Below, piece by piece: positions 1 to 64,000 of a DNA stretch of 64,000 nucleotides (positions within the stretch are counted from its first letter, which is position 1; every line of letters starts with the position of its first letter). The stretch lies in contig JAXGYZ010000003.1 of the NCBI GenBank assembly GCA_040772005.1, positions 130,131 through 194,130 on the forward strand, read 5' to 3'. Source of the stretch: Anaerolineae bacterium (GTDB lineage: Bacteria; Chloroflexota; Anaerolineae; CG2-30-64-16). The notes below the pieces were generated by a model. The model ran no database searches. It had not been told where the DNA came from and worked only from the letters and a program-made list of their open reading frames with translations. The position numbers were made by a program, and so were the translations under genes.

Positions 1-23
1 ACAAAGGCCAGGAAGGTCTCCAT
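1..23 (-). CDS. 5' end of an MrpC-like antiporter subunit gene running off the window (partial)
   Basis: ATG at 21-23 on the minus strand (reverse complement reads M E T F L A F), directly downstream of the mrpB-like gene in operon order. Only 7 codons are visible. Confidence 0.3.
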
Positions 24-24
24 G

Positions 25-432
25 TTACGCCTCCGCCAGACCGAAGATGATGGTCAGCGTCACACCGATGACGACCAGGTAGACGCCGATGTCGAACAAC
101 AGCGGCGTGCCCACTTTGCCCAGCAGGGGCACTGCGTACTCGCTCCACAGGCCGGTCATGAACGGCTGTCCCGCGATCAAGCTGATCACTCCGCTGGTCA
201 GGGCCACCAGCAGCCCCAGACCGATGAGGCTGCGGGAATCGATCCCGAGCGTACGGCGCGCCGTGGCCACATCGTACGCGATGGCGTACAGCGCAAAGGC
301 GGCCGCGGCCACCAGGCCGCCCACAAACCCGCCTCCCGGCTCATTGTGCCCGCGCAGCAGCAGGAAAATGGAGAACAGCAGCAGCAGCGGCAGCATGTAG
401 CGCGTCGCAGTGGAGAGAATCAAAGACGTCAT
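25..432 (-). CDS. Mrp-type Na+/H+ antiporter subunit B (MnhB-like), second mrp cluster
   Basis: 135-aa multi-TM ORF (GGFVGGLV..., [13 protein letters not shown]) following the MrpA-like gene with a 13-nt gap. Operon order is A-B-C. Confidence 0.65.
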
Positions 433-445
433 ATGCTTGTCCCGT

Positions 446-2770
446 TCACTTGTCCGAACGCAGCTTCAACAGGGCAAATACCCCGATTGCGGCGACGGAC
501 AAGACCGTGATCTCGCCCAGGGTGTCCAGGCCCCGGAAGTCCACCAGGATCACATTATCGATGTTGCGGCCGCGCGCGAGCGGCACCGCATTCTCGGCAA
601 AGAAGGGCGACAGCCGTGATTCCATCGGCATGGCCGTCGTCACCAGCACCAGGACGGTCATCAGGGCGCCGGCGGACAGGGCCACCACCGCATCGCGCAC
701 CCGCGCCGGCCGCGCGGTCAAGCGCGCGAACCGGGGCAGGCGGTAGAGCACCAGCACGAACAGGAACACGGTCAGCGTCTCGATGGCAAACTGCGTCATC
801 GCAAGGTCCGGCGCACCGAACAGGGTATAGATGAGCGCCACACCGTAGCCGACGACGCCGAGCGCCGCCACCGAGGTCAGCCGGGAGGACGATGAGATGG
901 CCACCACCGTGGCCGCCAGGATGAGCAGGCCGACCAGCACCTCATAGAAGCGCACGTCGATGTTGGCTTCGGGCGACCAGATGACGCCGCCGCGGGTGAC
1001 CAGGGCGAAGGCAGACAAACCCACGGTCGTCAGGATGGTGATAATCAGGTAATAGCGCAGATAGCCGCTCTGCAGGATGCGCGTCTGCGCGCCGGCCACG
1101 CGGTTCAGGCCGCGCAATGCCAGGTCGTATCCGCGCTGCGGCCCCCAGCGGCCCGCATGGCGCAGCAGCGAGATGACCCAGGGCGCGAAACGCGTGAGCG
1201 CACGGTACACGGCCTCTCGTCCCACGTAGATGGCCGCGCCCACCACGACGGTGAGGATGCTCAGCGCGAGGATGGGGCTGACGCCATGCCAGAGGGCCAG
1301 CTCGATCTCCGTCGGCTGCGCGCGCACCGCGCTCGCCGCTGCGGATACCAGCGTGCTGGGGAGGGCCTCCGGCAGCAGGCCGTTCAGCAGGCCCAGCCCG
1401 GCCAGGACGACCGGCCCCAGCCATAGGGCGAGCGGCGCTTCGTGGGGTTTCTTGGGAGGGTCCCCGCGTCGTCCGAAGAAGGGGCGCAGGCTGACCATCC
1501 CGGCCACGGCGACCAGCGCCATGTTGGCTGCCACGCCCGCCACGGTGACCAGCACCGCCGCGCGCGGAGCTTGCAGCTTGGCCTCGTAGAACAGTTCCTT
1601 GTTGATGAATCCGAGCATGGGCGGCAGACCGGCCATGGAGAGCGCGGCCAACACGGCCGCGGCCGCGGTGATGGGCATGGCCCTTGCGAGCCCGCCCAGC
1701 CGCCGGATGTCCCGGGTGCCTGTCTCGTGGTCGAGGATGCCTGCCACCAGGAACAGCGCACCTTTGTACAGCGCGTGCACCAGCAGGAAGAGCATGGCCG
1801 CCTTCACCGAGAGGGTCGTGTCCAGCCCGAGGAGCAGCACGAGCATGCCCAACGTGCTGACGGTCGAGTAGGCGAGGATGCGCTTGAGGTCCGTCTGGAC
1901 GAGCGCCAGGAGCGCGCCCAGGAGCATCGTCGCCAGCCCCGCGCCGGTGACGAGGTAGTGCCACTCATCGGTGCCGCCGAGCAGCGGGCTCAGGCGCGCC
2001 AGCAGGTAGACGCCGGCCTTGACCATGGTGGCCGAGTGGAGGTAGGCGCTCACGGGCGTGGGCGCTTCCATGGCGTTTGGGAGCCAGAAGTGGAAGGGCG
2101 CCTGGGCCGACTTCGTGAACGCGCCGAGAAGGATCAGCAGCAGGGCGGGCACGTAAAGGGCATGTTCGCGGACTGCGTTGCCGTTGCTGAGGAGCGCCGC
2201 CAGTTCCAGGCTGCCGCCAATCTGCCCCAGGAGGAGCAGCCCGGCCATCAAGGCGAGCCCGCCCCCGCCTGTGACCAGGAGTGCCTGCAACGCGGCCGCG
2301 CGGGCCCCCGGCCGGTCATGGTCCAGGCCGATGAGCAGGAAGGATGTCAGGCTGGTCAGCTCCCAGAAGACGAAGATCGTGAGCAGGTTGCCGGCCAGGA
2401 CGACGCCGAGCATGGAGGCCATGAACATCAGCACCAGCGTGTAGAAGCGGGTAAGCTGCGGTTGGCCGGCCAGGTAGCTGCCGGCATAGATGATGACGAG
2501 CGCGCCGATGCCGGTGATCATGAGCGCGAACAGCAGGCTCAAGCCGTCGATATAGAATGACAGGTTGATGCCCAGCCCCGTGGCCCAGGGCCGGGAGATG
2601 GTGATGGCCTCCCCGTCGGCGACGGACCCGAGCAGGCTGGCAAAGTAGACCGCCAGCCCGGCGGGCAGCAGCGCGAGCAGCCAGCCGGTGGCCCCGCGCG
2701 CGACCCGGTGCAGCCACGGCGCGATGACGGCCAGCACAAAGCCCGCTAAGACTGCGAAGATGATAACCAT
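446..2770 (-). CDS. Mrp antiporter large subunit (MrpA/MnhA-like, NuoL/ND5 family), second copy
   Basis: 774-aa polytopic protein with proton-pumping antiporter motifs ([38 protein letters not shown]). Paralogous to the 985-aa MrpA upstream. Confidence 0.85.
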
Positions 2771-2793
2771 GGCCCTCTCACGGTTTCCAGACC

Positions 2794-3150
2794 CTATCGT
2801 TGCGCCGCGTTGTCCCGGCGCGGCGCTTGCTCGATGGCCGCCAGGTCATCGCGAATGGCGTGTTTCATCGGGATGCCGATGCGGTGGGCGGCCGAGCCGA
2901 TGGCGTGGGAGGTGACCGGCCCGCCGATGACCAGGAGCACGATGAGCACCAACCCCTTGCCGAACTCCAGCGGTGTCAGCGCGACCGTGGCGAGCAGGAG
3001 CAGCGCGACTCCGAACACGCTCACCTTGCCGGTCGCGTGCAGCCGCGTGTAGACATCCGGCAGGCGGACGAAGCCTACCACGCCGACGATGGAGAATGCG
3101 GTGCCGATGATTACAGCGATGATGGCGATGAGTTGGAAGAGTGTGTCCAT
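2794..3150 (-). CDS. mrpG: Mrp antiporter subunit G (MnhG)
   Basis: ORF 2794..3387 trimmed to the internal ATG at 3148-3150 ([16 protein letters not shown]...RLHATGK), a typical ~118-aa MnhG. The long N-terminal extension overlaps mrpF and is discarded. Confidence 0.75.
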
Positions 3151-3176
3151 TGCGTCCAGCCCGGTACGGGTTCCAT

Positions 3177-3452
3177 CTAAAACATCTGCTGGTCCGAGAT
3201 GTATTTCGCCAGCGCGATCGTGCCGACGAAGCCCAGGGCGGCCAGGCCCAGCGCCACATCGATATAGGTTGAGTTGACCAGGATCAGCGCGATCAGCACC
3301 AGCACGGCCAGTATCAGCGTGCCCACCAGGTCGCTGCCGATCAGGCGGTCGATGACGTTCTCCCCGCGCCACACGCGCCAGACGCACACCGCAATCAGGG
3401 CGACGTGGATTGCCAGGGCGATATCAAGGACGCTGGAAAGGATTTGGCTCAT
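3177..3452 (-). CDS. mrpF: Mrp antiporter subunit F (MnhF)
   Basis: 91-aa three-TM protein in the expected position between mrpE and mrpG. Confidence 0.75.
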   Translation of the reverse strand: MSQILSSVLDIALAIHVALIAVCVWRVWRGENVIDRLIGSDLVGTLILAVLVLIALILVNSTYIDVALGLAALGFVGTIALAKYISDQQMF

Positions 3453-3486
3453 CTTCTTTCGTTCCAGGCAGCGCAGGCCGGGTAGG

Positions 3487-3966
3487 TCAGGCGAAAATCT
3501 TGCTCAACAGGTCGCGGCGCATGGCCTGCGCCTCGGTCGCGTATTGGGCCGCATGCGTGGCATCCAGGCAGTGCGTGTACAGGACGCCCTTATCGTCGAT
3601 GCCGATCACCAGCTCACCCGGCGTAATCGAGAGCGCATGGGCGCTGAGTGCGGTCGCCAGCTCGCTCGTGCAGCCCGAGTGAATGGCTACGATGCCCGGC
3701 TGGATCGGCAGCTTGGGGTCGAGCACGATGCGCGCCACCCCGATGCCGCTCCTGACCACATCGGCGGCCAGGATCGCGACATAGCGGATGGTCGCCCAGA
3801 GCGCAGCCGGCAGCCTGCGCACGTCGATGCGGCCCGGCCGGGGCCGCAACAGCAGCGCGGCAACCGCGGCTACCAGGATGCCCAGCACGATGTTGCTGAG
3901 TTGCAGGTTGCCGGTCAACGCCAGGTAAATGACCAGCAGGATGAGAATGGTGCGGACATAGTGCAT
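3487..3966 (-). CDS. mrpE: Mrp antiporter subunit E (MnhE)
   Basis: ORF 3487..4086 trimmed to ATG 3964-3966 (MHYVRTILILLV...), 11 nt downstream of the mrpD stop. Operon position supports the call. Confidence 0.7.
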   Translation of the reverse strand: MHYVRTILILLVIYLALTGNLQLSNIVLGILVAAVAALLLRPRPGRIDVRRLPAALWATIRYVAILAADVVRSGIGVARIVLDPKLPIQPGIVAIHSGCTSELATALSAHALSITPGELVIGIDDKGVLYTHCLDATHAAQYATEAQAMRRDLLSKIFA

Positions 3967-3977
3967 AGTCGTCTGCC

Positions 3978-5477
3978 CTAACGCCCCAGCACGGCCGTGA
4001 TATAGAGGGTCGGATCGCCCAGCCACGCCGCCGTGGCGTTGGCCAGGCGCAGGAGCGGCTCGGCCCACAGCCCCAGCAGCAGGCACAGGCCAATCAGCAG
4101 GGTCGGGGCCAGCAGGTTGTCACCGCCCGACTTGGCCTTGACCCCCTCTGCAGGCGGCGTCCACCAGATGAGCTGGAAGGCCCGCACCACATAGACCAGC
4201 GTCAGGATGCCGGCCACGCCGATGATCGCCAGGGCCGGATACTCGCCGGCCAGCACGCCGCTGCGGAACAGGGCCAGCTTGCCGACAAAGCCGTTGGTGG
4301 GCGGGATGCCGGCCAACGCCAGCCCGCCCAGCAGGAACAGCCCGCCCATGTAGGGCAGCGTCTTGCCTACGCCGGTGATGTTGGCAAACGCGGCGGACTT
4401 GATGGGCGCGCGGCTGGCAACTGCGCCGGCCAGCATCAGCAGGGCGGCCTTGATGAGGCTGTGATTGACCGTCAGCACGAGCGCCGCGGCCAGCGCAAAC
4501 GGCGTGCCCCAGCCGATGCCGGCCAGGATCAGGCCGATCTGCGCCAGGGTCGAGTAAGCCAGCATGCGCTTGGCGTTGTGCGTGCCCAGCGCGGTCAACC
4601 CGCCGAACAGGATGCCGGCGATGCCCAGGACGACCAGCAGCCCCTTCAGCGTGGCGGCCTGGGGCAGAAAGAGCAGCGTGGTCATGCGCAGGAAGCCGTA
4701 GACGCCCAGCTTCACCACCACGGACGAGAGCATCGCGCTGACCGGCGTCGGCGCGGCGGTGTGGAAGTCGGGCTGCCAGAAGTGCAGCGGCACGACGGCG
4801 CTCTTCGCCATGAAGAACACGAACATCAGCACCACGGCCATCGAGTGTAAGGGCGGCAGCGCGGCCCCCGCCTGAGCCTGCAGCAGGATGCGCTGGGCCA
4901 GGTCGGCCATGTTCAGCGTGCCGTAGGAGACGTACAGCGCGCCCACCGCACTGAGCAGGAAGATGGCCGCGAACAGGCTGATGAAGAAGTATTTGTACGC
5001 GGCCTCCGCGCCGTAGCGGTCGTCGGAGATGGCCGTCAGCACCGCGCCCGATACCACCAGCAGCTCGGCGAACACGAACAGGTTGAAGATGTCGCCGGTC
5101 AGGAACGTGCCCGTCAGGCCCGTGGTCAGGGTCAGGAAGAGCGGATAGAAGGCCGGGTAGGTGACGCACTTATCGCGACAGCCGAGCGCGTAGAGCATGC
5201 CCGTCACCATCACCCCCTGGGCCATCACGACCATGCTCGCACCCAACAGGTCGCCCACTAACCCGATGCCGAACGGCGCGACCCAGCCGCCCAACTGGAA
5301 CACGACCGGCCCGCGCACCCACACGGTCTGCAACAGCACGACGGCCGCGGCGAACGAGGTGAGCAGCGTGCCGAACGACCACGCGCGCTGGACGCGCGGC
5401 CAGCGCCAGGTCAGCAGCCCGACGGCTGCGCCGGTCAGCGGGATAAGGATCGGGAGCAGAACGAGGTGTCCGTTCAC
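3978..5477 (-). CDS. mrpD: Mrp antiporter subunit D (MnhD, NuoM/N-like)
   Basis: 499-aa polytopic protein with the MrpD/ND4 signature (PLHFWQPDFHTAAPTPVSAMLSSVVVKLGVYGFLR). Confidence 0.85.
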   Translation of the reverse strand: MNGHLVLLPILIPLTGAAVGLLTWRWPRVQRAWSFGTLLTSFAAAVVLLQTVWVRGPVVFQLGGWVAPFGIGLVGDLLGASMVVMAQGVMVTGMLYALGCRDKCVTYPAFYPLFLTLTTGLTGTFLTGDIFNLFVFAELLVVSGAVLTAISDDRYGAEAAYKYFFISLFAAIFLLSAVGALYVSYGTLNMADLAQRILLQAQAGAALPPLHSMAVVLMFVFFMAKSAVVPLHFWQPDFHTAAPTPVSAMLSSVVVKLGVYGFLRMTTLLFLPQAATLKGLLVVLGIAGILFGGLTALGTHNAKRMLAYSTLAQIGLILAGIGWGTPFALAAALVLTVNHSLIKAALLMLAGAVASRAPIKSAAFANITGVGKTLPYMGGLFLLGGLALAGIPPTNGFVGKLALFRSGVLAGEYPALAIIGVAGILTLVYVVRAFQLIWWTPPAEGVKAKSGGDNLLAPTLLIGLCLLLGLWAEPLLRLANATAAWLGDPTLYITAVLGR

Positions 5478-5540
5478 TGTGTCAGGGCCTCACCGATCCT
5501 GCGAGCCATGTCACACGCCAGGGGCTGCTTCGTTCGTCGC

Positions 5541-5873
5541 TCAATTCCTCAACTCCGAGATTTCATCAGAATCCGCGGTGTGATAGCGCGTCGAGAGCAC
5601 ATAGAGCAGCGCCAGCACCAGCGAGAATCCGGCCATGCTGATGACGATCGCAGTGAGCACCAGCGCCTGGGGCAGCGCGTCGCTGCGCTGGCCGGTCTCG
5701 TTGACGTAGGCCGCGACCAGGCCCTGGTACGCGCCGGTGGACAGCAGAAACAGATTCACCGCATTCGAGATGATGATCAGCCCGATGGTGGAGCGGACCA
5801 CGTTGCGGCGCAGCATCTGGAAGATGCCCACCCCGAACATCGCGCCGATGGCCAGTGCCTTGAGCAGATCCAT
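5541..5873 (-). CDS. mrpC: Mrp antiporter subunit C (MnhC, NuoK-like)
   Basis: 110-aa protein, MDLLKALAIGAMFGVGIFQMLRRNVVRSTIGLIIISNAVNLFLL, NuoK/MnhC-like. Confidence 0.85.
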   Translation of the reverse strand: MDLLKALAIGAMFGVGIFQMLRRNVVRSTIGLIIISNAVNLFLLSTGAYQGLVAAYVNETGQRSDALPQALVLTAIVISMAGFSLVLALLYVLSTRYHTADSDEISELRN

Positions 5874-5917
5874 AGTGCTTCCTGGTCTTCCTGTATCAAC
5901 AGAGCTGGATGGCCGGC

Positions 5918-8875
5918 CTACTGCTCTGCCGGCGCATCCTTCGGATGGCCCAACGCGCCCAGGGTCATGGACGCGCCGCCGAGCACCGTCAGGCAGATGG
6001 CCGCCTCGAAGATGAACGAGGTGCTGAGTGCGAAGCCCCTCGGCAGCGGCAGCCCGAGCATCTTACCATAGTCGAGGTTGGCAAAAAACGAGCCGGTCAG
6101 TACGGCGGCCAGGACGGCATCCAGGATGACGAGCAGCAGTCCCGCACCGATAAGAGTGAAGGGCCGCAACCACGGCAACTGCCGCCGTGTTTCTTCGTAG
6201 CCGAACACCACGTACCAGAACGCGATGGCCAGGCTGATGATGACGCCCGCGGTGAAGCCGTCGCCGGCCTGGTCATGGCCGTACATCATCTGCACCGAGC
6301 CCAGAATCAGCGTCACCGGCAGCAAGACATGCGCCAGGACCCGTACGAACGGTGAGGGCCGGAGCCCGCCGATGCCCATGATGCGATGATCGTGTGCTTC
6401 GTCGCCGAGGCCGTACTCGTGTTCCGGGCCGTGGGCGACGGGTTGGTCAGCGAGAATTGCGGCTGTGGGGGTTCCGGCGGCCGCGGCTGCCGGTCTGCCC
6501 TTCCCCCAATCCGCGCGGGCGGCATAGCGCAGCAGCGTATAGACGCCCAACCCTGCCAGCCCGAAGACGGCGATCTCGATGAGCGTGTCGAAGCCGCGGA
6601 AGTCGATCACGATGGCGCCCACGATGTCGGCCGCGCCGGTGAGGGGCTTGGCGTTGGCTTCGTAATACGGGGTGACGACGCTCACGCGCGGCCGGGAGGT
6701 CAACGCGACGAAGGTCAGGATCATCACGGCGAACCCGCCCGCGGCCGCAATGATGGCATCGCGCACCAGGCCGGCCCGGCTCTGCTTGAAGGTCAGCTCC
6801 CAGGCGCGACGGCGCTGTTCGCGCGGCAGGCTTGTGAGCGCCAGCACGAGGATCACCACGCTGAGGATGTCGACGACGACCTGGACGAGCGCCACGTCAG
6901 GCGCAGGCTCCAGGACCATGATGACGGCCACGCTCAACCCCGACGCGCCCAGCGCCAGGATGGCGTTGAAATCGCGGCGGAGGAAGATGCTGAGCGCGGC
7001 GGCGGCGGTCGCGAGGCCCAGGGTGAAGACGCGCAGGATCGTGAGCTCATCCAGGGTGAACGGCGGGATGGTCGTGGGCAGCGGCATGCGGCCGAACAGC
7101 AACATCAGCACGACGAGGCTGCCCAGCATCGTCGCGAGGTAGCGGCGGAGCTGGCCCGACTGGGTGCGCGTCGCGATGTAGGCGCCGCGGTCCAGCAGCC
7201 GGAGCGCGGCGGCATACCAGGCGTTGAAGCTGATCCGCTCAGGCACGCGCTGCTGCAGGGCACGCGCACGGGCGCGGAAGGTCCATAGTACCAGGCCCAG
7301 CGAGACGGCCACGATGCTCAGAATTAGCGGTGGGTTGATGCCGGTCCAGAGGGCCAGCGATACCTTGACGGTGTCGCCATAGGCGGCGGCCGCGGCGTTG
7401 GCGAAGAAGGTCGCCAGCCCCTTCGGCTCCGGCAGCAGGCCCAACGCCAGCGACAGCAGCGCCGGCACCGCGGGCATGGCGATCATCCAGCGGGGCGCTT
7501 CATGCGCGTGCACGTGGGGATCGCGCGGCCCGCCCATGAATGCCTCCCAGATCAACGTGCCGGCCTGGGCCAGGATCAGCGCGCCCGCGATCACGGCGGC
7601 AGCCGCCAGCAACGCCACGCCGGCCGGTGGGATGCTGGGGTGGGTCACGGAGGCCAGCAGCGTCTCCTTGGCCAGGAAGCCGAACATGGGCGGCAGGCCG
7701 GCCATCGAGAGGCCGGCGACGGCGCCCACGGCGAAGGTGAAGGGCATGACGCGGCGCAGGCCGCCCAGGCGGTCCAGGTCGCGCGTGCCGGCCTCGTGGT
7801 CCACGATGCCGGCGATGAGGAAGAGGGCCGACTTGTACAGCGCGTGCGCGACCACGCTGATGACCAGCGCCTTGAACGCGTTGGAGGTGTCGTCGCCGAT
7901 CAACATGACCAGGACGCCGAGCTGGCTGACGGTGGAGTAGGCCAGCAGGCTCTTCATGTCGCGCTTCTTGAGCCCGAGGTAGGCGCCGGTCAGCATCGTG
8001 AGCAGGCCGAAGCTGGTGAGGAGCCAGAACCAGGCCTCGGTGAGACCCAGTGCGGGGTTCATGCGCGCCAGCAGGTAGATGCCGGCCTTGACCATGGTCG
8101 CGGAGTGAAGATATGCGCTGGCGGGCGTGGGCGCGGTCATGGCATCGGGCAGCCAGATGTGCGCCGGAACCTGCGCGCTCTTGGTGAACGCGCCGAACGC
8201 GACCAGGCCGAGCATTATGCCATAGACCGGGCTGCTGCGCAGGACGTCACCGCTCCGGAGGATGGTGGCGTAGTCCATGCCGCCGGCGGTCGCGCCGACA
8301 AAGAGGAGCCCGGCCAGCAGTGCGATCCCGCCGCCGCCGGTGATGAACAGGGACTTGAACGCGCCCCGGCGTGCGGCCTCGTCCTTATATTTGTACGCAA
8401 TCAGCAGGAACGAGGCGAGGCTGGTGCCCTCCCAGAAGACGAACAGGGTGATGACATCGCCGGCCAGCAGCACGCCCAGCATCATGGTCATGAACAGGAA
8501 CAGGTAGGCCAGGAAACGCCACGCGCTGTTATCGCCCTTGAAATAGTAGCCCGTGTAGACCACGACCAGCGTGCCGATGCCCGAGACCAGCAGGAGGAAG
8601 AGCGCGCTCAGGTTGTCGAAGTAGAGGCTCGCGGCCATCCCGAGCGACGGCATCCAATCCACGGTGAGCGTCAGCGCGCGGCCGTCGGTCATGGCCGGCA
8701 GGCGGCTGAGGAAGAAGATGAAGGCGGCCAGCGGTAAGCTCGCCAGCAGCCAGGCAGTCCGGGTGATGCTCAGGCGGCGGTTGAGCGCAGGATGGCCGTA
8801 ACCCGCGGCCAGCAGTGCGCCGGCCAGGGTCAATATGAGGGGGAGGAAAAGCCACGGGTCGTGCATGTGCGCCAT
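5918..8875 (-). CDS. mrpA: Mrp antiporter subunit A (MnhA) with fused MrpB-like C-terminal domain
   Basis: ORF 5918..8902; likely start is the ATG at 8873-8875 (MAHMHDPW...). Carries NuoL-like motifs ([41 protein letters not shown]) and a long C-terminal extension typical of MrpA. Confidence 0.85.
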   Translation of the reverse strand: MAHMHDPWLFLPLILTLAGALLAAGYGHPALNRRLSITRTAWLLASLPLAAFIFFLSRLPAMTDGRALTLTVDWMPSLGMAASLYFDNLSALFLLLVSGIGTLVVVYTGYYFKGDNSAWRFLAYLFLFMTMMLGVLLAGDVITLFVFWEGTSLASFLLIAYKYKDEAARRGAFKSLFITGGGGIALLAGLLFVGATAGGMDYATILRSGDVLRSSPVYGIMLGLVAFGAFTKSAQVPAHIWLPDAMTAPTPASAYLHSATMVKAGIYLLARMNPALGLTEAWFWLLTSFGLLTMLTGAYLGLKKRDMKSLLAYSTVSQLGVLVMLIGDDTSNAFKALVISVVAHALYKSALFLIAGIVDHEAGTRDLDRLGGLRRVMPFTFAVGAVAGLSMAGLPPMFGFLAKETLLASVTHPSIPPAGVALLAAAAVIAGALILAQAGTLIWEAFMGGPRDPHVHAHEAPRWMIAMPAVPALLSLALGLLPEPKGLATFFANAAAAAYGDTVKVSLALWTGINPPLILSIVAVSLGLVLWTFRARARALQQRVPERISFNAWYAAALRLLDRGAYIATRTQSGQLRRYLATMLGSLVVLMLLFGRMPLPTTIPPFTLDELTILRVFTLGLATAAAALSIFLRRDFNAILALGASGLSVAVIMVLEPAPDVALVQVVVDILSVVILVLALTSLPREQRRRAWELTFKQSRAGLVRDAIIAAAGGFAVMILTFVALTSRPRVSVVTPYYEANAKPLTGAADIVGAIVIDFRGFDTLIEIAVFGLAGLGVYTLLRYAARADWGKGRPAAAAAGTPTAAILADQPVAHGPEHEYGLGDEAHDHRIMGIGGLRPSPFVRVLAHVLLPVTLILGSVQMMYGHDQAGDGFTAGVIISLAIAFWYVVFGYEETRRQLPWLRPFTLIGAGLLLVILDAVLAAVLTGSFFANLDYGKMLGLPLPRGFALSTSFIFEAAICLTVLGGASMTLGALGHPKDAPAEQ

Positions 8876-8984
8876 TCTACACGAAGAATCGATGGACGCC
8901 AAAGGAACACCCGCCCCAGGGTCAGCAGGAGATAGAGGGCAATCCCGAGGATGCCCTGGAGATAGCGTCTGGTGTTCTGGGGCA

Positions 8985-10451
8985 TCACTTCCTCGCTCTC
9001 AGGGCGGACCGGGCCGCGTGATAGCCGCACATGCCATGGACGCCGCCGCCGGGCGGGGTGGAGGCCGAACACAGGTAGATGCCGGCCGCAGGGGTGGCGT
9101 ATGGGTCGCGGCTGAGGACCGGCCGGGCGAAGAACTGCGGCAGGTCCTGCGCGCCGCCAATCACATCGCCGCCCACGTAGTTGGGGTTGTAGGCCTCGAA
9201 GTCCGCCGGCGCCATGACGTGCCGCGCGAGGATGCGCGCCTTGAAGCCGGGCGCGAACCGCTCCACCTGGGCCTCGATGCGTTCGACCATCTCATGTTGT
9301 GACACGGCGTCGTGCGCGCTGTGCAGGTTAGGGACATGGCAATAGGCCCAGGCCGTATGTTTGCCCGCCGGTGCGCGGGTCGGGTCGAAGAGGCTCGGCT
9401 GGGTCAAGATGAGGTAGGGCTGTTCGGGGTGCGAGCCGTGCCACGCCGCCCGTTCCGAGCGTGCCATCTCGGCCAGCGTGCCGCCGAGGTGCACGGTGCC
9501 GGCGGCCCGGCATTCGGCCGTACGCCAGGGGATCGGGCCATCCAGCGCCCAGTCGAGCTTGAATGCGGCCGGGCCGTGGCGATAGCGCGCCAGCTTGCGC
9601 CGGTACGCATAGGGCAGGCGCTCGCCCGCGATGCGGACCAGGTTGATAGGACTGACGTCGAAGAGGTAAGCGCTGGCCCGCGGCAGGTCCGCGAACGAGG
9701 CGACGGGCCGCGCCGTCTCGATCTGGCCGCCCAGGTCGCGCAGGTACGCGGCCAGGGCATCGGCAATGGCCTGCGAGCCGCCCTGCGCGATAGGCCAACC
9801 GACCGCGTGCCCGGCCATGCCCAGGACGAGGCCGTACGCGGCGCTGGCCGGCCGTTCGAGCGGCAGAATCGAGTGGGCGGCGATGCCGGCGAACAGGGCG
9901 CGGGCGCGTTCGCTGCGAAACCAGAGCCGCGCCAGGAGAGTGGCCGGCAGCAGGGCCTGGATTCCGAACCAGATAAAGGCCAAGGGGGAGCGGGGCAGCA
10001 GCGGCAGCGGTCCGAGTAAATCCTCCGTCACGGCAGACCAGCGCCGCACCAGCGGACCCATCAGCCGTCCGTAGGCCGCGGCATCGCGGCCCAGGCCCGC
10101 GGCTGTGGCGGCCACCGAGCGGTCCAGCACGACCGCGGTGCCATCGTCCAGCGGGTGCGCCAGGGGCAGGGGCGGCTCGATCCAGCGCAGCCCGTAGCGG
10201 TCCAGCGGCAGGTCCCGGAAGAAGGGCGACGAGAGGCCGAGCGGATGCACGGCGGAACAGACGTCGTGGCGGAAGCCGGGCAGAGTCATCCCGGTCGTGC
10301 GCGTGCCCCCGCCGACCGTGGGGGCGGCTTCGAGCACCCGCACCGCGCGGCCCGCGCGCGCCAGCGTGACGGCCGCGGCCAGTCCGTTCGGCCCTGCGCC
10401 GATGACGACGGCGTCGTAAACGACGGCGTCGTAGGCAGATGACGGAGGCAC
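8985..10451 (-). CDS. FAD/NAD(P)-binding oxidoreductase, phytoene desaturase (CrtI/CrtD) family
   Basis: N-terminal dinucleotide-binding motif [30 protein letters not shown]....GGG, 488 aa, with the overall architecture of CrtI-family amine-oxidase-like enzymes. Substrate cannot be assigned. Confidence 0.7.
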
Positions 10452-10728
10452 CTCAGATATCCTTCCTGACGCGGAGGCCGGGCAGCTTGCCTCTTACGCT
10501 CAATTCTACGATAGGGACACATGCATGTCCAGTGACACAGGGCGAAGTCATGTTGCAATCGGGCCTTCCACCTGGTAGTTGAAACTGCGGCTACCCCTAC
10601 GAAACCGGCCTACGCCGGTTAGTTCCAGTCTGCGTAGGCAGACTTCGCAAGGGTAGCCGCAACTTCAGTTGCCAGGCGGGTTCACCTGGCGCACTATGAA
10701 ACCGCCCTGCCAGTGACACGGGTGTGTT

Positions 10729-10901
10729 GGGCGCGTTTCATACTGGGGGCGAACGCGGCCAGCGCGCATACGCGAATGGCGCTGCGGCGCTGGGCACGGA
10801 TACACGAATATCCCGCCGCGGCGCACACGATTCGCGTATTCGTGGCGCGCCAGCGCATTCGTTTATCCGCGATGGCCGCGCCCCCAACGTGAAACGCACC
10901 C
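10729..10901. mobile_element. 173-bp MITE-like element, copy A, with ~12-bp terminal inverted repeats and a 9-bp target-site duplication GGGTGTGTT
   Basis: Near-identical (2-3 mismatches) to 36026..36198. Its ends are GGGCGCGTTTCAT...GTGAAACGCACCC, which form the TIRs. It is flanked by direct repeats GGGTGTGTT at 10720-10728 and 10902-10910, which differ from the flanks of copy B. Confidence 0.75.
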
Positions 10902-10981
10902 GGGTGTGTTTTCGCACACTGACGACAGGAAGCGCGGGCACAGCGGCGCACGGCCCCATCGTATAAAATCACCGGCACTGA

Positions 10982-12205
10982 TTGGATAAGGTGAAGAGAC
11001 GGATGAAGCACTTAGAAATATTTCCAATGTTGATGCTGGTCGCCGTACTGGCTATCGGGTGCAGCACGGGCGCGGCGCAGGAGCCGCCCACGGCCGCGCC
11101 GGTGGCGGCCGTCAGCGCGACGCCGGCAGCCACCGCGACGCCGCAGCCGCCCACGGCAACGGCCACCATGGCCGCGAGCGCTACGCCTGCACCGACAGAG
11201 ACGCCCACCAGCACGCCGACTGCGACAGCGTCACCCACCGTCACGGCGACGCCCAGCCCGACGCCTACGCCGCTGCACCCGCTGATGATCGAAGTGATGC
11301 GGCAGGGGGAGTACCCCGGCAGCGATATCGTCATCGAGCAGGTACTCCAGCCCGGCGCGAACTACCAGCGTTACCTGGCGTCGTACCTGTCCGAGGGGCT
11401 CAAGATCTACGCGCTCCTGACGGTTCCTAACGGAACTGGTCCTAACGGCGAGAAGCCCGCGACCGGCTGGCCCGCAGTCATCTTCAACCACGGTTATATT
11501 CCGCCCGCGCAGTACCGGACGACGGAGCGCTATGTCGCGTATGTCGATGCCTTTGCGCGCAGCGGGTACATCGTCTTCCGGCCCGACTACCGCGGGCACG
11601 GCAATTCGGAGGGCGAGGCGGAGGGCGGCTACGGCTCACCCGGCTACACGATCGACGTGCTGAACGCGGTCGGGTCGGTGAAGCGCTACGCGGACGCAGA
11701 CCCGGACCGCATCGGCATGTGGGGCCACTCGATGGGCGGCCACATCACGCTGCGCGCGATGGTGACGACGTCCGACATCAGGGCGGGCGTCATCTGGGCG
11801 GGCGTGATTGCCTCCTACCCGGACATGATGAACAACTGGCGGCGGCCAAGCAGCGCCCCGCCGCTCAACATCCCGGAGCGGCAGCGGCGCTGGCGGCAGG
11901 AACTGACCGACACCTACGGCACGCCGGAGGAGAACCCGGCCTTCTGGGCGACCATCTCACCCGCCAACTACCTGGCAGACCTGTCCGGCCCGGTCCAGCT
12001 GCACCACGGGACCGGGGATGTCGAGGTGCCGGTCGAGTTCTCGCGCGATGTGTACCAGCAGGCGCAGGACGAGGGGATCGGCATGCCGGTCGAGTATTAC
12101 GAGTACGCGGGCGACAATCACAACCTGTCGAACAACCTGGGCCTGGCCCTGCAGCGGTCGGTGGCGTTCTTCGACCGGTATGTGAAGAACGCGGGCGGGG
12201 AGTAG
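10982..12205 (+). CDS. Secreted lipoprotein alpha/beta hydrolase (prolyl oligopeptidase/dienelactone hydrolase-like, S9 family) with Pro/Thr/Ala-rich linker
   Basis: Signal peptide with lipobox (LAIGCSTG), low-complexity PTA-rich linker, then a hydrolase fold with nucleophile elbow GHSMGG and later HHGTGD. Confidence 0.7.
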   Translation: MDKVKRRMKHLEIFPMLMLVAVLAIGCSTGAAQEPPTAAPVAAVSATPAATATPQPPTATATMAASATPAPTETPTSTPTATASPTVTATPSPTPTPLHPLMIEVMRQGEYPGSDIVIEQVLQPGANYQRYLASYLSEGLKIYALLTVPNGTGPNGEKPATGWPAVIFNHGYIPPAQYRTTERYVAYVDAFARSGYIVFRPDYRGHGNSEGEAEGGYGSPGYTIDVLNAVGSVKRYADADPDRIGMWGHSMGGHITLRAMVTTSDIRAGVIWAGVIASYPDMMNNWRRPSSAPPLNIPERQRRWRQELTDTYGTPEENPAFWATISPANYLADLSGPVQLHHGTGDVEVPVEFSRDVYQQAQDEGIGMPVEYYEYAGDNHNLSNNLGLALQRSVAFFDRYVKNAGGE

Positions 12206-12217
12206 GGGGCGCGGCCG

Positions 12218-12298
12218 TCGTCAACGAATGGGGCAACGAATGAACGAATGGCCGTGCCGGACGAGGATTCGTTCATTCGTGGCGTGATTCGTTGACGG
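12218..12298. terminator. Nested inverted-repeat hairpin between convergent genes (hydrolase + / cgs -). Probable bidirectional terminator related to the ATTCG-rich repeat family
   Basis: CGAATGAACGAAT (12237-12249) pairs with ATTCGTTCATTCG (12267-12279). An outer pair TCAACGAATGG / CGTTGACGG adds a further stem. The element overlaps the cgs stop codon. Confidence 0.45.
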
Positions 12299-15200
12299 CC
12301 GCGCTGACGACGTCCACCCGGTGCTCCGCACCGTCATCGTGCAGTTCGACGAGGTTTCCGGCCAGCGGCCGGCCGTCCACGGTGATGGTCGGGGCGGCCG
12401 AGCTCCCGTCACGGCGCACCTGGATGTGATAGGTGGCCGAGCCGTGGCGGTAGGTGGCCTCGAAGCCGGGCCAATCCGGCGGGATGCAGGGGTCGATCTG
12501 CAGGCCGCCCGCTGTCCGGCGGAGACCGAGGATGCCCTCAATCCCCAGGCGATACATCCAGGCCGCGGAGCCGGTGTACCACGTCCAACCGCCCCGGCCC
12601 GTATGGGGCGCGACGCTGTAGACATCGGCGGCAATCACGTAAGGCTCGACCTTGTACCGGTCCACGGCGGCCGCGGTGTCCGCATGGAGGACCGGGTTGA
12701 GCAGCCGGAAGAGCCTCTCGGCGGTGGCTGCGCGGCCGAGCTCGAGATACGCCCAGGTCGTCCAGATGGCAGCATGGGTATACTGGCCTCCGTTCTCGCG
12801 CGTGCCGGGCACGTAGCCCTTGATATAGCCTGGGTCATGCGGCGTCTGGTCGAAGGGCGGGGTGAACAGCAGGAGCAAGCGGTCCTCAGCGCGTACCAGG
12901 CGCTCCAGCACGGCATCCATCGCCCGGCCCGTTCGGACAGGATCGCCGGCCCCGGACAGCACGGACCACGATTGCGCGATGGCGTCGATCTGGCACTCGC
13001 TGTCCGAGCCCGAGCCCAGCGGCGTGCCGTCATCGTAGTAGGCCCGCAGGTACCAGTCGCCATCCCAGCCGTGCGCCTCCAGCGCCTCCTGCAATGCGGC
13101 GGCCTGCTCGCGGTAGGCGACGCCCTGGGCTGCATCGCCGCGCGCCTCGCACACGGCTGCAAAGCGCACGAGCGTTGCGTGCAAGAACCACCCGAGCCAG
13201 ATGCTCTCGCCCCGGCCCTCGACGCCGACGCGATTCATGCCGTCGTTCCAGTCGCCGCTCCCCATCAGCGGCAGGCCATGCCCGCCGGCCGTGTGCCCGC
13301 GTTCGAGCGCGCGGCGGCAGTGGTCGTACAGCGTCCCCTGGAAGGTCGTGGACGCATACTCGCCGTAACGATCGTCTTCGCCCTCTGCGAGCGGCGGCGC
13401 TTGCAGGAAGGGCACTCGTTCGTCCAGGATGGACAGGTCGCCGGTGGCCTCGATGTAGTGGGCTGTGACGTAGGGCAGCCACAGCAGGTCATCGGAGCAG
13501 CGGGTGCGCACCCCGCGGCCTGACGGCGGGTGCCACCAATGCAGTACGTCGCCGTCCTCGAACTGGCGGCCGGCCGCGTTGAGGATGTGCGCGCGGGCCA
13601 GGTGGGGCGCGGCATGGACCGCGGCCATAACGTCCTGCAACTGGTCGCGGAAGCCGAACGCGCCGCTCGACTGATAGAAGCCCGAACGCCCCCAGATGCG
13701 GCAGGCGAGGCTCTGGTACAGCAGCCAGCGGTTCAGCAGCAGGTCCATGCTCGGTTCAGGCGTCCGGACCTGCACGGCGTCCAGCAGGCCGTCCCAGAAA
13801 CCGTGCACGGCCTGCCAAGCCTGCTCGACTGCGTCTCCGTCCTGGTAGCGGCACGCCAGCGCGAGGGCCTCGGCGCGGTCTGCGCCCTGGCCGAGCAGGA
13901 ACCACACTTCGTCGCTGCCGCCCGGCGGCAGGTCGATGTGTACCTGCAGGGCTGCGCAGGGGTCGAGGCCGGCCTGGATCGTGCCGCTCAGGCCGATGCG
14001 CTGCAGCGCGGCCGGGCACCCGAGCGTCCCGTGCCGGCCGAGAAACTCCGCGCGATCTGCTGTCAGGCCGTGCAGCCGCCGGCTCGGCGCGGCGAACGCC
14101 ACCCGCTCGCCGAACTCGGGATACCACGGATTGCGGGCCAGCAGTGCCTGGCTATCGTCGTCGAAGTCGGGGATGACGAATTGCGCGGTGGCGGCGCGAC
14201 TCGTGCCGAGCAGCCATTCCGCATAAAAGGTGGCGGTGATGCGCCGCGGCCGCTCCGTGGCATTCTCCAGGCGCAGATGGACGATCTTCACCGCCGCGTC
14301 AGGCGGCACGAAGAGACGCAGGCGCTGGCGCAGCCCGTGGCTGTGATGCTCGAAGGTCGTGTAGCCCGCGCCGTGACGCACGAGGTAGGGCTGGTCGGCG
14401 CCCGCGGGCTGCGGCGTGGGCGTCCAGACTTCTGCGGTCTCCTCATCGCGCAGGTACAGCGCCTCGCCCGGCGGGTCGGTCACGGGGTCGTTCGACCAGG
14501 GGGTCAGCCGGTTCTCGCCGCTGTTCAGCGCCCAGGTGTAGCCGCCGCCCGATTCCGAGACGAGGAAGCCGAACGCGGGGTTGGCCACGACGTTGACCCA
14601 CGGCACAGGCGTCGGATGTGGCGGGTCAAGGTAGATGACGTATTCCCTGCCGTCAGGACTGAAGCCGCCCAGCCCGTTATCGAAGGCGAGGTCCGCCGGC
14701 CGCATGACCGGCGGGAGGGGCGGCCCGGCCTGCTCCGGCACAGGGGTCGGCGCAAAGGCGGGCAACGGCGCGGGCTGTTGGCCCAGTCGCGCCAGCGTGC
14801 CGGCCAGGTTCCCCGCATCCGCATCCAGGATCACGCGCGCCGTCGTCTGCAGGAGAGTGTTGGCCGCCTCGTTCAACTGGTGGGCATAGAGCAGGAAGAT
14901 GCCGCCGCGCTGATTGAGCCAGACGTCGCTATCCATGCGTGTGAGCAGCCGCTGAATCTGGTCGCGCAGCCCCTGGTCATAGCCAGCCAACTGCGTGTTG
15001 AGGATCACCAGGTCGATCATCAGGCCGCGCTTGCGCCAGTAAGCATGGGCGCGCAGCAGTTCGCGCACGAACCCCAGCGCTTCTTCTTCCGCGATGCGCA
15101 CGAGGAGCAGCGGATAGTCGCCCGAGATGCCATGAGCCCACAGGTCGGGTTGGCCCCGTGTGTTAGCCTGCAGGACCTCCGGCTCGGCCCGGAGCCCATG

Positions 15201-18200
15201 GTGCCCGTAGAGCAGCGCGGACAGCAGCGTCTGGAAGCGCTCGAGATCGGCGGATGACAGTGTGGACTGGCGCAGCTCGAGTTCGGCGCGCGCGCGCGAC
15301 TGACCGATGGCGTGCTCAACCGAGGGCCAGGCCCGGTAGCGCTCGATGGTTGCCTGCAGCGCCTCGCGGGAGGGGGCCGCGGCGGTGATGAACGCGAGCT
15401 GGGTGGTGGCGCCGCCCGGCAGTTCGACCTCATACTGCAACGCCATGATGGGGTCCAGCGTGGCGCCGACCGAGCCGCGCAACTGGCCGCCGGGACCTGT
15501 ATCTTGTGAGCCGGCCAGCGCGGCCGGCGCGGCCACGCCCGCCGTTCCACGGCCAAGGAACGCGGCCCGGTCGCTCTCATAGCCGGCTGCCCGCGCGGTG
15601 TCGGCGCCCTCGCTGAGCACGAAATGGGCCATAAAGACCGGTGCATCGCTCGCGGCGCGCGGGCGCCGCCTGAACAGGAGCGCGCCCGTTTCGGACTGAT
15701 ATTCGCTTTCGATGAACAGCTTGCTGAAGGCCGGGTGACGCTGGTCTGTCGCCGGGTCGGTCATGACCACTTCGGCATAGCTGGTGAGCGCCAGCCGCCG
15801 GGCCTGCTCGCCCTGGTTGTGCAGCGTGACGCGGCGGATTTCGGCATCGTCATCCGGGGCCACCGCGACCTCCAGCGTCAGCGCAATCTGGTCGTCGGTG
15901 CGCTGGAATTCAGCCTTGTGTGGGTAGAAGCGCACTTCGCTCGCCGCTGGCGCCACACCTGCCGGCTGATGCGTGGCCGACCACAGCCGGCCGCTCGCAC
16001 GGTCCTGCACGTAGAGCCAGGTGCCCCAGTTATCGCGCGTGGTGTCGGGCTGCCAGCGGGTCAGCGCGATGTCGCCCCAGCGGCTTTGGCCGGCGCCGGC
16101 TGCGGATATCAACACGCTGTAGGTTCCGTTCGACAGGCTATGGACAGCGGGCATGGGCGCGTGCACGTGGACCGGCCAGGGCGCGGAGACCACCGGCGCA
16201 ACTGACCTGCGGGCCGGCGCAGCGTCGCCGGGCTGCGGGAACTCGAGCGGCGCATCCGTCGGCACGCGCTCCTGCAGCAGGAGGTCCACGCTTTGGAGGA
16301 GCGGGTCGGCATGGAAGCGCTGCGGCATGGGTGCTTCCTCGCCTGTGCGCAGCTCGTAGAGATAGTTGTCCAGCGCCAGGAAGATCATGCCCTGGTGATG
16401 CGCCATGTACTCGCGCACGACTGCGTGGTCACGGCCGAGCGGCAGGCGGCTGGCCGTGAAATCCAGCGCCTCATAGAGCCCGTAGATGCCGAGGCCGCCC
16501 AGCCGCGCCAGATGTGCCACGTTGTCCACGACCTCGGCCGGGCGGAACGGCAGGGCCAGCAGCGAAGCGTACGGTGCGACGACCGCGTCCTCGGCCAGGT
16601 CGCGCTTGTAGCCCAGCCCGGGCACGCCGAACGCGCGATACCGGTAGTTGTTGTTGCCGTCCAGCGCGTAGAAGCCCGACTCGGAGATGCCCCAGGGCTG
16701 TCCCCGGCGCCGGCCGTAGGCAATCTGGTGATCCACGGCCGCGGTCGCGCTCTCATGCAGCAGGGTCCCGGCATAGGAGCGCATGAACAGCGAGGGCATC
16801 AGGTACTCGAACATGGTGGCGCTCCAGGACAGCAGCGCACGGGCGCCGTTGACCTGGGTGAGCGGCCGGGCCAGGTGCATCCAATGGCTGCGGGGCACCT
16901 CGCGCTTGGCGAGGGCCACCAGGCTGGCGATGCGGGCCTCGGATGCGAGCAGGTCGTAATAGTTCTGGTCCAGCTTGCCCGCGGGCACGTTGTAGCCGAT
17001 GTGGAAGACCTCGCGCTGGCGGTCGAACAGGAAGGCGAAATCTATCTCCCGGAAGTACTGCTCGGCCTGCGTCTCGATGTCGGTGAGGCCAGTCAGGAGT
17101 TCCTCGCCCATCGTCCGGGCTGCCGCGAGCTTCTCACACAGCGCGTCGCACCAGCTATGTACGTCGGCCACCTGGTGCGCATCGTACCGGTCCGCAGGGA
17201 GTTGGTCCACTGCAGCGAGGAGCCGGTCGACTGCCGCCTGCATCGCGGCGACGGCTGCCGGGTACTCTGCGAACGGGGGGATGCTCTGGAGGCTCTCCGC
17301 CAGTTCGTCATACGCGGCCCTCAGCGAATCCGGCAGTTCCGCCGCCTGGAGCAGGGCCGGCCGCTCCCTCAGCCAGGCGAGACCGGGCAGGAGCAGGTCA
17401 ACCGTACGGTGGAAGGTGGATATCTGGTTCTTGATGCGCCCGACCGCGATGCGCAGCGTGCCCAGGGCCGCAGTGCCGATCACCGGCGCGTTCTCTGAGA
17501 TGAGCTGCGTGAGCAGGGTTTCCAGGCGCGGCCAGCCCTCGCCGGCAACGTAGTCGAGGGTTGGACGCCACTTCGCCGGCTCGGCTTCGGCGGCCAGCAC
17601 GCCGTTACGCAGTTCGCCGAGCAGCGTCCGCAGGTCGCGGGCGCCGGAGAGATTCTGCGCGGTTGCGAGGTCAGCCAGGAAATCATCGAGCAGACTCAAT
17701 GTATCGGCCATGCCCTCCCAGCGGGCCCACCGCAGCACCGGCGCCGCGCGCACCTGCTCGCAGGCACGGCCGAGGATCCGCAGGCAGGCGGCGAGGTTGC
17801 CGCTGTCCACAGTCGATACGTAAGCCGGCGCCAGCGGAGCGAGGCTGCGCGTGTCATACCAGTTCAGGAAGTGGCCGCGAAAGCGTTCCAACTGCGCGAG
17901 GCTCTCGAAGGTCGCGCGCAGCCGGGAAACGAGGTTGATGGCGCCGATGTAGCCCAGGTCGTAGGCAGCGAGCGTGGAGAGCAGGAGCAGGCCCACGTTG
18001 GTGGGCGATGTATAGGACGCGACCTTGCCGAGCGGCGCTTCCTGGTAGTGGTCCGGGGGCAGCCAGTGGTCCTCCGGCCCGACAAAATCCTCGAAGAACA
18101 GCCAGGTGCGCCGGGCCAGGCTGTGCAGCGCGGTGCGCTGCGCCGCAGTGAGCGGTGCATGTTCGCGCCGGACGGGCTGGCTGATGCGAAAGGCGATCTC

Positions 18201-20990
18201 GGGGGCGATGGCCCAGAGGAGCAACAGGGGCAGGGCCGCAAACAGGCTGCCGGGCCGCAGCAGGGACAGGACGACGGCTGACGCAACTGCCACGAGCGGT
18301 GAGGCCAGCATCGTCCGCCAGGTGGGCCCGCGGCTGGCGGCCACCATCTGGGCCGACTGTGCAGCCGTCACCCATTCCAGCAGCCGCCGCCGGGTGAGCA
18401 GCACGCGCACCAGGCTGGCGCCGATCGCGTCGAGCATCTGCGCGGCTTCGAACGGCAGGAAGGCGACGGCGAGCAGCCAGCGGCGGAGCCCCGGCCACAG
18501 CGAGCGGGCCGCCTGCCGCCAGGCCAGCGGACCGCGGCCGCGGACGACGGGCGTCAGCGCGCCGGTCAGCGGCGGCACGGCGAGTGCGCCGACCGCGGCG
18601 ACCGTCCACACCAGGGCTGCGCCGGGCAGGAAGAGCCAACCGGCCAGGAGCATCAGCAGGAGGGCAGGCGCGAGCAGGCTGCGCCGCAGGTTGTCGAGCA
18701 GCTTCCAGGTATCGATCCGGTCGAAGTCGGCCCGGACCTCCGGCAGCCCGGCGGGCTTCAGCAGGCGCGGCAGCAGCCACGGCAGGAGCTGCCAGTCGCC
18801 GCGGGTCCAGCGGTGCAGGCGGCGCACGTGCGCCAGGTAAGTGGCCGGATATTCCTCATACACCACGATATCGGTGACCAGCCCGACGCGGGCGTGGATC
18901 CCCTCGAACAGGTCGTGACTGAGCAGGGTGTTCTCCGGCGCGCGGCCGTCCAGGCTGCGCTCGAAGGCGTCGATGTCGTAGATGCCCTTGCCCACATAGA
19001 TGCCGCTGCCGAACAAATCCTGATAGACGTTGGAGACGGCATTGGTGTACAGGTCCAGGCCGATATCGCCCGCGAAGATGCGGCTGAAGTGCGAGTAGTT
19101 GGCGCTGGCCGGGACAATCTCGGTGCGGGGTTGGAGCAGCCCATACCCGCGGCGCACCCGGCCCGTCTCGGGATCGGCCGCGGCGCGGTTGAGCGGATGG
19201 GCCAGGGTGGCGATGAGCGCACGCGCGCCGTCGCGGCCCAGGATGGTATCGGCGTCCAGGGTGATGACGTACTTCACTTGGCGGAGCGCGGCGGTCGGGC
19301 CAATGTAGGACACGATGGACGTATCCGTCGCGCCGCGCAGCCAGCGGTTCAACTCGTGCAGCTTACCGCGCTTTCGCTCCCAGCCAATCCACCGGCCTTC
19401 CTTGGGGTTCCAGCGGCGCTCGCGGTGAAACATGCAGAACGGGCCCTCGGCTGCGCCGGAGAGCGCCGCATAGCGTTCGTTCAACTGCGCGATGCCCGCG
19501 CGCTGCTGCTCCAGGAGCGCTTCGTCGCCCGGCAGATGTTGCTCGTCGGCATCGACGAAGTCGGTCAGCAGGGCGAAATACAGGTTGGCGTCGGGGTTGC
19601 GCAGGTAGTGCTGCTCGATCTGGCGCAGCAGCGAGGCCACGTCCTCCGCATCACCGATCAGCGCGGGCACGACCACCAGGCTGCGCAGGGCATCGGGAAT
19701 GGTCGTCGCGCCGGACTGCTCGGCCAGGTCGAGCTTGGGCAGGGTGCGAGGCGGAACGATCAGGGTGATAATCCAGTCGACCGTCGCGATGGCTGCTGCA
19801 AGGGCCGGCATGAACGTGACGCCGACCGCCAGCAAGACCAGCCACGGGGAGCCCCCCTGTGTCGCGGCGTACAGCGCCGCGCCGAGCACCAGGAACGCGG
19901 TCAAAAACGCGGTGGAGCCCATGTAGACGCGGGCGGGATGCGCGAGCATGGCGCGCATGAGCCGGCTGCTGAGAGAAAAGCGGGCACCCACGCGACGTTC
20001 CAACGCGGTCCGGCCTTCGTCGACCAGGTAGTAACCCACGTGCGCCGCGGGGGGTGCAGCGAAGCCTGTCCAGGTCGCGTCCTCCGCTGCAGCTCCATCG
20101 GCTGCCCGCGTGGTCGGCGCGTATGACAGGTCCGCGCCGGCGCGCTGTGCCAGCTCGATGGCGGCCGCCGCGACATCTCGCTCGCTCTGCCCGCTCGCCA
20201 GCGCGAGGTCTTCGACGCGCCCGCGATAGCGATCCCGGGTGGCGCGGTCCATATGGCGGTAGACATCAGCGGGATCGGTGCGGAGGATCTGTTCCACCTG
20301 GCTGACGCTTTCGAAGAAGTCGCGCCAGTCGAAGTTGGCCATGGTGCGCAGGCTGGTGAAGCAGTTGCCCACGACCTCGTCGTCCGTGAGCGTATGGAGA
20401 AGCGGAGGCGCTGCAGGGCCGCGCGAAGCGCGCATCTCTGCCTCAGCCAGGGCGCGCCCGGTCACATCGCCGGCCGCGCGCGTCAGGACGGAGAGGATAC
20501 CCCAGCGGAGCATGACCGGCAACGCCCAGATTTCGCCGATGGTCAGCGGCTGGGATTCCTGGTAGAGGGCGACAAAGCGGCGCACGCGCTCCATATCGAG
20601 CCGCGCATCGCTCTGCGTCACCAGCCGCTGCGCGATGTCGTAGATGCGCGGGTAACCGCGCAGCGGACCGTCCACCAGCTTGGGCAACTGCCCGTAGTAG
20701 CTGCGGGGCATGTCCTCGCGCACCTGGCGCAGGGCTTGCTGTGCCAGGTGCAGGTTATCCAGCATCCACTCGGCCGCGTGCGAGAGCGTCTGCTCGCCCT
20801 GTCCATCGCGCAGGTAGGCGACCGTTGCGGCCAGAAAGGTTTCCCGGGCCGCGATGCTCTCCAGCAGCCAGGGTTCGCGGCCGCGGCCAGGCTCGGCCCT
20901 GCCCTGAGCCGCGGCCAGGTGAGCGAGGGTTTGTGTGTCTGCTGAGTCGGGAGCGATCCCCGGTCCGGTGTCGTGTCTTTCCTCGCTCAT
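12273..20990 (-). CDS. Cyclic beta-1,2-glucan synthase (Cgs/NdvB/ChvB family): membrane GT84 glycosyltransferase domain plus C-terminal GH94 phosphorylase-like domain
   Basis: 2905-aa ORF with TM segments around the GT domain, DxD and the (R/H)W.RGDWQ-type motif (LHRWTRGDWQLLPWL), and a C-terminal alpha/alpha-toroid cellobiose-phosphorylase-like region. Size and architecture match NdvB. Confidence 0.85.
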   Translation of the reverse strand: MSEERHDTGPGIAPDSADTQTLAHLAAAQGRAEPGRGREPWLLESIAARETFLAATVAYLRDGQGEQTLSHAAEWMLDNLHLAQQALRQVREDMPRSYYGQLPKLVDGPLRGYPRIYDIAQRLVTQSDARLDMERVRRFVALYQESQPLTIGEIWALPVMLRWGILSVLTRAAGDVTGRALAEAEMRASRGPAAPPLLHTLTDDEVVGNCFTSLRTMANFDWRDFFESVSQVEQILRTDPADVYRHMDRATRDRYRGRVEDLALASGQSERDVAAAAIELAQRAGADLSYAPTTRAADGAAAEDATWTGFAAPPAAHVGYYLVDEGRTALERRVGARFSLSSRLMRAMLAHPARVYMGSTAFLTAFLVLGAALYAATQGGSPWLVLLAVGVTFMPALAAAIATVDWIITLIVPPRTLPKLDLAEQSGATTIPDALRSLVVVPALIGDAEDVASLLRQIEQHYLRNPDANLYFALLTDFVDADEQHLPGDEALLEQQRAGIAQLNERYAALSGAAEGPFCMFHRERRWNPKEGRWIGWERKRGKLHELNRWLRGATDTSIVSYIGPTAALRQVKYVITLDADTILGRDGARALIATLAHPLNRAAADPETGRVRRGYGLLQPRTEIVPASANYSHFSRIFAGDIGLDLYTNAVSNVYQDLFGSGIYVGKGIYDIDAFERSLDGRAPENTLLSHDLFEGIHARVGLVTDIVVYEEYPATYLAHVRRLHRWTRGDWQLLPWLLPRLLKPAGLPEVRADFDRIDTWKLLDNLRRSLLAPALLLMLLAGWLFLPGAALVWTVAAVGALAVPPLTGALTPVVRGRGPLAWRQAARSLWPGLRRWLLAVAFLPFEAAQMLDAIGASLVRVLLTRRRLLEWVTAAQSAQMVAASRGPTWRTMLASPLVAVASAVVLSLLRPGSLFAALPLLLLWAIAPEIAFRISQPVRREHAPLTAAQRTALHSLARRTWLFFEDFVGPEDHWLPPDHYQEAPLGKVASYTSPTNVGLLLLSTLAAYDLGYIGAINLVSRLRATFESLAQLERFRGHFLNWYDTRSLAPLAPAYVSTVDSGNLAACLRILGRACEQVRAAPVLRWARWEGMADTLSLLDDFLADLATAQNLSGARDLRTLLGELRNGVLAAEAEPAKWRPTLDYVAGEGWPRLETLLTQLISENAPVIGTAALGTLRIAVGRIKNQISTFHRTVDLLLPGLAWLRERPALLQAAELPDSLRAAYDELAESLQSIPPFAEYPAAVAAMQAAVDRLLAAVDQLPADRYDAHQVADVHSWCDALCEKLAAARTMGEELLTGLTDIETQAEQYFREIDFAFLFDRQREVFHIGYNVPAGKLDQNYYDLLASEARIASLVALAKREVPRSHWMHLARPLTQVNGARALLSWSATMFEYLMPSLFMRSYAGTLLHESATAAVDHQIAYGRRRGQPWGISESGFYALDGNNNYRYRAFGVPGLGYKRDLAEDAVVAPYASLLALPFRPAEVVDNVAHLARLGGLGIYGLYEALDFTASRLPLGRDHAVVREYMAHHQGMIFLALDNYLYELRTGEEAPMPQRFHADPLLQSVDLLLQERVPTDAPLEFPQPGDAAPARRSVAPVVSAPWPVHVHAPMPAVHSLSNGTYSVLISAAGAGQSRWGDIALTRWQPDTTRDNWGTWLYVQDRASGRLWSATHQPAGVAPAASEVRFYPHKAEFQRTDDQIALTLEVAVAPDDDAEIRRVTLHNQGEQARRLALTSYAEVVMTDPATDQRHPAFSKLFIESEYQSETGALLFRRRPRAASDAPVFMAHFVLSEGADTARAAGYESDRAAFLGRGTAGVAAPAALAGSQDTGPGGQLRGSVGATLDPIMALQYEVELPGGATTQLAFITAAAPSREALQATIERYRAWPSVEHAIGQSRARAELELRQSTLSSADLERFQTLLSALLYGHHGLRAEPEVLQANTRGQPDLWAHGISGDYPLLLVRIAEEEALGFVRELLRAHAYWRKRGLMIDLVILNTQLAGYDQGLRDQIQRLLTRMDSDVWLNQRGGIFLLYAHQLNEAANTLLQTTARVILDADAGNLAGTLARLGQQPAPLPAFAPTPVPEQAGPPLPPVMRPADLAFDNGLGGFSPDGREYVIYLDPPHPTPVPWVNVVANPAFGFLVSESGGGYTWALNSGENRLTPWSNDPVTDPPGEALYLRDEETAEVWTPTPQPAGADQPYLVRHGAGYTTFEHHSHGLRQRLRLFVPPDAAVKIVHLRLENATERPRRITATFYAEWLLGTSRAATAQFVIPDFDDDSQALLARNPWYPEFGERVAFAAPSRRLHGLTADRAEFLGRHGTLGCPAALQRIGLSGTIQAGLDPCAALQVHIDLPPGGSDEVWFLLGQGADRAEALALACRYQDGDAVEQAWQAVHGFWDGLLDAVQVRTPEPSMDLLLNRWLLYQSLACRIWGRSGFYQSSGAFGFRDQLQDVMAAVHAAPHLARAHILNAAGRQFEDGDVLHWWHPPSGRGVRTRCSDDLLWLPYVTAHYIEATGDLSILDERVPFLQAPPLAEGEDDRYGEYASTTFQGTLYDHCRRALERGHTAGGHGLPLMGSGDWNDGMNRVGVEGRGESIWLGWFLHATLVRFAAVCEARGDAAQGVAYREQAAALQEALEAHGWDGDWYLRAYYDDGTPLGSGSDSECQIDAIAQSWSVLSGAGDPVRTGRAMDAVLERLVRAEDRLLLLFTPPFDQTPHDPGYIKGYVPGTRENGGQYTHAAIWTTWAYLELGRAATAERLFRLLNPVLHADTAAAVDRYKVEPYVIAADVYSVAPHTGRGGWTWYTGSAAWMYRLGIEGILGLRRTAGGLQIDPCIPPDWPGFEATYRHGSATYHIQVRRDGSSAAPTITVDGRPLAGNLVELHDDGAEHRVDVVSAAVNESRHE

Positions 20991-21955
20991 ACGGTCTGGC
21001 GACTTTCGATGTTGCGTACGACGACTTCCGCCTGTGTCAGGATGGACTGTTCACCGGGCGCATCCTGGAAAATCAACAAGGGACACGAGCCGTAGGCCAG
21101 GAAGCTGGCAACCAGGCTGCCGTGAGGCCAACGCGTTTCACCGGAGAAGCCATGCGCGCTGAGCAGCACCAGGTCTACGCGTTCTTGCTCGACCAGTGCG
21201 TGGAGTGTGCTGGCCACCTGGTGTGCCACGAGGAGACGCGTCTCAACCGTGGCCGGAGGCAACTGCAGGCGCACCCATTCGAGATAGTTCTCGGCCTCGA
21301 CGCGGTTCCGCTCGACGATGCGGTCTGCCAGTTCGGTGTCTTCCTGGCTCGGCGGCGTGCGGCGGGGCATCACAGGTCGTTGGACCACGTGGGCGGCGAG
21401 CACCAGGGTCTCCGGGAGGCGGGCCAGGACGTTGGCCAGCGGCAGCACGGATTCGGCCCGGGCCGAGCCGTCGAGCGGCACGAGGATGCGTTTGTACTGG
21501 AGGGCTTCGCCTTCAGGAACCGGGGCGGCATGCGCGCGCACGATCATAAGCGAGGATCGGCTGCGCATGACCACCTTCTGCACCACACTGCTGACGTTCC
21601 AGCCGCTCAGCCCGGTCTGGCCGTGGCTGGCCAGGAGAATCAGCCTGAGGCCCTGCTCGTCCGCGAAGCCGACGATCAGCTCGGCGGGGTCGCCCGCGCT
21701 GACCTGCGCCTCACAGACAACGCCGGATGCGCGCAGGTGCTCGCACACACCCTGCAGATAGCTCTCCGCTTCGGCCCGGCGCAACTGCCATTCCAGCGGG
21801 TCCACCGCGCGGAGCCGGTCGGGTTGATCCGAGCCTGACAGGACGTGGAACAGGATGAGCTCGGCATTGAAGGCCTGCGCCAGTGCCACTGCGTGCGGCA
21901 GCACACACTCCGCAAGCGCGGAGCGATCCAGGGGAACCAGGATTTTATCGAACAT
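20987..21955 (-). CDS. Tandem universal stress protein (2x UspA domain)
   Basis: Two Usp repeats (MFDKILVPLDRSALAECVLPHAV...; KRILVPLDGSARAESVLPLANVLA...). The stop overlaps the cgs ATG in an ATGA arrangement. Confidence 0.8.
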   Translation of the reverse strand: MFDKILVPLDRSALAECVLPHAVALAQAFNAELILFHVLSGSDQPDRLRAVDPLEWQLRRAEAESYLQGVCEHLRASGVVCEAQVSAGDPAELIVGFADEQGLRLILLASHGQTGLSGWNVSSVVQKVVMRSRSSLMIVRAHAAPVPEGEALQYKRILVPLDGSARAESVLPLANVLARLPETLVLAAHVVQRPVMPRRTPPSQEDTELADRIVERNRVEAENYLEWVRLQLPPATVETRLLVAHQVASTLHALVEQERVDLVLLSAHGFSGETRWPHGSLVASFLAYGSCPLLIFQDAPGEQSILTQAEVVVRNIESRQTV

Positions 21956-22189
21956 AATAGTACCTCCTCACCCGCTTCGGGGTCTTCTGCCTGAGTGTTC
22001 AGGCAACCCCGACCGTAACACGGTGCCTCCTTGCCAGGTTGATAGGTTTCCTGGCCAACCTACGCAGAGTGTCGCTTGCCGTTGGGCAAGGCAGAGATCA
22101 GGGCGCGGCCGCAACGATTATGCACCGTTGCTGGGCCATCTATCATCTTATCTGGTTTGCAGGGTTGATGCGGTAAGCTTGCTTGCGTT

Positions 22190-22320
22190 GGGAGGTGAGG
22201 GAGGGGCCATCGCGAATATGCGAATGGGGCTCCGGCGCTGGGAGCGCATACGCGAAGTGCCGTGCCAGGAGAGGATTCGGTTATTCGTGTGCCATTCGGT
22301 TATTCGAGATGGCCGCCCAG
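22190..22320. repeat. Degenerate relative of the MITE/ATTCG-rich repeat family
   Basis: Segments ...GCATACGCGAAGTGCCG...GATTCGGTTATTCGTGTGCCATTCGGTTATTCGAGATGGCCGCCC share the ATTCG repeats and the ATGGCCGC block with the 173-bp MITE. Confidence 0.4.
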
Positions 22321-22328
22321 CAAGTCTC

Positions 22329-23408
22329 CTATCGCAGCGCCTTTGCGACCGCTGCGGCGCGGCTGTCCACGTCGAGCTTCTCGAAGATGGCCTTGAGGTA
22401 GCGCTTGACGGTGTTCTCCGAAATGACCATTGCGCGGGCGATGCCCTTGTTGGTGAGGCCCTGCACCAGCAGGTCGAGCACCTCCCGCTCGCGGCGGGTC
22501 AGCCGGGCGACCTCGCCGCGGCCCGCGCGGCCGGCCGAGGTGGCCTCCTGCACGGCGGTGACGAAGCCGCTGCGCTCGAAGCGCTGCTTCTCCAGGCACG
22601 CGAAGACCGCGAACTCGCTGTAGAGCCGCTCCAGGTCGGCGGGGGTCGCCAGCCCGCTCACGACGATGGCCGGGATGCCGGCGGCTTTCGCCTCCCGCAG
22701 CACCTCGAAGCCGTCGCGGTTGGCCCCCGCGGCCAGCGAGTTCGCGAGCGACAGGTCTGCGACGACCAGGCTGTGCTTCTCCCGCCGCAGGTGGCCGAGC
22801 GCCTCACCATAGCTGAGGCACGCGTGGACGGAATAGCCGGCATCCGCCAGCAGCTCCGCCAGGATCGCGCGCCAGCCCGCATCATCTTCGACCAGCAGGG
22901 CCTTGCCAGGGTGCACCGAGAGAGCCGGTGGGGGTGCAGCGGCGAGCTTTGGCGGCGTGGTGGCCCCTCTCGTTGCGGCAGCCTCGCCCCGGGCAACGGG
23001 AGGCGCAGCAACCGGGGCCTGCGCCAGCATCTCCCGGATGACCTGGCGGAACTCTGCACGGCGGAAGGCCTCCTTCCGCAGGCAGGTGTGTGCGCCGTAG
23101 CCGGTCAACACGCTGACGGCAATCTCGACCGTCGCGTAGCCGGTCAGCAGCAGCGCGACGCAGTTGGGGTCCTGGCGGCGGACGGCCTCCAGCACGCGCA
23201 GCCCGTCGCGGTCGCCTTCGTCATCGGGCCGCAGCGAGAGGTCCACCACGGCGACCCGGTGCGGCGCGGCGCGCAGGTGCGCGACCGCGGCGTCCAGGTC
23301 CGCAGCCACATCCACGGCCAGCCCCATGTCGGTCAGCAGCTCGGTCAGAATCTCCTGCCAGGCGGGGCTGTCCTCCACCACCAGTGCGCGCGGTGTAACA
23401 GACGTCAA
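22329..23408 (-). CDS. Response regulator with two receiver (REC) domains and a LuxR/FixJ-type HTH output
   Basis: Two REC cores (ALVVEDSP...VVDLSL...; ALLVEDDAG...VVADLSL...) plus a C-terminal LuxR HTH ([36 protein letters not shown]). Start is set at the TTG at 23406-23408, preceded by GGAGG. The long N-terminal extension in the ORF track overlaps the kinase gene and is rejected. Confidence 0.7.
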
Positions 23409-25399
23409 GAGGCCGCCTCCCCGTCCGCCTGCCGTGCAGCCTGCGGCAGGCGCAGGCGGAACGTCGTACCGCGGCGCCCGTCGCTCTCGACCGAGACCGC
23501 GCCGCCGAGCCGGGTCATCATCGTCTTGACCCACCAGAGCCCGAACCCCAGCCGCGACCGCGCGCTTCGGGCACCTTCGGCGCCCAGCCGACCGTCGGCC
23601 CGCCGCCGCTCGGAAAACCGGAATTCGAAGATGCGCGCCTGGTTGTCCGGCGGGATGCCCGGCCCGTCGTCGGTAATTGCCAGCTCGACCCAGTCTCCCG
23701 CTGCGGTCCCCCCAATCTGCACGACGCCCCGGCCGTTCATGGCTTCCGCCGCGTTGTCCAGCAGATTGACGATAACGAGGGCCAGCGTCTCTCGGCCCGC
23801 CAGCACCGGCGGGAGCTGATCCAGCCCGGCCGACTGCACCGCCACGCCGGGCGGCAGCCGCGCCGCGGCCAGCGCATCGGCCACGCAGCCGGCCACGCTG
23901 ACCGGCCCGGCCTCGATGGGGTGGAGCAGGGCCAGCCGGTCGCGCACGGTCGCCATCGCGTCGAGTGCGGCCCGCTCGATCTCCGCCAGGTTGGCTGCCA
24001 GGTAAGGGTTGTCCGCCAGCGCGGGCGCGCATTTGTCCTGGATGCCCTCGATGCGCACCGGGATGGTGCCGACCTTGTTGTTGAGGTGGTGGAGCAGGTT
24101 CGCGGCCACGTCGCCCATCGCGGCGAACGTCTCTGCGACTGCGCGGGCCTCCTGCGCCTCGCGCAGCGCCTCCTGCCGCGCTGCGTTGGCCCGGGCGAGG
24201 GCCTCATACTCGGCCAGGATAGCTTCGACCTTCCGATCCCACTCCGTATCGCCGCTCACCAGGTCGCCGCGCAGGGCGGCCAGGTGCGCCTGGACCTGGC
24301 TGAGGTCCTGCGTCAGTACGCGCGTCGAGGTGTCGCGCAGCGCGTCGAGCAGGCGCACTTCCTGAATGGCGATGACGGCCTGGGTCGCGAGTCCCTGCAG
24401 CAGGTGACTGTCCGCCTCGCTGAACGCGCCGGCGTGGGGGCTTTCGAGGTTCAGCACGCCTTCCAGCCGACCGCCCGCGCCGATGAGCGGCACGGCCAGC
24501 TCCGCGCGCATCTGGAGCGAGTGGTCCAGCGGGTAATAGATGCGCGACCAGGGCGGCTCGCGCACGTCCGCGATGTTGACGGGCTGGCGCGTCTTGGCCA
24601 CGAGGCCCATGATGCTCGTCGTGTTGATGGGCAGCGCCTCGACCGCAGGCCGGCCCAGCCGTTCGCCTGCAATGGCCCGCATGACGAGGTTCTGGCCGCT
24701 GCGGTCCACGAGCCGGAAGATGCCGTAGCGCGCGCCGGTGACCTCCAGCGCCATCTCGAGGATGGCAACGAGCGTGTCTTCGAGCCGGGTGCGCGAGGAG
24801 ATCAACAGGCCCGCATGGCGCAGCAGGGCCAGTTCGTCCTCCTTGCGCGCGAGGTTGCGCCGTGTGTGCGTGACCTGGCCGGCGAGGTAGAGGGCCATGG
24901 CCGCCTGTGCGACGAAGTTGTCCAGCAGGAGCAATTCGAGCTGGCTCAGCCGCCGCGCCTCCGTCAGGTAGACATAAAGGGTACCGAGCGGCTGGCCCGC
25001 CACGAGCAGCGGCAGGCAGGCTGCGGCGGCCGCCCCGGCAGACCGGCGGTCGGGATGGATGTCGAGGTCCGGCTCATCGTATGAGAGCACGGGCTGCGTG
25101 CGGCGGATGGCGCGCATCCCCAGGCCGTCCGGTCGGGGGGTCGCATCGCGGAGCAGGGCCGGGTGGTCGCCCGCCGAGGTGCGCGAGACCGGGTCCAGGC
25201 TGCTGCGGGCGGGGTCGTAGGTGTACAGGATGGCCGTCGCGCCCGGGATGATGGTGACGGCGCTCTCCGCGATGAGGCGCAGCGTCGCGTCGAGGACGGC
25301 GGGGTCGCCCAGGTTGAGCTGGTTGACCCGCCGGCCCACGTCGCGCAGTTGCGCCAGGACTGCCAACAGGCGGCGATCTTCGTCAGGCGTCACGGTCAT
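23405..25399 (-). CDS. Sensor histidine kinase with two GAF domains (HisKA_3/NarX-like dimerisation region, HATPase_c)
   Basis: 664 aa. It has GAF-like regions, then an H-box region ([13 protein letters not shown]) and an ATPase region (LLDNAAEAM...ITDDGPGIP...GFGLW). The partner is a LuxR-type regulator, consistent with the NarL/NarX class. Confidence 0.75.
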
Positions 25400-25426
25400 G
25401 CGTCCAGTTTACCATAACCCGCGCCC

Positions 25427-25816
25427 TCACCGCACTTCTGGGACCTTCCGCCGCTCGTCGATATCGTCCGGATATTGCAAGGCCTGTTGTCCGCGCTCGC
25501 CGGTGCGGATGCGGATGACGTCGTCCACCGGATAGACGAAGATGAGCCCGTCGCCGATGTCGCCGGTGGCTGCGGCCTCGCAGATGGTCTCGATGGCCTT
25601 GGCGACGTTGTGGTCGCTCAGCACGATGTTCACCTGCAGCCGGGGCAGCAGGTCCACCTGGTAGCTGCCGGAGCGCCCGGTGAGCGTGATGCCGCCCTGC
25701 CGCCCGTGCCCCCGGCACTCGGTCACATTCATGCCCACGATGCCGATGCGGCGCAGCGCGTCCTTGACATCGTTGAGTTTCTCTTCCCGGATGATGGCTT
25801 CGATCTTCTTGGTCAT
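25427..25816 (-). CDS. glnK: Nitrogen regulatory protein P-II (GlnK)
   Basis: MTKKIEAIIREEKLNDVKDALRRIGIVGMNVTECRGHGRQGG... is the canonical PII sequence with a T-loop. Start is the ATG at 25814-25816 with GGGGAG as RBS, immediately downstream of amtB. Confidence 0.9.
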   Translation of the reverse strand: MTKKIEAIIREEKLNDVKDALRRIGIVGMNVTECRGHGRQGGITLTGRSGSYQVDLLPRLQVNIVLSDHNVAKAIETICEAAATGDIGDGLIFVYPVDDVIRIRTGERGQQALQYPDDIDERRKVPEVR

Positions 25817-25838
25817 GGTGGTTCTCCCCGAAAATGAT

Positions 25839-25865
25839 GTAGGACGGGTTGCCAACCCGTCCTAC
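25839..25865. repeat. 27-bp perfect palindrome GTAGGACGGGTTG-C-CAACCCGTCCTAC between amtB and glnK
   Basis: 13-bp GC-rich arms with a 1-nt centre. Near-identical second copy at 27218-27244. Confidence 0.6.
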
Positions 25866-25873
25866 TGAAATCC

Positions 25874-27097
25874 TTATGCGTACGCGCGCTCGCCGTGTTC
25901 GCTGATGTCCAGGCCGACCTGCTCCTCGGTCGGCGTGACGCTCAGGCCGACCGTCCGGTTGAGCAGCCGGGTGATGACGGTTGTGAGTGCGAAGGCGAAG
26001 GCGGCGACGGCCACGACGGTCAGGAGCTGCACGGCGAGCTGCCCGGGGTTGCCATAGAGCAGGCCGTCCGCGCCGGCAGAGTTGATGGTCTTCGTGGCGA
26101 AGATGCCGGTCGCAATCGCGCCCCACGCGCCGCCCATCCCGTGACACGCCCAGACATCGAGCGATTCGTCCAGGTGGCGCTTCTGGCGGAACTTGATGGC
26201 GTAGTAGCTGATGGGGGCCGCCAGCCCGCCGATGACGATCGAGGCGAGCGGGGTCACGAAGCCTGCCGCGGGTGTAATCGCGACCAGCCCGACGACTGCG
26301 CCGGTGACGATGCCGAGGATGCTGGGCTTATGGTCGCGCCAGCTCAGGAGCATCCAGACGAGTCCTGCGGCGGCGGCAGCAGTGTTGGTGTTGACCACGG
26401 CGGTGACCGCCAGGCCGTTGGCAGCCAGCGCGCTCCCGCCGTTGAAGCCGAACCAGCCGAACCACAGCAGCCCCGCGCCCAGGATGCTGAACGGGATGTT
26501 GTGCGGCTCCATCGTCCCGTTGCCGTAGCCCGCGCGCTTGCGGATGACCAGCGCAAAGGCCAGCGCCGAGAAGCCTGCGGTGATGTGCACGACCGTGCCG
26601 CCGGCGAAGTCCAGCGCGCCAAGCTGGCGCAGCAGCCCGCCGACGCCCCAGACCCAGTGTGCCACCGGGTCGTAGACGAAGGTGGCCCACAACAGGCTGA
26701 AGAGCAGGAAAGCCTTGAAGCGCACGCGCTCGACGAACGCGCCGGTGATGAGCGCCGGGGTGATGACGGCGAACGTCATTTGGAAGGCGGCGAAGGCCAT
26801 GTGCGGGATGGTTGCAGCGTACTCGGCGTTCGGCTCCGCACCGACGCCCGTCAGCCCGGCAAAGTTGAGCCCGCCGATGATCCCGCCGAGCGAAGTCCCG
26901 AACGCGAGCGTGTAGCCGACCAAGACCCACTGCAGGCCGATCAGGCCCATCATGACGAAGCTGAGGTTGAGCGTGGAGAGGACGTTCTTCCGGCGCACCA
27001 TGCCGCCGTAGAAGAAGGCCAGCGCCGGGGTCATGAGGGTCACCAGCCCCGTGGCGACGAGGATCCAGGCGGTGTCGCCTGCGTTGATGCTATCCAT
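25874..27097 (-). CDS. amtB: Ammonium transporter (Amt/AmtB family)
   Basis: MDSINAGDTAWILVATGLVTLMTPALAFFYGGMVRRKN... carries the Amt signature. ORF trimmed to the ATG at 27095-27097. The classic amtB-glnK pair supports the call. Confidence 0.9.
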   Translation of the reverse strand: MDSINAGDTAWILVATGLVTLMTPALAFFYGGMVRRKNVLSTLNLSFVMMGLIGLQWVLVGYTLAFGTSLGGIIGGLNFAGLTGVGAEPNAEYAATIPHMAFAAFQMTFAVITPALITGAFVERVRFKAFLLFSLLWATFVYDPVAHWVWGVGGLLRQLGALDFAGGTVVHITAGFSALAFALVIRKRAGYGNGTMEPHNIPFSILGAGLLWFGWFGFNGGSALAANGLAVTAVVNTNTAAAAAGLVWMLLSWRDHKPSILGIVTGAVVGLVAITPAAGFVTPLASIVIGGLAAPISYYAIKFRQKRHLDESLDVWACHGMGGAWGAIATGIFATKTINSAGADGLLYGNPGQLAVQLLTVVAVAAFAFALTTVITRLLNRTVGLSVTPTEEQVGLDISEHGERAYA

Positions 27098-27193
27098 CGG
27101 TCTGCTCCTTTCGTGCATGTGCTGCGTCGCGCCGTTCGGGCGCGGCCCGCCAGTCACATGCGGCAGGATAGCAGAGCGGGATGGCGTGCGCCA

Positions 27194-27209
27194 GTACCCA
27201 TTTGGGTAC
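27194..27209. promoter_or_regulatory. Palindromic motif GTACCC-N4-GGGTAC ~100 bp upstream of amtB. Candidate nitrogen-regulator operator
   Basis: GTACCCATTTGGGTAC. A closely related site, GTACCCGAACGGGTAG, lies ~120 bp upstream of glnA at 29829-29844. Confidence 0.4.
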
Positions 27210-27217
27210 AAAAATCA

Positions 27218-27244
27218 GTAGGACGGGTTGTCAACCCGTCCTAC
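27218..27244 (-). terminator. 27-bp palindrome GTAGGACGGGTTG-T-CAACCCGTCCTAC, followed on the minus strand by TGATTTTTG. Likely intrinsic terminator of hsp33 (and/or operator upstream of amtB)
   Basis: It is 8 nt after the hsp33 stop. A 13-bp stem plus a T-run on the transcribed strand. Same sequence family as 25839-25865. Confidence 0.55.
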
Positions 27245-27251
27245 AACGCTG

Positions 27252-28133
27252 TTACTCGACGGTCTCCCGCTCGCGCAGGATGCCTTCGAGGTCTTCCGCG
27301 CTGAAGTGGTAGCGCTCGTAGCAGAAGTGGCAGTCCACGATCGCTTCCCCCTCGGCCAGCAGCGCGAGCAGGTCCTCCGCCTCGAGCATCTTGAGCGCCT
27401 GCCGCGAGCGCTCCCAGCTGCACGTGCAGTGGAACTGGACGGGCCGTTCCTCCAGGACCTCGTACTGCACGGGGCCGAAGACGCGGTCCATCAGCTCGTG
27501 CGGGCCGAAGTCGTCCGCCAGGAGCGTCTCCAGCGGCGGCAGATCGGCCAGGCTGACGGCAAGCTGCTCGACGGCCTCGCGGCCGCGGCCGGGCAACGCC
27601 TGGATGAGCAGCCCGCCGGCTGACGCAATGCTGCCGTCTTCGTCCATGCGGACGCCGATTCTGACCAGCGACGGGACCTGCTCGGAGGTGTTGAGGTAGT
27701 TCTCCAGCTCCGGGGCGAGCTGCCCGGTGTCGAGCGGGACGACGCTGCGGTAGAGGTCCTTGAGCCGCATGTCCTTCACGACGGTCAGGATGCCCTCGTG
27801 GCCCAGCGCCTCACCGACCGCCTCTGCCCCCAGGTCATCGCCCGACGCCGCATCGGGCACGGCCACGTAGCCGCGCGCCCGGCCATAGGCGTCTGCCTCG
27901 ACGACCAGCTTACGCAGCCGGCCGCCGCCCTCGACCTTGAGCGCAATGCGCTCCTGCACCTTGAGCAGCGCGCCCAATAACACACCGGCCGTCAGGCCGT
28001 GCGCCAGTGCGGCTGCCGCAATCGGGTAGGCGGCATGGCGCCGCGCGGCCTCCTGCGCCAGTTCCGTTGTCACACATGCCAGCGCGCGCACCCCGGCGTC
28101 CTTCGCCATCACGCGCAGAATATAGTCACTCAT
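27252..28133 (-). CDS. hslO: Redox-regulated chaperone Hsp33 (HslO)
   Basis: Hsp33 fold with the C-terminal zinc-centre cysteines (CTCSWER...CHFCYERY). Start trimmed to ATG 28131-28133 (MSDYILRVMAKD). Confidence 0.85.
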   Translation of the reverse strand: MSDYILRVMAKDAGVRALACVTTELAQEAARRHAAYPIAAAALAHGLTAGVLLGALLKVQERIALKVEGGGRLRKLVVEADAYGRARGYVAVPDAASGDDLGAEAVGEALGHEGILTVVKDMRLKDLYRSVVPLDTGQLAPELENYLNTSEQVPSLVRIGVRMDEDGSIASAGGLLIQALPGRGREAVEQLAVSLADLPPLETLLADDFGPHELMDRVFGPVQYEVLEERPVQFHCTCSWERSRQALKMLEAEDLLALLAEGEAIVDCHFCYERYHFSAEDLEGILRERETVE

Positions 28134-28219
28134 GTCCCTCTCCCGTTTTCGACTGATGCTGCGGCGCATTCTACTCGCAAACGGGGATTCTGTCAGCAAA
28201 TCAGCCCACAATCAGGGGA

Positions 28220-28275
28220 AACAAAAACCCCGGTTTCAGAGGTGAAGCAAAGCTTCACACGAAACCGGGTTTTCT
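28220..28275 (-). terminator. Rho-independent terminator downstream of glnA
   Basis: Minus-strand RNA would form a hairpin (AAAACCCGGTTTC...GAAACCGGGGTTTT with an inner GTGAAGC-TTT-GCTTCAC stem) followed by TTTTGTTTCCCC. Confidence 0.6.
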
Positions 28276-28296
28276 GGGCGGGTTGCTCTGCTGATG

Positions 28297-29712
28297 TTAT
28301 GCGTCGAAATACAGCGTGAACTCGTGCGGGTGCGGGCGCATCCGGATCGGGTCGACCTCGGTCTCGCGCTTGTAGGCGATGTACGTCTTGAGCATGTCCG
28401 TCGTGAAGACGTCGCCCTTGAGCAGGAACTCGTGGTCCTCTTCGAGCGCCTTCAGGACCGCATCCAGCGAGCCCGGCACCTGCTTGATGAGCTTGGCTTC
28501 CTCCGGCGGCAGGCCGTACAGGTCCTTGTCCATCGGCTCGCCCGGGTCGATGCGGTTCTGGATGCCGTCCAGCCCGGCCATCAGCAGCGCGGCGAAGGCC
28601 AGATAGGGGTTGCACGACGGGTCGGGCGCACGGAACTCCACGCGCTTCGACTTGGCGCTCTTGGACCCGACCGGGATGCGGCAGATGGCCGACCGGTTGC
28701 GCTGCGAATAGGCCAGGTTGACGGGCGCCTCGAACCCGGGCACGAGGCGGCGATACGAGTTGGTCGTCGGCGCGACCAGCGCCAGCAGCGCGGGCGCGTG
28801 CTTCAGCAGGCCGCCGATGTAGAACTTGGCCGTATCCGAGAGCTGCGCGTAGCCCGTCTCGTCGTAGAATGCGTTCTTGCCACCCTTCCAGATGCTCTGG
28901 TGGCAGTGCATCCCGCTGCCGTTGTCGCCGTAGAGCGGCTTGGGCATGAAGGTGGCCGTCAGCCCGTTCTGCCGCGCCACGTTCTTGACCATGTACTTGT
29001 AGACCATCACGTTATCGGCCATGTGCAGCAGCGTGTCGAAGCGCATGCCGATCTCGCCCTGCCCGCCGGACGCGACCTCGTGGTGATGAATCTCCACCGG
29101 GATGCCCGCACTCTCGATGGCAAGCACGATGCGGCTGCGCACGTCCTGGAGGGTGTCCACGGGCGGGGTCGGGAAGTAGCCGCGCTTGGCCGCAATCTGC
29201 CCGCCGAAGTTGGGGCCGATGTCCTTGCCGCTGTTCCACCAGCCCTCGCGGCTGTCGATGTGATAGTACGCCTCGTTGGTGCTGCTGGCGTAACGCACGT
29301 CGCCGAAGATGAAGAACTCGGCCTCCGGCCCGAAGAAGACCGTGTCCCCGATGCCGGTCTGCTTCAGGTAGGTCTCGGCGCGGCGCGCGATGTAGCGCGG
29401 GTCGCGGCTGTATGGCTCGCGCGTGATGGGGTCGTAGACGTCCCCGATGATGACGAGCGTCGGCACCTGGTAGATGGGGTCGATGAACGCGGTCGTCGGG
29501 TCCAGCAGCAGGAGCATGTCCGATTCGTGGATTTCCTTGAAGCCGCGAATGGACGAACCGTCGAACGGGACGCCGTCCTCGAAGGTGTCTTCGGAGAGGA
29601 CATGCGCAGGAATCGTGAAGTGCTGCCAGACGCCGGGCAAGTCGGTAAAGCGCAGGTCGACCATCTGCACTTGTTTCGCCATTTCCATCACGTCAGCGAC
29701 TGTCTTGGACAT
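28297..29712 (-). CDS. glnA: Glutamine synthetase type I (GlnA)
   Basis: 471 aa. The N-terminal beta-grasp and the catalytic domain carry canonical GSI motifs (DLRFTDLPG, ...[11 protein letters not shown]..., [10 protein letters not shown], ...[10 protein letters not shown]). Confidence 0.95.
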
Positions 29713-29733
29713 GGAAAAGCCCTTTCGGTTGAG

Positions 29734-29757
29734 TTACGAATTGAGAATTACGAATTG
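29734..29757. promoter_or_regulatory. Direct repeat TTACGAATTG x2 (14-bp register) 20-45 bp upstream of the glnA start codon
   Basis: GTTACGAATTGAGAATTACGAATTGCGG. Candidate regulator binding site in the glnA 5' region. No function established. Confidence 0.3.
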
Positions 29758-29828
29758 CGGGTCGCCGTGCGAACCGGTCGCCCCAACGAATCGTTGAGAG
29801 TATATCCGGCACAGGTTGACGCCGTATA

Positions 29829-29844
29829 GTACCCGAACGGGTAG
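29829..29844. promoter_or_regulatory. Palindromic motif GTACCC-N4-GGGTAG in the divergent glnA / enolase-family intergenic region
   Basis: GTACCCGAACGGGTAG. Same half-sites as the site upstream of amtB (27194-27209). Confidence 0.4.
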
Positions 29845-29909
29845 TATTTGGGGGTGTGTTATGATGCAGCGGTATTTCGCTGTCCAAGACTGACTCCAAG
29901 AGGTGACCC

Positions 29910-31094
29910 ATGCCGAAATCAACCCCCGTCATCACCGACATCCGCGTTATGACCCTGCACCGGCCTGACATCCCGCCGTGGAACCTCGTGCGCGTGGACA
30001 CGAACCTGGGCGTGTGGGGCCTGGGCGAAGCGTACTGGGGCTGGGGCCTGCGCCCGGTCATCGACCACTACCTCAAGCCGCTGCTCGTCGGCCAGGACCC
30101 GCGCGACGTGGACCGGCTCTATACGAAGATGGGCCACCAGTGGGCGGGCGGCAACGCACTGAGCGGGCTGGTCGTGACGGCCATGAGCGGCATCGAGATT
30201 GCGCTGTGGGACCTGGCGGGTAAGCTCGCCGGGCTGCCGGTCTACCGGCTGCTGGGCGGGCAGTTTCGCGAGCGCGTGCGGCTGTATCGGACGGGGATGC
30301 CCGCAGATATCCTCGATGCCGATTCGGTGCAGGCATGGGCGGACGAAATCAAGGCGGAGGGCTGGACCGCGGTCAAGACGGTCGATGTGGAGAGCCTCGG
30401 CGCGCGGTATGACCCGGACTACCGGGAGGTCGGACACGAGCGCATGAGCCGCCACCTGACGACGCAGGACCTCGCGCGCACGGAGCGCGGCCTGCAGAAC
30501 CTGCGCCGCAGCCTCGGCGAGGACTTCGACATCGCGGTCCACTGCCACTGGGCGCTGGACCTGCCCGACGCCCTCACGCTGGCGCGGCGCATCGCGACGT
30601 ACCATCCCATCTGGCTGGAGGACCCGCTGCCACCGCAGTTCTCGCCCGCGTGGGTGGAACTGGCGCGCGCGTCCGAAGTGCCCATCCTGACGGGCGAGAA
30701 CCTCTACACCCGCCACGAGTTCCGGCCCTTCATCGAGGCGGGCGGGCTGCACATCGCGCACATCGACATCCCCAAGGCGGGCGGGCTGCTCGAATCCAAG
30801 CGCATCGCGGACCTGGCCGAGCTGCACTATATCCCGACCTGCGCACACAACGCGTCGAGCATCGTGGGCATCGTGGCGAGCGCACACGCGGCCATGACGA
30901 TGCGCGACTTCCGCATGATGGAGCGCGCCGGCTATGCCTGGCCGTGGTTCGAGGACCTGGTTGCGTGCGACGGCAAGCCGCTTGTGCGCGAGGGTTATCT
31001 AACCGTGCCGGATGCGCCGGGGCTGGGCCTGCGGCTGAACGCGGACGCAGTCATCCCGCTGCTCGCGGCGGGGGAGACGTGGTGGGGGGAGTGA
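29910..31094 (+). CDS. Enolase-superfamily (mandelate racemase/muconate lactonising enzyme family) sugar-acid dehydratase, D-mannonate/galactonate dehydratase-like
   Basis: 394 aa. The N-terminal capping domain and the TIM-barrel carry MR/MLE-like metal-ligand context (…DIALWDLAGK…; …DLP…; …LEDP…; …HIAHID…), similar to ManD-type dehydratases. Confidence 0.75.
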   Translation: MPKSTPVITDIRVMTLHRPDIPPWNLVRVDTNLGVWGLGEAYWGWGLRPVIDHYLKPLLVGQDPRDVDRLYTKMGHQWAGGNALSGLVVTAMSGIEIALWDLAGKLAGLPVYRLLGGQFRERVRLYRTGMPADILDADSVQAWADEIKAEGWTAVKTVDVESLGARYDPDYREVGHERMSRHLTTQDLARTERGLQNLRRSLGEDFDIAVHCHWALDLPDALTLARRIATYHPIWLEDPLPPQFSPAWVELARASEVPILTGENLYTRHEFRPFIEAGGLHIAHIDIPKAGGLLESKRIADLAELHYIPTCAHNASSIVGIVASAHAAMTMRDFRMMERAGYAWPWFEDLVACDGKPLVREGYLTVPDAPGLGLRLNADAVIPLLAAGETWWGE

Positions 31095-31099
31095 CGAGT

Positions 31100-31176
31100 C
31101 CTCACCCCCCGGCCCCCTCTCCTGGGCGAACGCGCCCAGGAGAGGGGGAGGCGGCTGCAGGCCGCAGGGGGTGAGG
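31100..31176. repeat. REP-like nested G/C-rich palindrome (CCTCACCCCCC-GGCCCCCTCTCCTGGGCG-N4-CGCCCAGGAGAGGGGGAG...GGGGGTGAGG) at a convergent gene junction
   Basis: 16-bp perfect inner stem, outer CCTCACCCCC/GGGGGTGAGG arms, and a small GCGGCTGCAGGCCGC palindrome. Second copy at 37292-37411. Confidence 0.6.
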
Positions 31177-31178
31177 TG

Positions 31179-31970
31179 TCAGCTCGACGCGCTGGCGTAC
31201 CGGCGCAGGCCGATGTGGAACAGCACGGATGCGGCAACGACCAGCAATGCAGCGACGGCGACGCTCGCCGCGAGCAGGCCGGGCGTGAGGTCGCCGGAGA
31301 GCGCCTGTGCGGGGACGGTGGTCATCAGCCCGACCGGCACGACCCAGGTGAGCACCATCCGTAGCCAGCCGGGGTAGATGCCGACGGGATAGCGCGCCAT
31401 TTGGAAGATGCCGTCGAACAGCCACGTGAACAGGAAGCCGGGACTCCAGAAGACGAGGCCGGCGAAGGCCAGCAGCACTGCGTAGAGCACCGCCATCCCG
31501 GCAGCCAGCGCAAGGGCGAACGCGGCCAGCCGCGCAGGTGTGACCGCCGCTGAGTTCTGCGCCAGCGCGACGGCCAGCACGCCGAGCGCCAGCACCAGGT
31601 CCGTCAGGCTGAAGAGCCGCCAGTTGCGCGTGGACGCGAGGAACTGCGTGTCGATGGGGCGCAGAATGGTGAAGTCCAGCCGGCCGCTCCACACTTCGCC
31701 GTCCATCCCGGCCAGCGCATCCAGGCTGGGGCTGATGAACAGGTTGCGCAGCGCAGTCAGCAGGAGGTACACCGCCAGCAGCGCGAGCATGGAGGCGAAG
31801 TCCCACCCGTTGACCGTTTCCACCTGCCCGAACAGCACGACAATGCCGAGCACGCCGACCACGAGGTTCTGCAAAGAGTAGAGCAGGCTGATGAAGAAGT
31901 TGGCGCGATAGGCCAGCTCCTGCTGGGCAGAAGCGCGAATGAAGTAACCGACGAGCCGCAGATAGCGCAC
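31179..31970 (-). CDS. ABC-2 family transporter permease
   Basis: ~263-aa, 6-TM protein. Start assigned to the GTG at 31968-31970, 1 nt after the stop of the upstream permease. Forms a module with the adjacent permease and ATPase. Confidence 0.6.
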   Translation of the reverse strand: MRYLRLVGYFIRASAQQELAYRANFFISLLYSLQNLVVGVLGIVVLFGQVETVNGWDFASMLALLAVYLLLTALRNLFISPSLDALAGMDGEVWSGRLDFTILRPIDTQFLASTRNWRLFSLTDLVLALGVLAVALAQNSAAVTPARLAAFALALAAGMAVLYAVLLAFAGLVFWSPGFLFTWLFDGIFQMARYPVGIYPGWLRMVLTWVVPVGLMTTVPAQALSGDLTPGLLAASVAVAALLVVAASVLFHIGLRRYASASS

Positions 31971-31971
31971 A

Positions 31972-32763
31972 TCACCCCCCAATCGCAGAGTAACGCTTGA
32001 CCCCCCGCGCCCAGATGACCCGCGCCAGGAGCAGCGCCAGGGCGAGCCACGCGACCTGGACCGCAAAGCCGAACGCGATGGCATCCGGCGCGAGCTGCCC
32101 TGTCACGATCTCGACCGGAAAGCCGACCATGTAGCGGAACGGCAGGTAGCGCGCCGCAACCTGTAGGGCAGGTGGGAGAAGCGGAACGGGCGCGACGACT
32201 CCCGCCAGTAGAAAAATAAGTGAGTCCTGTATCGCCAGCAGCGCGCTGGCCTGTGTGACCCAGAAGGCCAGCAGCGCGATCCAGAAGCCCCAGCAGAAGC
32301 GCAGCGCCCACGCCAGCACCAGCGCCAGCAAGGCCAGAGGCACTCCGCCGGGTCCCGGATGCAGCTCGGGTTGCAGCACGACCGCCAGCACCGCCGCAAC
32401 CGGCACCACAAAGGCCATATAGACCACCTTGCCCGCCAGCTCCGACGACAGCACATGGTAGAGCGCGGGCATGGGCCGCAGCAGCCAGGTCGTGATGCCG
32501 CCGGAACGAATAACGTCGCCCACCGTCCAGTTGGTCTGCGAGTAGGTCATCTGGTTGACCAGGATCAGCACGAGGTAATAGCCCACGAACCCGCTGCGCG
32601 TCAGCCCGCCCACCTCGCCGCTGCCCGCGGCCGTGGACCAGACGAACAGGTAGATGAGCGGCGGGATCATCCAGCCGAACGCCAGCAGGAAGAAGAAACT
32701 GCGGTATTGCAGCCACGAAGCCCACGTGCTGCGCACAAGTGCGAGTCCGCCCCGGTGATTCAT
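31972..32763 (-). CDS. ABC-2 family transporter permease
   Basis: 263-aa polytopic membrane protein. Its ATG at 32761-32763 is 1 nt after the ATPase stop (translational coupling). Confidence 0.65.
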   Translation of the reverse strand: MNHRGGLALVRSTWASWLQYRSFFFLLAFGWMIPPLIYLFVWSTAAGSGEVGGLTRSGFVGYYLVLILVNQMTYSQTNWTVGDVIRSGGITTWLLRPMPALYHVLSSELAGKVVYMAFVVPVAAVLAVVLQPELHPGPGGVPLALLALVLAWALRFCWGFWIALLAFWVTQASALLAIQDSLIFLLAGVVAPVPLLPPALQVAARYLPFRYMVGFPVEIVTGQLAPDAIAFGFAVQVAWLALALLLARVIWARGVKRYSAIGG

Positions 32764-32764
32764 A

Positions 32765-33763
32765 TCAGATCACCCCCTCCTGGTACACCTGGTCGATCAC
32801 GGCTTCCAGGGGCGGGTCCTCGACGGTCAGGTCGGTGACGGGCAGCGTCTGCAGCAGGTGCGCGGTGAGGCCCGGCGCTTCCGCCCGCCGCACCCGCAGC
32901 ACCAGTTGTCCGTTCTCGTGCTCCATGACCTCGGCGCCCGCGGGCAGCTCGGCCAGCAAACCGTCACTGTTGCGGCCCTGGTCGAGCGTCACGCGGACCA
33001 GCTTGAACGGGGCCAGCTTCAGGGCCATCTCGCTCAGCCCGCCGTCGTACAGCAGCTTGCCCTGGTGGATGACGATGACGCGCGGGCAGAGGGCCTCTAC
33101 ATCTGCCATGTAGTGGCTGGTGAGGATGACGGTGGCGCCGGAACGCCGGTTGTACTCCGCCACGAACCGGCGGAGCCGCGCCTGCATGGACACATCGAGT
33201 CCGAGCGTCGGCTCATCCAGGAACAGCACATCGGGCCGGTAGAGCAGCCCGGCCACCAGCTCGCACTTCATCCGCTCGCCCAGGGAGAAGTTGCGGACGG
33301 GCTTGGTGAGCAGCTCGCGCATTTCGAGCAGGGTGATCAGTTCGTCGAGCGTCTGCCGGTACTCTGCGGGCGGTACGGAGTAGATTTCGGCAATCACCCG
33401 GAAGGTGTCGAGCGGCGGGATGTCCCACAGCATCTGGCTTTTGTTGCCCAGGACCATGCTGATGCGGCGGAGGTAGTCCGGCTTGCGCTCCCAGGGCGTG
33501 AAGCCGGCGACGGTCGCCGTGCCCGCGGTCGGGTGCAGCAGGCCCGCCAGCATCTTGAGCGTAGTGGTTTTGCCTGCCCCGTTCGGCCCGATGAAGCCGA
33601 CCACCTCGCCCGGCCGGACGGTGAAGCTGATATCGCGGACAGCGTGGACGTCGAGGTGCTTGCGCCGGGCCAGGCTGCGCAGCGCGGCGCGCAGTCCTTC
33701 GTCCCGCTGCGGGACGCGGTACGTCTTGGTCAGGTTGGTGACGACGATGTGGGAGTCGGGCAT
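32765..33763 (-). CDS. ABC transporter ATP-binding protein (ABC-2/exporter type)
   Basis: Walker A GPNGAGKTT, Q-loop, signature LSGGERMKCEL, Walker B LFLDEPTLGLD. 332 aa with a C-terminal extension. Confidence 0.85.
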   Translation of the reverse strand: MPDSHIVVTNLTKTYRVPQRDEGLRAALRSLARRKHLDVHAVRDISFTVRPGEVVGFIGPNGAGKTTTLKMLAGLLHPTAGTATVAGFTPWERKPDYLRRISMVLGNKSQMLWDIPPLDTFRVIAEIYSVPPAEYRQTLDELITLLEMRELLTKPVRNFSLGERMKCELVAGLLYRPDVLFLDEPTLGLDVSMQARLRRFVAEYNRRSGATVILTSHYMADVEALCPRVIVIHQGKLLYDGGLSEMALKLAPFKLVRVTLDQGRNSDGLLAELPAGAEVMEHENGQLVLRVRRAEAPGLTAHLLQTLPVTDLTVEDPPLEAVIDQVYQEGVI

Positions 33764-33868
33764 GGTTCTCCTGTGCGGACGCGCAGAAGCCCGCCGGGCG
33801 GGCGAGACAGACAGCGGATGGGTGCCTGCCAGTCAATACGCAGCACAGGCGAGCAGGTTGCGGCCCGC

Positions 33869-33916
33869 AAAAAAACGGATAAACGGACGAGCAAGGTCGC
33901 CGATCCGTTTATCCGT
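33869..33916 (-). terminator. Rho-independent terminator of the META-domain lipoprotein gene
   Basis: On the minus strand a 13-bp perfect stem (ACGGATAAACGGA / TCCGTTTATCCGT) is followed by TTTTTTTGCGGG. Confidence 0.7.
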
Positions 33917-33948
33917 TTCTATGCACATCCGTTGCCGGTGGGTGCGAT

Positions 33949-35427
33949 CTACTGCGCGCCGATGAAGAGCATCACGCCTGCGCCATCCTGCAGGTTGATC
34001 AGCAGGTTGTCGCCGTCGAACTGGTAGGTCGCCGCACTGTTCAGCGCCTGGACGAACTGCGTCGAGAGCGAGCCGGGCGGGCACGCCGCGCGGGTCAGTA
34101 CACCGATGTTGAGCTTGAGGGCGCCATCGGTGGCGGTGTAGACGCCCCCGGCGCGGTTGCAGTCGGCCCGGCCGATCACGATGCCGTCGTCCATGAACGC
34201 GACGGTGTAGCGTTGCGGCGCGCCGACCTGCACGACCGAGCCATCGGCCAGGGTCGTTTCCTGCCACTGCCACACCTGGCCGAGCAGCGCCGCGTCCGTC
34301 GGCACGGTCACAGGTGCCGGCGCGATCGGCGGTTCTGCGGGTGTCTCGGCCGGTGCTTCAGCAACGGCTTCCGTTGCGACCGGCGCAGGCTCCGTCTCTG
34401 CGGCCGGCACAGCCTCGGCCGGCGGCTCAGCCTCCGGCTCCTCTGCGGGCGCAGCCTCGGCAGCCGTCCCCACCGCGGTCAGCACCGGGCTGCTGTCCGC
34501 CGCGGTCAGCAGCAGCCGGTCGTCTTCGATGGTATAGGCGGCGGTCTTCGCCAGCGCAGCCAGGAAGTCGGCCTCCTGGTCGAGGATGCCTTCCGGTTCC
34601 GTGCAGAACATCATCGTGGAGAAGAGCGAGTCGATGGTCAGCTTGGCGCCGTCGAGCGTGTAGGGCGCGCCGAAGCCGTTGCAGCCGGCCGTGCCGCCCA
34701 TGTGCCCATCGGCCCCGAAGGTCACGGTGATAGTCGTGCCTGCCATGACGGACACCAGGCCGTCTCGGCCATTGTTATATTCGATCACCTGCCACTCTGT
34801 GCCGGTCAACGCAGCACTGGTCTCGGCGGGTGCGGGAGCGGCCTCGGTCGGTGCTGGGGGCGCTTCAGCGATGAATGAGAGGATGACCGCACCCTCGGCG
34901 TTCAGGATGTCGAGCTTATTGCCGGTTGTACGCTGGCTCGCCGCCTGCGTCAGGGCGGCCAGGTAAGCATCCTCCTGCGCCATGAGCGCGTCTTCACACG
35001 CCATCGCAGTGCGCGCAGCAAGCGCGATCGTCAGGCTGTCGTCCGCCTGCGTGTAGGTCCCATTATAGAGATTGCAGGTGGCATTGCCCGTGACCTGCCC
35101 GCTGCTGAACTCGATGTTGGCGCGCGAGTCGGGGAGCACACTCACCATCTGGCCGGTCGCGTCAGGGTAAAGCGCCAGGATCCAGAACGTGCCCTCGAGG
35201 CTGCCCGCAGCCGGCGCGGCCGCCGGACTGCTGGCGGTGGGTTCGGCTTCAGGCGCGGCCGGGACGGGTGTCGCAGGTTCGGCGGTTGCCTGTGCGGGCA
35301 GCGCAGGCTCAATCGTGGGCGCCGACGGCGCGGGTGCGGGCGTCATCGGGGCCGCGATGCAGGCGGTCAGCACGGACGCCAGCAGGCAGAGTGTTGCAAG
35401 CCGCCGCAGATGTCCGGATTTCATCAC
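33949..35427 (-). CDS. Lipoprotein with three tandem META/HslJ-like (DUF306) domains
   Basis: Signal peptide and lipobox (LTAC), an Ala/Pro-rich linker, then three repeats each containing conserved Cys pairs and the 'GTAGCNGF...' / 'ADCNRAGG...' / 'GNATCNLYNG...' pattern typical of META domains. Confidence 0.6.
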   Translation of the reverse strand: MMKSGHLRRLATLCLLASVLTACIAAPMTPAPAPSAPTIEPALPAQATAEPATPVPAAPEAEPTASSPAAAPAAGSLEGTFWILALYPDATGQMVSVLPDSRANIEFSSGQVTGNATCNLYNGTYTQADDSLTIALAARTAMACEDALMAQEDAYLAALTQAASQRTTGNKLDILNAEGAVILSFIAEAPPAPTEAAPAPAETSAALTGTEWQVIEYNNGRDGLVSVMAGTTITVTFGADGHMGGTAGCNGFGAPYTLDGAKLTIDSLFSTMMFCTEPEGILDQEADFLAALAKTAAYTIEDDRLLLTAADSSPVLTAVGTAAEAAPAEEPEAEPPAEAVPAAETEPAPVATEAVAEAPAETPAEPPIAPAPVTVPTDAALLGQVWQWQETTLADGSVVQVGAPQRYTVAFMDDGIVIGRADCNRAGGVYTATDGALKLNIGVLTRAACPPGSLSTQFVQALNSAATYQFDGDNLLINLQDGAGVMLFIGAQ

Positions 35428-35522
35428 GGTGGTCCTCCTGAAAGTGTATTGCCGGTTCCGCGTCTAGCTCTTGTAAACCCAGGTCGGGTAGCCCCGGAGC
35501 CGGTCGGCGGGGCCGCGCCTGC

Positions 35523-35930
35523 TCAGTAGCTGATCTTGCGGTCGAGCTGCTTGGCCTGGTCGATCCAGTCGGCGACCTGGGCTTCGGTCGGCAGGCGGCG
35601 CACCTTGCGCTCCTCCTGGTTGACTTCCACCATCTTCGCATAGAGGTTGGCCGGGTTGCGCCGCGCGAGCTCGGGGACGGTGTCCACCCCGGCGGCTTCG
35701 AGCAGGTCGGAGTATTCCTCGCCGATGCCCCGGATGCGGAATAGGTCGACCAGATTGACCCAGCGCAGGATCAGGTCTCCGCTAATGCCGGTCTTCTCTG
35801 CCAGTGCGGCGCGCTCCTTGGGTGTCGCGCCCGCGGCCAGCAACGCATCCGTCGTCTTGAGGCCGGCCTCTGCCAGCTTGGCGGTGTAAACCTTACCGAT
35901 TCCTTCAACGCTCATCAGGCTTGCCATCAT
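35523..35930 (-). CDS. DUF4332-like helix-hairpin-helix domain protein
   Basis: 135 aa. Two HhH-like motifs (VEGIGKVYTAKLAEAGLKT; IRGIGEEYSDLLEAAGVDT). Confidence 0.5.
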   Translation of the reverse strand: MMASLMSVEGIGKVYTAKLAEAGLKTTDALLAAGATPKERAALAEKTGISGDLILRWVNLVDLFRIRGIGEEYSDLLEAAGVDTVPELARRNPANLYAKMVEVNQEERKVRRLPTEAQVADWIDQAKQLDRKISY

Positions 35931-36025
35931 GTGCCTCCTGTAGAAAGGGGTGAAACAATTAACGCATACCTCAAGCCTTATCCTAGCACATGAATGTTAC
36001 GCTGCCAATAACCGGCAATGGGTGA

Positions 36026-36198
36026 GGGCGCGTTTCATACTGGAGGCGAACGCGGCCAGCGCGCATACGCGAATGGCGCTGCGGCGCTGGGCACGGATAC
36101 ACGAATATCCCGCCGCGGCGCCCACGATTCGCGTATTCGTGGCGCGCCAGCGCATTCGTTTATCCGCGATGGCCGCGCCCCCAACGTGAAACGCACCC
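36026..36198. mobile_element. 173-bp MITE-like element, copy B, with 9-bp target-site duplication AATGGGTGA
   Basis: Near-identical to 10729-10901. Flanked by AATGGGTGA at 36017-36025 and 36199-36207. No transposase is encoded. Confidence 0.75.
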
Positions 36199-36233
36199 AA
36201 TGGGTGACGACTGACCAGGAATACCGACGTAGT

Positions 36234-36303
36234 GGAGTCGAGGCTTCAGCCGGTTTGGGAGTGTACGAGCGTTCACTGTGTAATCGGCTCAAGCCTCGAC
36301 TCC
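36234..36303. repeat. Long-hairpin repeat family 2 (GGAGTCGAGGCTTCAGCCGGTT ... ATCGGCTCAAGCCTCGACTCC), copy 1
   Basis: ~19-bp inverted arms with one mismatch and a ~30-nt loop. Related copies at 60474-60561 (complete) and 55767-55789 (left arm only). Confidence 0.6.
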
Positions 36304-36463
36304 AACCTGCGGCAAGACGGCTGCGCTTCGGATTCCTGGACGCTCAACTCGATGACTTGTCGCGACGGGGATGATGCGTTATCATCTACCGTGCCCGCCG
36401 TGGTGCAATCGAGATGTCACGGCGCGGTGTAATGCTGAATTTGCGCAGGATGGAGTCTTCCTC

Positions 36464-37291
36464 ATGAGCGAGTATCAGTATCACGAATGGCAGACGATTG
36501 ACCGGCCCTTGACTGTGGCAGAACAGGCCGAGGTCGAGGAGTTTTCCAGCCACATCGCTGTCACGGCGACACGGGCCTGGGTGGAATACCACTGGGGTGG
36601 CTTCAGGCACGACCCGCTTGAAGTGCTGGCGCGTTATTTCGATGCCTTCCTGTATTACGCCAACTGGGGCGACCAGCGTCTGGCCTTCCGTTTTCCTGCC
36701 GGACTGCTCCGCGAGGCCGAGTTGCAGCCCTACCTGCGGGAGTGCTGCGTCGAGTTGACGCGCATGGGGGAGTGCGTCGTGCTGCATATGGCCTTCCCTA
36801 ACCGCTCTGCGGAGGATATCTTTGCGCAGCGCGGCGACCTGGCCGCGCTCACGCCGCTGCGCGACGACATCCTGCGCGGGGACTACCGCTGCCTGTACCT
36901 GGCCTGGCTGCTTGCCGCGGAAGACTCGGAACACAGCGAACTCGAGCTGGAGCCGCCCGTCCCCGCGGGCCTCGGCGAGCTGTCGCCCGCACTGGTGGAG
37001 TTCTGCGACTTCTTCGTGCTGGATGAGGCGCTCGTGGCCGCGGCCGCGGAGACCAGCCCGCCCCTGCAGCCGACCGGCGGCTTTCCGCTGGAGGCGGCGC
37101 TTGCCCGGCTGCCGGCAGACGAGTGCAACGAGTTCCTGCTCCGTCTGGCCCAGGGCGAGCCGCACCTGTCGCTGGCCCTCAACCGGCGGCTGCAGCAACT
37201 GGTGGAGATGCCCCGGCAGACCAGCGCAGCTCCACAGCGCACCTGGCGCGAGCTGCGCGAGCGGGCCGGGGGGGGGTGGGAGGACGCTTGA
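36464..37291 (+). CDS. Hypothetical protein (no recognisable family), orphan gene flanked by three repeat families
   Basis: ORF 36371..37291 trimmed to ATG 36464 (MSEYQYHEWQTIDRPLT...), 276 aa, acidic, no TM. GGAG lies 8 nt upstream. Confidence 0.5.
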   Translation: MSEYQYHEWQTIDRPLTVAEQAEVEEFSSHIAVTATRAWVEYHWGGFRHDPLEVLARYFDAFLYYANWGDQRLAFRFPAGLLREAELQPYLRECCVELTRMGECVVLHMAFPNRSAEDIFAQRGDLAALTPLRDDILRGDYRCLYLAWLLAAEDSEHSELELEPPVPAGLGELSPALVEFCDFFVLDEALVAAAAETSPPLQPTGGFPLEAALARLPADECNEFLLRLAQGEPHLSLALNRRLQQLVEMPRQTSAAPQRTWRELRERAGGGWEDA

Positions 37292-37411
37292 CCTCACCCC
37301 CCAACCCCCTCTCCTGGGCGCATACGCCCAGGAGAGGGGGAGCCGATGACTTCAAACCTACCATCTCCCCCTCTCCTGAACGAGTTCAGGCGAGGGGGCC
37401 GGGGGGTGAGG
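37292..37411. repeat. REP-like nested G/C-rich palindrome, copy 2 (with an extra CCCCCTCTCCTGAACGAGTTCAGGCGAGGGGG hairpin)
   Basis: CCTCACCCCCCAACCCCCTCTCCTGGGCG-CATA-CGCCCAGGAGAGGGGGAG ... GGGGGGTGAGG. Sits between convergent genes (hypothetical + / ogl -). Confidence 0.6.
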
Positions 37412-37417
37412 TCCCGT

Positions 37418-38608
37418 CTACGGCCGCACCAGGTACAGGTTGATCCGCCCCCCGAAATCCGACGCATACAGAATACGCGAGCCGTCCCAGCTCCAGGTGG
37501 GATGGCAGTGCGCGCTCTGCGTGTGCCACGAGGTCCGGTGGTGGCACAGGACGACCGGACGGGTGGCGTCGCCCGTGATGTCGATCAGCACGAGGTCGTC
37601 CACGTCGTCGCCCACCAGGCAGGTGTGGTCGGGGTTGGCATGGTAGTGGTTGCAGTAGTAGGGCATGTCGATGCGCCGCACCACATTGCCGTTCCGGTCC
37701 GCCAGGCCGACGAACGGCGTCATCGCGTTCTCGTTGACCTGCACATCGGTGACGACGGCCTGCGTGCGGGCCGACGTGATGGTGCCGTCGTGGCCCGGCC
37801 CGCGGTTGTCGAAGAAGATGTAGCCGTCGTTCGTCCAGAACTCGTGTCCCACCGAGTCCTCCGCAGTCTGGCGGAAGCAGGGCTTGGCCTCGCGCGCTAC
37901 GAAGTCCAGCAGCCAGATGCGCTGGGTGACCAGGTTCCACGGGCCCTCGTGGCAGAACGTGCCGAGCGTGCTGTCATCGGGGCAGAACTGGAAATGGCCG
38001 ACCTGGTGCGTGTCCTTGAACACATCGTACCAGCCTGAGCCGTCCAGGTGCGCGACTGTCACCCGGCCGTCCTTCACCCGGTAGAACCGTTCCTCGAATC
38101 CCGTGTAATTCGGCCCATCCTGCACGTGCACATCTTCGTTGCGGCAGAACGCGATATAGCGGCGGTTGGCTGCGATGGATGGCGCGCCGATGGTGTAGTT
38201 GCCGCCGTCCTCGTAGAGGATCGTAGTCTCGCCCGTTTCCGTGTCCAGCTTCTTGAGCGTGTCCTTGCCGATGCGGTAGACCACGATGCGGCTGTCGGGC
38301 GTCTTGGTCACGCTGCTCACGCCGCTGCCGCGACCGTTCTCCTCCGCCGGCTCGTCGGTGAGTTGGGTCATCACGCCGGTGCGCAGGTCCATGCGGAACA
38401 GGTTGTAGCAGGGGTGCTCGTGCGGCGCGCGATCCTCGCCGGCGGCCCGGTCGGAAAGGAAGATGATCTCGTCGCGCTGCGCATCGAACGAGTTCTCGGT
38501 GAAATACAGGTGATAGTTGTTGCCCCTAGCGGTGAGCTGTTGGATCTCACGGCCGGTCTTGGGATCGTTGAATGTGCGGATTTCGGAAGGCCAGGTTCGA
38601 CCGATCAT
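37418..38608 (-). CDS. ogl: Oligogalacturonide lyase (Ogl, polysaccharide lyase family 22)
   Basis: 396 aa. The TolB-like beta-propeller carries PL22-conserved blocks (FCHEGPWNLV..RIWLLD, HEFW, ...SWHTQSAHCHPTWSWDGSRILYASD) that match enterobacterial Ogl. Confidence 0.8.
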   Translation of the reverse strand: MIGRTWPSEIRTFNDPKTGREIQQLTARGNNYHLYFTENSFDAQRDEIIFLSDRAAGEDRAPHEHPCYNLFRMDLRTGVMTQLTDEPAEENGRGSGVSSVTKTPDSRIVVYRIGKDTLKKLDTETGETTILYEDGGNYTIGAPSIAANRRYIAFCRNEDVHVQDGPNYTGFEERFYRVKDGRVTVAHLDGSGWYDVFKDTHQVGHFQFCPDDSTLGTFCHEGPWNLVTQRIWLLDFVAREAKPCFRQTAEDSVGHEFWTNDGYIFFDNRGPGHDGTITSARTQAVVTDVQVNENAMTPFVGLADRNGNVVRRIDMPYYCNHYHANPDHTCLVGDDVDDLVLIDITGDATRPVVLCHHRTSWHTQSAHCHPTWSWDGSRILYASDFGGRINLYLVRP

Positions 38609-38633
38609 CGATGATTACCTCGTGGCAATGTTG

Positions 38634-38969
38634 TCACCCTGCGACAAAGTCCTGGCGCATGGGCGTGAAGGCGTCCAGCAGCACCGTCGGTGCATAGGTC
38701 TTGATGTAGTGCTTGACGTCGGACGGCACGTAGTAGCTGCCGCCCTTGTGTAGGCGCACGGGTTCGTGCCCGGCCATGCAGAAGTCGATCTCGCCCTCGA
38801 CCACATAGCCGACCTGCTCGTGCGGATGGCTGTGCTCCCAGGAGGCCTTGCCCGCCTCAAACCTGAACTCGACCAGCATCAACCCCGCGCCGTAGCTCAG
38901 CACGCGGCGTTGGGCGCCATCCGGGGTGGTGACGGCGGGCTCATGCTCGGCATCGGCGATCAGTTTCAT
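38634..38969 (-). CDS. Small cupin protein, KdgF-like (pectin-degradation accessory cupin)
   Basis: 111 aa after trimming ORF 38634..40097 to ATG 38967-38969 (RBS GAGGGAG). Cupin motifs G(x)5HxH...E and G...H (WEHSHPHEQVGYVVEGE...PSDVKH). Immediately upstream of ogl, as in kdgF-ogl pairs. Confidence 0.6.
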   Translation of the reverse strand: MKLIADAEHEPAVTTPDGAQRRVLSYGAGLMLVEFRFEAGKASWEHSHPHEQVGYVVEGEIDFCMAGHEPVRLHKGGSYYVPSDVKHYIKTYAPTVLLDAFTPMRQDFVAG

Positions 38970-38991
38970 GTGTGGACTCCCTCGTGCTGTT

Positions 38992-39018
38992 GGTGTATAA
39001 TGTGCGTCATCATACACC
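38992..39018. promoter_or_regulatory. Palindrome GGTGTAT-N13-ATACACC overlapping a TATAAT hexamer in the divergent kdgF-ogl / hybrid-kinase promoter region
   Basis: GGTGTATAATGTGCGTCATCATACACC. Candidate operator/-10 region. No experimental support. Confidence 0.3.
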
Positions 39019-39047
39019 TGGAAGTCTGGCGGAGACAAACGCCGGTC

Positions 39048-42000
39048 ATGAGCCAACTGAAGACTCAACGCCCGCGGGCAAGGCGCCCGCGCGTCGGTTA
39101 CATCACCCCGAGAATCAGCGACCACAACGGGCTGGCTATCTGGAGCGGGATGCTGGAGACGGCCCGGTTGCATGGCGCGGATGTGCTGTGCTTTGCCGGC
39201 GGCGAGGTCAAGCATCCGGAAGGCGCAGCCGGCCGCGCCAACGCGATCTACGACCTGGTCGACCGGGCCAGCCTCGACGGCCTGGTGGTGTGGGGTTCCT
39301 CCCTCGGTTACTACGCCGGTCCTGAAGCCACTTACGAATTCTGCCGCCAGTTTGGGCCCCTGCCGCTCGTCAGCATCGGCGTCGCGCTGCCGGGCATCCC
39401 CGGCGTCGTCCTGGACAGCTACGGTGGCGAGCGCGCGCTCATGGCCCACCTCATCGAAGTCCACGGCCGCCGCCGGTTGGCCTTCATTCGCGGCCCCGAA
39501 GGCCACCGCGAGGCGCGCGAGCGCTACCGCGCATATCGCGACGCGCTGGCAGAATACGACCTGCCCTTCGACCCCGCGCTGGTCTCCCCGCCGTACCTCT
39601 GGATTCAAGCCGACGGCATCGAGATGAACTCGAACGGCGCGGAGGCGGTGCGCCTGTTCGTGGAGGAGCGCCGGGTCGAGTTCGATGCGCTGGTGTCGAC
39701 CAGCGACACTTTCATGCTGGGCGCGCTGCCCGCACTCCTGGAACGCGGGATTCGCGTGCCGGAGGATGTCTCCGTCGTCGGCTTCGATGACAAGCCCGCC
39801 ACCCGCCTCCTTTCCCCCGCCCTGACCACCGTCCAGATTCGCATGCGCGAGCGCGGCCGCCAGGCCCTTGAGCTCCTGCTCGCGCGCTTGAACGGCGAGG
39901 ACATTCCGGCTGAGGTCCTGCAGCCCGCGCGCCTGGTGATCCGGCGTTCGTGCGGCTGCTCGGATGCCGTTGAGGGCCGCGGGCAGGCGGCCGGTTTGCC
40001 CGCCGGTGAGCACGCCGAGGGTCTCGACGCGCTGACCGGCGAGCGTCGCGCGGCCGCGCTCGCGGTCCTGGCACAGCCGCTGGAAGCGGTGGACCAACCG
40101 GCCGCGCAGGCTGCGCCCCTGCTCGATGCATTCCTCGCAGAATTACAGGGCGAGCCCTCAGGCCTCTTCTTGCCGGCGTGGGATGCTCTCCTGGCGCACA
40201 CCGAGGATTCCGAGCGCGAGGTGTGGGACTGGCAGGAGGTCCTCCTGGCGCTGCGCGAGCAGGTGCTGCCGTATCTGACCGCTGACCCGGTCCGGCTGCG
40301 GCAGGCGGAAGACCTCTGGCATCACGCGCGTTCGCATGTCGGGGAACGTGCCTGGCGCGTGCAGGCGCGCGCGGGCCACTACGCCGGCCAGCAGTCCGAC
40401 CGGCTCTATGCCCTCAGCCGGTCGTTGGCCCTGGCCGCGGACGTCCCCGAGCTGATGGATATCCTCGCGCGCATGCTGCCCGAACTGAATATCGCTTCCT
40501 GCCATGTGGCCCTGTACGAGGACCCGGACAACCCGGCGGGTGCGTGCCGGCTGGTGCTGGCCTACGATGAGCGCGGGCGGGCCAACCTGCCGCCGGAGGG
40601 CGTGCAGTGGTCCGCGCCGGTGCTGGCGTCGGGCGGCGCATTCGGGCAGACCGCGTCCCGCCAGAGCATCGTGGTCGAGCCGCTGTACTACCGGGACGAG
40701 CCGCTCGGCTTCATCATGCTGGACGGCAGCCGGAGCGAGGGCCAGGTCTACCGCGTCATCCAGGAGCAGGTGAGCAGCGCGCTCAAGAGCGTGCGGCTGC
40801 TGGAGGAGAACCGGCGGCTGTATCTGGCCGCGCTGGATGGGCAGCAGGCTGCGCAGGATCGGCAGCGCCTGGCCGAAGAAGCCAATCGTCTGAAGAGCCG
40901 TTTCCTCTCGATGGTGAGCCACGAGCTGCGTACGCCCCTGATCCTGCTGGAGGGACTGAGCGAGATGATGCTGCGCGAGGGGAACGGCGACCGGCCGCCG
41001 CTGCCGGCCTCGTACCGGCAGGACCTCGCGCGCATCCGCGCCACCTCGCAGCAGCTCAGCGGGCTGGTGCGCGACGTGCTCGACCTCTCGCGCAGCCAGA
41101 TGGGGCAGTTGCGGCTGGCCGTCACGCCGGTGGACCTGGCCAGCGTGTTGCAGCCGGCGCTGCTCATGGGTGAACAGATGGCGTTCGGCAAGGGCCTGGA
41201 CTGGCATGTGGAGATTGCGCCGGGCCTGCCCCTGGTCAACGGCGATGCGGCCCGGCTGCGGGAGGTGACGCTCAATCTCATCGCCAACGCAGTCAAGTTC
41301 ACCGCGCGCGGGGAAGTGCGCGTGCGCATCGAAGCGTCCGACGGCACGGCCACCGTTTCTGTCAGCGATACAGGCCTCGGCGTGCCGCGCGACGAGCAGC
41401 AGGCCATCTTCGATGAGTTCCGCCAGTCCGAACGCACGGCCACGCGCGGCTTCGGCGGGCTGGGGGTGGGGTTGGCTATCTGCCGCCAGATCATCCAACT
41501 GCACGGTGGGTCCATCGGCGTGCATTCGTCCGGCCAGGAAGAAGGCGGCTCGCGCTTCTACTTCACCCTGCCGGCGCTGCACGCGAGCGCCGGCGTAGAA
41601 CCGGCGGAGACGGCGGCCTGGGATGGCAGCACGGTGGTGCTTCTGGTCGAGCAGGCGGACAACGCCGCGCTGCTGCGCTCCCACCTGGAACAGCAGGGTT
41701 ACGCCGTCGACGTACTGGCCGCTGCTGAGGCCGGCGACTGGCTGGCCCGCCTCAGCGCCACCCCGCCGGGCGCTGTGATTCTGGACCTCCAGCCGGCGTG
41801 GGAGTATGGCTGGCGGCTGGTGGACGCGCTGCGACACAACCAGACCACACAGGGCGTGCCCATCCTGCTCTATTCGCTGCTGGCTGGGCGTGACGAGGGC
41901 GCAGTGCTGGCCGTGGACTACCTGGCGAAGCCCATGGGCGCGGCCGCGCTGACCCAGGCGCTGCAGAACCTCGGTGTGGCGACCTCGCAGCCAGCGGAGA

Positions 42001-42740
42001 ATGCGGCCATCCTGGTCGTGGACGACGACCCGGAGATTCGGGCCCTGCACGGCGACCTGGTCCGCACCCATTTCCCCAACTGCCGGATTCTGCTGGCCGC
42101 GAACGGGCGGCAGGCGTTGGAGCTGCTCGATGGCGGCGCACGCCCGTTGTTCGTCCTCCTGGACCTCATGATGCCGGAGCTGGATGGCGTCGGCGTGCTT
42201 GAGGCGATGCAGCGCAGTGCGCAGTTGCGGGACATTCCCGTCATCGTGCTGACGGCCCAGTGCCTGTCGGATGAAGACCTGGCCCGCCTGAATCGCGGGG
42301 TGGGCGCGATCCTGCAGAAGGGCGTCTTCTCCACGGACGAGACGCTGGCCCACATTGAGCGGGCGCTGGCGCGCAACCGGCGGCTGGGCAGCGAGTCGCA
42401 ACGGCTGGTGCGCAAGGCGATGGCCTATATGCACACCCATTACGCGCAGGACCTGACGCGCAGCCAGCTCGCGCGGAACGTGGGCCTGAGCGAGCGCCAC
42501 CTGGCACGCTGCTTTGCTGCTGAGGTGGGGCTTTCGCCCATGGATTACCTCAACCGCTACCGTATCGCGCAGGCGCGGCGCCTGCTTGATGAGAGCGACG
42601 CCGGCATCGCGCAGGTGATGGAGGCTGTTGGCTTCGGCGACAGCAGCTACTTCGCCCGCATCTTCCGCCGCGAGACCGGCATGTCACCCCGCGCCTATCG
42701 CGGCCGCAAGGACTCTACCGGTCTTCCCCGCTCCCAGTGA
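39048..42740 (+). CDS. Soluble hybrid sensor histidine kinase/response regulator: N-terminal LacI-type periplasmic-binding-fold (PBP1) sugar-sensor domain without HTH, central sensor region, HisKA + HATPase_c, two REC domains, C-terminal AraC-type HTH
   Basis: ORF 38766..42740 trimmed to ATG 39048 (MSQLKTQRP...; GGAG upstream). Features in N- to C-terminal order:
- PBP1/LacI ligand-binding signature (VGYITPRISDH...VVGFDD).
- H-box SHELRTPL.
- G1/G2 boxes (GLGVPRDEQQAIFDEF...GFGGLGVGLAI).
- Two REC (ILVVDDDPEI..., FVLLDLMMPELDG).
- AraC HTH at the end.
No TM segment detected. Confidence 0.8.
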   Translation: MSQLKTQRPRARRPRVGYITPRISDHNGLAIWSGMLETARLHGADVLCFAGGEVKHPEGAAGRANAIYDLVDRASLDGLVVWGSSLGYYAGPEATYEFCRQFGPLPLVSIGVALPGIPGVVLDSYGGERALMAHLIEVHGRRRLAFIRGPEGHREARERYRAYRDALAEYDLPFDPALVSPPYLWIQADGIEMNSNGAEAVRLFVEERRVEFDALVSTSDTFMLGALPALLERGIRVPEDVSVVGFDDKPATRLLSPALTTVQIRMRERGRQALELLLARLNGEDIPAEVLQPARLVIRRSCGCSDAVEGRGQAAGLPAGEHAEGLDALTGERRAAALAVLAQPLEAVDQPAAQAAPLLDAFLAELQGEPSGLFLPAWDALLAHTEDSEREVWDWQEVLLALREQVLPYLTADPVRLRQAEDLWHHARSHVGERAWRVQARAGHYAGQQSDRLYALSRSLALAADVPELMDILARMLPELNIASCHVALYEDPDNPAGACRLVLAYDERGRANLPPEGVQWSAPVLASGGAFGQTASRQSIVVEPLYYRDEPLGFIMLDGSRSEGQVYRVIQEQVSSALKSVRLLEENRRLYLAALDGQQAAQDRQRLAEEANRLKSRFLSMVSHELRTPLILLEGLSEMMLREGNGDRPPLPASYRQDLARIRATSQQLSGLVRDVLDLSRSQMGQLRLAVTPVDLASVLQPALLMGEQMAFGKGLDWHVEIAPGLPLVNGDAARLREVTLNLIANAVKFTARGEVRVRIEASDGTATVSVSDTGLGVPRDEQQAIFDEFRQSERTATRGFGGLGVGLAICRQIIQLHGGSIGVHSSGQEEGGSRFYFTLPALHASAGVEPAETAAWDGSTVVLLVEQADNAALLRSHLEQQGYAVDVLAAAEAGDWLARLSATPPGAVILDLQPAWEYGWRLVDALRHNQTTQGVPILLYSLLAGRDEGAVLAVDYLAKPMGAAALTQALQNLGVATSQPAENAAILVVDDDPEIRALHGDLVRTHFPNCRILLAANGRQALELLDGGARPLFVLLDLMMPELDGVGVLEAMQRSAQLRDIPVIVLTAQCLSDEDLARLNRGVGAILQKGVFSTDETLAHIERALARNRRLGSESQRLVRKAMAYMHTHYAQDLTRSQLARNVGLSERHLARCFAAEVGLSPMDYLNRYRIAQARRLLDESDAGIAQVMEAVGFGDSSYFARIFRRETGMSPRAYRGRKDSTGLPRSQ

Positions 42741-42824
42741 TGGTTCTAGCCGTTGTGGAGTGGAGCGTCCTCAGACGCGGAACGGTCCCTAGCGCGTGCC
42801 CGTCCGCGTTTGAACCGCATGCCC

Positions 42825-42846
42825 GTCCGCATTTGAGAATGCGGAC
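42825..42846 (+). terminator. Hairpin GTCCGCAT-TTGAGA-ATGCGGAC followed by TCCTCTTCTC. Candidate terminator after the hybrid kinase gene
   Basis: 8-bp stem, 6-nt loop, pyrimidine-rich tail. Weak as an intrinsic terminator. Confidence 0.35.
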
Positions 42847-43050
42847 TCCTCTTCTCAATCACGGCCCCACAATTTGACCTAATTGTATTGAAAGAAGTCC
42901 CAATCGAACAAGACACGGCCCGTCCTCGGGGAGTATCATAAGCATGCGCCCCCATGGTGTGCGCTACGCTGCCAGTATTTCCTTCTATCTATGCGGCCAC
43001 CCAAACGCGATGTTGTGCTCCCAGTGCCGTGGCAGGCGAGGAAGAACCCG

Positions 43051-43506
43051 ATGACGCAGGCTGTCACTCCAGAGACCGTGGTGATGGCAAAGAGCGCGTT
43101 GATCGCCGTCGAGGATCCGAACATCCTCTATCTGCTCCAGCGTTACGCGGAGGAGAGCGGCTTTGAGACGGCCACTGCGCACGCGAGCATGGAAGTCCTT
43201 GGCCGGGCCACGCACCTGCACCCGGCCTTCATCATTCTGGATGGCGCGCTGCCCGAAACTACCGGCCGGAAGCTGCTGTCCCGCCTACAGGCGCACGCCG
43301 ACACCTGCACCATTCCGGTCATTCTCTATATCAGCCCGGACGACCCGGCCGCCCCATGGACGGCAGGCGCCGCCGGGTGCCTGCCTAAATCGGTCAAGTA
43401 CGCGGATTTCCTGACCATGCTGGCGCACATCGGCGTGTTGCATGGCAACCATGTGAGCAGCGGCTGCGTGGCAGACGACGCAGTCACCGCCGCCCCTGAC
43501 ATTTGA
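43051..43506 (+). CDS. Stand-alone receiver-domain (CheY-like) response regulator
   Basis: REC fold with acidic pocket and phospho-acceptor ([11 protein letters not shown]...). Start is ambiguous (ATG at 43051 or 43084). No output domain. Confidence 0.55.
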
Positions 43507-43513
43507 GAACAGG

Positions 43514-44560
43514 ATGCGTCTCATGTCCGAGCAACTGAGCGAGCGCCCCAAGCTCCTTGAGGTCGTTGACCTGAAGAAGCACTTCCCCATCAAGCGCGGG
43601 TTCCTTTTCGCGAAGGAAGTCGGCGCGGTCAAAGCCGTGGACGGCGTGAGCCTCTTCATCCGCGAAGGCGAGACGCTGGGGCTGGTCGGCGAGAGCGGCT
43701 GCGGGAAGACCACGATTGGCCGGCTCATTCTGCGCGCCTATAACCCGACCGCCGGCCAGATCTGGTTCCAGGATCGCCGTATGGGGCGGGTGGATGTCGC
43801 CCGGATGAATGAGGGCGAACTGCGCGAGCTGCGCCAGAACATGCAGCTCATCTTCCAGGACCCCTACTCCTCGCTCAATCCGCGCATGACGCTGCTCGAA
43901 ATCGTCGGCGAGCCGCTGCGCAACCATGGCATTGCCAAAGGCAGCGAACTCAAGGAGCGCGTCGCCGAGCTGCTCAAGGTCGTCGGCCTGCGGCCCGAGT
44001 ACATGACCCGCTATCCGCACGCGTTCAGCGGCGGGCAGCGCCAGCGCATCGGCGTCGCGCGGGCACTGGCGCTGCATCCCCAGCTCGTCGTCTGCGACGA
44101 GCCTGTGTCGGCCCTGGACGTCTCCGTCCAGGCGCAGATTCTCAACCTGCTGCAGGGCCTGCAGGGCGACTTCGGCCTGACGTACCTGTTCATCTCGCAT
44201 GACCTGAGCGTGGTCGAGCACATCAGCGACCGCGTCGCCGTGATGTACGTGGGGAAACTTGTGGAGAGTGCCACCACGACCGAACTCTTCCTGGCCCCCC
44301 GTCATCCTTACACCGAGGCTCTGCTCTCCTCGGTGCCCAAGCCGGACCCCCGTGTCCGCACCGAGGCTGTGCCATTGACGGGTGAAGTAGCCGACCCGGC
44401 ACATCCACCCAGCGGCTGCTATTTCCATCCGCGCTGCAGGTATTGCATCGACCGGTGTACCACCGAGGAACCGGTGCTGCGGGAAATATCACCCGATCAC
44501 TTTGTCAGTTGTCACCGGGCCGAAGAGCTGCGCCTGCTCGGTGTGGCTGGCCTGGCGTAG
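43514..44560 (+). CDS. Opp/Dpp-family ABC transporter ATP-binding protein (OppF/DppF-like)
   Basis: Walker [10 protein letters not shown], signature [15 protein letters not shown], Walker [13 protein letters not shown], and the C-terminal oligopeptide-transporter extension with Cys-rich tail. Confidence 0.85.
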
Positions 44561-44623
44561 GCGGGGCTGCCTGCAACGCACGCTGTTGGCGCAACGTTTC
44601 ATTTTCAAGGAGGAAGTTAGGCA

Positions 44624-46690
44624 ATGAAACAGCGAATGATCACACGACGTGAGTTCCTGCGGCTGTCTGCGATGGGCGCCGTAGGAGCAGCGGCGGCGGC
44701 CTGCGGCGGACAGCAGACGCCGGCCCCCGCGGCCGAACCGACGGCTGCACCCGCAGCCGAACCGACCGCCGCACCTGCCGCGGAGCCGACGGCCGTCCCC
44801 GAGGCCGTCAAGGCCACTGAAGCGCCCGTCGCGGCCGCGGGCAAGTACCAGGAAGCGCCCATGCTGGCCGAACTGGTCCAGGCGGGCTCGCTCCCGCCGG
44901 TCGATGAGCGGCTGCCCATCAACCCCGCCATCATGGAGAGCTACGAGGGCATCGGTAACTACGGCGGCAACTGGCGCCGCGGCTTCAAGGGCGTGTCCGA
45001 CCGCTGGGGGCCGACCAAGCTGGTGGACCGCAACTGGGCCTGGTTCGACAAGGATCTCAACCTCCAGCCGCGCCTGATGGAGTCCTGGCAGGTCTCCGAC
45101 GATGGCCGCGAGTGGACCATCAAGCTGCGCGAGGGCACCAAGTGGTCCGACGGCACCGAGTTCACTACGGACGACTTCGCGTTCTGGTACGAACACGAAC
45201 TGCAGAACAAGAAGGTCAACGCCAGCCTGCCCACCGTGTGGCGCTCGGATGCCGAGACGCCGGTCGAGTTCACTGCGGTCGACAAGTACACGGCCAAGTT
45301 CGCCTTCACGAAGCCCAAGCCGATGCTGATCTACTACAATACGCGCGGCGGCATGGGCGGGCCGATGACCCCCAGCCACTACATGAGGAAGTTCCACGAG
45401 GACACCACCGACGACAAGGCGGCCATGGAAGCTGAGATCAAGGAGCGCGGCTACGACAGTTGGGAGCGCTACTACATCGACTACAAGTCGTGGTGGTACA
45501 TGGATCCCAACAAGCCGGTCCTGAGCCCCTGGCTGGCAAAGGGTGAGCTCTCCACCGAGCTCTTCATCATGGAGCGCAACCCCTACTTCTTCGCCGTGGA
45601 CCCGGAGGGCAAACAATTGCCCTATATCGACACCGTCACGCATCGCCTGTTCGAGTCGGATGAGGTGCTCAACCTGTGGCTGACCAACGGCGAGATCGAC
45701 ATGCAGGCCCGGCACCTGAGCCTCGCCAACCTGGCCCTCTATAAGAGCGGCGAGGAGAAGGGCGATTACGCGACGATTCTGGCCATCCATGCGAGCCACA
45801 TCGCCATGCAGATTAACCATAGCTGCAAGAATCCGCAGCTCTACGAGCTGTTCAACGATCTCAAGGTGCGGCAGGCCATGAACGCGGCGATCAACCGTGA
45901 AGAGGTCAACGAGCTCATCTTCAACGGCATGCTCAAGCCGCGGCAATACAGCCCGCTGCCTATGTCGCCGCAGTACTACGAGAAGGCCGAGAAGGCCTGG
46001 ATCGAGTATGACCCCGACCTGGCGAACCAGTTGATGGACGAGGCCGGCTACACCGAGAAAGATGCGCAGGGCTTCCGCCTGTTCAAGGACGGCAGCGGCC
46101 CGATCACCTTCATCATCGAAGGCACCGATCAGACCGGCACGCCCACCGAGGATGCGGTCCTGCTCGTGAGCAGCTACCTGGAGAAGATCGGCATCAAGGC
46201 CACCTACAAGTACTCGGAGCGCGCGCTCTACACCGAGCACTACGAGGCCAACGAGATCGAGGCGGCCTGGTGGGGCGGCGACCGCACGGTGCTGCCGCTC
46301 GTGCCGGAGGCCATCATCTTCCGCGGCGTCCAGCCGGACCGGCCGTGGTGCCCGGGCTGGGGCTTCTTCTACACCGACCCGACCAACCCCGCCGCGGTCG
46401 AGCCGCCGGCCGACCACTGGATCCGGGACATCTGGAAGATCTGGGACGAGGAGATCGTCGTCGAGGTCGATCCTGAAAAGCAGACCGCGGCCTTCAAGAA
46501 GATCCTGGACATCTGGGCCGAGCAGCTGCCCATGATCGGCGTCCTGGGCGAGCAGCCGACACCGACCATCGTCAAGAACGGCTTCAAGGGCTACCCGCCC
46601 GGTATGCCGAACGACGACACCACCGGCGACGAGCAGTTCTGCCAGAGCGAGACGTACTACTGGGACGATCCGACGAAGCATACGATGTAG
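44624..46690 (+). CDS. ABC transporter substrate-binding protein, family 5 (Opp/Dpp-type), Tat signal
   Basis: Twin-arginine leader (TRREFLRLSAMGAVGAAAAACGG), Ala/Pro/Thr linker, and 688-aa SBP_bac_5 architecture. RBS AAGGAGG. Confidence 0.85.
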   Translation: MKQRMITRREFLRLSAMGAVGAAAAACGGQQTPAPAAEPTAAPAAEPTAAPAAEPTAVPEAVKATEAPVAAAGKYQEAPMLAELVQAGSLPPVDERLPINPAIMESYEGIGNYGGNWRRGFKGVSDRWGPTKLVDRNWAWFDKDLNLQPRLMESWQVSDDGREWTIKLREGTKWSDGTEFTTDDFAFWYEHELQNKKVNASLPTVWRSDAETPVEFTAVDKYTAKFAFTKPKPMLIYYNTRGGMGGPMTPSHYMRKFHEDTTDDKAAMEAEIKERGYDSWERYYIDYKSWWYMDPNKPVLSPWLAKGELSTELFIMERNPYFFAVDPEGKQLPYIDTVTHRLFESDEVLNLWLTNGEIDMQARHLSLANLALYKSGEEKGDYATILAIHASHIAMQINHSCKNPQLYELFNDLKVRQAMNAAINREEVNELIFNGMLKPRQYSPLPMSPQYYEKAEKAWIEYDPDLANQLMDEAGYTEKDAQGFRLFKDGSGPITFIIEGTDQTGTPTEDAVLLVSSYLEKIGIKATYKYSERALYTEHYEANEIEAAWWGGDRTVLPLVPEAIIFRGVQPDRPWCPGWGFFYTDPTNPAAVEPPADHWIRDIWKIWDEEIVVEVDPEKQTAAFKKILDIWAEQLPMIGVLGEQPTPTIVKNGFKGYPPGMPNDDTTGDEQFCQSETYYWDDPTKHTM

Positions 46691-46694
46691 AACC

Positions 46695-46811
46695 GATTGA
46701 AGATTGCAGATTGAAGATTGAAGATTGGCCAGAGGTGGTGGATTGAGGATTCGTGTAATCTTCAAGCCGGGAGAAGTGTAGCTTCGCACATCTTCAATTT
46801 TCAATCTGCAA
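46695..46811. repeat. Heptamer tandem repeat (GATTGAA/GAAGATT x4-5) with inverted copies downstream. Intercistronic stem-loop element between the SBP and permease genes
   Basis: Direct units GATTGAAGATTGCAGATTGAAGATTGAAGATTGG at 46695-46728. Inverted units AATCTTCAAG at 46757-46766 and CATCTTCAATTTTCAATCTGCAA at 46789-46811. Confidence 0.6.
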
Positions 46812-46826
46812 CCCGGGAGGCTGCCC

Positions 46827-47816
46827 ATGTTTGCCTATATCGTGCGTCGGGTGCTCATCATGATTCCGACGCTGTTTCTGATCTCGATCATCTCCTTTGT
46901 CGCCATCCAGCTGCCGCCGGGCGACTACCTGACGTCGTATGTCGCCACCCTGCGCACGATGGGCGAGAACATCGACCAGGAGCAGCTGGATTCGATGCGG
47001 GAGCGGTACGGCCTGGGCCAGCCCGTGTATGTGCAGTACTTCAAATGGATCGGCGGCATCCTCCTGCGCGGGGATTGGGGCCAATCGTTCGAGTGGCAGA
47101 AGCCCGTCAAGGAGTTGATCGGGGAACGCCTGCTGCTAACGGTGATCCTGTCGTTTGTATCACTGCTGGTCGGGTGGTTCATCGCGATCCCGATCGGCGT
47201 CTATTCCGCGACTCACCAGTATTCGGTCCTTGATTACATCTTGTCTGTCATTAGTTTCATAGGGGTCGGCGTGCCCGGCTTTCTCCTCGCGCTGATCGTG
47301 ATGTACTTCGCGCAGACCCAGCTCCAGATGAATGTGGGCGGGCTGTTTTCGCAGGAGTACATCAATGCGCCCTGGAGCCTCGGGCGGGTGCTGGACATGC
47401 TGAAGCACCTGTGGATTCCGGTGGTGATTTTGGCCGTCGAGGGGACCGCCGCCGGCATCCGCACCACGCGCGCCAACCTGCTCGACGAGCTGAACAAGCC
47501 CTACGTCGAGCTGGCGCGGGCCAAGGGCATGAACGAGCTGAAGCTCATCTGGAAGTATCCCGTGCGGGTCGCGCTGAATCCGTTCTTCAGCACCGTCGGC
47601 TGGTCGCTGGCGAACCTCATTTCGGGGGCTACGCTGATTTCGGTGGTGCTGAGCCTCCAGACGACCGGCCCGATGCAACTGCGGGCGCTGACCTCGCAGG
47701 ATATGTACCTCGCCGGCAGCTTCCTGCTGCTGCTCAGTGCCCTGACCGTCATCGGCACGCTGATATCGGACATCCTGCTCGCGTGGGTTGATCCGCGCAT
47801 CCGACTGGAGCGATAA
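46827..47816 (+). CDS. Opp/Dpp-family ABC transporter permease (OppB/DppB-like)
   Basis: 329 aa, six TM helices, and the conserved binding-protein-dependent permease EAA-like loop (…ELARAKGMNELKLIWKY…). Confidence 0.85.
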   Translation: MFAYIVRRVLIMIPTLFLISIISFVAIQLPPGDYLTSYVATLRTMGENIDQEQLDSMRERYGLGQPVYVQYFKWIGGILLRGDWGQSFEWQKPVKELIGERLLLTVILSFVSLLVGWFIAIPIGVYSATHQYSVLDYILSVISFIGVGVPGFLLALIVMYFAQTQLQMNVGGLFSQEYINAPWSLGRVLDMLKHLWIPVVILAVEGTAAGIRTTRANLLDELNKPYVELARAKGMNELKLIWKYPVRVALNPFFSTVGWSLANLISGATLISVVLSLQTTGPMQLRALTSQDMYLAGSFLLLLSALTVIGTLISDILLAWVDPRIRLER

Positions 47817-47817
47817 C

Positions 47818-48999
47818 ATGACCGTCTCTGCACCGATGGACCGGCCCCTGGAGAGCCCGGGCCCGACCGAAGGCCCGGCCTCCGAAGACGAGATCGCCCC
47901 CGGCGGGGAAAGCGTCTATGTCGCACCCCCGTGGAAGCTGATGTGGTGGCGTTTCCGCAAACACAAGCTGGCGATGGTCAGCGCGGTCATCCTGATCCTG
48001 TTTTACTTCAGCGCGGCCTTCTCCGAGTTCGTCGCACCCTACATTCCGGAGCAGCCCTTCATTCGCTATAAGTTCGCCCCGCCGACCCGCATCCATTTCA
48101 TCGATGCAGAGGGACGGCCCCGGGCTCCGTTCATCTACCAGACCGTGCGCGGCGTCGATCCGGTCACGGCGCAGCCCACCTATACCGAGGATACGACCAT
48201 CCGCTATCCGATCCGGTTCTTCGTGCAAGGCGAGCCATACGAGTGGCTCGGTCTGATTCCATCGAGCCTCCACCTGTTCGGCGTGCCGGATGCCGGGGAA
48301 AACCAGGGCGTCTTTCTGTTCGGTGCGGATCGGCTGGGCCGCGATATGTTCTCGCGCATCGTTTTCGGCGGACGGCTCTCGCTGTCGCTGGGCCTGGTCG
48401 GCGTCTTTCTCAGCCTGATCCTGGGCGTCGTGCTGGGCGGCGTGTCGGGCTACTTCGGCGGGTGGGTCGACACGCTGGTGCAGCGCGTCATCGAGTTCAT
48501 CCGCACTATCCCGACCATTCCGTTGTGGATGACGCTGAGCGCGGCCATGCCGGCCAACTGGCCGGTGACGCGGGTCTATTTCGGGATCACCATCATCCTG
48601 TCGCTGGTCGGCTGGACGTTCATGGCGCGCGTCGTGCGCGGGCGCTTCCTGGCGATGCGCGAGGAAGACTTCGTGCTGGCGGCCCGGCTGAACGGCGCGC
48701 GCGAGATGCGCGTCATCCTGCGCCACATGGTGCCGTCGTTCCTCAGCTACATCATTGCGTCGCTCACGCTGTCGATTCCCGGCATGATCCTGGGCGAGAC
48801 GGGCCTGAGCTTTCTCGGCCTGGGGCTGCGGCCGCCGGCCATCAGTTGGGGCGTGCTGCTGCAGGAGGCGATGAACCTGCGCTCGCTCGTGCTGGCGCCC
48901 TGGGTGCTGGCGCCCGGCCTGGCCGTTGTGATCTCCGTGCTGGCGTTCAACTTCGTCGGCGACGGCCTGCGCGATGCCGCCGATCCGTATTCTCGTTAG
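47818..48999 (+). CDS. Opp/Dpp-family ABC transporter permease (OppC/DppC-like)
   Basis: Start at ATG 47818, 1 nt after the oppB-like stop. Long N-terminal region typical of OppC, and permease signature (…VLAARLNGAREMRVILRHM…). Confidence 0.85.
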   Translation: MTVSAPMDRPLESPGPTEGPASEDEIAPGGESVYVAPPWKLMWWRFRKHKLAMVSAVILILFYFSAAFSEFVAPYIPEQPFIRYKFAPPTRIHFIDAEGRPRAPFIYQTVRGVDPVTAQPTYTEDTTIRYPIRFFVQGEPYEWLGLIPSSLHLFGVPDAGENQGVFLFGADRLGRDMFSRIVFGGRLSLSLGLVGVFLSLILGVVLGGVSGYFGGWVDTLVQRVIEFIRTIPTIPLWMTLSAAMPANWPVTRVYFGITIILSLVGWTFMARVVRGRFLAMREEDFVLAARLNGAREMRVILRHMVPSFLSYIIASLTLSIPGMILGETGLSFLGLGLRPPAISWGVLLQEAMNLRSLVLAPWVLAPGLAVVISVLAFNFVGDGLRDAADPYSR

Positions 49000-49004
49000 T
49001 GTGG

Positions 49005-49072
49005 ACAGGATTCACAGGATTGACAGGATGATGCCGCCGGTTTTGTCCTGTGCAGCCTGTCGATCCTGTCTG
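49005..49072. repeat. ACAGGATT repeat element (3 direct units followed by inverted GTCCTGT/ATCCTGTC units). Intercistronic hairpin between oppC-like and oppD-like genes
   Basis: GACAGGATTCACAGGATTGACAGGAT...GTCCTGTGCAGCCTGTCGATCCTGTC. Same motif family as 60369-60422. Confidence 0.55.
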
Positions 49073-49089
49073 AGTTAGGAGCTTGTGGT

Positions 49090-50130
49090 ATGAAGCAGGA
49101 CCAGCTGCTCGTCGAAGTCAAGGACCTGAAGACTTACTTCTTCCTGGACGAGGGCACCGTGCGCGCGCTGGACGGCGTGGATTTCAACATCTACCGCGGG
49201 CAGACCATCGGCGTGGTGGGCGAGAGCGGCTGCGGCAAGAGCGTGACCGCGCGCTCCATCCTGCGGATTGTGCCGCGGCCCGGCCGCATCGTGAGCGGCG
49301 AGATCAACTTCTACCGCCGGCCTGAGGACAGCAGCGGGCAGATCGAGGTCCTGAAGCTGCACGAACTGGACCCGCTCGGCCAGACCATGCGCAGTATCCG
49401 CGGGGCCGAGATTGCGCTCGTGCCCCAGGAGCCGATGGCCTCGCTGAGCCCGGTCTACACCATCGGCAACCAGATCTCCGAGGCCATCATGCTGCACCAG
49501 GGGGTGAACCGGGACGTCGCGCGGCAGAAGACCATCGAGATGCTGGAGCTGGCCGGCTTTCCCAAGCCCCGCGAGCGCATCGACTCGTACCCGCACCAGC
49601 TCTCCGGCGGGCTGCGCCAGCGCGCGGTCATCGCCATGGGCCTCTCCTGCCATCCCAGCCTGCTCATCGCGGACGAGCCGACGACCGCGCTGGACGTGAC
49701 GACGGAGGCGCAGATCCTCCGCCTGATGCGCAATTTGCAAGGTGAACTCGGTATGGCTATCATGTTCATCACGCACAACCTGGGTGTCGTCGCGCAGATG
49801 ACCGAGGACGTCATCGTGATGTACATGGGCAAGGTGGTCGAATCTGCCAGCGTGGATGCCATCTTCCACAACGCAAAGCACCCGTACACCCAGGCGCTCC
49901 TGCGCTCCATCCCGCGGCTGGGCCAGAAGACGCAAGGCCGCCGTGTGCTGGAGTCGATTCGCGGGACCGTCCCGGACCCCTACACCCGGCCGCAGGGGTG
50001 TGCCTTCCACCCGCGCTGCTCTATGCGCATCCCGGGTGTCTGTGATCGGGATGTGCCGCCGTGGGTCGAGGTCGAGCCGGGGCACTTTGCGCGGTGTGTG
50101 CTCTATGGGAATCCTATGAAGACGGCATAG
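49090..50130 (+). CDS. Opp/Dpp-family ABC transporter ATP-binding protein (OppD/DppD-like)
   Basis: Walker A GESGCGKSVT, signature LSGGLRQRAVIAMGL, Walker B LLIADEPTTALD, and C-terminal Cys-containing extension. Confidence 0.85.
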   Translation: MKQDQLLVEVKDLKTYFFLDEGTVRALDGVDFNIYRGQTIGVVGESGCGKSVTARSILRIVPRPGRIVSGEINFYRRPEDSSGQIEVLKLHELDPLGQTMRSIRGAEIALVPQEPMASLSPVYTIGNQISEAIMLHQGVNRDVARQKTIEMLELAGFPKPRERIDSYPHQLSGGLRQRAVIAMGLSCHPSLLIADEPTTALDVTTEAQILRLMRNLQGELGMAIMFITHNLGVVAQMTEDVIVMYMGKVVESASVDAIFHNAKHPYTQALLRSIPRLGQKTQGRRVLESIRGTVPDPYTRPQGCAFHPRCSMRIPGVCDRDVPPWVEVEPGHFARCVLYGNPMKTA

Positions 50131-50150
50131 ATGTACTGGCCTGTGAATAA

Positions 50151-51983
50151 ATGAAGATAGTCTTATTGTTTCCGCCTTACTGGACGCCGGCCATGCCCCA
50201 CCTGGCACTGCCGGCGCTTTCGTTTTACCTCCGGTCGCACGGGCACGACGTCACGCAGCGCGACCTGAACCTCGAAGTGTTCGAGACCATGCTGACGCGC
50301 GGCTACCTGCAGCAGAGCGTAGCGCGGCTTAAGCTGGGCCGCGCCCCAGCGCGGCTGAAGCCGGGGCGCAACCCGGCGCGGCAGGCCGTCGCGCCGCCGC
50401 GTGAGCGGGTGCGCTGGGCGCTCCAGCAGGGCCCGGAGCTGGCCGATCGGGTGGAGCGCGCCGTCGCGATCATGCGCAGCCCGGAGTTCCTCGACGGCGA
50501 GGCGGGCCTGCAGGCGTACCTGACCGTCGTGCAGAGCCTGGAACTCGCCTCGCTGCCTTTCTATCCGGCGAGCCTCGATCTGCTGGGCTTCCGCCAGGCC
50601 GCGGCGGCGGACAACAGCCGCGACCTGCTCCAGGCCGTGCGCGACGAGCAACACAACCCGTTCCTCGACATCTTCCGCCGCGGCATCATCCGGGATCTTG
50701 TCGCGCTGCAGCCGGGGCTGGTCGGCATCTCCATTCCGACCGAAGGGCAGATGCTCGCCGGCATGACGCTGGCCCACCTCATCAAGCAGGCCAAGCTGCC
50801 CTGTCACATCACGGTCGGCGGGCCGCACATCACCATGCTGCGCGAGCAGCTCCCCAAGGCGCCCGCGGTCTTCACGCTCATCGACAGCGCGGTGGCGTTC
50901 GAGGGGGAAGAGCCGCTGCTGCGGCTGGCCGAGGCGCTGGAGGGTGACCGTGACCTAACCCACGTCCCCAACCTGACCTGGCGCGCCGGCTCAACGATTC
51001 GCGTGAATATTGCGGATGCATCGCCAACACACGCTCCGAGGACGATCAATCTTCAATCTTCAATCTTCAATCTTCAATCGTCCCCTGCCGTGCCGGATTT
51101 CGACGGTCTCCCGCTGGGCCGCTACCTGGCACCGTATCCCGTCCTGCCCCTGCTGACCGCGCACGGCTGCTATCACGGCGACTGCGCGTTCTGCAACGTG
51201 GGCTACGGCCGTCCGGGACACTACCGGCCCATCCGCTCAGCGGAGGTCGTCGAGCAGATGCTCACGCTGCGTCGCAAGTACGGCGTCAAGCACATCTTCT
51301 TTGCGGATGAGGCCATGACCCCGCGCAACATGCGCGAGATGTCCGCGCTGCTGTCCGCGCAGGCGGCCGAAGGGAACTCGTTCCACTGGTGCGGCTGCAT
51401 GCGCTTCGAGAAGACGTTGAGCCGGGAGCTGCTGGAGAGCATGTCCGCGGCGGGCTGCCGGATGATCATGTTCGGGCTGGAGACCGCGTCCGAGCGCATG
51501 ATCGTGCACATGGATAAGGGCGTCGAGCGCGAGCACATGAGCCGCATTCTGCACGAGAGCACTGCCGCGGGCATCTGGAACCATACCTTCTTCTTCTTCG
51601 GCTTCCCGACCGAGACGATGGCGGACGCGCAGGACACGGTCAACTTCGTCTACGCGCACGGCGACGTCATCCACTCGGCCTCGCCGGGCGAGTTCGTGCT
51701 CGAACGCTACTCGCCCGTCCACCTCGACCCGCAGAAGTTCGGCGTGCGGCGCGTCAAGCCCGCGGCCGACCTTGCCATCTACTTCGACTACGAGCTGGAA
51801 TCGGGGCTGGACGAGCAGACCGCGCGCACCATCACCGAGCGGCTGCTGGACGTGCTGCCGCGCAAGCGGTACGGGCAGTATTATGCGCAGGACGCGTACC
51901 GGCTGGTGTATGCCGGGTATCTGCGCGAGCAGGGCCGGCCGCTGCCGGGATGGCTGGTGAACGAAACTGCGATTACAGATTGA
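50151..51983 (+). CDS. B12 (cobalamin)-binding radical SAM protein
   Basis: N-terminal B12-binding Rossmann-like domain (MKIVLLFPPYW...), then a radical SAM core with CxxxCxxC (CYHGDCAFC). 610 aa. Contains an in-frame nucleotide heptamer repeat in the interdomain linker. Confidence 0.8.
   Translation: MKIVLLFPPYWTPAMPHLALPALSFYLRSHGHDVTQRDLNLEVFETMLTRGYLQQSVARLKLGRAPARLKPGRNPARQAVAPPRERVRWALQQGPELADRVERAVAIMRSPEFLDGEAGLQAYLTVVQSLELASLPFYPASLDLLGFRQAAAADNSRDLLQAVRDEQHNPFLDIFRRGIIRDLVALQPGLVGISIPTEGQMLAGMTLAHLIKQAKLPCHITVGGPHITMLREQLPKAPAVFTLIDSAVAFEGEEPLLRLAEALEGDRDLTHVPNLTWRAGSTIRVNIADASPTHAPRTINLQSSIFNLQSSPAVPDFDGLPLGRYLAPYPVLPLLTAHGCYHGDCAFCNVGYGRPGHYRPIRSAEVVEQMLTLRRKYGVKHIFFADEAMTPRNMREMSALLSAQAAEGNSFHWCGCMRFEKTLSRELLESMSAAGCRMIMFGLETASERMIVHMDKGVEREHMSRILHESTAAGIWNHTFFFFGFPTETMADAQDTVNFVYAHGDVIHSASPGEFVLERYSPVHLDPQKFGVRRVKPAADLAIYFDYELESGLDEQTARTITERLLDVLPRKRYGQYYAQDAYRLVYAGYLREQGRPLPGWLVNETAITD
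51045..51079 (+). repeat. In-frame heptamer tandem repeat (CAATCTT x4.5) inside the radical SAM CDS, encoding TINLQSSIFNLQSS
   Basis: Same heptamer as the intergenic repeats at 46695-46728 and 51971-52003. Located between the B12-binding and radical SAM domains. Confidence 0.7.
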
Positions 51984-52003
51984 AGATTGAAGATTGAAGA
52001 TTT
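51971..52003. repeat. Heptamer tandem repeat (GATTGAA x3-4) overlapping the radical SAM stop codon
   Basis: GATTACAGATTGAAGATTGAAGATTGAAGATTT. The TGA stop lies within the first unit. Confidence 0.6.
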
Positions 52004-52031
52004 CGACTCAAGGCTTCCCTGAGGGAGGGTC

Positions 52032-54605
52032 ATGAACATCGCGTACCTCGACTATCCGCTCGCGGGCGGGTACATCCACAACTGGCTGGTGGCCGGGCCG
52101 GCGGCGACGGTGGTGCCGGACCTCGGCCGCTTCACCGGCGCAGACTACAAGCTCCAGATTGCCCGGCACTACCACGAGCCGGCTTCCGGCGTCACCGAGC
52201 CGCCCGCGGAGACGCAGCCATTCGCCGCAGGCGAGGCCACACTGAAGTGGAACTACGTGCGCTGCCGGGACGACCACTACGTCGACCTGTCCGTGTTCCA
52301 CCACGAGACGACCTACCTGGCCGCGTGGGCCTATGCGGAGGTCGTCAGCGCGGCGGCGCAGGGCGAAGCCCAGCTTCGCACGGTGACGTGCACCCTCACG
52401 ACGAACGGCCCGGCCGACGTGTGGCTGAATGGTGCGCACGTCCACCGGCAGGAGCACTTCTACCACCAGTTGCCGAAGCGCGTGACCTTCGAGCTGACCT
52501 TGCAGGCGGGAGCGAACACGCTCCTGGTGCGTATGGAGCAGGTCGCGGCACGCGAGTGCCCCTATGCGATGGCGCTGCAACTCGGGACGGGCGAAGGGCT
52601 GAGCGTGCGGCTGCCGACCGCGATTGCGCCCGCCGAGCGCCGGGCGCGGTTCGAGCGCGCCTTCAATGCCGCGCATCTGCGCCAGGATGTGTTCAAGGCC
52701 GATGAGCCGGTGGCCTTCTACTGGCCGGATGGCTTTGAGGACAGGCTCAAGCTGACCGTGCGCGTGCAGACGCCCGGCCGCGAGATTTTCACCGAGGGGC
52801 ACAAGACCGCGGGCCCCGGCGTGCGGGCGGAGATGGGCCCGGCCTACCGCTTCCCGGACGGCGCGTACGACCTGCTGCTGATGCCGACCCCGCGCGAGTA
52901 TTACGTCGGTGAGATGAAGGTCTCGCGCGGCCTGCGCTGCTGGACGACGCGCGGCCGCTTCTCCGAGGAGCCGTACGGCACGCTGCCGGAGCGCAGCCGC
53001 GAGGCGCTGGTGGATGCGGCGCAGCGCGACGTGAACGTCTTCTCCGAGATCGCGAAGATGGCCCTGGGCATGTGGAGCCGCGTCAGGCTGCCCGCTATCC
53101 AGGACACCATCGCACGCATCAACCGCCGTGGCGACTGCAGCGACTTCTACCTCGTCGGGCTGCTGGGCATGGCCTACCGCTATGCCGACAATCCTGAGTT
53201 TCCCACCGAGCTGCGCCAGCCGCTGCACGACTGCATCGTCAACTTCAAGTACTGGCACGACGAGCCGGGCAGCGATGCGATGTGCTACACGACCGAGAAC
53301 CACAGCATCCTGTTCCATACGTGCGAAGTGCTCGCGGGGCAGCTCTATCCCGACGAGGTCTTCACGAACAACGGCGAGACGGGCCGCCAGCACCGCGCGC
53401 GGGGCGAGGCGCGCGCGCTGGCCTGGCTGCAGGGCCGCGCGGCGCACGGCTTCGTGGAGTGGGACTCGAACTGCTACTTCGAAGAGGACACCCTGGCCCT
53501 GACGCACCTGCTGAGCCTGGCCGAGGACGACAACCTGGCCGAGATGGCGACCGTGGTGCTCGACAAGATGCTCTTCACGATGGCGGTCAACTCGTTCCGC
53601 GGCGTCTTCGGATCCACTCACGGCCGCACCTACACCCCGCACATCAAGAGCGCGTACAACGAAGCCACGTCGGGCATGAGCCGGCTGCTCTGGGGCATGG
53701 GCGTGTTCAACAGCCACATCCTCGCGACGGTCAGCCTCGCCTGCTCGGAGTACACGCTGTCGCCCCTGCTCACGCAGATTGCGACGGACCGGCCCGAGGA
53801 ACTGTGGAGCCGCGAGCGGCACACCGGCGACCCGGCCGACTGGCGCAACTCCGGCTCGCACGCGGCCGAGGTCAACAAGGTCACGTACAGGACGCCCGAC
53901 GCCATGCTCTGCTCCGCGCAGGACTGGCACGCGGGCGAGCCGGGCTACCAGCAGCACATCTGGCAGGCGACGCTGGGGCCGGAGGCCGTGGTGTTCGTCA
54001 CGCATCCCACATGCGCCAGCGAGGACGGCTCGCACCGACCGAACTTCTGGCACGGCAACGCCACGCTGCCGCGCGTCGCGCAGTGGAAGGACGTGCTGGT
54101 AGCCGTGCACCGGCTGCCCGACGATGACTGGATGGGCTTCACCCACGCCTTCTTCCCGGCCCACGCGTTTGACGAGTACCTCGTGACCCCGCGCTGGGCC
54201 TTTGCGCGGCGGGGCGACGGCTACATCGCACTGGCTGCTGCCGGGGGGCTGGAATGGATGACGGACGGCGACAACGCGTACCGCGAGCTGCGCTCGCACG
54301 CCGCACACAACGTCTGGCTCTGTCACCTGGGCCGCCGAAGCCTGGACGGCAGCTTCGAGGAGTTCCAGCAGAAGAGCCAGGCGCTGCCGGTCGAGTTCGG
54401 TGACCTGAGCGTGCGGTTGCGCAGCCTGCGGGGCGACGAGCTGGCCTTCGGCTGGGAGGGCCCGCTGCTGCTCAACGGCGTAGAGCAGCCCATCACCGGC
54501 TTCGGGCACTACGAGAGCCCGTATTGCACGATGGAGAGCGGCGCGGACCACATGGACATCCAGTACGGAGAGACCATCATGCGCCTGCAGTTCGGGGGAG
54601 AATGA
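52032..54605 (+). CDS. Large (857 aa) cytoplasmic protein of unknown function. Possibly a heparinase II/III-like (alpha/alpha-toroid plus beta-sandwich) polysaccharide lyase/hydrolase superfamily member
   Basis: Strong RBS GGGAGGG. No signal peptide. The central region is predicted helical and rich in conserved W/Y/H/N (…YWHDEPGSDAMCYTTENHSILFHTCE…). The family assignment is tentative and made from composition/architecture only. Confidence 0.4.
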   Translation: MNIAYLDYPLAGGYIHNWLVAGPAATVVPDLGRFTGADYKLQIARHYHEPASGVTEPPAETQPFAAGEATLKWNYVRCRDDHYVDLSVFHHETTYLAAWAYAEVVSAAAQGEAQLRTVTCTLTTNGPADVWLNGAHVHRQEHFYHQLPKRVTFELTLQAGANTLLVRMEQVAARECPYAMALQLGTGEGLSVRLPTAIAPAERRARFERAFNAAHLRQDVFKADEPVAFYWPDGFEDRLKLTVRVQTPGREIFTEGHKTAGPGVRAEMGPAYRFPDGAYDLLLMPTPREYYVGEMKVSRGLRCWTTRGRFSEEPYGTLPERSREALVDAAQRDVNVFSEIAKMALGMWSRVRLPAIQDTIARINRRGDCSDFYLVGLLGMAYRYADNPEFPTELRQPLHDCIVNFKYWHDEPGSDAMCYTTENHSILFHTCEVLAGQLYPDEVFTNNGETGRQHRARGEARALAWLQGRAAHGFVEWDSNCYFEEDTLALTHLLSLAEDDNLAEMATVVLDKMLFTMAVNSFRGVFGSTHGRTYTPHIKSAYNEATSGMSRLLWGMGVFNSHILATVSLACSEYTLSPLLTQIATDRPEELWSRERHTGDPADWRNSGSHAAEVNKVTYRTPDAMLCSAQDWHAGEPGYQQHIWQATLGPEAVVFVTHPTCASEDGSHRPNFWHGNATLPRVAQWKDVLVAVHRLPDDDWMGFTHAFFPAHAFDEYLVTPRWAFARRGDGYIALAAAGGLEWMTDGDNAYRELRSHAAHNVWLCHLGRRSLDGSFEEFQQKSQALPVEFGDLSVRLRSLRGDELAFGWEGPLLLNGVEQPITGFGHYESPYCTMESGADHMDIQYGETIMRLQFGGE

Positions 54606-54608
54606 CGG

Positions 54609-55730
54609 ATGCCCATCATCGAGCCTGAGTTCATGGCGCTGACCGCGGGCCTCGACGTCGAGGCGTGGTGGGCCGAGAACGAGGCCTGCCAGCGGCCCGG
54701 TACCGACAAGCCGCGCTGCCCGGCCTCCTTCTCGCCCGACGACCACTGGATCTTCGAGTTCATGGCCGTGCCGTCGACGCTGCGCTACTATCACGACACG
54801 GATTACCGCAACGCGCTGCACGCGGAGGTTAACGCGCTCACCCGCGCGCACGTGGGCCGCGCATTCTTCGATGAGGACACCTGGCGCACGACGCCGAAAC
54901 GTATCGAGAACCTGTTCGGCTGCGAGTTCGGCTATCATGAGGGCAGCACGCCCTGGCTCACGCCGGTCACGGACGACCCGGACGAGTTCGCGCGTGTCCT
55001 CGACCGCGCAGAGGCGACCGACCTGCGGACGTGGAGCCTGCCCGAGGACTACCTGGCGGAATGGGATGAGCGCAAGGCCGCGGGCAAGCTGCTGCCCAAG
55101 CTCGGCACGGGGAGCCGCGGGCCGGCGACCATCATGACCTCGGTGCTTAAGCCGGAGACGGTGTTCTACTGGCTCTACGACCACCCGGACCTGATGCGGC
55201 GGTTCCGCGACGTGCTGGCCGTCAAGATGGTGGCGTTCAATCGCATCCTGCGCGAGTTCAGCGGGAACGACGAGCCCGGTTGGTGGATCACGGACGACAA
55301 CTGCGCACTGTTCAATCGGCGGCTGTACCGGGAGTACTGCTACCCGGTGCTGGAGCAGGTGCTGGCCGCGCTTGCGCCTGGCGATGCGCGACGCTACCAG
55401 CACTCGGACAGCGCGATGGGCCACCTGCTGGAATTGCAGTATGCGCTCGGCATCCGCGACGTCAACTACGGGCCGACGGTCGACGCCGCGCTCATCCGCG
55501 AGCGGATGCCCGACGCGATCATCAACGGGCAGATGCCGCCCATGCTGCTGCGCAACGGCAGCCCCGAGGCAATCCGGGCGCGCGTCGTGGAGGACTTCGC
55601 CAAGGCGGGCGGCACGGGGCTGCTCAACGTGACGACGGCCGGCTCGCTGGCCGCGGGCACGGGTCTCGGCCGGATGCGCTGGTTCATGCAGACGGTGCAG
55701 GAGTGCTGCCGGTACGACGTGACAGGGTGA
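54609..55730 (+). CDS. Uroporphyrinogen decarboxylase (URO-D)/MtaA-like family protein
   Basis: 373 aa. TIM-barrel-like URO-D family resemblance. Paralogous in its C-terminal half to the protein at 61879-63018 (…GDITLAEMVERVEP / …DVNYGPTVDAALIRERMP…). Start is 3 nt after the previous stop. Confidence 0.45.
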   Translation: MPIIEPEFMALTAGLDVEAWWAENEACQRPGTDKPRCPASFSPDDHWIFEFMAVPSTLRYYHDTDYRNALHAEVNALTRAHVGRAFFDEDTWRTTPKRIENLFGCEFGYHEGSTPWLTPVTDDPDEFARVLDRAEATDLRTWSLPEDYLAEWDERKAAGKLLPKLGTGSRGPATIMTSVLKPETVFYWLYDHPDLMRRFRDVLAVKMVAFNRILREFSGNDEPGWWITDDNCALFNRRLYREYCYPVLEQVLAALAPGDARRYQHSDSAMGHLLELQYALGIRDVNYGPTVDAALIRERMPDAIINGQMPPMLLRNGSPEAIRARVVEDFAKAGGTGLLNVTTAGSLAAGTGLGRMRWFMQTVQECCRYDVTG

Positions 55731-55764
55731 CAAGGTGACAGGGTGAACAGGTGAACAGGTGATG
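55719..55764. repeat. Octamer tandem repeat (GTGACAGG/GTGAACAG x5) overlapping the end of the URO-D-like CDS
   Basis: GTGACAGGGTGACAAGGTGACAGGGTGAACAGGTGAACAGGTGATG. Confidence 0.5.
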
Positions 55765-55766
55765 TT

Positions 55767-55789
55767 GGAGTCAAGGCTTTAGCCGGTTT
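55767..55789. repeat. Partial copy (left arm only) of long-hairpin repeat family 2
   Basis: GGAGTCAAGGCTTTAGCCGGTTT matches the left arm of 36234-36303 and 60474-60561. There is no matching right arm. Confidence 0.45.
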
Positions 55790-55839
55790 GGTCGCGTATG
55801 TGCTCAGTTTACCTGATAATAGTTGTAGGGGCGAGGTCA

Positions 55840-55930
55840 CCTCGCCCAAGGCGGAGTGGTGAACGGGCGACATAGCGATCACGGTATTCGCGTATTCGGG
55901 GTCGCCATTCGATTATTCGCGATGGCCGCG
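55840..55930. repeat. Degenerate relative of the MITE/ATTCG-rich repeat family upstream of the GH4 gene
   Basis: ...CGGTATTCGCGTATTCGGGGTCGCCATTCGATTATTCGCGATGGCCGCGGCCCCCTAC shares the ATTCGCGTATTCG and ATTCG(N)TTAT(T)CGCGATGGCCGCG(N)CCCCC blocks with the 173-bp MITE. Confidence 0.45.
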
Positions 55931-55962
55931 GCCCCCTACAGAACATCAAGGGAGGCATTGCA

Positions 55963-57351
55963 ATGGGCAAGGCAGTGAAGATCGGCATCATCGGCGCAGG
56001 CAGCGCGCAGTTCTCGCTCGGCCTGGTGAAGGACATCTGCCTGACGGAGAGCCTGCGGGGCAGCCACATCACTTTCATGGACATCGACCAGGACCGGCTG
56101 GACATCATCCACAAGCTGGGCACGAAGTATGCAGGCCAGCTCGGCGCGGACCTGACCTTCGAGGCGACAATGGACCGTGCGGCTGCACTGCAGGACGCGG
56201 ACTTCGTAGTCAACACCGCGTATGTGCTGGGCCACATCGTCGAGGCCCAGATGCGCAACCTGGCCGGCGAGAAGTACGGCTACTACCACTCCGGCGGCAG
56301 CTTCGGCTCGTACCACCAGCTCCAACTGATGCTCGACGTGGCGCGCGATATGGAGCGCATCTGCCCCGACGCCTGGCTGATCCAGTCGGGCAACCCGGTG
56401 TTCGACGGCTGCACCCTCATGACCCGCGAGACCGGCATCAAGGTCTGTGGCTTGTGTCACGGCCATTACGGGTACGAGGAAATCGCCCGCACCATCGGCA
56501 TCGATCCGGCGAAGGTCACGTGGCAGGCGCCCGGCGTCAACCACAACATCTGGCTGACCCACTTTATCTACGACGGTCAGGACGCCTACCCGCTGATCGA
56601 CGAGTGGATTGCGACAAAGGGCGAGGAATACTGGCGCACGCACGTCGCGCAGCGCACCCACGACGCGCAGATGTCGCGCGGCGCGGTCCACCAGTACCAC
56701 ATGTTCGGGCTGTTCCCCATCGGCGACACCGTGCGCCACCGTTCCTGGTGGTGGTATCACACCGACATCGACACCAAGAAACGCTGGTTCGGGGAGCCGT
56801 GGGGCGGGCCGGACACGCACCTGGCGCGGCCCTACTTCGTCAAGCAGCTCGAGGAGCGTATCAAGGAGTACCACCGCTGGGCAGTCGACCCCCAGGCGGA
56901 CCTGACGCAGCTCGTCGGCACGCAGCGGACCCACGAGCAGCAGGTGCCGATCATGGACGGGCTGACCAACAACAACGCGGGCTATTTCCAGGTCAACGTG
57001 CCCAACAACGGCGCGCTGCCGGGCATCCCGGACAACGTCGTGGTCGAGGTGCCCGCGATCGTGGACCAGCGCGGCATCCAGCCGCTGCGGATGAAGCCGC
57101 TGCCGCCGAAGATCATGCTTGAATGCATCCTGCCCGACTGGCTGGATATGGAGCGCGAGCTGCTCGCCTTCAAGACCGGCGACCGATCCATGCAGTTGTT
57201 CGACGTGTTGGGCAACCACCAGACGCGCAACTACGATGCGGCCCAGGCGCTGCTGGAAGAGCTGATCCACCTGGCGGAGGTCGCGGAGGTCGAGGACTGG
57301 GAGCAGATGGCGCGGGTGCAGGATCGTTACCGCTATCCCATGCCGCTGTGA
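55963..57351 (+). CDS. Glycoside hydrolase family 4 (NAD+/Mn2+-dependent). Likely alpha-galacturonidase (LplD-like) or alpha-glucosidase
   Basis: N-terminal Rossmann motif KIGIIGAGSAQF, conserved GH4 Cys/His region (CHGHYG), and length 462 aa. RBS GGGAGG. Confidence 0.8.
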   Translation: MGKAVKIGIIGAGSAQFSLGLVKDICLTESLRGSHITFMDIDQDRLDIIHKLGTKYAGQLGADLTFEATMDRAAALQDADFVVNTAYVLGHIVEAQMRNLAGEKYGYYHSGGSFGSYHQLQLMLDVARDMERICPDAWLIQSGNPVFDGCTLMTRETGIKVCGLCHGHYGYEEIARTIGIDPAKVTWQAPGVNHNIWLTHFIYDGQDAYPLIDEWIATKGEEYWRTHVAQRTHDAQMSRGAVHQYHMFGLFPIGDTVRHRSWWWYHTDIDTKKRWFGEPWGGPDTHLARPYFVKQLEERIKEYHRWAVDPQADLTQLVGTQRTHEQQVPIMDGLTNNNAGYFQVNVPNNGALPGIPDNVVVEVPAIVDQRGIQPLRMKPLPPKIMLECILPDWLDMERELLAFKTGDRSMQLFDVLGNHQTRNYDAAQALLEELIHLAEVAEVEDWEQMARVQDRYRYPMPL

Positions 57352-57362
57352 GATGGGCCATC

Positions 57363-57491
57363 CAGGCATCCTGAGCGGCGGCCTGGCAGGGCTGAAGTCG
57401 AAGGATGTGTGCATCCGCTGTGTCTGGCGCAGGCATCCTGAGCGGAGCGACCGGCCAAGCATAGCTTGGCTGGGGAGCGAAGTCGAAGGAT
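57363..57491. repeat. Imperfect tandem duplication (two units each beginning CAGGCATCCTGAGCGG and ending GAAGTCGAAGGAT) upstream of the HAD hydrolase gene
   Basis: Unit 1 is 57363-57406. Unit 2 is 57430-57491 and contains an internal GCCAAGC-ATA-GCTTGGC palindrome. Confidence 0.45.
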
Positions 57492-57510
57492 ACGGCCCGT
57501 GAGAGGTGCG

Positions 57511-58038
57511 ATGCGATTACGCGCGCTGCTGTTCGACCTCGGTGACACGATCATGGTCGAGGAAACCGAGGTCAAGGATCCGGACGAAACCACGCTGCGG
57601 GCCGAACTGGTGCCCGGCATGGCGGAGGTCCTGCACGCGCTCCGAGCTGACGGTCACCGGCTCGCGCTGGTGGCCGACAGCCGGCCGGAGACCCCGCCGA
57701 ACGTGCTCCGCCAGCACGGGCTGTGCGCCCTGTTCGAGTACCTGGCTATCTCGGAAATCATCGGCGCGACCAAGCCGGACCCGCGCATCTTCCGCGCGGC
57801 GCTCGACGCGCTGGGCATCCCGAAGGCGGACTACGGCCGGGTGGTCATGGTGGGCAACAACCTGGAGCGCGACGTCGCCGGGGCCAACCGGCTCGGCCTG
57901 ATCCCGGTGTTCTATCATCTCAACGAACGGCGGCGCACGCAGCCGCTCACGCCCGACGAGATGCCGCAGTACACGGTCACGACTCCAGGGGAACTGTACG
58001 ACCTGGTGCGGCGGCTGGAGAAGGAGCCTGCAACATGA
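57511..58038 (+). CDS. HAD-superfamily hydrolase (subfamily IA-like phosphatase)
   Basis: Motif I DLGDT at the N-terminus (ALLFDLGDTIM), and motifs III/IV (…VMVGNNLERDV…). 175 aa after trimming to ATG 57511. Confidence 0.7.
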   Translation: MRLRALLFDLGDTIMVEETEVKDPDETTLRAELVPGMAEVLHALRADGHRLALVADSRPETPPNVLRQHGLCALFEYLAISEIIGATKPDPRIFRAALDALGIPKADYGRVVMVGNNLERDVAGANRLGLIPVFYHLNERRRTQPLTPDEMPQYTVTTPGELYDLVRRLEKEPAT

Positions 58039-58349
58039 GCTTTGTGATACGCCAGACGAAGGGCATCGACAAGTGCCTGGCCGAGGCGGGGCTGGACCCC
58101 GAGCGGCTGCGCATGCACGTCTCGGAGATCGCGCCGGGCACGCGCGCCCACGCGCCGCACGTGCATGACGCGGTCGAGGCGTTCTACGTGCTGGAAGGGC
58201 AGGGCACGATCGAGGTCGGGGACGAACGATATGCGGTCGGCCCGAACGAGGTCGTCATCCTCGATGCGCGCGTCCCGCACGGCCTGGAGAACACCGGCAC
58301 GACGCCCATGCGCTATCTGGTTGTCATAACGGCGAATCTGCCTTCGTAG
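58035..58349 (+). CDS. Small cupin protein (KdgF-like), second copy
   Basis: 104 aa. RBS AAGGAG. ATGA overlap with the HAD gene. Cupin motifs (HVHDAVEAFYVLEGQG...PHGLEN). Confidence 0.6.
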   Translation: MSFVIRQTKGIDKCLAEAGLDPERLRMHVSEIAPGTRAHAPHVHDAVEAFYVLEGQGTIEVGDERYAVGPNEVVILDARVPHGLENTGTTPMRYLVVITANLPS

Positions 58350-58381
58350 CGGACTTTCCGACCGCCGAGCGGAGGTGGAAC

Positions 58382-59497
58382 GTGCGACCTTTAGCAGACG
58401 ATGTGCCCGCCGATAGCGCGCTCTGGTCGGTGCGCATGGCCGATGCCACGCTGGCGCGCTACCCTGTCTCCCGCATGCGCTGGCACTACGAGGACGGTTT
58501 CCTCATGCACGCGGTCGCGCAGGTGGCGCAGCGGACGGGGCAGCCGTGCTATGGGCAGGCGGTCAGGGAGTACGTGGACCGTTTCGTGCAAGGCGACGGC
58601 AGCATCGCGACTTACTGGCTGGCAGACTACAACCTCGACCAGATTGCGCCCGGCCGGCTGCTCTTCCCGCTGCACGAGGCCGGCGGCGACGCGCGTTTCG
58701 GGCAGGCGATTGCGCTCCTGCGCGAGCAGCTTGCGCGGCAGCCTCGCACGCGCGCGGGCGGCTTCTGGCACAAGCTCATCTATCCGTACCAGATGTGGCT
58801 CGACGGCATCTACATGGCCGGGCCGTTCTATGCGCAGTATGCGGCCGCCTTCGGAGACGTTGCGGCCTTCGATGACGCGGTCCACCAGATCGTGACGCTG
58901 GAGCAGCATGCGCGCGATCCCGAGACGGGTCTGCTGTATCACGCGTGGGATGAGAGCTGCCAGCAGCGTTGGGCCGCGCCGGGGACGGGCTGTTCGCCGC
59001 ACTTCTGGGGCCGCGCGATCGGCTGGTTCGGGATGGGCATCGTGGAGGTGCTGGACGTACTGCCGCCTGACCACCCGCAACGGCCCGTGCTGATCGGCAT
59101 CCTCCAGCGCGCACTCGCCGCGGTGTACGCGGTGCGGGACCCCGACTGCGGCTTGTGGCGGCAGGTGCTGGACCAGGGCGGCCGGGCCGGCAATTACCTG
59201 GAGGCCTCGGCCGCGTGCATGTACATCTACACGATGGCGAAGGGCGTCCGCCAGGGCTACCTGCCTGCCGACTGGCTGGCCGTGGCCCGCGTGAGCTTCG
59301 ACCAGGTGCTCGCGCACTTCATCCATGTGGACCCGGCCGGCCACGTCAGCCTGCACTGGACGTGCGGCGCGGCGGGGCTGGGCGGCACGCCATATCGCGA
59401 TGGCAGCTACGAGTACTACGTGACCGAACGAGTGGTGACGAACGATCCCAAGGGCATCGCGGCCTTCATCCTGGCCGCGCTGGAACTGGGACGCTGA
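58382..59497 (+). CDS. Glycoside hydrolase family 105/88 unsaturated uronyl hydrolase (unsaturated rhamnogalacturonyl/galacturonyl hydrolase, YteR/YesR-like)
   Basis: 371 aa. The alpha6/alpha6 barrel carries conserved blocks (WHYEDGF, QMWLDGIYM, HAWDES, the WGRAIGW motif). GTG start with RBS GGAGGTGG. Confidence 0.8.
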   Translation: MRPLADDVPADSALWSVRMADATLARYPVSRMRWHYEDGFLMHAVAQVAQRTGQPCYGQAVREYVDRFVQGDGSIATYWLADYNLDQIAPGRLLFPLHEAGGDARFGQAIALLREQLARQPRTRAGGFWHKLIYPYQMWLDGIYMAGPFYAQYAAAFGDVAAFDDAVHQIVTLEQHARDPETGLLYHAWDESCQQRWAAPGTGCSPHFWGRAIGWFGMGIVEVLDVLPPDHPQRPVLIGILQRALAAVYAVRDPDCGLWRQVLDQGGRAGNYLEASAACMYIYTMAKGVRQGYLPADWLAVARVSFDQVLAHFIHVDPAGHVSLHWTCGAAGLGGTPYRDGSYEYYVTERVVTNDPKGIAAFILAALELGR

Positions 59498-59518
59498 AAC
59501 GACATCGAGGAGGCAACA

Positions 59519-60333
59519 TGACCTATTTTACAGCCGTGCCCGCGCATGAGGGCATCAACCATCTGCCGGCGAACCCGTGCAAGCTGCTGGACTTCCAGTT
59601 GCTGATCCTGCCGGCCGGGCAGAGCTACAGCGCCGCAACCGGCGACCGCGAGGTGCTGGCGGTCATTCTCGGCGGCAAGGGCACGTTCCGAGTCGGGGGC
59701 CAGGAGTTTGCCAATGTCGGCGGCCGGCCCAACGTCTTTGCGGGCAAGCCGCACGCGGTCTACATGCCGTGCGGCGCGGACTTCACCGTCACTGCGCAGG
59801 GCCGGCTGGAGGTGGGGCTTTGCAGTGCGCCCAGCGAGCTGGCGACTGCACCCTATGTCATCAGCCCGGAGCAGGTCACGAGCGGGATGTGGGGCGCGGC
59901 AAACTTCTCGCGCAATTTCCATCAGATTCTCACGCTGGCGGGCCAGCCCAACCTTCCAGCGCGGCGGCTCATCGTGGGCGAGACCTACACCCCGTCGGGC
60001 AACTGGAGCACCTATCCGCCGCACAAGCACGAGGTCGATGACCTGCCGCGCGAGGCGTATCACGAGGAGATGTACTTCTTCAAGGTGACGCCGGCGGACG
60101 GGTTCGGCATGGTGCGCTACTACAACGACGAGGTCGACACGGGCTACATCGTCAAGGACAACACCATCCTGATGGCCCCGAACGGCTATCACACGACCAA
60201 CAGCGCGCCCGGCTACCAGAGCTACTTCCTCTGGATGCTGGCGGGCAACCAGCGCGTGCAGGCGACGGTGGACGATCCTGCGCTGGGCTGGGTCTCGCGC
60301 ACAGTGCCGATGCTGAAGGCGTTGGGGCACTAA
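59519..60333 (+). CDS. KduI/IolB-family cupin isomerase (5-dehydro-4-deoxy-D-glucuronate isomerase-like)
   Basis: 271 aa. A bicupin with the family motif NWS(T/S)YPPHKH(E/D)VDD and a second HxH-type site. Its position beside kduD favours a KduI-like role, although the motif is closest to IolB. Confidence 0.7.
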
Positions 60334-60368
60334 ACCGATTCTGGAATGAGTACCGCGGTCAGAACTGA

Positions 60369-60422
60369 GACAGGATTGACAGGATTGACGGGATTACTCC
60401 TGTAAATCCTGTCAATCCTGTC
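60369..60422. repeat. ACAGGATT repeat hairpin (GACAGGATTGACAGGATTGAC...ATCCTGTCAATCCTGTC), copy 2
   Basis: A perfect 17-bp inverted repeat of two tandem ACAGGATTG units, 36 nt after the KduI-like stop. Confidence 0.6.
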
Positions 60423-60473
60423 CAGAGTCGCCTCTGGTTTTCACATTGAACTGAGTATAGGGGTGACGCTCGC

Positions 60474-60561
60474 GGAGTCGAGGCTCTAGCCGGTGGGCGT
60501 GCCTGCACGCCTGGGGCATGTACCCACACAACCCAACCTAACCGGCTGAAGCCTCGACTCC
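60474..60561. repeat. Long-hairpin repeat family 2, complete copy (GGAGTCGAGGCTCTAGCCGGT ... ACCGGCTGAAGCCTCGACTCC)
   Basis: 21-bp inverted arms (one mismatch region) with a ~46-nt loop, upstream of kduD. Confidence 0.6.
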
Positions 60562-60610
60562 AGTCTGCCGCATGGCGGTTGATCTGGCATCGCCAGAGGG
60601 GTGAGGAAAC

Positions 60611-61375
60611 ATGCAAGATCTCTTTCGGCTCGATGGCCGCGTCGCGCTGGTGACGGGCGCATCGCAGGGGTTGGGGCAGGGGATGGCGCTGGCGCTCGCC
60701 AGGGCGGGGGCGGACATCGCCGGGCTGGACCGCTGCACCAGCGACGCGACGGCAGAACAGGTGCAGGCAGTGGGCCGCCGCTACATGCAGGTCTGCTGCG
60801 ACCTGCTGGACGCGTCCGTCGCGGACCTGCAGGCCGTCGTCGGCCAGGTCGTGGCCGAGCTGGGGCGGCTGGATATCCTGGTCAATAACGCGGGCATCAT
60901 CCGCCGCGGCCCCGCGCTGGATTTCAGCGAGGCCGACTGGGACGATGTGCTGCAAATCAACCTGAAGGCGGTCTTTTTCCTCGCGCAGGCCGCCGCGCGT
61001 GCGATGGTGGCCCAGGGCTCGGGCGGGAAGATCATCAACATTGCGTCGATGCTCTCGTTCCAGGGCGGCATCAACGTCGTGTCCTACACCGCGGCCAAGA
61101 GCGGCGTGGCGGGGGTGACGCACGCGCTCGCCAACGAATGGGCGAAGCACGGCATCAACGTCAACGCGATCGCGCCGGGCTACATGGCGACGGACAACAC
61201 CGCGCCGCTGCGCGCCGACCCGGTGCGCACTGCGGCCATCCTGGAGCGCATCCCGCTGGGGCGCTGGGGCACCCCGGCTGACCTGGACGGCGTGGTGGTG
61301 TTCCTGGCGTCGGCCGCGTCGGACTATATGTGCGGTGCGATCGTACCTGTGGACGGCGGCTGGCTGGCGCGGTAG
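60611..61375 (+). CDS. kduD: 2-dehydro-3-deoxy-D-gluconate 5-dehydrogenase (KduD, SDR family)
   Basis: 254 aa. TGASQGLGQGMALALA and the catalytic YxxxK (YTAAKSGVAG) closely parallel E. coli KduD (VTGCDTGLGQGMALGLA). Confidence 0.8.
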   Translation: MQDLFRLDGRVALVTGASQGLGQGMALALARAGADIAGLDRCTSDATAEQVQAVGRRYMQVCCDLLDASVADLQAVVGQVVAELGRLDILVNNAGIIRRGPALDFSEADWDDVLQINLKAVFFLAQAAARAMVAQGSGGKIINIASMLSFQGGINVVSYTAAKSGVAGVTHALANEWAKHGINVNAIAPGYMATDNTAPLRADPVRTAAILERIPLGRWGTPADLDGVVVFLASAASDYMCGAIVPVDGGWLAR

Positions 61376-61420
61376 GAATCGGCGCGATAGCGGGCAGCCG
61401 ACCGGCTGCTATTCGCCCGT

Positions 61421-61846
61421 TCAGCCACAGGGTGCGGCGGCGCGGCGCGCGGTCTCCAGTTCCGGGTCATCCACGGTCCACGCACCGTTGAAGACGCCGA
61501 AGACGCGGCCATCCACCGAGAAGCCCCTGACCGGTGTCCACGTAAACCCCTGGCGCGCGAGCTTGATGTCCGCGGTGTAGACCGTATCGGCGGGCGCGGG
61601 GGACACTGTACCGTAGTCGGGGTCAGCCGCAAAGCGTGCGACCACCCGCACGGTGGCGGCAGCCGGGCCCCGCCGCGTGACCGAGAGTCGTACGTCGCGC
61701 GGGGCGCGCTGGCCAGGGTAGGCCGCGGCCAGGTAGCCGCCGACCGTACGGACAGGCGCAAGATAGCAGAGCCAGCCCGCACCCACCACCAGCGCCAGCG
61801 CGGCCGCCAGGCCCAACAACAAACCGCCCCTGTGCCAATGGTGCAT
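61421..61846 (-). CDS. Hypothetical membrane-anchored protein
   Basis: ORF 61421..62104 trimmed to ATG 61844-61846 (MHHWHRGGLLLGLAAALALVVGAGWLCYL...), one N-terminal TM, 141 aa. The 5' extension overlaps the next gene. Confidence 0.4.
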   Translation of the reverse strand: MHHWHRGGLLLGLAAALALVVGAGWLCYLAPVRTVGGYLAAAYPGQRAPRDVRLSVTRRGPAAATVRVVARFAADPDYGTVSPAPADTVYTADIKLARQGFTWTPVRGFSVDGRVFGVFNGAWTVDDPELETARRAAAPCG

Positions 61847-61878
61847 GGGAAGGCTGTGTGTAGAGGCCGTGCCAGGCT

Positions 61879-63018
61879 TTACCGGATATCGGGTGTGGGA
61901 TAACACCCGTAACGCTCCACCAGTTCGACCACCCGCGCGACGCGGCGGCGCTGGCCGTCCGGCGGCACCTGGTCGGCGACGCCCAGGACAAACCGTGGCT
62001 CGGTCACCATGAGCGCCAGCATCTCGCGGACATGGCGCTCGAACTCCTCGTCGCTGATGAGGTCGGTGAAGTAGATGCCCGGCAGCCCACCCCACAGGAT
62101 GCATGGCGGCACGCCGGGCTCCTGCACCGGCTCCACCCGCTCGACCATCTCAGCCAGCGTGATGTCGCCGACGGGCTTCGGCGTCACGGCCTCGATGACG
62201 CGGAAGCCCGTGCTTGCCAGCTCGCGAATCAGCCCTCGCGTCGTGCCGTCCAGGTGGACGAACGAGAACTTGCCCGCCTCGCGGATGCGCCGGTTCCACT
62301 TCTCCTCGTAGCCGCGCACGTAACGCTCGAAGAACCGCTTACCCACCACCTCGGAGGACAGATTCTCAGGGATCATCAGGCACTCGGCGGGTGAGGCGAG
62401 CGCAATTTCCGCGGCCTCGTTCGATTTCTGCTCGATCAGCGCCAGCGTCGCCTCGAACTCGTCGCGCGCGTCCATGTACAGGCCGATGACACTCTCGATG
62501 CCGGCCAACAGCACGGTCATTTGCATGAACGGGGTCTTGGGCAGGTAACACAGCACGACGCCGAGGTCCTGCACTAGCGGGTGCCGCCGCGCGGCTTCCG
62601 CATAATCCGGCTCGAAGGTCGCATGCTCGAAGATGTAGCACAGGACGGCCAGGTCCTCCCGCGTCTTGACGAGCCGCTGCGTGTAGGCGTGCGTGTACGA
62701 TTCCGGCAGGTAGACTTGCACCTCCGTGATCGAGCCGGCCGGCGTGTGATACGTCCGCCGGAATTCACGGCCCTCATGCTGCTCTTCGATCCGCACGGAG
62801 CCGTCCAGCACGCGACGGAACGGCTCGTAGCCCTGGAGGTAAAAGCCGACGCCCAGCTCGCGGTGCCAGTCGTAGTACGCGGGACTGCGTTGGAAGCCGG
62901 GCGGCACTTCCCCGCGCACCTCCAGTGCGTGCGCCCAGTAGGTCAGGTCGCCCAGCCATGGCACGCGGTCCGGAGTGCGCCCCTGCAGGATGGTGAGGAC
63001 TCGTTCGCGGTCGTTCAT
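61879..63018 (-). CDS. Uroporphyrinogen decarboxylase (URO-D)/MtaA-like family protein, second paralog
   Basis: ORF trimmed to ATG 63016-63018 (MNDRERVLTILQGRTPDRVPWLGDLTYW...), a typical URO-D-family N-terminus. 379 aa. Immediately downstream of sugar ABC permease genes. Confidence 0.55.
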   Translation of the reverse strand: MNDRERVLTILQGRTPDRVPWLGDLTYWAHALEVRGEVPPGFQRSPAYYDWHRELGVGFYLQGYEPFRRVLDGSVRIEEQHEGREFRRTYHTPAGSITEVQVYLPESYTHAYTQRLVKTREDLAVLCYIFEHATFEPDYAEAARRHPLVQDLGVVLCYLPKTPFMQMTVLLAGIESVIGLYMDARDEFEATLALIEQKSNEAAEIALASPAECLMIPENLSSEVVGKRFFERYVRGYEEKWNRRIREAGKFSFVHLDGTTRGLIRELASTGFRVIEAVTPKPVGDITLAEMVERVEPVQEPGVPPCILWGGLPGIYFTDLISDEEFERHVREMLALMVTEPRFVLGVADQVPPDGQRRRVARVVELVERYGCYPTPDIR

Positions 63019-63026
63019 GCGCACCC

Positions 63027-63923
63027 TTACGCTTTCATGCCTGTGAGCGCGATGCCCTGGATGAAGTACTTCTGGGTCAGGAAGAAGACGACTAGGATGG
63101 GCGTGATCATCATCGTCGAGGCGGCCATCAGCAGGCCCCACATCGTGCGACGCTCGAACATGAACGCCTGCAGGCCCAGCGACAGGGTGTAGTTCTGCCG
63201 GTTGTTCAGGAAGATCAGCGGGCCGGTGAAGTCGTTCCAGGCGGCCATAAAGCTGAAGATGGCGACGGTCGCCAAGGCGGGCTTGGCCAGCGGCAGGATA
63301 ATTGTCCACCAGATGTTCAGGCGGTTGGCCCCGTCCACAATCGCGGCCTCTTCGAGTTCCATCGGGATCGTCATGAAGAACTGGCGCAGCATGAAGATGT
63401 AGAATGGCGAGCCGAGCAGCGCCGGCACGGTCAACGGCAGGAATGTGTCGATCCAGTTGATCTTGGCGAACAGGATGTAGAGCGGGACGAGCGTCACGAT
63501 GCTCGGGATCATCATCTGGCTGACCATGACCATGAAGATCGTGTCGCGGCCCGGCGCACGCACGCGCGAAAAGCCGTACGCGGCTAGCGAACAGGTGACG
63601 ACCGCGCCGAAAACCTGCGCGCTCGCGATGACCATCGTGTTAAGGAAGTACTTGTGCAGGGGCGCGTAGATGAAGACCGCCGGGTAGTTATCCCAGATCA
63701 TCGGATTCGGGATCCAGACGGGCGGCCAAGCGAAGATCTGCCGGTCGGCTTTGAGCGACGTACTGACCATCCAGATGAAAGGCAGCGCGAACACGGCCGC
63801 ACCGACAAGCAGCACGCCGTGGACGCCGAAGCGCCCGAACAACCAGCGAATCCGCTTGGCCCACGTCGTCCCATAATGGACCATCCTATCGCCCTGGCTG
63901 GACGTTTGAGGAGTGACAGTCAT
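63027..63923 (-). CDS. Carbohydrate ABC transporter permease (CUT1 family, MalG/UgpE-like)
   Basis: 298 aa, 6 TM, with the EAA-loop region (…AAIVDGANRLNIWWTIILPLAKPAL…). Strong RBS GGAGG 7 nt upstream of ATG 63921-63923. Confidence 0.8.
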   Translation of the reverse strand: MTVTPQTSSQGDRMVHYGTTWAKRIRWLFGRFGVHGVLLVGAAVFALPFIWMVSTSLKADRQIFAWPPVWIPNPMIWDNYPAVFIYAPLHKYFLNTMVIASAQVFGAVVTCSLAAYGFSRVRAPGRDTIFMVMVSQMMIPSIVTLVPLYILFAKINWIDTFLPLTVPALLGSPFYIFMLRQFFMTIPMELEEAAIVDGANRLNIWWTIILPLAKPALATVAIFSFMAAWNDFTGPLIFLNNRQNYTLSLGLQAFMFERRTMWGLLMAASTMMITPILVVFFLTQKYFIQGIALTGMKA

Positions 63924-63926
63924 CGG

Positions 63927-64000
63927 TTACCTCCGCTCCGCTTCGTAGTAGACCCATCGGTTCGCCAGCCTAAACTGCGCGATGGTCAACGCCAGCACGA
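63927..64000 (-). CDS. 3' end of an upstream ABC sugar permease gene (MalF/UgpA-like), partial
   Basis: Minus-strand frame reads ...VLALTIAQFRLANRWVYYEAERR* with stop at 63927-63929, 3 nt before the next gene's RBS. The gene runs off the window. Confidence 0.4.
   Translation of the reverse strand, partial: VLALTIAQFRLANRWVYYEAERR

Follow-up and report, generated by a model that had tools for sequence, protein, structure and literature searches.

The two 173-bp elements of this 64-kb window (the whole stretch of DNA that was analyzed, 64,000 nucleotides with a G+C content of 67%) are very probably copies of a miniature inverted-repeat transposable element (MITE) of an uncultured Anaerolineae/Caldilineae-type Chloroflexota bacterium, moved in trans by an ISKra4-group (p-MULT 4) DDE transposase that is encoded elsewhere in the genome. 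With this assignment, a repeat that had been anonymous in uncultured Chloroflexota is placed with a defined family of transposases, and the behavior of the element follows from the known properties of that family.

An earlier sequence-only reading of this DNA had described two 173-bp copies with two to three differences, imperfect terminal inverted repeats (TIRs), a different 9-bp direct repeat around each copy, and a self-complementary interior, and had called them a non-autonomous MITE; this description held in each respect. Copies A and B (Table 1) differ by 2 mismatches in 173 bp, namely, G/A at position 19 and A/C at position 97. Both start with GGGCGCGTTTCAT and finish with GTGAAACGCACCC, an inverted match of 11/13, and the full inverted repeat extends over 23 nt with 19/23 positions matched. 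The 9-bp target-site duplications (TSDs), GGGTGTGTT for copy A and AATGGGTGA for copy B, are perfect and directly abut each copy, and the sequences outside them are unrelated between A and B. The element as a whole is a full-length imperfect palindrome with 71% identity to its own reverse complement, and its predicted RNA fold has a minimum free energy (MFE) of -106.9 kcal/mol (z = -6.6; 0 of 200 shuffles were as stable). Its coding capacity is limited to spurious frames across the palindrome, no match was found in the window by an Rfam gathering scan and a tRNA scan, and tblastn with the family transposase detected no transposase in the element or in the 64-kb window. Of the general attributes of MITEs, the following are present: small size and lack of coding function, TIRs, TSDs of constant length and site-specific sequence, and, for copy B, a precise empty site. 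A position weight matrix (PWM) of the family ends, trained on 24 ends that all came from outside the window, gave 32 to 36 bits for the four MITE ends alone when the window was scanned (35.6 and 32.3 bits for the ends of copy A), with the runner-up site at 9.6. Besides the two copies in the 64-kb window, two were found on separate contigs of the MAG R69_164 (loci L002 and L003).

Table 1. Positions of the MITE copies, related repeats, and neighboring promoters and gene in the window
Feature	Coordinates	Strand	Remarks
MITE copy A, 173 bp	10729..10901	+	long imperfect hairpin core between 23-nt TIRs at 10729-10751 and 10879-10901
MITE copy B, 173 bp	36026..36198	+	TIRs at 36026-36048 and 36176-36198
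9-bp target-site duplication of copy A, GGGTGTGTT	left 10720..10728, right 10902..10910	.	
9-bp target-site duplication of copy B, AATGGGTGA	left 36017..36025, right 36199..36207	.	
Second, degenerate MITE-like element, 172 bp	10538..10709	+	wedged between promoter and copy A
Predicted sigma-70-like promoter TGGACA-17-TAGAAT of FAD-oxidoreductase (phytoene-desaturase-like) gene ending at 8985	10503..10531	-	
Predicted sigma-70-like promoter TTGGCA-17-(TG)TAGGAT of DUF4332 gene	35980..36008	-	-35 box begins at offset 17 from the left end of copy B
DUF4332 gene	35930..35523	-	Pfam
ATTCG-rich hairpin	12205..12305	+	between convergent genes; overlaps last codons of 2905-aa ORF
Hairpin relative of the MITE core	22181..22316	+	adjoins 3' end of response-regulator gene 22329..24032 (-)
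Half-element, right arm of the core alone	55886..55935	+	upstream of GH4 gene starting at 55963

The conserved terminus of the family is 23 bp long, with the consensus GGGYGCGTTTCAYRYTGGGGGCG. A scan of a genome collection with GGGYGCGTTTCAYRYTGGRGGCG as the query returned six loci, all in Chloroflexota MAGs (Caldilineaceae, Anaerolineae, and Anaerolineales). Two of these are copies of the 173-bp element, one 99.4% identical and flanked by the TSD GCCGTGTGC (L003) and the other 94% identical with the flanks GCGTCATAT and GCATCATAT (L002); at the remaining four, the 23-nt end is attached to quite different interiors. No transposase lies beside the single-end matches L001 and L005, the former being a further MITE variant and the latter an element without a recognizable second end. 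In metagenome contigs, a less stringent scan produced 69 loci, of which about 43 are unique true-family ends. At least five other MITE variants (100, 151, 206, 214, and 251/252 bp) carry the 23-nt ends around unrelated cores, each with a 9-bp TSD and the 251/252-bp variant at two different sites. The variant cores all fold well beyond their shuffles (z = -4.5 to -10.5), and none is common to different variants or to other repeats of the window at an E value of 1e-4 or below. TSDs are perfect over 9 bp for both window copies and for L003, L014, L047, L041, L053, and L036, and contain 1 mismatch for L001, L002, and L060; copies elsewhere retain both TIRs and TSDs, in support of the MITE reading. 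The occurrence of one 23-nt end on unrelated interiors indicates that the end is the conserved functional module and that the hairpin interior is interchangeable.

The same 23-nt terminus also bounds insertion sequences (ISs) of 1.44 to 1.46 kb in Chloroflexota MAGs and metagenomes (L036, L013, L016, L076, and L077), whose ends read GGGNGYRTTTCA...TGGGGGCG. In L036, a 1,463-bp element (1013-2475) with MITE-type ends and the perfect TSD AGTTACGCA, three ORF pieces are colinear on the NCBIfam model NF033572, "ISKra4 family transposase," covering positions 16-104, 96-178, and 230-406 with 32.6, 25.8, and 153.8 bits, a sum of about 212 bits, where the cutoff is 205. L013 has 84% DNA identity to L036, and L016 has 53% amino acid identity. 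The transposase of L077 is in one 453-aa ORF, and if the terminal C is counted as shared, CCGGCAGCC forms a 9-bp duplication around this element; the autonomous copies L013, L016, and L076 lack a matching TSD. In the closest autonomous relatives, the transposase is split into two +1-overlapping ORFs. A protein search returned more than 2,889 homologues, including P0117, named "ISKra4 family transposase [Anaerolineales bacterium]." The stop codon of the IS transposase is located inside the right repeat (...CCCCTAAACTGAAA...), and the right end of the MITE, GGCCGCGCCCCCAACGTGAAACGCACCC, resembles that of the IS, GGCCGCGCCCCTAAACTGAAAGGCGCCC, over about 28 nt.

Since these ends are common to ISs with an ISKra4 transposase, the 173-bp element is identified as an ISKra4-group MITE and not as one of the IS1595 or ISL3 type. 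The best matches of the partner ORFs in NCBIfam and Pfam were ISKra4 followed by ISLre2, along with Mbov_0401 and UPF0236 (weak Pfam), and no IS256, IS1595, ISL3, or IS4 match was found among them in these scans. An IS256, IS1595, or ISL3 identity was therefore not supported, and the mover of IS1595/IS256/ISL3 type that had been proposed from the sequence alone was replaced; IS256 is a superfamily relative only, because both it and ISKra4 are Mutator-like (PMC3942029). The companion proposal, that the transposase is encoded elsewhere, agrees with the tblastn result, by which the 64-kb window contains neither a transposase gene nor an autonomous copy; ISKra4 ISs with the same ends are present in other genomes. 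The common termini suggest that an ISKra4 transposase would act on these ends and that the 173-bp elements have been mobilized by an ISKra4-type enzyme encoded elsewhere in the host genome.

Insertions of the family, MITEs and ISs alike, have one end 16 (14 to 17) nt upstream of a predicted -35 hexamer. When 15 complete elements (30 flanks) were scanned at offsets 0 to 49 for TTGACA-16/18-TATAAT, with promoters taken as consensus matches alone, sites with at least 8/12 matches were confined to offsets 14 to 17 (1, 2, 8, and 3 hits, respectively; 14 in total, with the peak of 8 at offset 16), and the other 46 offsets yielded 0 in the 30 flanks. Across the 43 unique family ends, there were 12 hits at offsets 14 to 17 versus 7 over the other 46 offsets, and 27 non-family sequences that fit the scan pattern by chance or as coding DNA gave no hit. 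Examples of the predicted promoters are TTGACA-17-TATCTT (L002), TTGAAA-17-TATGAT (L001), TTGAAA-17-TATATT (L014), TTGACT-17-TACAAT (L060), and TAGACA-18-TACAAT (L076), and those at L037 and L050 have 11/12 matches.

Both window copies fit this spacing, copy B directly and copy A, we infer, after deletion of a MITE-like insertion of 172 bp that came later. The TTGGCA-17-TAGGAT block beside copy B recurs unchanged in L083, L084, and L085, the relatives with the empty site, while the leader is variable. For copy A, no promoter is found at the canonical distance in the present sequence; over 10400-11100, the scan showed one promoter-like site only, TGGACA-17-TAGAAT, at a distance of about 190 bp. 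The degenerate element that lies between them has CAGGGCGAAGTCATGTTGC at one end and CAGGGCGGTTTCATAGTGC (reverse-complemented) at the other, and with a 1-nt gap these are similar to the family end. The 9-bp direct repeat CCAGTGACA occurs on either side of this element (10529-10537 and 10710-10718), and its hairpin has an MFE of -95.9. It is present in a single copy among all data examined, and the region is missing from the relative L081. Removing it together with one repeat places the left end of copy A 16 nt from TGGACA (10/12 matches), whereas the degenerate element itself is 6 nt from the -35 box and thus off the spacing rule. A later insertion is suggested by the 9-bp direct repeat around it and by its TIR-like ends, whereas its single copy, for which no empty site was found, and its position off the rule weigh against this. 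The simplest history would have copy A arrive first, at the canonical spacing from the promoter of the oxidoreductase gene, and the degenerate element later. In all four copies of the 173-bp family with a predicted promoter (A and B of the window, L003, and L002), it is the GGGCGCGTTTCATACTGG end that lies toward the promoter, a count of 4/4 that is suggestive but not significant. No intrinsic-terminator-like site was found around either copy (10400-11100 and 35850-36450). Neither the promoter spacing nor the element at 10538-10709 had been mentioned in the earlier reading.

Empty sites, which the sequence-only reading had suggested looking for in related strains, were found for copy B by searching close homologues of the downstream gene and their contigs. 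In L083 (GCA_020047475.1; approximately 90 to 92% nucleotide identity), the region reads ...GCTGCCAATAACCGGCAATGGGTGACGACTGACCAGG..., with one AATGGGTGA, and the sequence on each side is colinear with that of the window. L084 likewise has one AACGGGTGA at the site, colinear flanks, and no MITE, and it derives from R69_164, the MAG that has the MITE at two other sites; the MITE of copy B is also absent from L085. The uninterrupted target with a single 9-mer in these relatives means that copy B is a true insertion that duplicated 9 bp. The comparison demonstrates presence/absence polymorphism of copy B among relatives and makes it, with its precise empty sites, a clean case of recent mobility. 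In the region of copy A, the 91% relative L081 lacks the MITE, but divergence of the spacer prevents the junction from being placed precisely. In the 95% relative L080, the genes upstream are different ones, and synteny with the window is lost at about position 10493.

The ISKra4 group belongs to the prokaryotic Mutator-like elements, with inverted repeats (IRs) of 18 to 39 bp that end in C and direct repeats (DRs) of 8 to 9 bp (Guerillot et al. 2014, PMC3942029), and its members include ISKra2/4/5/6, ISAcce1, and ISCasp2 (PMC3942029). For several members, including Ktedonobacter ISs, a predicted sigma-A promoter is located 13 to 17 bp from the IR junction, on either side (PMC3942029). Entries of the supplementary table give the ends ...AAATGCACCC for ISAcce1, ...GCCGCACCC for ISCasp2, and ...CTACGCCC for ISAcas3, all with DR = 9 (PMC3942029), and ISKra4-group ends as given in that publication finish with ...TGCACCC or ...CGCACCC, again with DR = 9 (PMC3942029). 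The family described here has termini in common with ISs that carry an ISKra4 transposase, 9-bp DRs, IRs ending in ...CACCC, and insertions that, at 14 to 17 nt from a predicted promoter (by consensus scan), fall within the published 13 to 17 bp from a sigma-A promoter.

The likeness to ISKra4 ISs extends to ends of the form ...GCACCC or ...GCGCCC, IRs within 18 to 39 bp, 9-bp DRs, a position 13 to 17 bp from sigma-A promoters on either side, and the presence of the group in Chloroflexi. Unlike those ISs, the window elements are 173 bp and non-coding, and the hairpin interior is unrelated to the IS save for about 28 nt at the ends. TnGBS and ISLre2-type elements share the Mutator-like DDE enzyme, insertion 15 to 17 bp upstream of the -35 box, and 8- to 9-bp duplications, but belong to another transposase clade (ISLre2 being the second-best NCBIfam match), are large or autonomous, and have a single orientation of insertion. 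Eukaryotic MULE-derived MITEs and Pack-MULEs are likewise non-autonomous members of the Mutator superfamily with 9-bp TSDs, variable interiors, conserved TIRs, and a preference for gene 5' ends, although their TIRs are much longer, their cargo consists of gene fragments, and their targeting follows chromatin rather than a fixed distance from the -35 box. Among bacterial repeats, Correia/NEMIS of Neisseria, ERIC/IRU, RUP, and BOX are also foldable, intergenic sequences of 100 to 200 bp with TIRs that may affect the expression of neighbors; they differ in their TIRs and TSDs (TA for Correia) and in having other or unknown transposases, and none has a fixed promoter spacing. REP/BIME sequences with RAYT are extragenic palindromes often found at gene ends, as are the TIR-less relatives in the window, but they lack a TIR-plus-TSD architecture, are much shorter, and depend on a Y1 transposase mechanism. 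A literature search for ISKra4-derived MITEs or for MITEs of Chloroflexi returned nothing specific.

Duplications of 9 bp are not exclusive to ISKra4 among the ISfinder families, and ISAs1 ends start with CAGGG, as does the neighboring element at 10538-10709. Both points favor a MITE of some other IS family with 8- to 10-bp duplications (IS256, IS1595, ISL3, IS4/IS10, IS903, or ISAs1), an attribution that we nonetheless consider highly improbable. All autonomous elements found with these 23-nt ends encode an ISKra4-family protein; the partners match NF033572 best in NCBIfam and then ISLre2, with no IS256, IS1595, ISL3, or IS4 match; and fixed promoter spacing is published for ISKra4, ISLre2, and TnGBS and is absent in IS256. 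The spacing itself might instead reflect survivorship, whereby insertions persist only in harmless, promoter-rich intergenic DNA. The surviving copies are indeed all intergenic, and selection against gene disruption is certainly at work. However, survivorship would be expected to give a broad distribution, and what was observed was a peak at offset 16 (±1 nt), the 46 other offsets being devoid of sites; moreover, equal spacing has been independently reported for ISKra4-group ISs and for TnGBS. It is very unlikely that survivorship explains the promoter adjacency.

A REP/BIME-like palindrome or a gene for a structured small RNA, duplicated and then dispersed through recombination or a RAYT-type enzyme and not through cut- or copy-and-paste transposition, would fit the very stable hairpin (z = -6.6), the TIR-less hairpin relatives at gene 3' ends, and the frequency of other palindromic repeats in the window. 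REPs are palindromes of 20 to 40 bp without TIRs or target duplication, a description that does not fit a 173-bp element with TIRs and 9-bp TSDs; 9-bp TSDs were found here at no fewer than 10 independent sites, along with precise empty sites and termini common to transposase-bearing ISs. No Rfam family matches the element, and transcription of the element is possible but would be secondary. We regard the chance that either version is correct as remote. The near-identity of the two copies, and nothing else, could speak for a larger segmental duplication or an assembly artifact, and this explanation is vanishingly improbable. Identity stops exactly at the TIR ends, the 9-mers differ for each copy, and the flanks beyond them are unrelated, which excludes the segmental duplication with identical flanks that had been a concern of the sequence-only reading; near-identical copies at other sites in independent assemblies (L003, L002, and L019) argue against an artifact. 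An ISKra4-group MITE remains the reading that we favor.

Three diverged relatives of the element occur in the window. The segment 22205-22316 matches the MITE core at 72% over 124 nt (E = 5e-12), and 55886-55935 does so at 80% over 56 nt (E = 3e-8) and is not a hairpin (z = -1.3). The 12202-12290 region gives weak BLAST matches (E = 0.03 to 1.3), yet it contains a strong hairpin and an exact GGGGGCGCGGCC, which corresponds to the inner TIR and the start of the core. The flanks were judged by register-anchored counts and by the PWM, global alignment having been discarded because cheap gaps stretched the ends. At 22181, the left flank matches 14/23 positions of the TIR in register (a background frequency of about 0.001 for 14 or more) and the right flank is at chance, while the other flanks of the relatives match 6 to 12 of 23, mainly in the inner GGGGGCG. 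Neither the outer 16 nt of the TIR nor TSDs were found at any of the three relatives, and the PWM search of the window detected no decayed TIR beside them. Of the three, those at 12205 and 22181 form strong hairpins and adjoin the 3' ends of genes. The relatives contain part of the IS-derived repeat, and for this reason decayed or truncated old copies are the most economical reading; the TIR-less loci at 12205, 22181, and 55886 are probably derivatives of long standing that have lost their mobility. The older wave of the same family that the sequence-only reading had seen in them, with domestication as terminators, is a possible reading: the core and the inner GGGGGCG are shared, and the outer TIR and a TSD are missing.

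A model of transposition can be proposed from these comparisons. The transposase would bind the 23-nt ends and excise or copy the element, probably via a circular intermediate, as has been described for Mutator-like bacterial elements (PMC3942029). It would be guided to promoter-upstream DNA, so that insertion spares both the promoter and the coding sequence. The hairpin core would be cargo that differs for each MITE variant while always folding strongly, and transposition would be independent of which sequence it has. Such a core may act as an insulator for the promoter next to it or may be simply tolerated. Non-autonomous derivatives appear to inherit the promoter-upstream targeting, which suggests that targeting needs just the 23-nt ends and the enzyme, and the two ends together may offer a compact donor for studying promoter recognition by a bacterial transposase. 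With a fixed spacing of 16 nt, MITE/IS junctions could also be used to locate -35/-10 promoters in phyla without mapped promoters, and the family would account for assembly breaks and for a synteny break at such intergenic regions.

A bolder extension, which we think unlikely but worth stating, is that the transposase reads promoters directly (for instance, through sigma-A or RNA polymerase at the -35 box) and places interchangeable hairpin cassettes 16 ± 1 nt upstream. The hairpin cargo would then serve as a mobile insulator or terminator against read-through, and its domesticated survivors would be seen in the TIR-less hairpins found where genes end. If this were true, live promoters of uncultured Chloroflexota would be marked naturally, to the single nucleotide, by each MITE/IS junction.

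The transposase of the closest ISKra4-type insertion sequences, four 1.44-1.46-kb elements at loci L013, L016, L036, and L076 that share the 23-nt ends of the MITE, is encoded in two ORFs. ORF1 comprises the Zn-ribbon and ends with ...YYYCDHCRVGLFP, and ORF2 (LDRQL...) carries the catalytic part in the +1 frame relative to ORF1. The two ORFs overlap at a conserved C-TTT-TTC-CCC-CTG-GA(T/C), located at approximately nt 395-415 of each element, and single-ORF relatives read ...G(L/S)FPLD.QL uninterrupted across this position. ORF2-only proteins (313-350 aa) constitute the majority of database homologues at 58-92% identity. From these sequences, the two-ORF arrangement appears to reflect a conserved site of programmed +1 frameshifting (CCC_C) or slippage and not decay.

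The spacer containing copy A, one of the window's two 173-bp MITE copies, also holds a degenerate second MITE-like hairpin element. Its CAGGGCG...CGCCCTG ends, flanked by a 9-bp duplication of CCAGTGACA, are similar to the MITE family end with a 1-nt gap, and it was present as one copy across all sequence data compared. In L080, a relative with 95% nucleotide identity, synteny with the window extends up to approximately 10493 (L080 ~1219), beyond which the upstream genes are others (STAS and a 249-aa ORF); the breakpoint of this rearrangement relative to the window falls in the repeat-rich spacer.

Outside the window, the flank of the 173-bp MITE copy in L002 (~1215-1241) has a TIR-like GGGCGGGGTTCAGTTTGGAG. 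It lies immediately outside the 9-bp duplication and suggests that insertions occurred side by side or serially at one promoter, as at window 10529-10728. A further copy, in L019 (1371-1545), is one-ended with a core identity of 97%; one end is intact, and the opposite end breaks off after ...GATGGCCGCG without a terminal repeat. This copy is possibly an intermediate towards TIR-less hairpins.

Copy B, the second MITE copy in the window, is adjoined by a palindromic repeat of a separate family, GAGTCGAGGCTTCAGCCGGTT...AACCGGCTGAAGCCTCGACTCC. Comparison of the spacer among relatives L083-L086 showed that L084 and L085 carry other small hairpin elements at the position of this repeat, and the copy B spacer is therefore a hot spot for small repeats.

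Features located in the window and in loci with related insertion sequences
Feature	Location	Strand	Remarks
Degenerate 172-bp MITE-like hairpin element	10538-10709		Between copy A and sigma-70-like promoter; direct repeats 10529-10537 and 10710-10718
Palindromic repeat	36234-36303		
Palindromic repeat	60539-60581		
Palindromic repeat	~55762-55790		
54-nt hairpin repeat	31100-31153		
54-nt hairpin repeat	37292-37345		
ISKra4-type, split transposase	L013 69-1504		
ISKra4-type, split transposase	L016 140-1577	minus	
ISKra4-type, split transposase	L036 1013-2475		
ISKra4-type, split transposase	L076 2109-3544		

Several other repeats were observed in the window. A 54-nt hairpin repeat, CCTCACCCCCC..CCCCCTCTCCTGGGCG...CGCCCAGGAGAGGGGGAG, occurs in two copies with 89% identity, both at gene ends. 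Within its core, the 252-bp MITE variant of L014 contains a motif-level look-alike of this repeat, and BLAST gave no link between the two at E <= 1e-4. GATTGAA/GATTGCA heptamer-like units form short tandem runs in two places (46680-46740 and 51970-52016), and GGTGA(C/A)A(G)G repeats lie at 55720-55765, upstream of the MITE half-element at 55886. Finally, numerous repeat pairs (64-77%) link ~1200-2800 with ~7300-8900; their offset is constant at 6069 bp, and they indicate two tandem paralogous Mrp-type cation/proton antiporter gene clusters.

Follow-up and report, generated by a model that had tools for sequence, protein, structure and literature searches.

The palindromes upstream of amtB and glnA in the DNA analysed here (a stretch of 64,000 nucleotides from an Anaerolineae bacterium, Chloroflexota, referred to as the window) appear to be operators of an Anaerolineae-specific nitrogen-assimilation regulon. 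In the reading we favour, to which we give a probability of roughly 0.7, they are bound by a response regulator with two receiver domains and a LuxR-type output domain (REC-REC-LuxR), which would activate the downstream genes, and a GAF-domain histidine kinase would be the sensor.

The original prediction had placed the shared motif at GTACCCATTTGGGTAC (27194-27209) and GTACCCGAACGGGTAG (29829-29844), and both placements were correct. The first site is 96 nt from the ATG of amtB (27097, minus strand) and the second is 116 nt from the ATG of glnA (29712, minus strand); as had also been stated, the second is 65 nt from the start of a divergent enolase-family (MR/MLE) gene (29910, plus strand). 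The true element is 18 bp long (27193-27210 and 29828-29845), since conservation extends to one flanking A/T pair. The putative operators and the genes next to them are:

27193 to 27210: putative operator 1 (amtB promoter), an 18-bp palindrome reading TGTACCCAAATGGGTACT on the minus strand, with its core at 27194-27209; 23.0 bits.
29828 to 29845: putative operator 2 (glnA promoter), an 18-bp near-palindrome reading ACTACCCGTTCGGGTACT on the minus strand; 22.5 bits.
28297 to 29712, minus strand: glnA, type I glutamine synthetase, a target gene (Pfam Gln-synt_N/C; NCBIfam TIGR00653, 666 bits, above the cut-off).
25874 to 27097, minus strand: amtB ammonium transporter, a target gene (Pfam Ammonium_transp, E = 1e-124), with an AGGAG ribosome-binding site before the ATG at 27097.
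25427 to 25816, minus strand: glnK/P-II signal protein, 129 aa (Pfam P-II), with the ATG at 25816 taken as the start.

The pattern GTACCC-N4-GGGTA had 0.00 chance matches in 100 dinucleotide-preserving shuffles of the window, and when up to two mismatches were allowed only one extra, unrelated match was found in the window, at 274. Between the two sites lies hsp33, and site 1 starts 8 nt past the terminator-like hairpin of that gene. An Rfam scan of the whole window at gathering thresholds found no RNA family, so neither the amtB nor the glnA leader has a known riboswitch explanation. The palindrome had been claimed to match no known nitrogen operator, and regular-expression searches of both intergenic regions bore this out, with no match to the NtcA, TnrA/GlnR, NrpR, AmtR, NtrC, strict sigma-54 or actinobacterial GlnR patterns. 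The consensus sequences used for TnrA/GlnR (MerR family), AmtR, NrpR and actinobacterial GlnR were TGTNA-N7-TNACA, CTAT-N6-ATAG, GGAA-N6-TTCC and GTnAC-N6-GaAAC direct repeats, respectively.

Comparison with other genomes, all of them metagenome-assembled, supported the proposal that the two genes share a nitrogen-responsive transcription-factor site. The motif was found upstream of glnA in about 45 Anaerolineae loci, which is most of those compared (GlnA 71-90% identical to that of the window), usually 75-145 bp and in a few loci up to 263 bp upstream of the gene. The DNA flanking the motif could not be aligned across these loci, while the position and sequence of the site were kept. The same element preceded amtB in at least 11 related loci, and it was absent from 19 loci of other lineages. 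The original prediction had named two outcomes that would count against it, absence of the motif from relatives and equal frequency elsewhere, and neither was seen. A weight matrix trained on the glnA sites detected 82 sites scoring 15 bits or more across 1.11 Mb of Anaerolineae DNA from genomes that are not phylogenetically independent, compared with 0-2 in shuffled sequence, and 0 in 0.30 Mb from other phyla. Sites on which the matrix had not been trained preceded amtB, gltB, a GATase-glnA operon, a CitMHS transporter gene, a Na/H-exchanger-amtB operon, glnE, and operons for P-II, histidine kinase and response regulator or for kinase and regulator only. A scan of metagenomes for the motif followed by 22 nt and TATAAT, performed blind to genes, returned 22 glnA, 8 amtB and 2 citrate synthase matches, with glnA or amtB directly downstream in 30 of the 38 usable matches. 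The scan also gave six AT-rich matches that probably arose by chance, four too short to use and one that was unclear.

The full element, as seen in relatives, is a palindrome of 18 bp, A-KK-ACCC-AWWT-GGGT-MM-T, or A-(G/T)(G/T)-ACCC-A(A/T)(A/T)T-GGGT-(A/C)(A/C)-T when spelled out, in which the ACCC/GGGT core is invariant. The symmetrised matrix has a 5-N4-5 core, and its 18 bp lie within the 14-20 bp of an inverted-repeat operator for a NarL/FixJ-family homodimer. When 78 promoters were aligned to place the -10 and -35 elements, the final T of the 18-mer doubled as base 1 of a -35-like TAGAC. The distance from the 18-mer to the -10 (TATAAT) was exactly 22 nt in 58 of the 71 promoters with a recognisable -10, and 23 nt in another eight. 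This spacing puts the centre of the palindrome at about -43.5 relative to a start predicted from the -10. T was rare at position 2 of the -35 hexamer (6%), and the -35 is therefore sub-optimal. A fixed distance to the predicted -10 and a site that abuts or overlaps a sub-optimal -35 are the features of a class II-type (about -42) activated sigma-70 promoter. The corresponding predicted elements in the window are:

27188 to 27193, minus strand: -35-like hexamer TGGCGC of the amtB promoter, a weak match assigned from the sequence and the promoter alignment, which shares its first T with the end of the palindrome.
27165 to 27170, minus strand: predicted -10 hexamer TATCCT of the amtB promoter, 22 nt past the 18-mer, the modal spacing.
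29823 to 29828, minus strand: putative -35-like hexamer TATACG of the glnA promoter.
29799 to 29804, minus strand: predicted -10 hexamer TATACT of the glnA promoter, 23 nt past the 18-mer; the closest relatives (L001-L005) have TATACT at 22 nt.

The same operator, regulon and response regulator could also operate by repression, with a protein bound at -52 to -35 that occludes the -35/UP-element region when nitrogen is plentiful and is released under limitation. The overlap of the palindrome with base 1 of the -35 is consistent with this, and the A-rich tract found immediately upstream of the palindrome could be an UP element that the bound protein masks. In many relatives the core promoter, TAGACA-17 nt-TATAAT, is near consensus, and in the low-GC ones it would be fairly strong by E. 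coli standards, which leaves room for repression. Some promoters also contain a further site downstream of the first one, as in L082 (at 5648). We nevertheless consider repression unlikely, because the distance from dyad to -10 stays fixed from gene to gene, even between distant genomes, which is typical where an activator must touch RNA polymerase and needless for steric repression. The avoidance of T at position 2 of the -35, and the poor -35 hexamers of the window, also argue against it. It is established that two-component operons are commonly under positive autoregulation. The position of the site also equals that at which NarL activates yeaR, -43.5 (PMC10853779).

The protein most likely to bind the palindrome is an uncharacterised response regulator of the NarL/FixJ type encoded in the same gene cluster, which gene linkage, autoregulatory sites and family resemblance all point to. 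The candidate pair in the window is:

23405 to 25399, minus strand: cytoplasmic histidine kinase (two GAF matches and an HATPase_c domain in Pfam), the candidate nitrogen-status sensor.
22329 to 23408, minus strand: response regulator of 359 aa with REC-REC-LuxR/GerE HTH architecture (Pfam), the candidate binder of the palindrome.

The TTG start of the regulator gene overlaps the kinase stop by 4 nt. In Pfam the regulator matched Response_reg over two stretches as well as GerE, the combination of receiver and LuxR/GerE output domain expected of a NarL/FixJ-family regulator, and its best PDB matches were FixJ, NarL, GerE and DevR. The conserved Asp, Thr/Ser and Lys residues are retained in both receiver domains. 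The recognition helix, NTVKR(H/Y)LK, is near-invariant among orthologues of 35-100% identity, which matches the invariant ACCC/GGGT core and makes covariation between helix and half-site uninformative. NCBIfam gave no equivalog for the regulator or the kinase; the best matches, all weak, were to AtoS/ZraS/NifL for the kinase core and to NtrX/NtrC-type modules for the first receiver domain. The kinase core resembles kinases of the ZraS/FixL/AtoS type, and its GAF domain gave weak PDB matches to the GAF domain of DevS (E about 1e-6). The family to which the regulator belongs is large, and its members carry generic names only.

The order of genes is conserved, with glnA or amtB/P-II followed by the GAF kinase and then the REC-REC-GerE regulator. 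Kinase orthologues followed glnA or P-II in 24 of the 38 glnA-anchored loci with enough flanking sequence, and also in loci anchored on the response regulator. The two-component system was present in 24 of 31 such glnA-anchored loci that carry the motif compared with one of seven that do not (Fisher p = 0.0035, naively calculated), and all seven evaluable regulator-anchored loci had a site. In L023, the site lies between glnE and the kinase gene.

A different possibility is that the operator is a genuine nitrogen operator bound by an unlinked factor, for instance one of the CRP/FNR type or another dimeric HTH protein, and that the two-component system is just a member of the regulon. Seven loci have the motif and lack the two-component system within the fetched flank, although in these it may be located elsewhere, as in the window, with 3 kb between it and glnA. 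Palindromes of 14-16 bp near -42 are also typical of class II activators of the CRP/FNR type such as NtcA. This possibility is nonetheless quite improbable, as two kinase-regulator operons that stand alone each carry a site (L086, at 7590, and L090, at 7459) with a -10 following after 22 nt, six of the seven motif-less loci lack the two-component system, and the half-site equals the NarL heptamer while the recognition helix of the regulator encoded in cis is NarL-like. Around the sites, no further transcription-factor gene is conserved. A regulator of the NarL type with a single receiver domain, divergent from glnA, was considered as the binder and rejected, as L008 and L010 were the only loci to have it. 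That the palindrome arose by chance or has no regulatory role, for instance as a repeat element or the remnant of a terminator, has next to no probability, for although repeat elements exist here and site 1 is 8 nt from a perfect 27-nt hairpin that recurs on the other side of amtB, no match is expected by chance, the site is kept among unalignable flanks and in fixed phase with the -10, its frequency is more than 40-fold that in shuffles, and the gene-blind metagenome matches lead mostly to glnA or amtB.

In the mechanism that we propose for the linked two-component system, nitrogen limitation would lead the cytoplasmic kinase to phosphorylate the dual-receiver regulator. The kinase input could come from 2-oxoglutarate or glutamine sensed via the GAF domains, from the P-II protein encoded alongside it, or from the two together. 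The regulator would then bind the palindrome as a dimer and recruit RNA polymerase, as NarL does at yeaR, activating glnA as well as amtB-glnK together with the kinase and regulator genes, the latter amounting to positive autoregulation. In relatives, the same site is also found upstream of gltB, the CitMHS transporter gene, the Na+/H+-exchanger-amtB operon, citrate synthase and sometimes glnE.

The closest resemblance in half-site and promoter position is to NarL. The half-site TACCCAT fits the NarL heptamer consensus, TACYYMT, the output domain is of the same LuxR/GerE type, and the dyad at about -43.5 is predicted to lie just upstream of the -35 of a sigma-70 promoter. High-affinity NarL sites determined by experiment are TACCCCTAAAGGGGTA (PMC4549865) and the site of yeaR, TAACCAATAAATGGTA, which is centred at -43.5, just upstream of the -35 (PMC10853779). 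In the NarL helix STVKVHVK, bases are read by K188, V189 and K192 (PMC10853779); both lysines are kept in the NTVKRYLK of the regulator, and V189 is replaced by R. However, the heptamers abut in the Anaerolineae element (7-0-7, a 14-bp core) rather than being separated as in NarL sites (7-2-7, 16 bp), and the 7-2-7 pattern had no match by regular expression in either intergenic region. The Anaerolineae regulator also differs in having two receiver domains, and its score against the NCBIfam NarL model was 48.8 bits where the cut-off is 250, which shows that it is no orthologue of NarL. Unlike NarX, a membrane-bound nitrate sensor, the kinase is soluble and combines GAF domains with a core of the ZraS/FixL kind, and the regulon concerns ammonium assimilation and not nitrate respiration.

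[quoted passage not shown] NreC sites have the sequence TAGGG-N4-CCCTA. RcsB binds a 14-bp 5-N4-5 pseudo-palindrome (PMC7913699), and its box, TN(G/A)GA-N4-TC(T/C)NA, has the same homodimer geometry, though the half-site sequence and the biology differ. DosS/DosT-DosR of Mycobacterium and NreABC of Staphylococcus likewise combine GAF-containing sensors with a NarL-type regulator that binds GC-rich palindromes (for NreC, PMC8139620), but their signals (O2/NO/CO and nitrate/O2, respectively), regulons and half-sites differ, and their regulators have a single receiver domain.

Among nitrogen regulators, NtrB/NtrC offers a functional parallel. It too is a two-component system encoded next to glnA, and it controls glnA and amtB-glnK and autoregulates, as the Anaerolineae pair is predicted to do; in many Anaerolineae loci P-II is encoded directly upstream of the kinase. 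Unlike NtrC, the Anaerolineae regulator has neither an AAA+ sigma-54 activation domain nor a Fis-type HTH in Pfam. The promoters are sigma-70-like with TATAAT and lack a strict TGGCA-N6-TTGC, and the site is promoter-proximal rather than an upstream enhancer and differs in sequence from TGCACC-N5-GGTGCA. The two intergenic regions had no strict sigma-54 promoter of the form TGGCAC-N5-TTGC and no TGCACC-N5-GGTGCA sites. NtcA activates nitrogen genes globally, its targets being glnA, amtB and carbon-skeleton genes, and its palindrome, about 22 nt from the -10, similarly lies beside or replaces a poor -35. However, NtcA is a CRP-family protein that recognises GTA-N8-TAC at -41.5, whereas the element here is GTA-N10-TAC with an essential CCC/GGG at about -43.5. 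Actinobacterial GlnR, Bacillus TnrA/GlnR, AmtR and NrpR are master regulators that control glnA and amtB, the role proposed for the Anaerolineae regulator, but belong to other protein families (OmpR, MerR, TetR and NrpR, respectively) and use other operators.

The motif had further been proposed to define an undescribed regulon operator. No description was found in the literature on nitrogen regulation in Chloroflexi/Anaerolineae or on nitrogen regulators of the NarL family, a comparison outside which the RegPrecise Chloroflexi collection (30 transcription-factor regulogs) lay, and to this extent the proposal stands. The site is not an orphan in family terms, since half-site and promoter position resemble those of the NarL/FixJ family and the same operon encodes a candidate regulator. 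On balance we think it probable that Anaerolineae, and perhaps more Chloroflexota, place ammonium assimilation under an undescribed master regulator, consisting of a GAF kinase and a dual-receiver NarL/FixJ-type activator that works at sigma-70 promoters from a 7-0-7 site at -43.5. If so, this would be a new class beside NtrC, NtcA, GlnR (OmpR family), TnrA/GlnR (MerR family), AmtR and NrpR. It would be a functional parallel of NtrBC with a different output domain and independent of sigma-54, in which nitrogen control was solved yet again by a different transcription-factor family. Anaerolineae are abundant in anaerobic digesters, sediments and soils and are hard to culture, and we found nothing published on how their nitrogen assimilation is controlled. 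The analysis defines the operator precisely, describes the architecture of the promoters, gives a first list of regulon genes and names a candidate pair of sensor and regulator, which makes the question directly testable by EMSA, reporter assays and metatranscriptomics, and the nitrogen-limitation status of Anaerolineae could be read from metatranscriptomes.

The first regulon list comprises glnA, amtB-glnK, gltB, glnE in some genomes, the CitMHS and Na/H transporters, citrate synthase and a PucR-type regulator. In the window, amtB is the first gene of a putative operon with glnK, the kinase gene and the regulator gene. Between amtB and glnK, a perfect hairpin (25839-25865) may reduce read-through into the last three, which weakens the case for autoregulation in this genome. 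The divergent gene beyond glnA (Pfam MR_MLE) is probably not a target, because it is not a conserved neighbour and there is no -10 at 21-23 nt on that side. When glnE is divergent it was likewise considered as a target of bidirectional control, and a consistent -10 at the canonical distance was absent except in L039, where glnE has its own site, or L023; glnE is therefore only an occasional member of the regulon.

Both palindromes lie where the original prediction had placed them, GTACCCATTTGGGTAC (27194–27209) upstream of amtB and GTACCCGAACGGGTAG (29829–29844) upstream of glnA. The motif GTACCC-N4-GGGTA occurs only these two times in the 64-kb window (67% GC) and had 0 matches in 100 dinucleotide-preserving shuffles, and permitting two mismatches added only one further, unrelated match in the window. 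The genes (assigned using Pfam) and predicted promoter elements are as follows.

29910 (start), plus strand, MR/MLE gene
29823–29828, minus strand, predicted -35-like hexamer TATACG, glnA promoter
29799–29804, minus strand, predicted -10 TATACT, glnA promoter
28297–29712, minus strand, glnA
27252–28133, minus strand, hsp33
27188–27193, minus strand, predicted -35-like hexamer TGGCGC, amtB promoter
27165–27170, minus strand, predicted -10 TATCCT, amtB promoter
25874–27097, minus strand, amtB
25427–25816, minus strand, glnK/P-II
23405–25399, minus strand, GAF histidine kinase (HK)
22329–23408, minus strand, REC-REC-GerE response regulator (RR)

A GlnA search of species-representative genomes supplied about 60 MAGs of Anaerolineae (Chloroflexota), with GlnA identities of 70–90%, and then other phyla, which assigns the window to an uncultured, high-GC member of the Anaerolineae. 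The motif was kept upstream of the glnA orthologues, with the best match 75–145 bp away in most Anaerolineae loci and up to 263 bp away in a few, in DNA that was otherwise unalignable between these loci. A symmetrised matrix of 38 non-identical sites defined the element as an 18-bp palindrome, A-KK-ACCC-AWWT-GGGT-MM-T. A weight matrix trained on the glnA sites gave 82 matches scoring 15 bits or more across 1.11 Mb from Anaerolineae vs 0–2 in shuffles, and none in 0.30 Mb of Ardenticatenaceae, Thermoflexus, Chloroflexaceae, Acidobacteria, Actinomycetota and Proteobacteria. The evidence here and below is computational throughout, and the MAGs compared are mutually related.

When 78 sites were oriented towards the gene and promoter positions were predicted, the last T of the palindrome doubled as the opening base of a -35-like hexamer, whose sequence is TAGAC(A/G) in most relatives and, in the window, TGGCGC or TATACG. 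The consensus T at the second -35 position was present in only 6% of sites. Exactly 22 nt separated the 18-mer from the TATAAT-like -10 in 58 of the 71 promoters where a -10 was recognisable, and 23 nt in another eight. Taking the -10 as -12 to -7, the dyad centre would fall at -43.5. The palindrome is preceded by an A-rich tract, and several promoters include a second site 34–73 bp upstream. Tandem operators 34–38 bp apart were found upstream of Na/H-exchanger or amtB genes in four loci of relatives (L011 1795/1833, L012 6795/6833, L016 2836/2874 and L017 8302/8336), and recall the ogt promoter, where NarL has paired sites (-44.5 and -77.5; PMC10853779).

Sites outside the training set were found upstream of amtB in at least 11 loci, a CitMHS-family transporter gene in three to four loci, glnE in some loci, gltB, a GATase-glnA operon, P-II-HK-RR and HK-RR operons, and a Na+/H+-exchanger gene followed by amtB-P-II-HK-RR. 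A PucR-family regulator gene (locus L046, 4692–5816, minus strand) also had an untrained 24-bit site upstream (6045–6062), which may point to a sub-regulon that serves the scavenging of purines or nitrogen. A gene-blind scan of a metagenome collection for the motif, 22 nt and TATAAT, meant to avoid gene-ascertainment bias and confined to sites whose TATAAT at this spacing is perfect, returned 42 matches, four of them too short to evaluate. The gene downstream was glnA in 22 of the remaining 38, amtB in eight and citrate synthase in two, with one ambiguous; the motif is therefore not equally frequent upstream of unrelated genes, 30 of 38 matches preceding glnA or amtB. Six matches in DNA of 30–34% GC with unrelated genes are probably due to chance. 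On metagenome contigs L093 and L094 the citrate synthase genes immediately follow a canonical motif with its -10, which suggests that the regulon also controls supply of the 2-oxoglutarate carbon skeleton. In many Anaerolineae the divergent neighbour of glnA encodes a GlnE-like adenylyltransferase (about 1200 aa) into which an ACT domain is inserted (e.g. L025 6203–9802, minus strand); in the window this slot is instead occupied by the MR/MLE gene.

Using tblastn with an unrelated LuxR-type query, a GerE HTH was detected in many loci, downstream of glnA by about 3.3 kb. It is part of a conserved pair made up of a GAF histidine kinase (about 750 aa) and a REC-REC-GerE regulator (about 355 aa), the latter being the candidate to bind the palindrome. 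In the window the pair comes after amtB-glnK; the intervals are 18 and 27 nt, followed by a 4-nt overlap, so amtB-glnK-HK-RR is probably an operon behind the amtB site. Of the glnA-anchored loci whose downstream flank reached at least 4.8 kb, 24/31 with the motif had the pair vs 1/7 without it (naive Fisher p = 0.0035, the genomes not being independent), and the lone motif-less locus with the pair has a 14.7-bit site just under the threshold. A second set of loci, fetched via regulator homologues and hence independent of glnA, included the gene orders glnE-glnA-hsp33-amtB-P-II-HK-RR, glnA-amtB-P-II-HK-RR, NaH-amtB-P-II-HK-RR, glnA-P-II-HK-RR, glnE-glnA-hsp33-HK-RR and amtB-P-II-HK-RR, and the site was present in all seven evaluable loci. 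Two HK-RR operons stand alone, away from nitrogen genes, and each has a site of its own, 22 nt from a -10 (L086 7590, L090 7459), as autoregulation would predict. In L087 a tandem repeat array of about 55-nt units (1–254) is directly upstream of a stand-alone kinase gene, at the place expected for the operator.

Both receiver domains of the regulator retain the Asp, Thr/Ser and Lys residues, and its family has at least 1963 members (E ≤1e-20) with generic names only. In its core the kinase is similar to the ZraS/AtoS/FixL type, and one of its GAF domains shows a weak resemblance to that of DevS. The best PDB matches of the regulator were FixJ, StyR-type, NarL, GerE and DevR, and its recognition helix, NTVKR(H/Y)LK, aligns with STVKVHVK of NarL, where the base-reading residues are K188, V189 and K192 (PMC10853779). 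This helix is near-invariant among orthologues of 35–100% identity, and the ACCC/GGGT core is likewise invariant. The half-site TACCCAT conforms to the heptamer of NarL, for which TACCCCTAAAGGGGTA is an experimental site (PMC4549865), but the 7-0-7 spacing (equivalent to 5-N4-5) is 2 bp shorter than that of NarL and matches the geometry of RcsB (PMC7913699). At yeaR, NarL activates via alpha-CTD contacts from the experimental site TAACCAATAAATGGTA, whose centre is at -43.5, immediately ahead of the -35 (PMC10853779).

Orthology to NarL, FixJ or NtrC was ruled out because all NCBIfam scores were far below the cut-offs. By its features the system belongs to none of NtrBC, NtcA and NarL as specific systems, and the palindrome matches neither the known nitrogen operators, as originally proposed, nor sigma-54 elements. 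The role resembles that of NtrBC and NtcA and the architecture that of NarL at yeaR; the system is most aptly seen as a new nitrogen-control variant in the NarL/FixJ family. A description of an Anaerolineae nitrogen-control system was not found in the literature, the RegPrecise Chloroflexi collection being outside this comparison.

Activation is the favoured reading, given that the palindrome keeps a constant phase to the -10 and that its position is identical to the one in the NarL-yeaR complex. Less probably, the candidate regulator represses from the palindrome, and the near-consensus core promoters of low-GC relatives are consistent with this. As an activating system, the GAF kinase would sense nitrogen limitation, either directly (e.g. 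via 2-oxoglutarate or glutamine) or via the co-encoded P-II as in NtrB, and phosphorylate the regulator, a dimer of which would bind the palindrome at -43.5 and recruit RNA polymerase to a promoter whose -35 is sub-optimal. Under this model glnA, amtB-glnK and the two-component system's own genes would be induced, together with gltB, transporters and citrate synthase in relatives.

Just downstream of the regulator gene, a tandem-Usp gene (20987–21955, minus strand) precedes a gene for a 2905-aa GH94, glucoamylase and GT2 protein (12273–20990, minus strand) resembling cyclic beta-1,2-glucan synthase. A 27-nt hairpin, GTAGGACGGGTTG-N-CAACCCGTCCTAC, flanks the amtB promoter and gene in two perfect copies (0 expected by chance), one after the hsp33 stop and 8 nt ahead of the amtB site (27218–27244) and the other between the amtB stop and glnK start (25839–25865). 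It was absent from all 133 fetched loci, and could be a terminator or attenuator partitioning amtB from glnK-HK-RR, or a REP-like mark of amtB insertion. The glnA leader, which matched no Rfam family, contains a tandem direct repeat, AATTCGTAACTC and AATTCGTAATTC (29731–29756, minus strand), 19–44 nt upstream of the ATG that may be a second, post-initiation control element. Short repeated motifs were also found in the glnA leaders of relatives such as L003.

Follow-up and report, generated by a model that had tools for sequence, protein, structure and literature searches.

A probable uronate-oligosaccharide utilisation locus of Chloroflexota with a peptide-type importer, a radical SAM enzyme and a candidate lyase-fold protein

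From position 37418 to its right edge, the window (the whole 64,000-nucleotide stretch analysed, from a Chloroflexota, Anaerolineales-like genome) carries a locus that is best explained, as a whole, by the cytoplasmic utilisation of uronic-acid-containing oligosaccharides (probability about 0.72). The substrate here is most likely pectin fragments, of homogalacturonan or RG-I, because the accessory set comprises PL22, a YteR-type GH105 and KduI/KduD. The point of interest of the locus is the trio of importer, radical SAM enzyme and lyase-fold protein; sugar import through a peptide-type transporter already has precedent.

Genes were called from GC3, translations and family or PDB searches. An earlier note on this DNA had set the left boundary at 37418, which is correct, the genes upstream being unrelated housekeeping genes; the right end continues past the window edge. 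The note had also described an almost complete pathway around the transporter. Most of its genes are real, but the description misses the radical SAM gene and the 857-residue protein U857, the tightest partners of the transporter. The genes left out span ~10.7 kb, ~40% of the locus, and encode a hybrid sensor, a REC protein, the radical SAM enzyme, U857 and two URO-D/MtaA-like proteins.

The importer and its binding protein

A complete Opp/PepT-type importer occupies 43514–50130 on the plus strand, and every component of the peptide-type ABC system with a Tat-exported family-5 substrate-binding protein (SBP), as proposed earlier, was found with Pfam and NCBIfam. It comprises an OppF/DppF-type ATPase (43514–44560; PF00005 and PF08352, with the oligo_HPY C-terminal Cys-rich extension and NCBIfam Dpp/OppF models at 380–402 bits), a family-5 (cluster C) SBP lipoprotein (44624–46690; PF00496, 197.8 bits), an OppB-type permease (46827–47816; PF00528 and PF19300, five TM-like windows), an OppC-type permease (47818–48999; PF00528 and PF12911, Opp4C model 265 bits) and an OppD/DppD-type ATPase (49090–50130; PF00005 and PF08352, NCBIfam). 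The SBP begins with a twin-arginine signal (RREFL; TIGR01409, 18.4 bits against a cut-off of 16.7), followed by a lipobox (AAAC) and a linker of three PAAEPTA repeats.

The SBP does not group with peptide- or nickel-binding proteins but lies nearest to 5IPW and SPH1118. Its best solved relative is the T. maritima 'OppA' 5IPW (374 bits, 1.2e-110), a structure without known ligand, followed by the pectin-binding SPH1118 (221 bits, 1.9e-64, full length) and an alpha-galactoside binder (79 bits). Peptide and nickel SBPs in the PDB reach at most ~70 bits over partial lengths, and the named peptide/nickel models of NCBIfam score 5–10 times under their cut-offs. SPH1118 is a cluster-C SBP, encoded next to Opp-type ABC genes, with binding shown for pectin and for oligogalacturonides and none for peptides; it prefers polygalacturonate and barely binds yeast extract or tryptone, which are peptide mixtures, and the cleft of 5IPW is negatively charged (PMC9314435). 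Sequence comparison establishes the SBP of the window as a member of the SPH1118/5IPW clade. Judged by these similarities and by the gene neighbourhood, the importer probably carries uronate oligosaccharides rather than peptides, and specificity for pectin is plausible.

The earlier reading of the system as an oligogalacturonide importer stands in so far as a sugar, not a peptide, importer is meant. Oligogalacturonide specificity is not established, because few SPH1118 contacts are kept, because the SBP subgroup of the window (65–71% identity) accompanies GH67, GH106 or GH105 in related loci, because the GH4 enzyme resembles AglA/TM0752 far more than LplD, and because KdgK, KdgA and UxaABC are missing from the window. 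Two of the ten alignable ligand contacts of SPH1118 are identical in the window SBP and three are conservative; K132, R363, R533 and D572 are kept at contact positions, while R438 is replaced by Q and R496 by E. Loci with GH28, PL22, KduI and KduD carry another SBP subgroup (54–58% identity).

The radical SAM enzyme, U857 and their linkage to the importer

Genes for a 610-aa B12-binding radical SAM enzyme (50151–51983), U857 (52032–54605) and URO-D/MtaA-superfamily protein 1 (54609–55730), all on the plus strand, follow the OppD gene at spacings of 21, 49 and 4 bp, and no terminator-like site was found between these four genes. U857 belongs to a large unnamed family, and sequence searches against Pfam, NCBIfam and the PDB gave no match for it. 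Its AF2 model (pLDDT 82.5) has two N-terminal beta-sandwiches, the first resembling the GH2 sugar-binding domain (GH2-N-like), an alpha-helical toroid at ~318–584 and a C-terminal beta-sandwich at 591–857. For the C-terminal 548 residues, Foldseek returned dermatan-sulfate epimerase 1 (DS-epimerase 6HZN) as the top match, together with PL15 3A0O, PL8 1CB8 and PL33 8R71, at probabilities of 0.99–1.0; four of the five matches at E ≤ 0.001 are lyases (PL8, PL15, PL33). By its predicted fold, U857 is a candidate for a new family of cytoplasmic lyases or epimerases acting on uronates. GH88/105 enzymes require an unsaturated end made by a lyase, and a distant relative (P0361) joins the U857 core to GH88/105 in one protein, so a lyase fits best. 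The family comprises 3082 clusters at 50% identity, and many His, Tyr, Arg, Asn, Asp, Glu and Trp residues are shared between orthologues and paralogues (30–36% identity). Three highly conserved loops (410–421, 531–537 and 658–676) are poorly modelled by AF2.

A U857 profile search of genome contigs gave 460 relatives, and the best 80 loci are all from Chloroflexota. Among 43 Chloroflexota loci whose upstream flank spans 9 kb or more, the SBP family is present in 34, the radical SAM gene in 27 and both in 25; in most loci, and across all SBP subgroups, the radical SAM gene directly neighbours that of U857 on one side or the other. From an independent start with five SBP homologues, a radical SAM gene was found with four and a Pfam-less protein of ~860 aa with three. 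Neighbours in related loci belong to PL22, GH28, GH105, GH67, PcRGLX-like (PL26-like) and cupin families, with GH106 plus LacI, and CE15, as further examples. Glucuronate-type enzymes are also paired with the transporter subgroup in relatives. Peptidases never stand beside the transporter across more than 40 related loci, where uronate-glycan enzymes are found instead. KduI and KduD occur with the module in only 2–5 of 82 loci; the module itself is therefore not pectin-specific.

The radical SAM enzyme matches PF04055 (54.2 bits) and, slightly below cut-off, PF02310 (31.8 bits). All named NCBIfam models lie far under their cut-offs, the best similarities being to the class-B methylases ApyD, rSAM_ocin_1 and MCR Gln methyltransferase. 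The C340-x4-C345-x2-C348 and GGPH motifs are invariant in 41 sequences, and the family profile detects OxsB (1.7e-14) and AprD4 (1e-5) in the PDB, enzymes with sugar or nucleoside substrates. The homologues listed all derive from Chloroflexota or metagenomes, and the family is uncharacterised. Protein 1 of the URO-D/MtaA superfamily (PF01208, 53.6 bits; MtaA-type NCBIfam models only 17.8 bits) gave no solved relative; protein 2 (61879–63018, minus strand, start confirmed; PF01208, 40 bits; MtaA models 21–25 bits) lies downstream of the CUT1 permease gene. A UROD-GH4-HAD block is kept in loci L004, L005, L026 and L082, UROD and GH4 are also adjacent in L016, and in L016, L030 and L085 the direct neighbour of the radical SAM gene is UROD.

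The same conserved module includes the radical SAM enzyme and, in some of the loci, also the URO-D/MtaA-like proteins. To our knowledge, the canonical uronate pathway requires no radical or cobalamin chemistry. Our best guess is that the imported glycan, not a peptide, is the target of these proteins: a substituent in the way of elimination might, for instance, be removed or rearranged by radical chemistry.

Catabolic enzymes, regulators and a proposed route

The PL22, GH4, HAD, GH105, KduI/IolB-family and KduD genes named earlier were all recovered, and none of the enzymes of the locus has a signal peptide or TM segment. The PL22 oligogalacturonate-lyase-like beta-propeller (37418–38608, minus strand), which is cytoplasmic, matches PF14583 (65.9 bits, cut-off 30) and Ogl 3PE7 over its full length (5e-16, residues 3–394); orthologues with 70–75% identity occur in L013, L016, L017 and L048. 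The remaining enzymes are encoded on the plus strand. The GH4 NAD/Mn-type glycosidase (55963–57351; PF02056 and PF11975) scores 376 bits with AglA (1OBB), 266 bits with the alpha-glucuronidase TM0752 (1VJT) and 61 bits with the alpha-galacturonidase LplD (3FEF); on this evidence it is alpha-glucosidase/alpha-glucuronidase-like. GH4 occurs in 23–24 of 82 related loci. The HAD-IA phosphatase-like hydrolase (57511–58038; PF00702 and PF13419) has NCBIfam subfamily matches under cut-offs. Of the two KdgF-like cupins claimed, only a single small Cupin_2 gene exists (58035–58349; 104-aa monocupin, 72.3 bits, 155 bits with its own family HMM), its start overlapping the HAD stop codon. An HMM of its relatives, searched without any filter through all six reading frames of the entire window, gave no second copy, and no solved KdgF structure is among the listed PDB matches at E ≤ 0.01. 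Cupin relatives are present in 17 loci, directly beside U857 in 12.

GH105 (58382–59497; PF07470, 334.8 bits) matches 4WU0 (331 bits, 6.6e-98) and YteR 1NC5 (265 bits, 8e-78) and is, by similarity, a YteR-type unsaturated rhamnogalacturonyl/galacturonyl hydrolase. PL22 Ogl and YteR-type GH105 typify the breakdown of homogalacturonan and RG-I. The bicupin isomerase (59518–60333, start confirmed; PF04962, 244.9 bits) is of the IolB type (TIGR04378, 217.9 bits against 205; KduI model PRK00924, 19 bits) and probably converts 5-keto-4-deoxyuronate to 2,5-diketo-3-deoxygluconate. For KduD (60611–61375), the 2-dehydro-3-deoxy-D-gluconate 5-dehydrogenase, profile TIGR01832 secures the assignment at equivalog level (382.2 bits, cut-off 338.85). 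A CUT1-type permease is also encoded (63027–63923, minus strand; PF00528, 69.8 bits; MalG 121 bits, UgpE 118 bits; six TM-like windows); it is MalG-like, and the remainder of this second sugar transporter lies past the window end. No secreted pectinase, CE8 or CE12 was found within the window.

Upstream of the importer, and divergent from the PL22 gene, lies a 1230-aa hybrid sensor-regulator (39048–42740, plus strand; open from 38766, with the likely start MSQLK at 39048) with a LacI-type PBP, HisKA/HATPase, two REC domains and an AraC HTH. It has no convincing TM segment, and the LacI-type PBP fold is cytoplasmic here. LacI-type sugar-binding domains are present in regulators of the window and of related loci, and a sensor homologue lies ahead of this transporter in L002, L042, L048, L082 and L084. 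A stand-alone REC protein follows (42991–43506, plus strand, or from an internal Met at 43084; PF00072, 40.6 bits), kept at the same position in L001, L002, L011, L022, L042, L048 and L082. Sensor and receiver may together control the operon.

In the route we propose, the importer would take up acidic oligosaccharides produced extracellularly by other enzymes or organisms. U857 would then attack uronate residues in the cytoplasm, most likely by beta-elimination to a 4,5-unsaturated end, and PL22, GH105 and GH4 would complete depolymerisation. The small cupin and the IolB-type isomerase, with putative roles, and KduD would convert unsaturated uronate to KDG.

Competing readings of substrate and chemistry

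It is possible, though rather unlikely, that the importer takes up glucuronate oligosaccharides (4-O-methyl-glucuronoxylan aldouronates, Rha-GlcA of arabinogalactan or gum, or bacterial acidic exopolysaccharide), with GH4 as an alpha-glucuronidase and U857 acting on GlcA or 4-O-Me-GlcA. In L042, L048 and L082 the SBP subgroup of the window is accompanied by GH67, in L003/L018 by GH106 and a lyxose-isomerase-like cupin; L082 is syntenic (sensor, REC, Opp, U857/rSAM, UROD-GH4-HAD-cupin) yet has GH67. The sequence similarities of GH4 point the same way, as do an SBP homologue adjoining a CE15 glucuronoyl esterase and the T. maritima PepT-type xtp transporter beside the alpha-glucuronidase AguA (PMC3750489). 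GDPD, RidA and amidohydrolase genes in other relatives suggest a bacterial polymer. However, GH67, GH115, xylosidase and xylose genes are absent from the window, which has PL22 and YteR-type GH105 instead, and SPH1118 favours polygalacturonate; pectin fragments are preferred here. As for the transporter, an ordinary peptide/nickel importer, perhaps RiPP-like with the radical SAM enzyme and adjacent to sugar genes by chance, is highly improbable: homologues are auto-annotated as 'peptide/nickel transport system substrate-binding protein', Opp4A and NikA give weak, partial NCBIfam matches, and the best matches of the radical SAM enzyme are RiPP maturases, but the low peptide and nickel scores and the binding behaviour of SPH1118 argue otherwise. 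Moreover, no peptidase is encoded in the locus, more than 40 genomes repeat the linkage to uronate enzymes and sugar-type regulators, and the gaps flanking the radical SAM gene are too small for a precursor-peptide ORF.

A maturase role for the radical SAM enzyme, modifying U857 or a transporter component post-translationally instead of a sugar, is unlikely. Parallels for such a role would be anaerobic sulfatase-maturating enzymes and the B12-radical-SAM methylases that act on methyl-coenzyme M reductase, and it could suit the adjacency to U857 regardless of accessory enzymes, the top similarities to protein- or peptide-modifying methylases and the conserved, poorly modelled U857 loops. Yet no U857 residue is invariant solely in radical-SAM-linked copies, U857 lacks a nearby radical SAM gene in 15 loci with full upstream flank, L001 has the radical SAM gene and no U857 in ~2 kb of contig downstream, and the gene lies between OppF and SBP in L046, L059 and L062; OxsB and AprD4, its nearest relatives of solved structure, use sugar or nucleoside substrates. 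Likewise doubtful is a uronyl C5-epimerase or glycoside hydrolase activity of U857 in place of a lyase activity, as its top Foldseek match, its GH2-like N-terminal domain and the PL22 lyase already in the locus might suggest; the predominance of lyases among the matches, the GH88/105 fusion and the small cupin directly beside U857 argue for a lyase.

Gene content and layout of the locus

The locus (37418 to the end of the window) opens with a PL22 Ogl-like lyase gene on the minus strand, which a divergent intergenic region of 440 bp separates from the gene of a 1230-residue hybrid sensor composed of a LacI-type binding domain, HisKA/HATPase, two REC domains and an AraC HTH. Downstream of the sensor are a stand-alone REC protein and then, in this order, OppF, a family-5 solute-binding protein (SBP, 44624-46690(+)), OppB, OppC and OppD, the importer genes extending over 43514-50130. 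Directly 3' of OppD lies the gene of a 610-residue B12-binding radical SAM protein (50151-51983(+)), followed directly by that of an 857-residue protein without a family match (U857, 52032-54605(+)). Further downstream are a URO-D/MtaA-like protein (URO-D-like 1, 54609-55730(+)), GH4, a HAD hydrolase, a 104-residue cupin, GH105, a KduI/IolB-family isomerase and KduD. Three minus-strand genes close the locus, coding for a small membrane protein, another URO-D-like protein and, extending in the direction of the window end, a CUT1 permease. The earlier note had passed over about 10.7 kb of the locus: the genes of the sensor and the REC protein, the radical SAM gene, U857 and the two URO-D-like genes. 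Because of the high G+C content of the window (62-70%), raw ORF lists were full of shadow ORFs; reading frames were picked by third-position G+C, and each gene was then verified by translation and family search.

The genes are tightly packed, with gaps of 21 bp between OppD and the radical SAM gene, 49 bp between the latter and U857 and 4 bp between U857 and URO-D-like 1, while the HAD and cupin genes overlap. A terminator scan found no terminator-like site between the genes of the OppD/radical SAM/U857/URO-D/HAD/cupin stretch, and the only convincing item of the promoter and terminator scan was one promoter-like site upstream of the REC gene. An Rfam search of the window for a cobalamin riboswitch or other RNA elements gave no match. 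All enzymes of the locus are cytoplasmic, lacking signal peptides and membrane segments, and the SBP is the sole exported protein, with a Tat motif (model above its cut-off) and a lipobox downstream of it. Its residues ~30-60, after the lipobox, form a linker with a threefold PAAEPTA repeat, which is typical for a tethered lipoprotein SBP.

The genes that the earlier note had listed for pectin utilisation are present, subject to two corrections, which concern the number of cupins and the type of the KduI-family isomerase. The alignment of PL22 with the solved Ogl 3PE7 is full-length (5e-16 over residues 3-394) and takes in the Ogl motifs FCHEGP, HEFW and HxHP; PL22 also passes PF14583 with 65.9 bits against a cut-off of 30. 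It is a divergent member, as its paralogues in related loci reach 136 bits. GH105 is of the YteR/YesR type (4WU0 331 bits and 1NC5 265 bits vs 31 bits for a GH88 entry), and KduD passes the equivalog TIGR01832 (382.2 bits vs 338.85). The isomerase belongs to the KduI/IolB family as claimed (Pfam 244.9 bits). It passes the IolB equivalog (217.9 vs 205 bits) and misses the KduI-specific model PRK00924 (19 bits vs 250); a KduI-like role is suggested by the position of its gene between GH105 and KduD. Of the two KdgF-like cupins proposed, a single small cupin was recovered: a family HMM run with all filters off on the six-frame translation of the whole window detected no second copy. Its similarity is to the generic Cupin_2 family, with no KdgF-named entry among its 19 PDB matches at E<=0.01. 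The GH4 assignment held at the level of the family, the best PDB matches being AglA (376 bits) and the alpha-glucuronidase TM0752 (266 bits), followed at a distance by LplD 3FEF (60.8 bits). These scores do not support an LplD-type alpha-galacturonidase, for which LplD or TM0434 would be the nearest characterised enzyme.

The intracellular pectin pathway of enterobacteria and Bacillus (TogMNAB/TogT, Ogl, KdgF, KduI, KduD; YesOPQ-YesR/YteR) is the obvious point of comparison. The window has PL22 Ogl, YteR-type GH105 and KduD in common with it, places a KduI-family isomerase and a small cupin at the expected steps, and likewise relies on cytoplasmic enzymes acting after ABC import. Differences from that pathway are a PepT-type importer in place of a CUT1 or GPH one, an IolB-type isomerase, a cupin whose identity with KdgF is not demonstrable, and the absence of KdgK, KdgA and UxaABC from the window. 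The radical SAM, U857 and URO-D-like genes are additional to it.

The peptide-type importer and its binding protein

The complete Opp/Dpp-type ABC system described in the earlier note was recovered with all five parts of the PepT/Opp-Dpp-Nik family (TC 3.A.1.5). Besides the SBP, there are separate OppB- and OppC-type permeases (PF19300 + PF00528 and PF12911 + PF00528) and two ATPases, each combining PF00005 with PF08352, the oligo_HPY extension. NCBIfam Opp/Dpp models were the top matches for the transporter components. The SBP itself falls into family 5 (SBP_bac_5, cluster C; PF00496 197.8 bits vs a cut-off of 32.4).

Firm grouping of the SBP with peptide or nickel binders would speak against the sugar role that had been proposed. 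Every named peptide, nickel, glutathione and opine NCBIfam model was missed by a wide margin, for example Opp4A (101 bits vs a cut-off of 650), NikA (83.5 vs 393), DppA (41 vs 1005) and OppA (33.5 vs 947). The closest solved relative is the 'OppA' of T. maritima, 5IPW (E 1.2e-110, 374 bits), which is without a known ligand. It is followed by SPH1118 of Sphingomonas A1 (E 1.9e-64, 221 bits), which aligns over its full length (SBP residues 75-641 vs chain 3-570), and by an alpha-galactoside binder (E 2.6e-21). Peptide binders gave weaker E-values than the latter and only partial alignments. A reading of the Opp system as a peptide importer, or as part of a RiPP pathway, was rejected on the missed peptide models and these partial alignments, on the poor binding of peptide mixtures by SPH1118, and on the recurring linkage to uronate enzymes and sugar-type regulators in more than 40 genomes. 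Moreover, the 21-bp and 49-bp gaps flanking the radical SAM gene are too short for a precursor-peptide ORF, and no peptidase is encoded in the locus.

SPH1118 (PDB 7VER) resembles the window SBP in being a cluster-C/family-5 protein of ~69 kDa with Opp-type transporter genes nearby (PMC9314435, PMC7055323). Despite its annotation as an oligopeptide-binding protein, its ligands include polygalacturonate (Kd ~8 uM), GalA and unsaturated trigalacturonate, whereas yeast extract and tryptone are hardly bound (PMC9314435). The two proteins share only about one third of their residues, and a further difference is that SPH1118 works in the periplasm of a diderm, where it has a second role in chemotaxis. 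The available portions of PMC9314435 and PMC7055323 make no mention of a radical SAM or U857-type partner.

The ligand contacts of SPH1118 (N53, R57, E216, R294, N324, R438, R466, D483, R496, E505 and W594) were compared with the SBP. Among the ten alignable contacts, two are identical (R294 = R363, R466 = R533), and both of these arginines are invariant in the family of the window SBP. Three are conservatively replaced (R57 by K132, E216 by D286, E505 by D572) and five are changed (N53 to W, N324 to H, R438 to Q, R496 to E, and D483 to a gap); W594 has no alignable counterpart. Overall, the contact-residue pattern is closer to that of 5IPW than to that of SPH1118. Thus, the sugar-binding relatives speak in favour of the sugar role in the earlier proposal of an oligogalacturonide importer, while the galacturonide substrate is less clear, as half of the alignable SPH1118 contacts are changed.

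The PepT ('EFGKL') systems of Thermotoga maritima offer a second parallel, being, like the importer of the window, peptide-type and five-component, and serving there in the uptake of oligosaccharides. Digalacturonate, however, enters T. maritima through the CUT1-type AguEFG system. Oligosaccharide transport by the PepT family is established in Thermotoga, where xtp adjoins the alpha-glucuronidase AguA and rtp serves rhamnose oligosaccharides (PMC3750489, in the portion available; review PMC13543919). The same portion of PMC3750489 mentions no radical SAM or U857 partner of these systems. Thus, a peptide-type ABC importer for oligosaccharides (Thermotoga) and a cluster-C SBP for pectin (SPH1118) are both already known. 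What appears to be undescribed is that such an importer is conservedly linked with a cobalamin radical SAM enzyme and with a lyase-fold family that is large and has no name.

U857 and the radical SAM enzyme

Sequence searches of U857 against Pfam, NCBIfam and the PDB (profile, E<=10) were all without a family match. Pfam searches of 30 aligned members at E<=5 gave only a weak GH2_N2 match in the N-terminus, and those of ten distant relatives only the GH88 domain of a fusion protein. A search of 1.84 billion representatives placed the relatives of U857 in 3082 clusters; homologues of 57-70% identity come from Anaerolineae, Caldilineae, Roseiflexaceae and Thermoflexales. The full-length AF2 model is confident (pLDDT 82.5, pTM 0.82) and predicts two beta-sandwiches at the N-terminus, a helical domain (~318-584) and a third, C-terminal sandwich. 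In Foldseek, the full-length model picked up only the GH2-N-like first domain (TM ~0.13) and was uninformative on the catalytic part. To overcome this N-terminal dominance, residues 310-857 were re-modelled with lower but usable confidence (pLDDT 73.6, pTM 0.80). The new model matched 6HZN, 3A0O, 1CB8 and 8R71 with probabilities of 0.99-1.0, E-values of 8e-6 to 7e-4 and TM-scores of 0.30-0.37, all of them enzymes abstracting the C5 proton of a uronate.

The predicted fold and domain order of residues 310-857 are those of (alpha/alpha)-toroid plus beta-sandwich lyases and epimerases, a group comprising PL8, PL12, PL15, PL21, PL33 and DS-epi. Its members matched here are the PL15 exo-oligoalginate lyase Atu3025, which is cytoplasmic like U857, the PL8 chondroitinase AC/hyaluronate lyases, PL33 BT4410 and dermatan-sulfate epimerase 1. 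A further shared trait is the co-occurrence with GH88/105. U857 differs from these in its two additional N-terminal beta-sandwich domains, and sequence similarity is undetectable with Pfam lyase models and the PDB profile search, the TM-scores reaching only 0.30-0.37. Based on these predictions, we infer that U857 is a cytoplasmic uronate lyase of a sequence family that is new relative to Pfam, NCBIfam and the PDB. Since dermatan-sulfate epimerase 1 belongs to the same fold group, U857 might act as an epimerase, which we consider less likely. In the distant relative P0361, one of the 3082 clusters, the U857 core is fused to a GH88/105 domain, and GH88/105 enzymes require an unsaturated end made by a lyase. 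Among the residues shared by orthologues and paralogues, His, Tyr, Arg, Asn, Asp, Glu and Trp are numerous; the cysteines are not conserved in this way.

A small membrane protein of ~148 residues is often encoded directly upstream of U857 (cluster c27 in L010, L011, L014 and L040; cluster c19 in L003/L018, L026, L042 and L048). In protein P0215, it is fused, or was merged by the gene caller, to the N-terminus of U857, a hint that U857 could act at the membrane, beside the transporter. Two further Pfam-less, cytoplasmic families recur in these loci, namely c14 (~667 residues; L010, L014, L015, L021, L023, L050) and c26 (~480 residues; L003, L031, L034, L063). When U857 was aligned by hhalign with the unnamed families c14, c26, c11 and c62, only a weak signal to c14 was obtained (probability 27%), located in the helical domain of U857.

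The radical SAM protein matches PF04055 (54.2 bits); PF02310 falls just short of its cut-off in the window copy (31.8 bits vs 32.1) and is recorded for nearly all homologues. Its CX4CX2C motif and the GGPH motif of the B12 domain are invariant, and it belongs to class B. As in other enzymes of this class (OxsB, AprD4-like, TsrM, TokK, BchE, PhpK), an N-terminal B12 Rossmann domain precedes the radical SAM core; its cysteine motif differs from their CX3CX2C. In searches of the PDB with the family profile, OxsB (1.7e-14) was the closest solved relative, AprD4 (1e-5), TsrM and TokK also being among the nearest; OxsB and AprD4 act on sugar or nucleoside substrates. No cut-off was reached for the named class-B subfamilies (RiPP C-methyltransferase, PhpK, BchE, HpnJ, AprD4 and others), the best NCBIfam scores being ApyD (110 bits vs 750), rSAM_ocin_1 (107.5 vs 282) and PhpK (105 vs 600). 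The homologues listed carry generic automatic labels or are unnamed, and those with a named source are Chloroflexota.

In related loci, the radical SAM gene adjoins U857 in either order or lies between OppF and the SBP gene (L046, L059, L062). Its presence with every SBP subgroup argues for a role generic to the module, not bound to one accessory enzyme. The radical SAM gene has a URO-D/MtaA-like gene as its immediate neighbour in L016, L030 and L085, with a 4-bp overlap in the last; in the window, one gene separates the two. The URO-D-like proteins match Pfam URO-D (53.6 and 40 bits), score 18-25 bits vs 235-400 with MtaA models and have no solved relative. MtaA carries an H-x-C zinc-binding motif, at the position of which H-S-D and H-L-D were seen by eye. 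The second URO-D-like gene (61879-63018(-)) lies 8 bp downstream of the CUT1 (MalG-like) permease gene (together 61879-63923(-)), so that URO-D-like proteins accompany both sugar ABC systems of the window. In L002, a PhdYeFM/PIN toxin-antitoxin pair (15919-16633) separates OppD from the radical SAM gene in a locus that is otherwise syntenic.

As a tentative working guess, which we hold at clearly less than even odds, the radical SAM enzyme would carry out radical chemistry on the glycan that has been imported. Its gene is part of a transporter operon for glycan catabolism, a setting for which a literature search found no precedent; nor did that search yield anything relevant on radical SAM/B12 or URO-D-like proteins in the breakdown of glycans or methyl sugars. 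The enzyme might instead be a maturase of U857, its frequent neighbour. This is the more doubtful of the two proposals: residues invariant only in the radical-SAM-linked copies of U857 were looked for and none were found, which is weak evidence against such a role.

A conserved core in Chloroflexota and its possible substrates

A look-up of the exact SBP sequence in public assemblies gave no record. Homologues of the SBP are numerous, and those with a named source among the best 120 are from Anaerolineae. In five of their genomic contexts, the same Opp set is followed by a B12-radical SAM gene in four and accompanied by a Pfam-less protein of ~860 residues in three. The fifth (L084, 8453-13461) contains an orphan SBP homologue (56% identity, without permeases) next to a hybrid sensor, GH88 and a CE15 glucuronoyl esterase, together with a pectate-lyase-like fragment. 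A U857 profile scan with one genome per species identified 460 relatives, and the best 80 loci, all from Chloroflexota, were retained; the window proteins were mapped onto them and all of their ORFs were clustered de novo. Among the 43 loci that extend 9 kb or more upstream of U857, the SBP family is present in 34, the radical SAM gene in 27 and both in 25. These linkage counts define a conserved core of importer, radical SAM gene and U857.

Around this core lies a variable shell of uronate-glycan enzymes. Among 82 loci, neighbours include GH4 (23-24), a small cupin (17, directly adjoining U857 in 12), PL22 of two subtypes (13), a U857 paralogue of 30-36% identity (~11), GDPD/RidA (7-8), a PcRGLX/GH127-like protein (7), GH67 and GH105 (5 each), the UROD-GH4-HAD block (4, with UROD in 6) and GH28 (3). 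GH106 was also seen in a related locus, while KduI and KduD occur in only 2-5 of the 82. The regulators are hybrid LacI-domain sensors or plain LacI repressors. Seven U857 loci (L019, L027, L029, L036, L038, L039 and L057) have GDPD and RidA where others have pectin enzymes, accompanied in some of them by D-threonine-aldolase-like and amidohydrolase genes, which suggests that other members of the U857 family act on acidic polymers decorated with phosphodiesters or amino acids.

If one substrate has to be named for this genome, pectin fragments are the best guess, because PL22, a YteR-type GH105 and KduI/KduD are present. A glucuronate-type substrate is a serious rival. In a UPGMA tree, the window SBP falls into a subgroup of 65-71% identity whose loci carry GH67, GH106 or GH105, while the plainest pectinolytic loci (L016 and L017, with GH28, GH105, PL22 and KduI/KduD) belong to another SBP subgroup of 54-58% identity.

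In the proposed mechanism, the SBP would capture acidic oligosaccharides set free extracellularly and the PepT system would import them, while the hybrid sensor might bind an intracellular sugar and activate the operon. U857, PL22, GH105 and GH4 would then depolymerise the imported oligosaccharides, and the unsaturated uronate could be converted to KDG via the cupin, the IolB-type isomerase and KduD; KdgK and KdgA, the downstream steps, would have to be encoded elsewhere. At a probability of roughly 0.2, the importer, the radical SAM enzyme and U857 constitute an undescribed acidic-glycan route, in which a new PL family is combined with an oxygen-independent radical step on the imported sugar. 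The radical SAM enzyme would act here sometimes together with the MtaA-like protein, for example to strip an O-methyl group or a different blocking substituent from the sugar, or to rearrange or deoxygenate it in the way of AprD4, OxsB or BchE. If this is true, no radical-SAM/B12 step would have been described before in the catabolism of polysaccharides, sulfatase maturation aside.

Digesters, activated sludge, sediments and soils harbour abundant Anaerolineae and Caldilineae. These bacteria are thought to use plant and microbial polymers, yet their glycan-uptake systems carry peptide-transporter annotation. If a clade of 'peptide/nickel' SBPs serves acidic oligosaccharides, thousands of annotations would be corrected and metagenome-based inferences of carbon flow would change. 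Should U857 be a lyase, its more than 3000 sequence clusters would form a new family in CAZy, and the valorisation of pectin, hemicellulose or EPS would gain a new enzyme. Aerobes remove decorations such as methyl ethers with oxygenases, and a radical SAM gene in a sugar-import operon raises the question of how anaerobes handle these and similar decorations.

The genes upstream of 37418 are unrelated to the locus. They include an Mrp/Mbh-type antiporter subunit cluster (Proton_antipo_M, MbhD/E, MnhB) with an FAD oxidoreductase (446-10493(-)) and a nitrogen-assimilation block of P-II (glnB), an ammonium transporter (amtB), Hsp33 and glutamine synthetase (glnA; 25427-29733(-)), beside which lies a GAF histidine kinase (23405-25408). 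A single giant ORF of 2925 residues (12273-21050(-)) with GT2-like, glucoamylase-like and GH94 supersandwich and catalytic domains resembles cyclic beta-1,2-glucan synthase (Cgs/NdvB). Directly left of the locus are two ORFs of 118 and 311 residues (36018-37291(+)) with good GC3 and no Pfam match. Finally, an enolase-superfamily (MR_MLE) protein (29907-31094(+)), which could be a sugar-acid dehydratase, is 27% identical to a family (c17) found beside U857 in Caldilineaceae loci.
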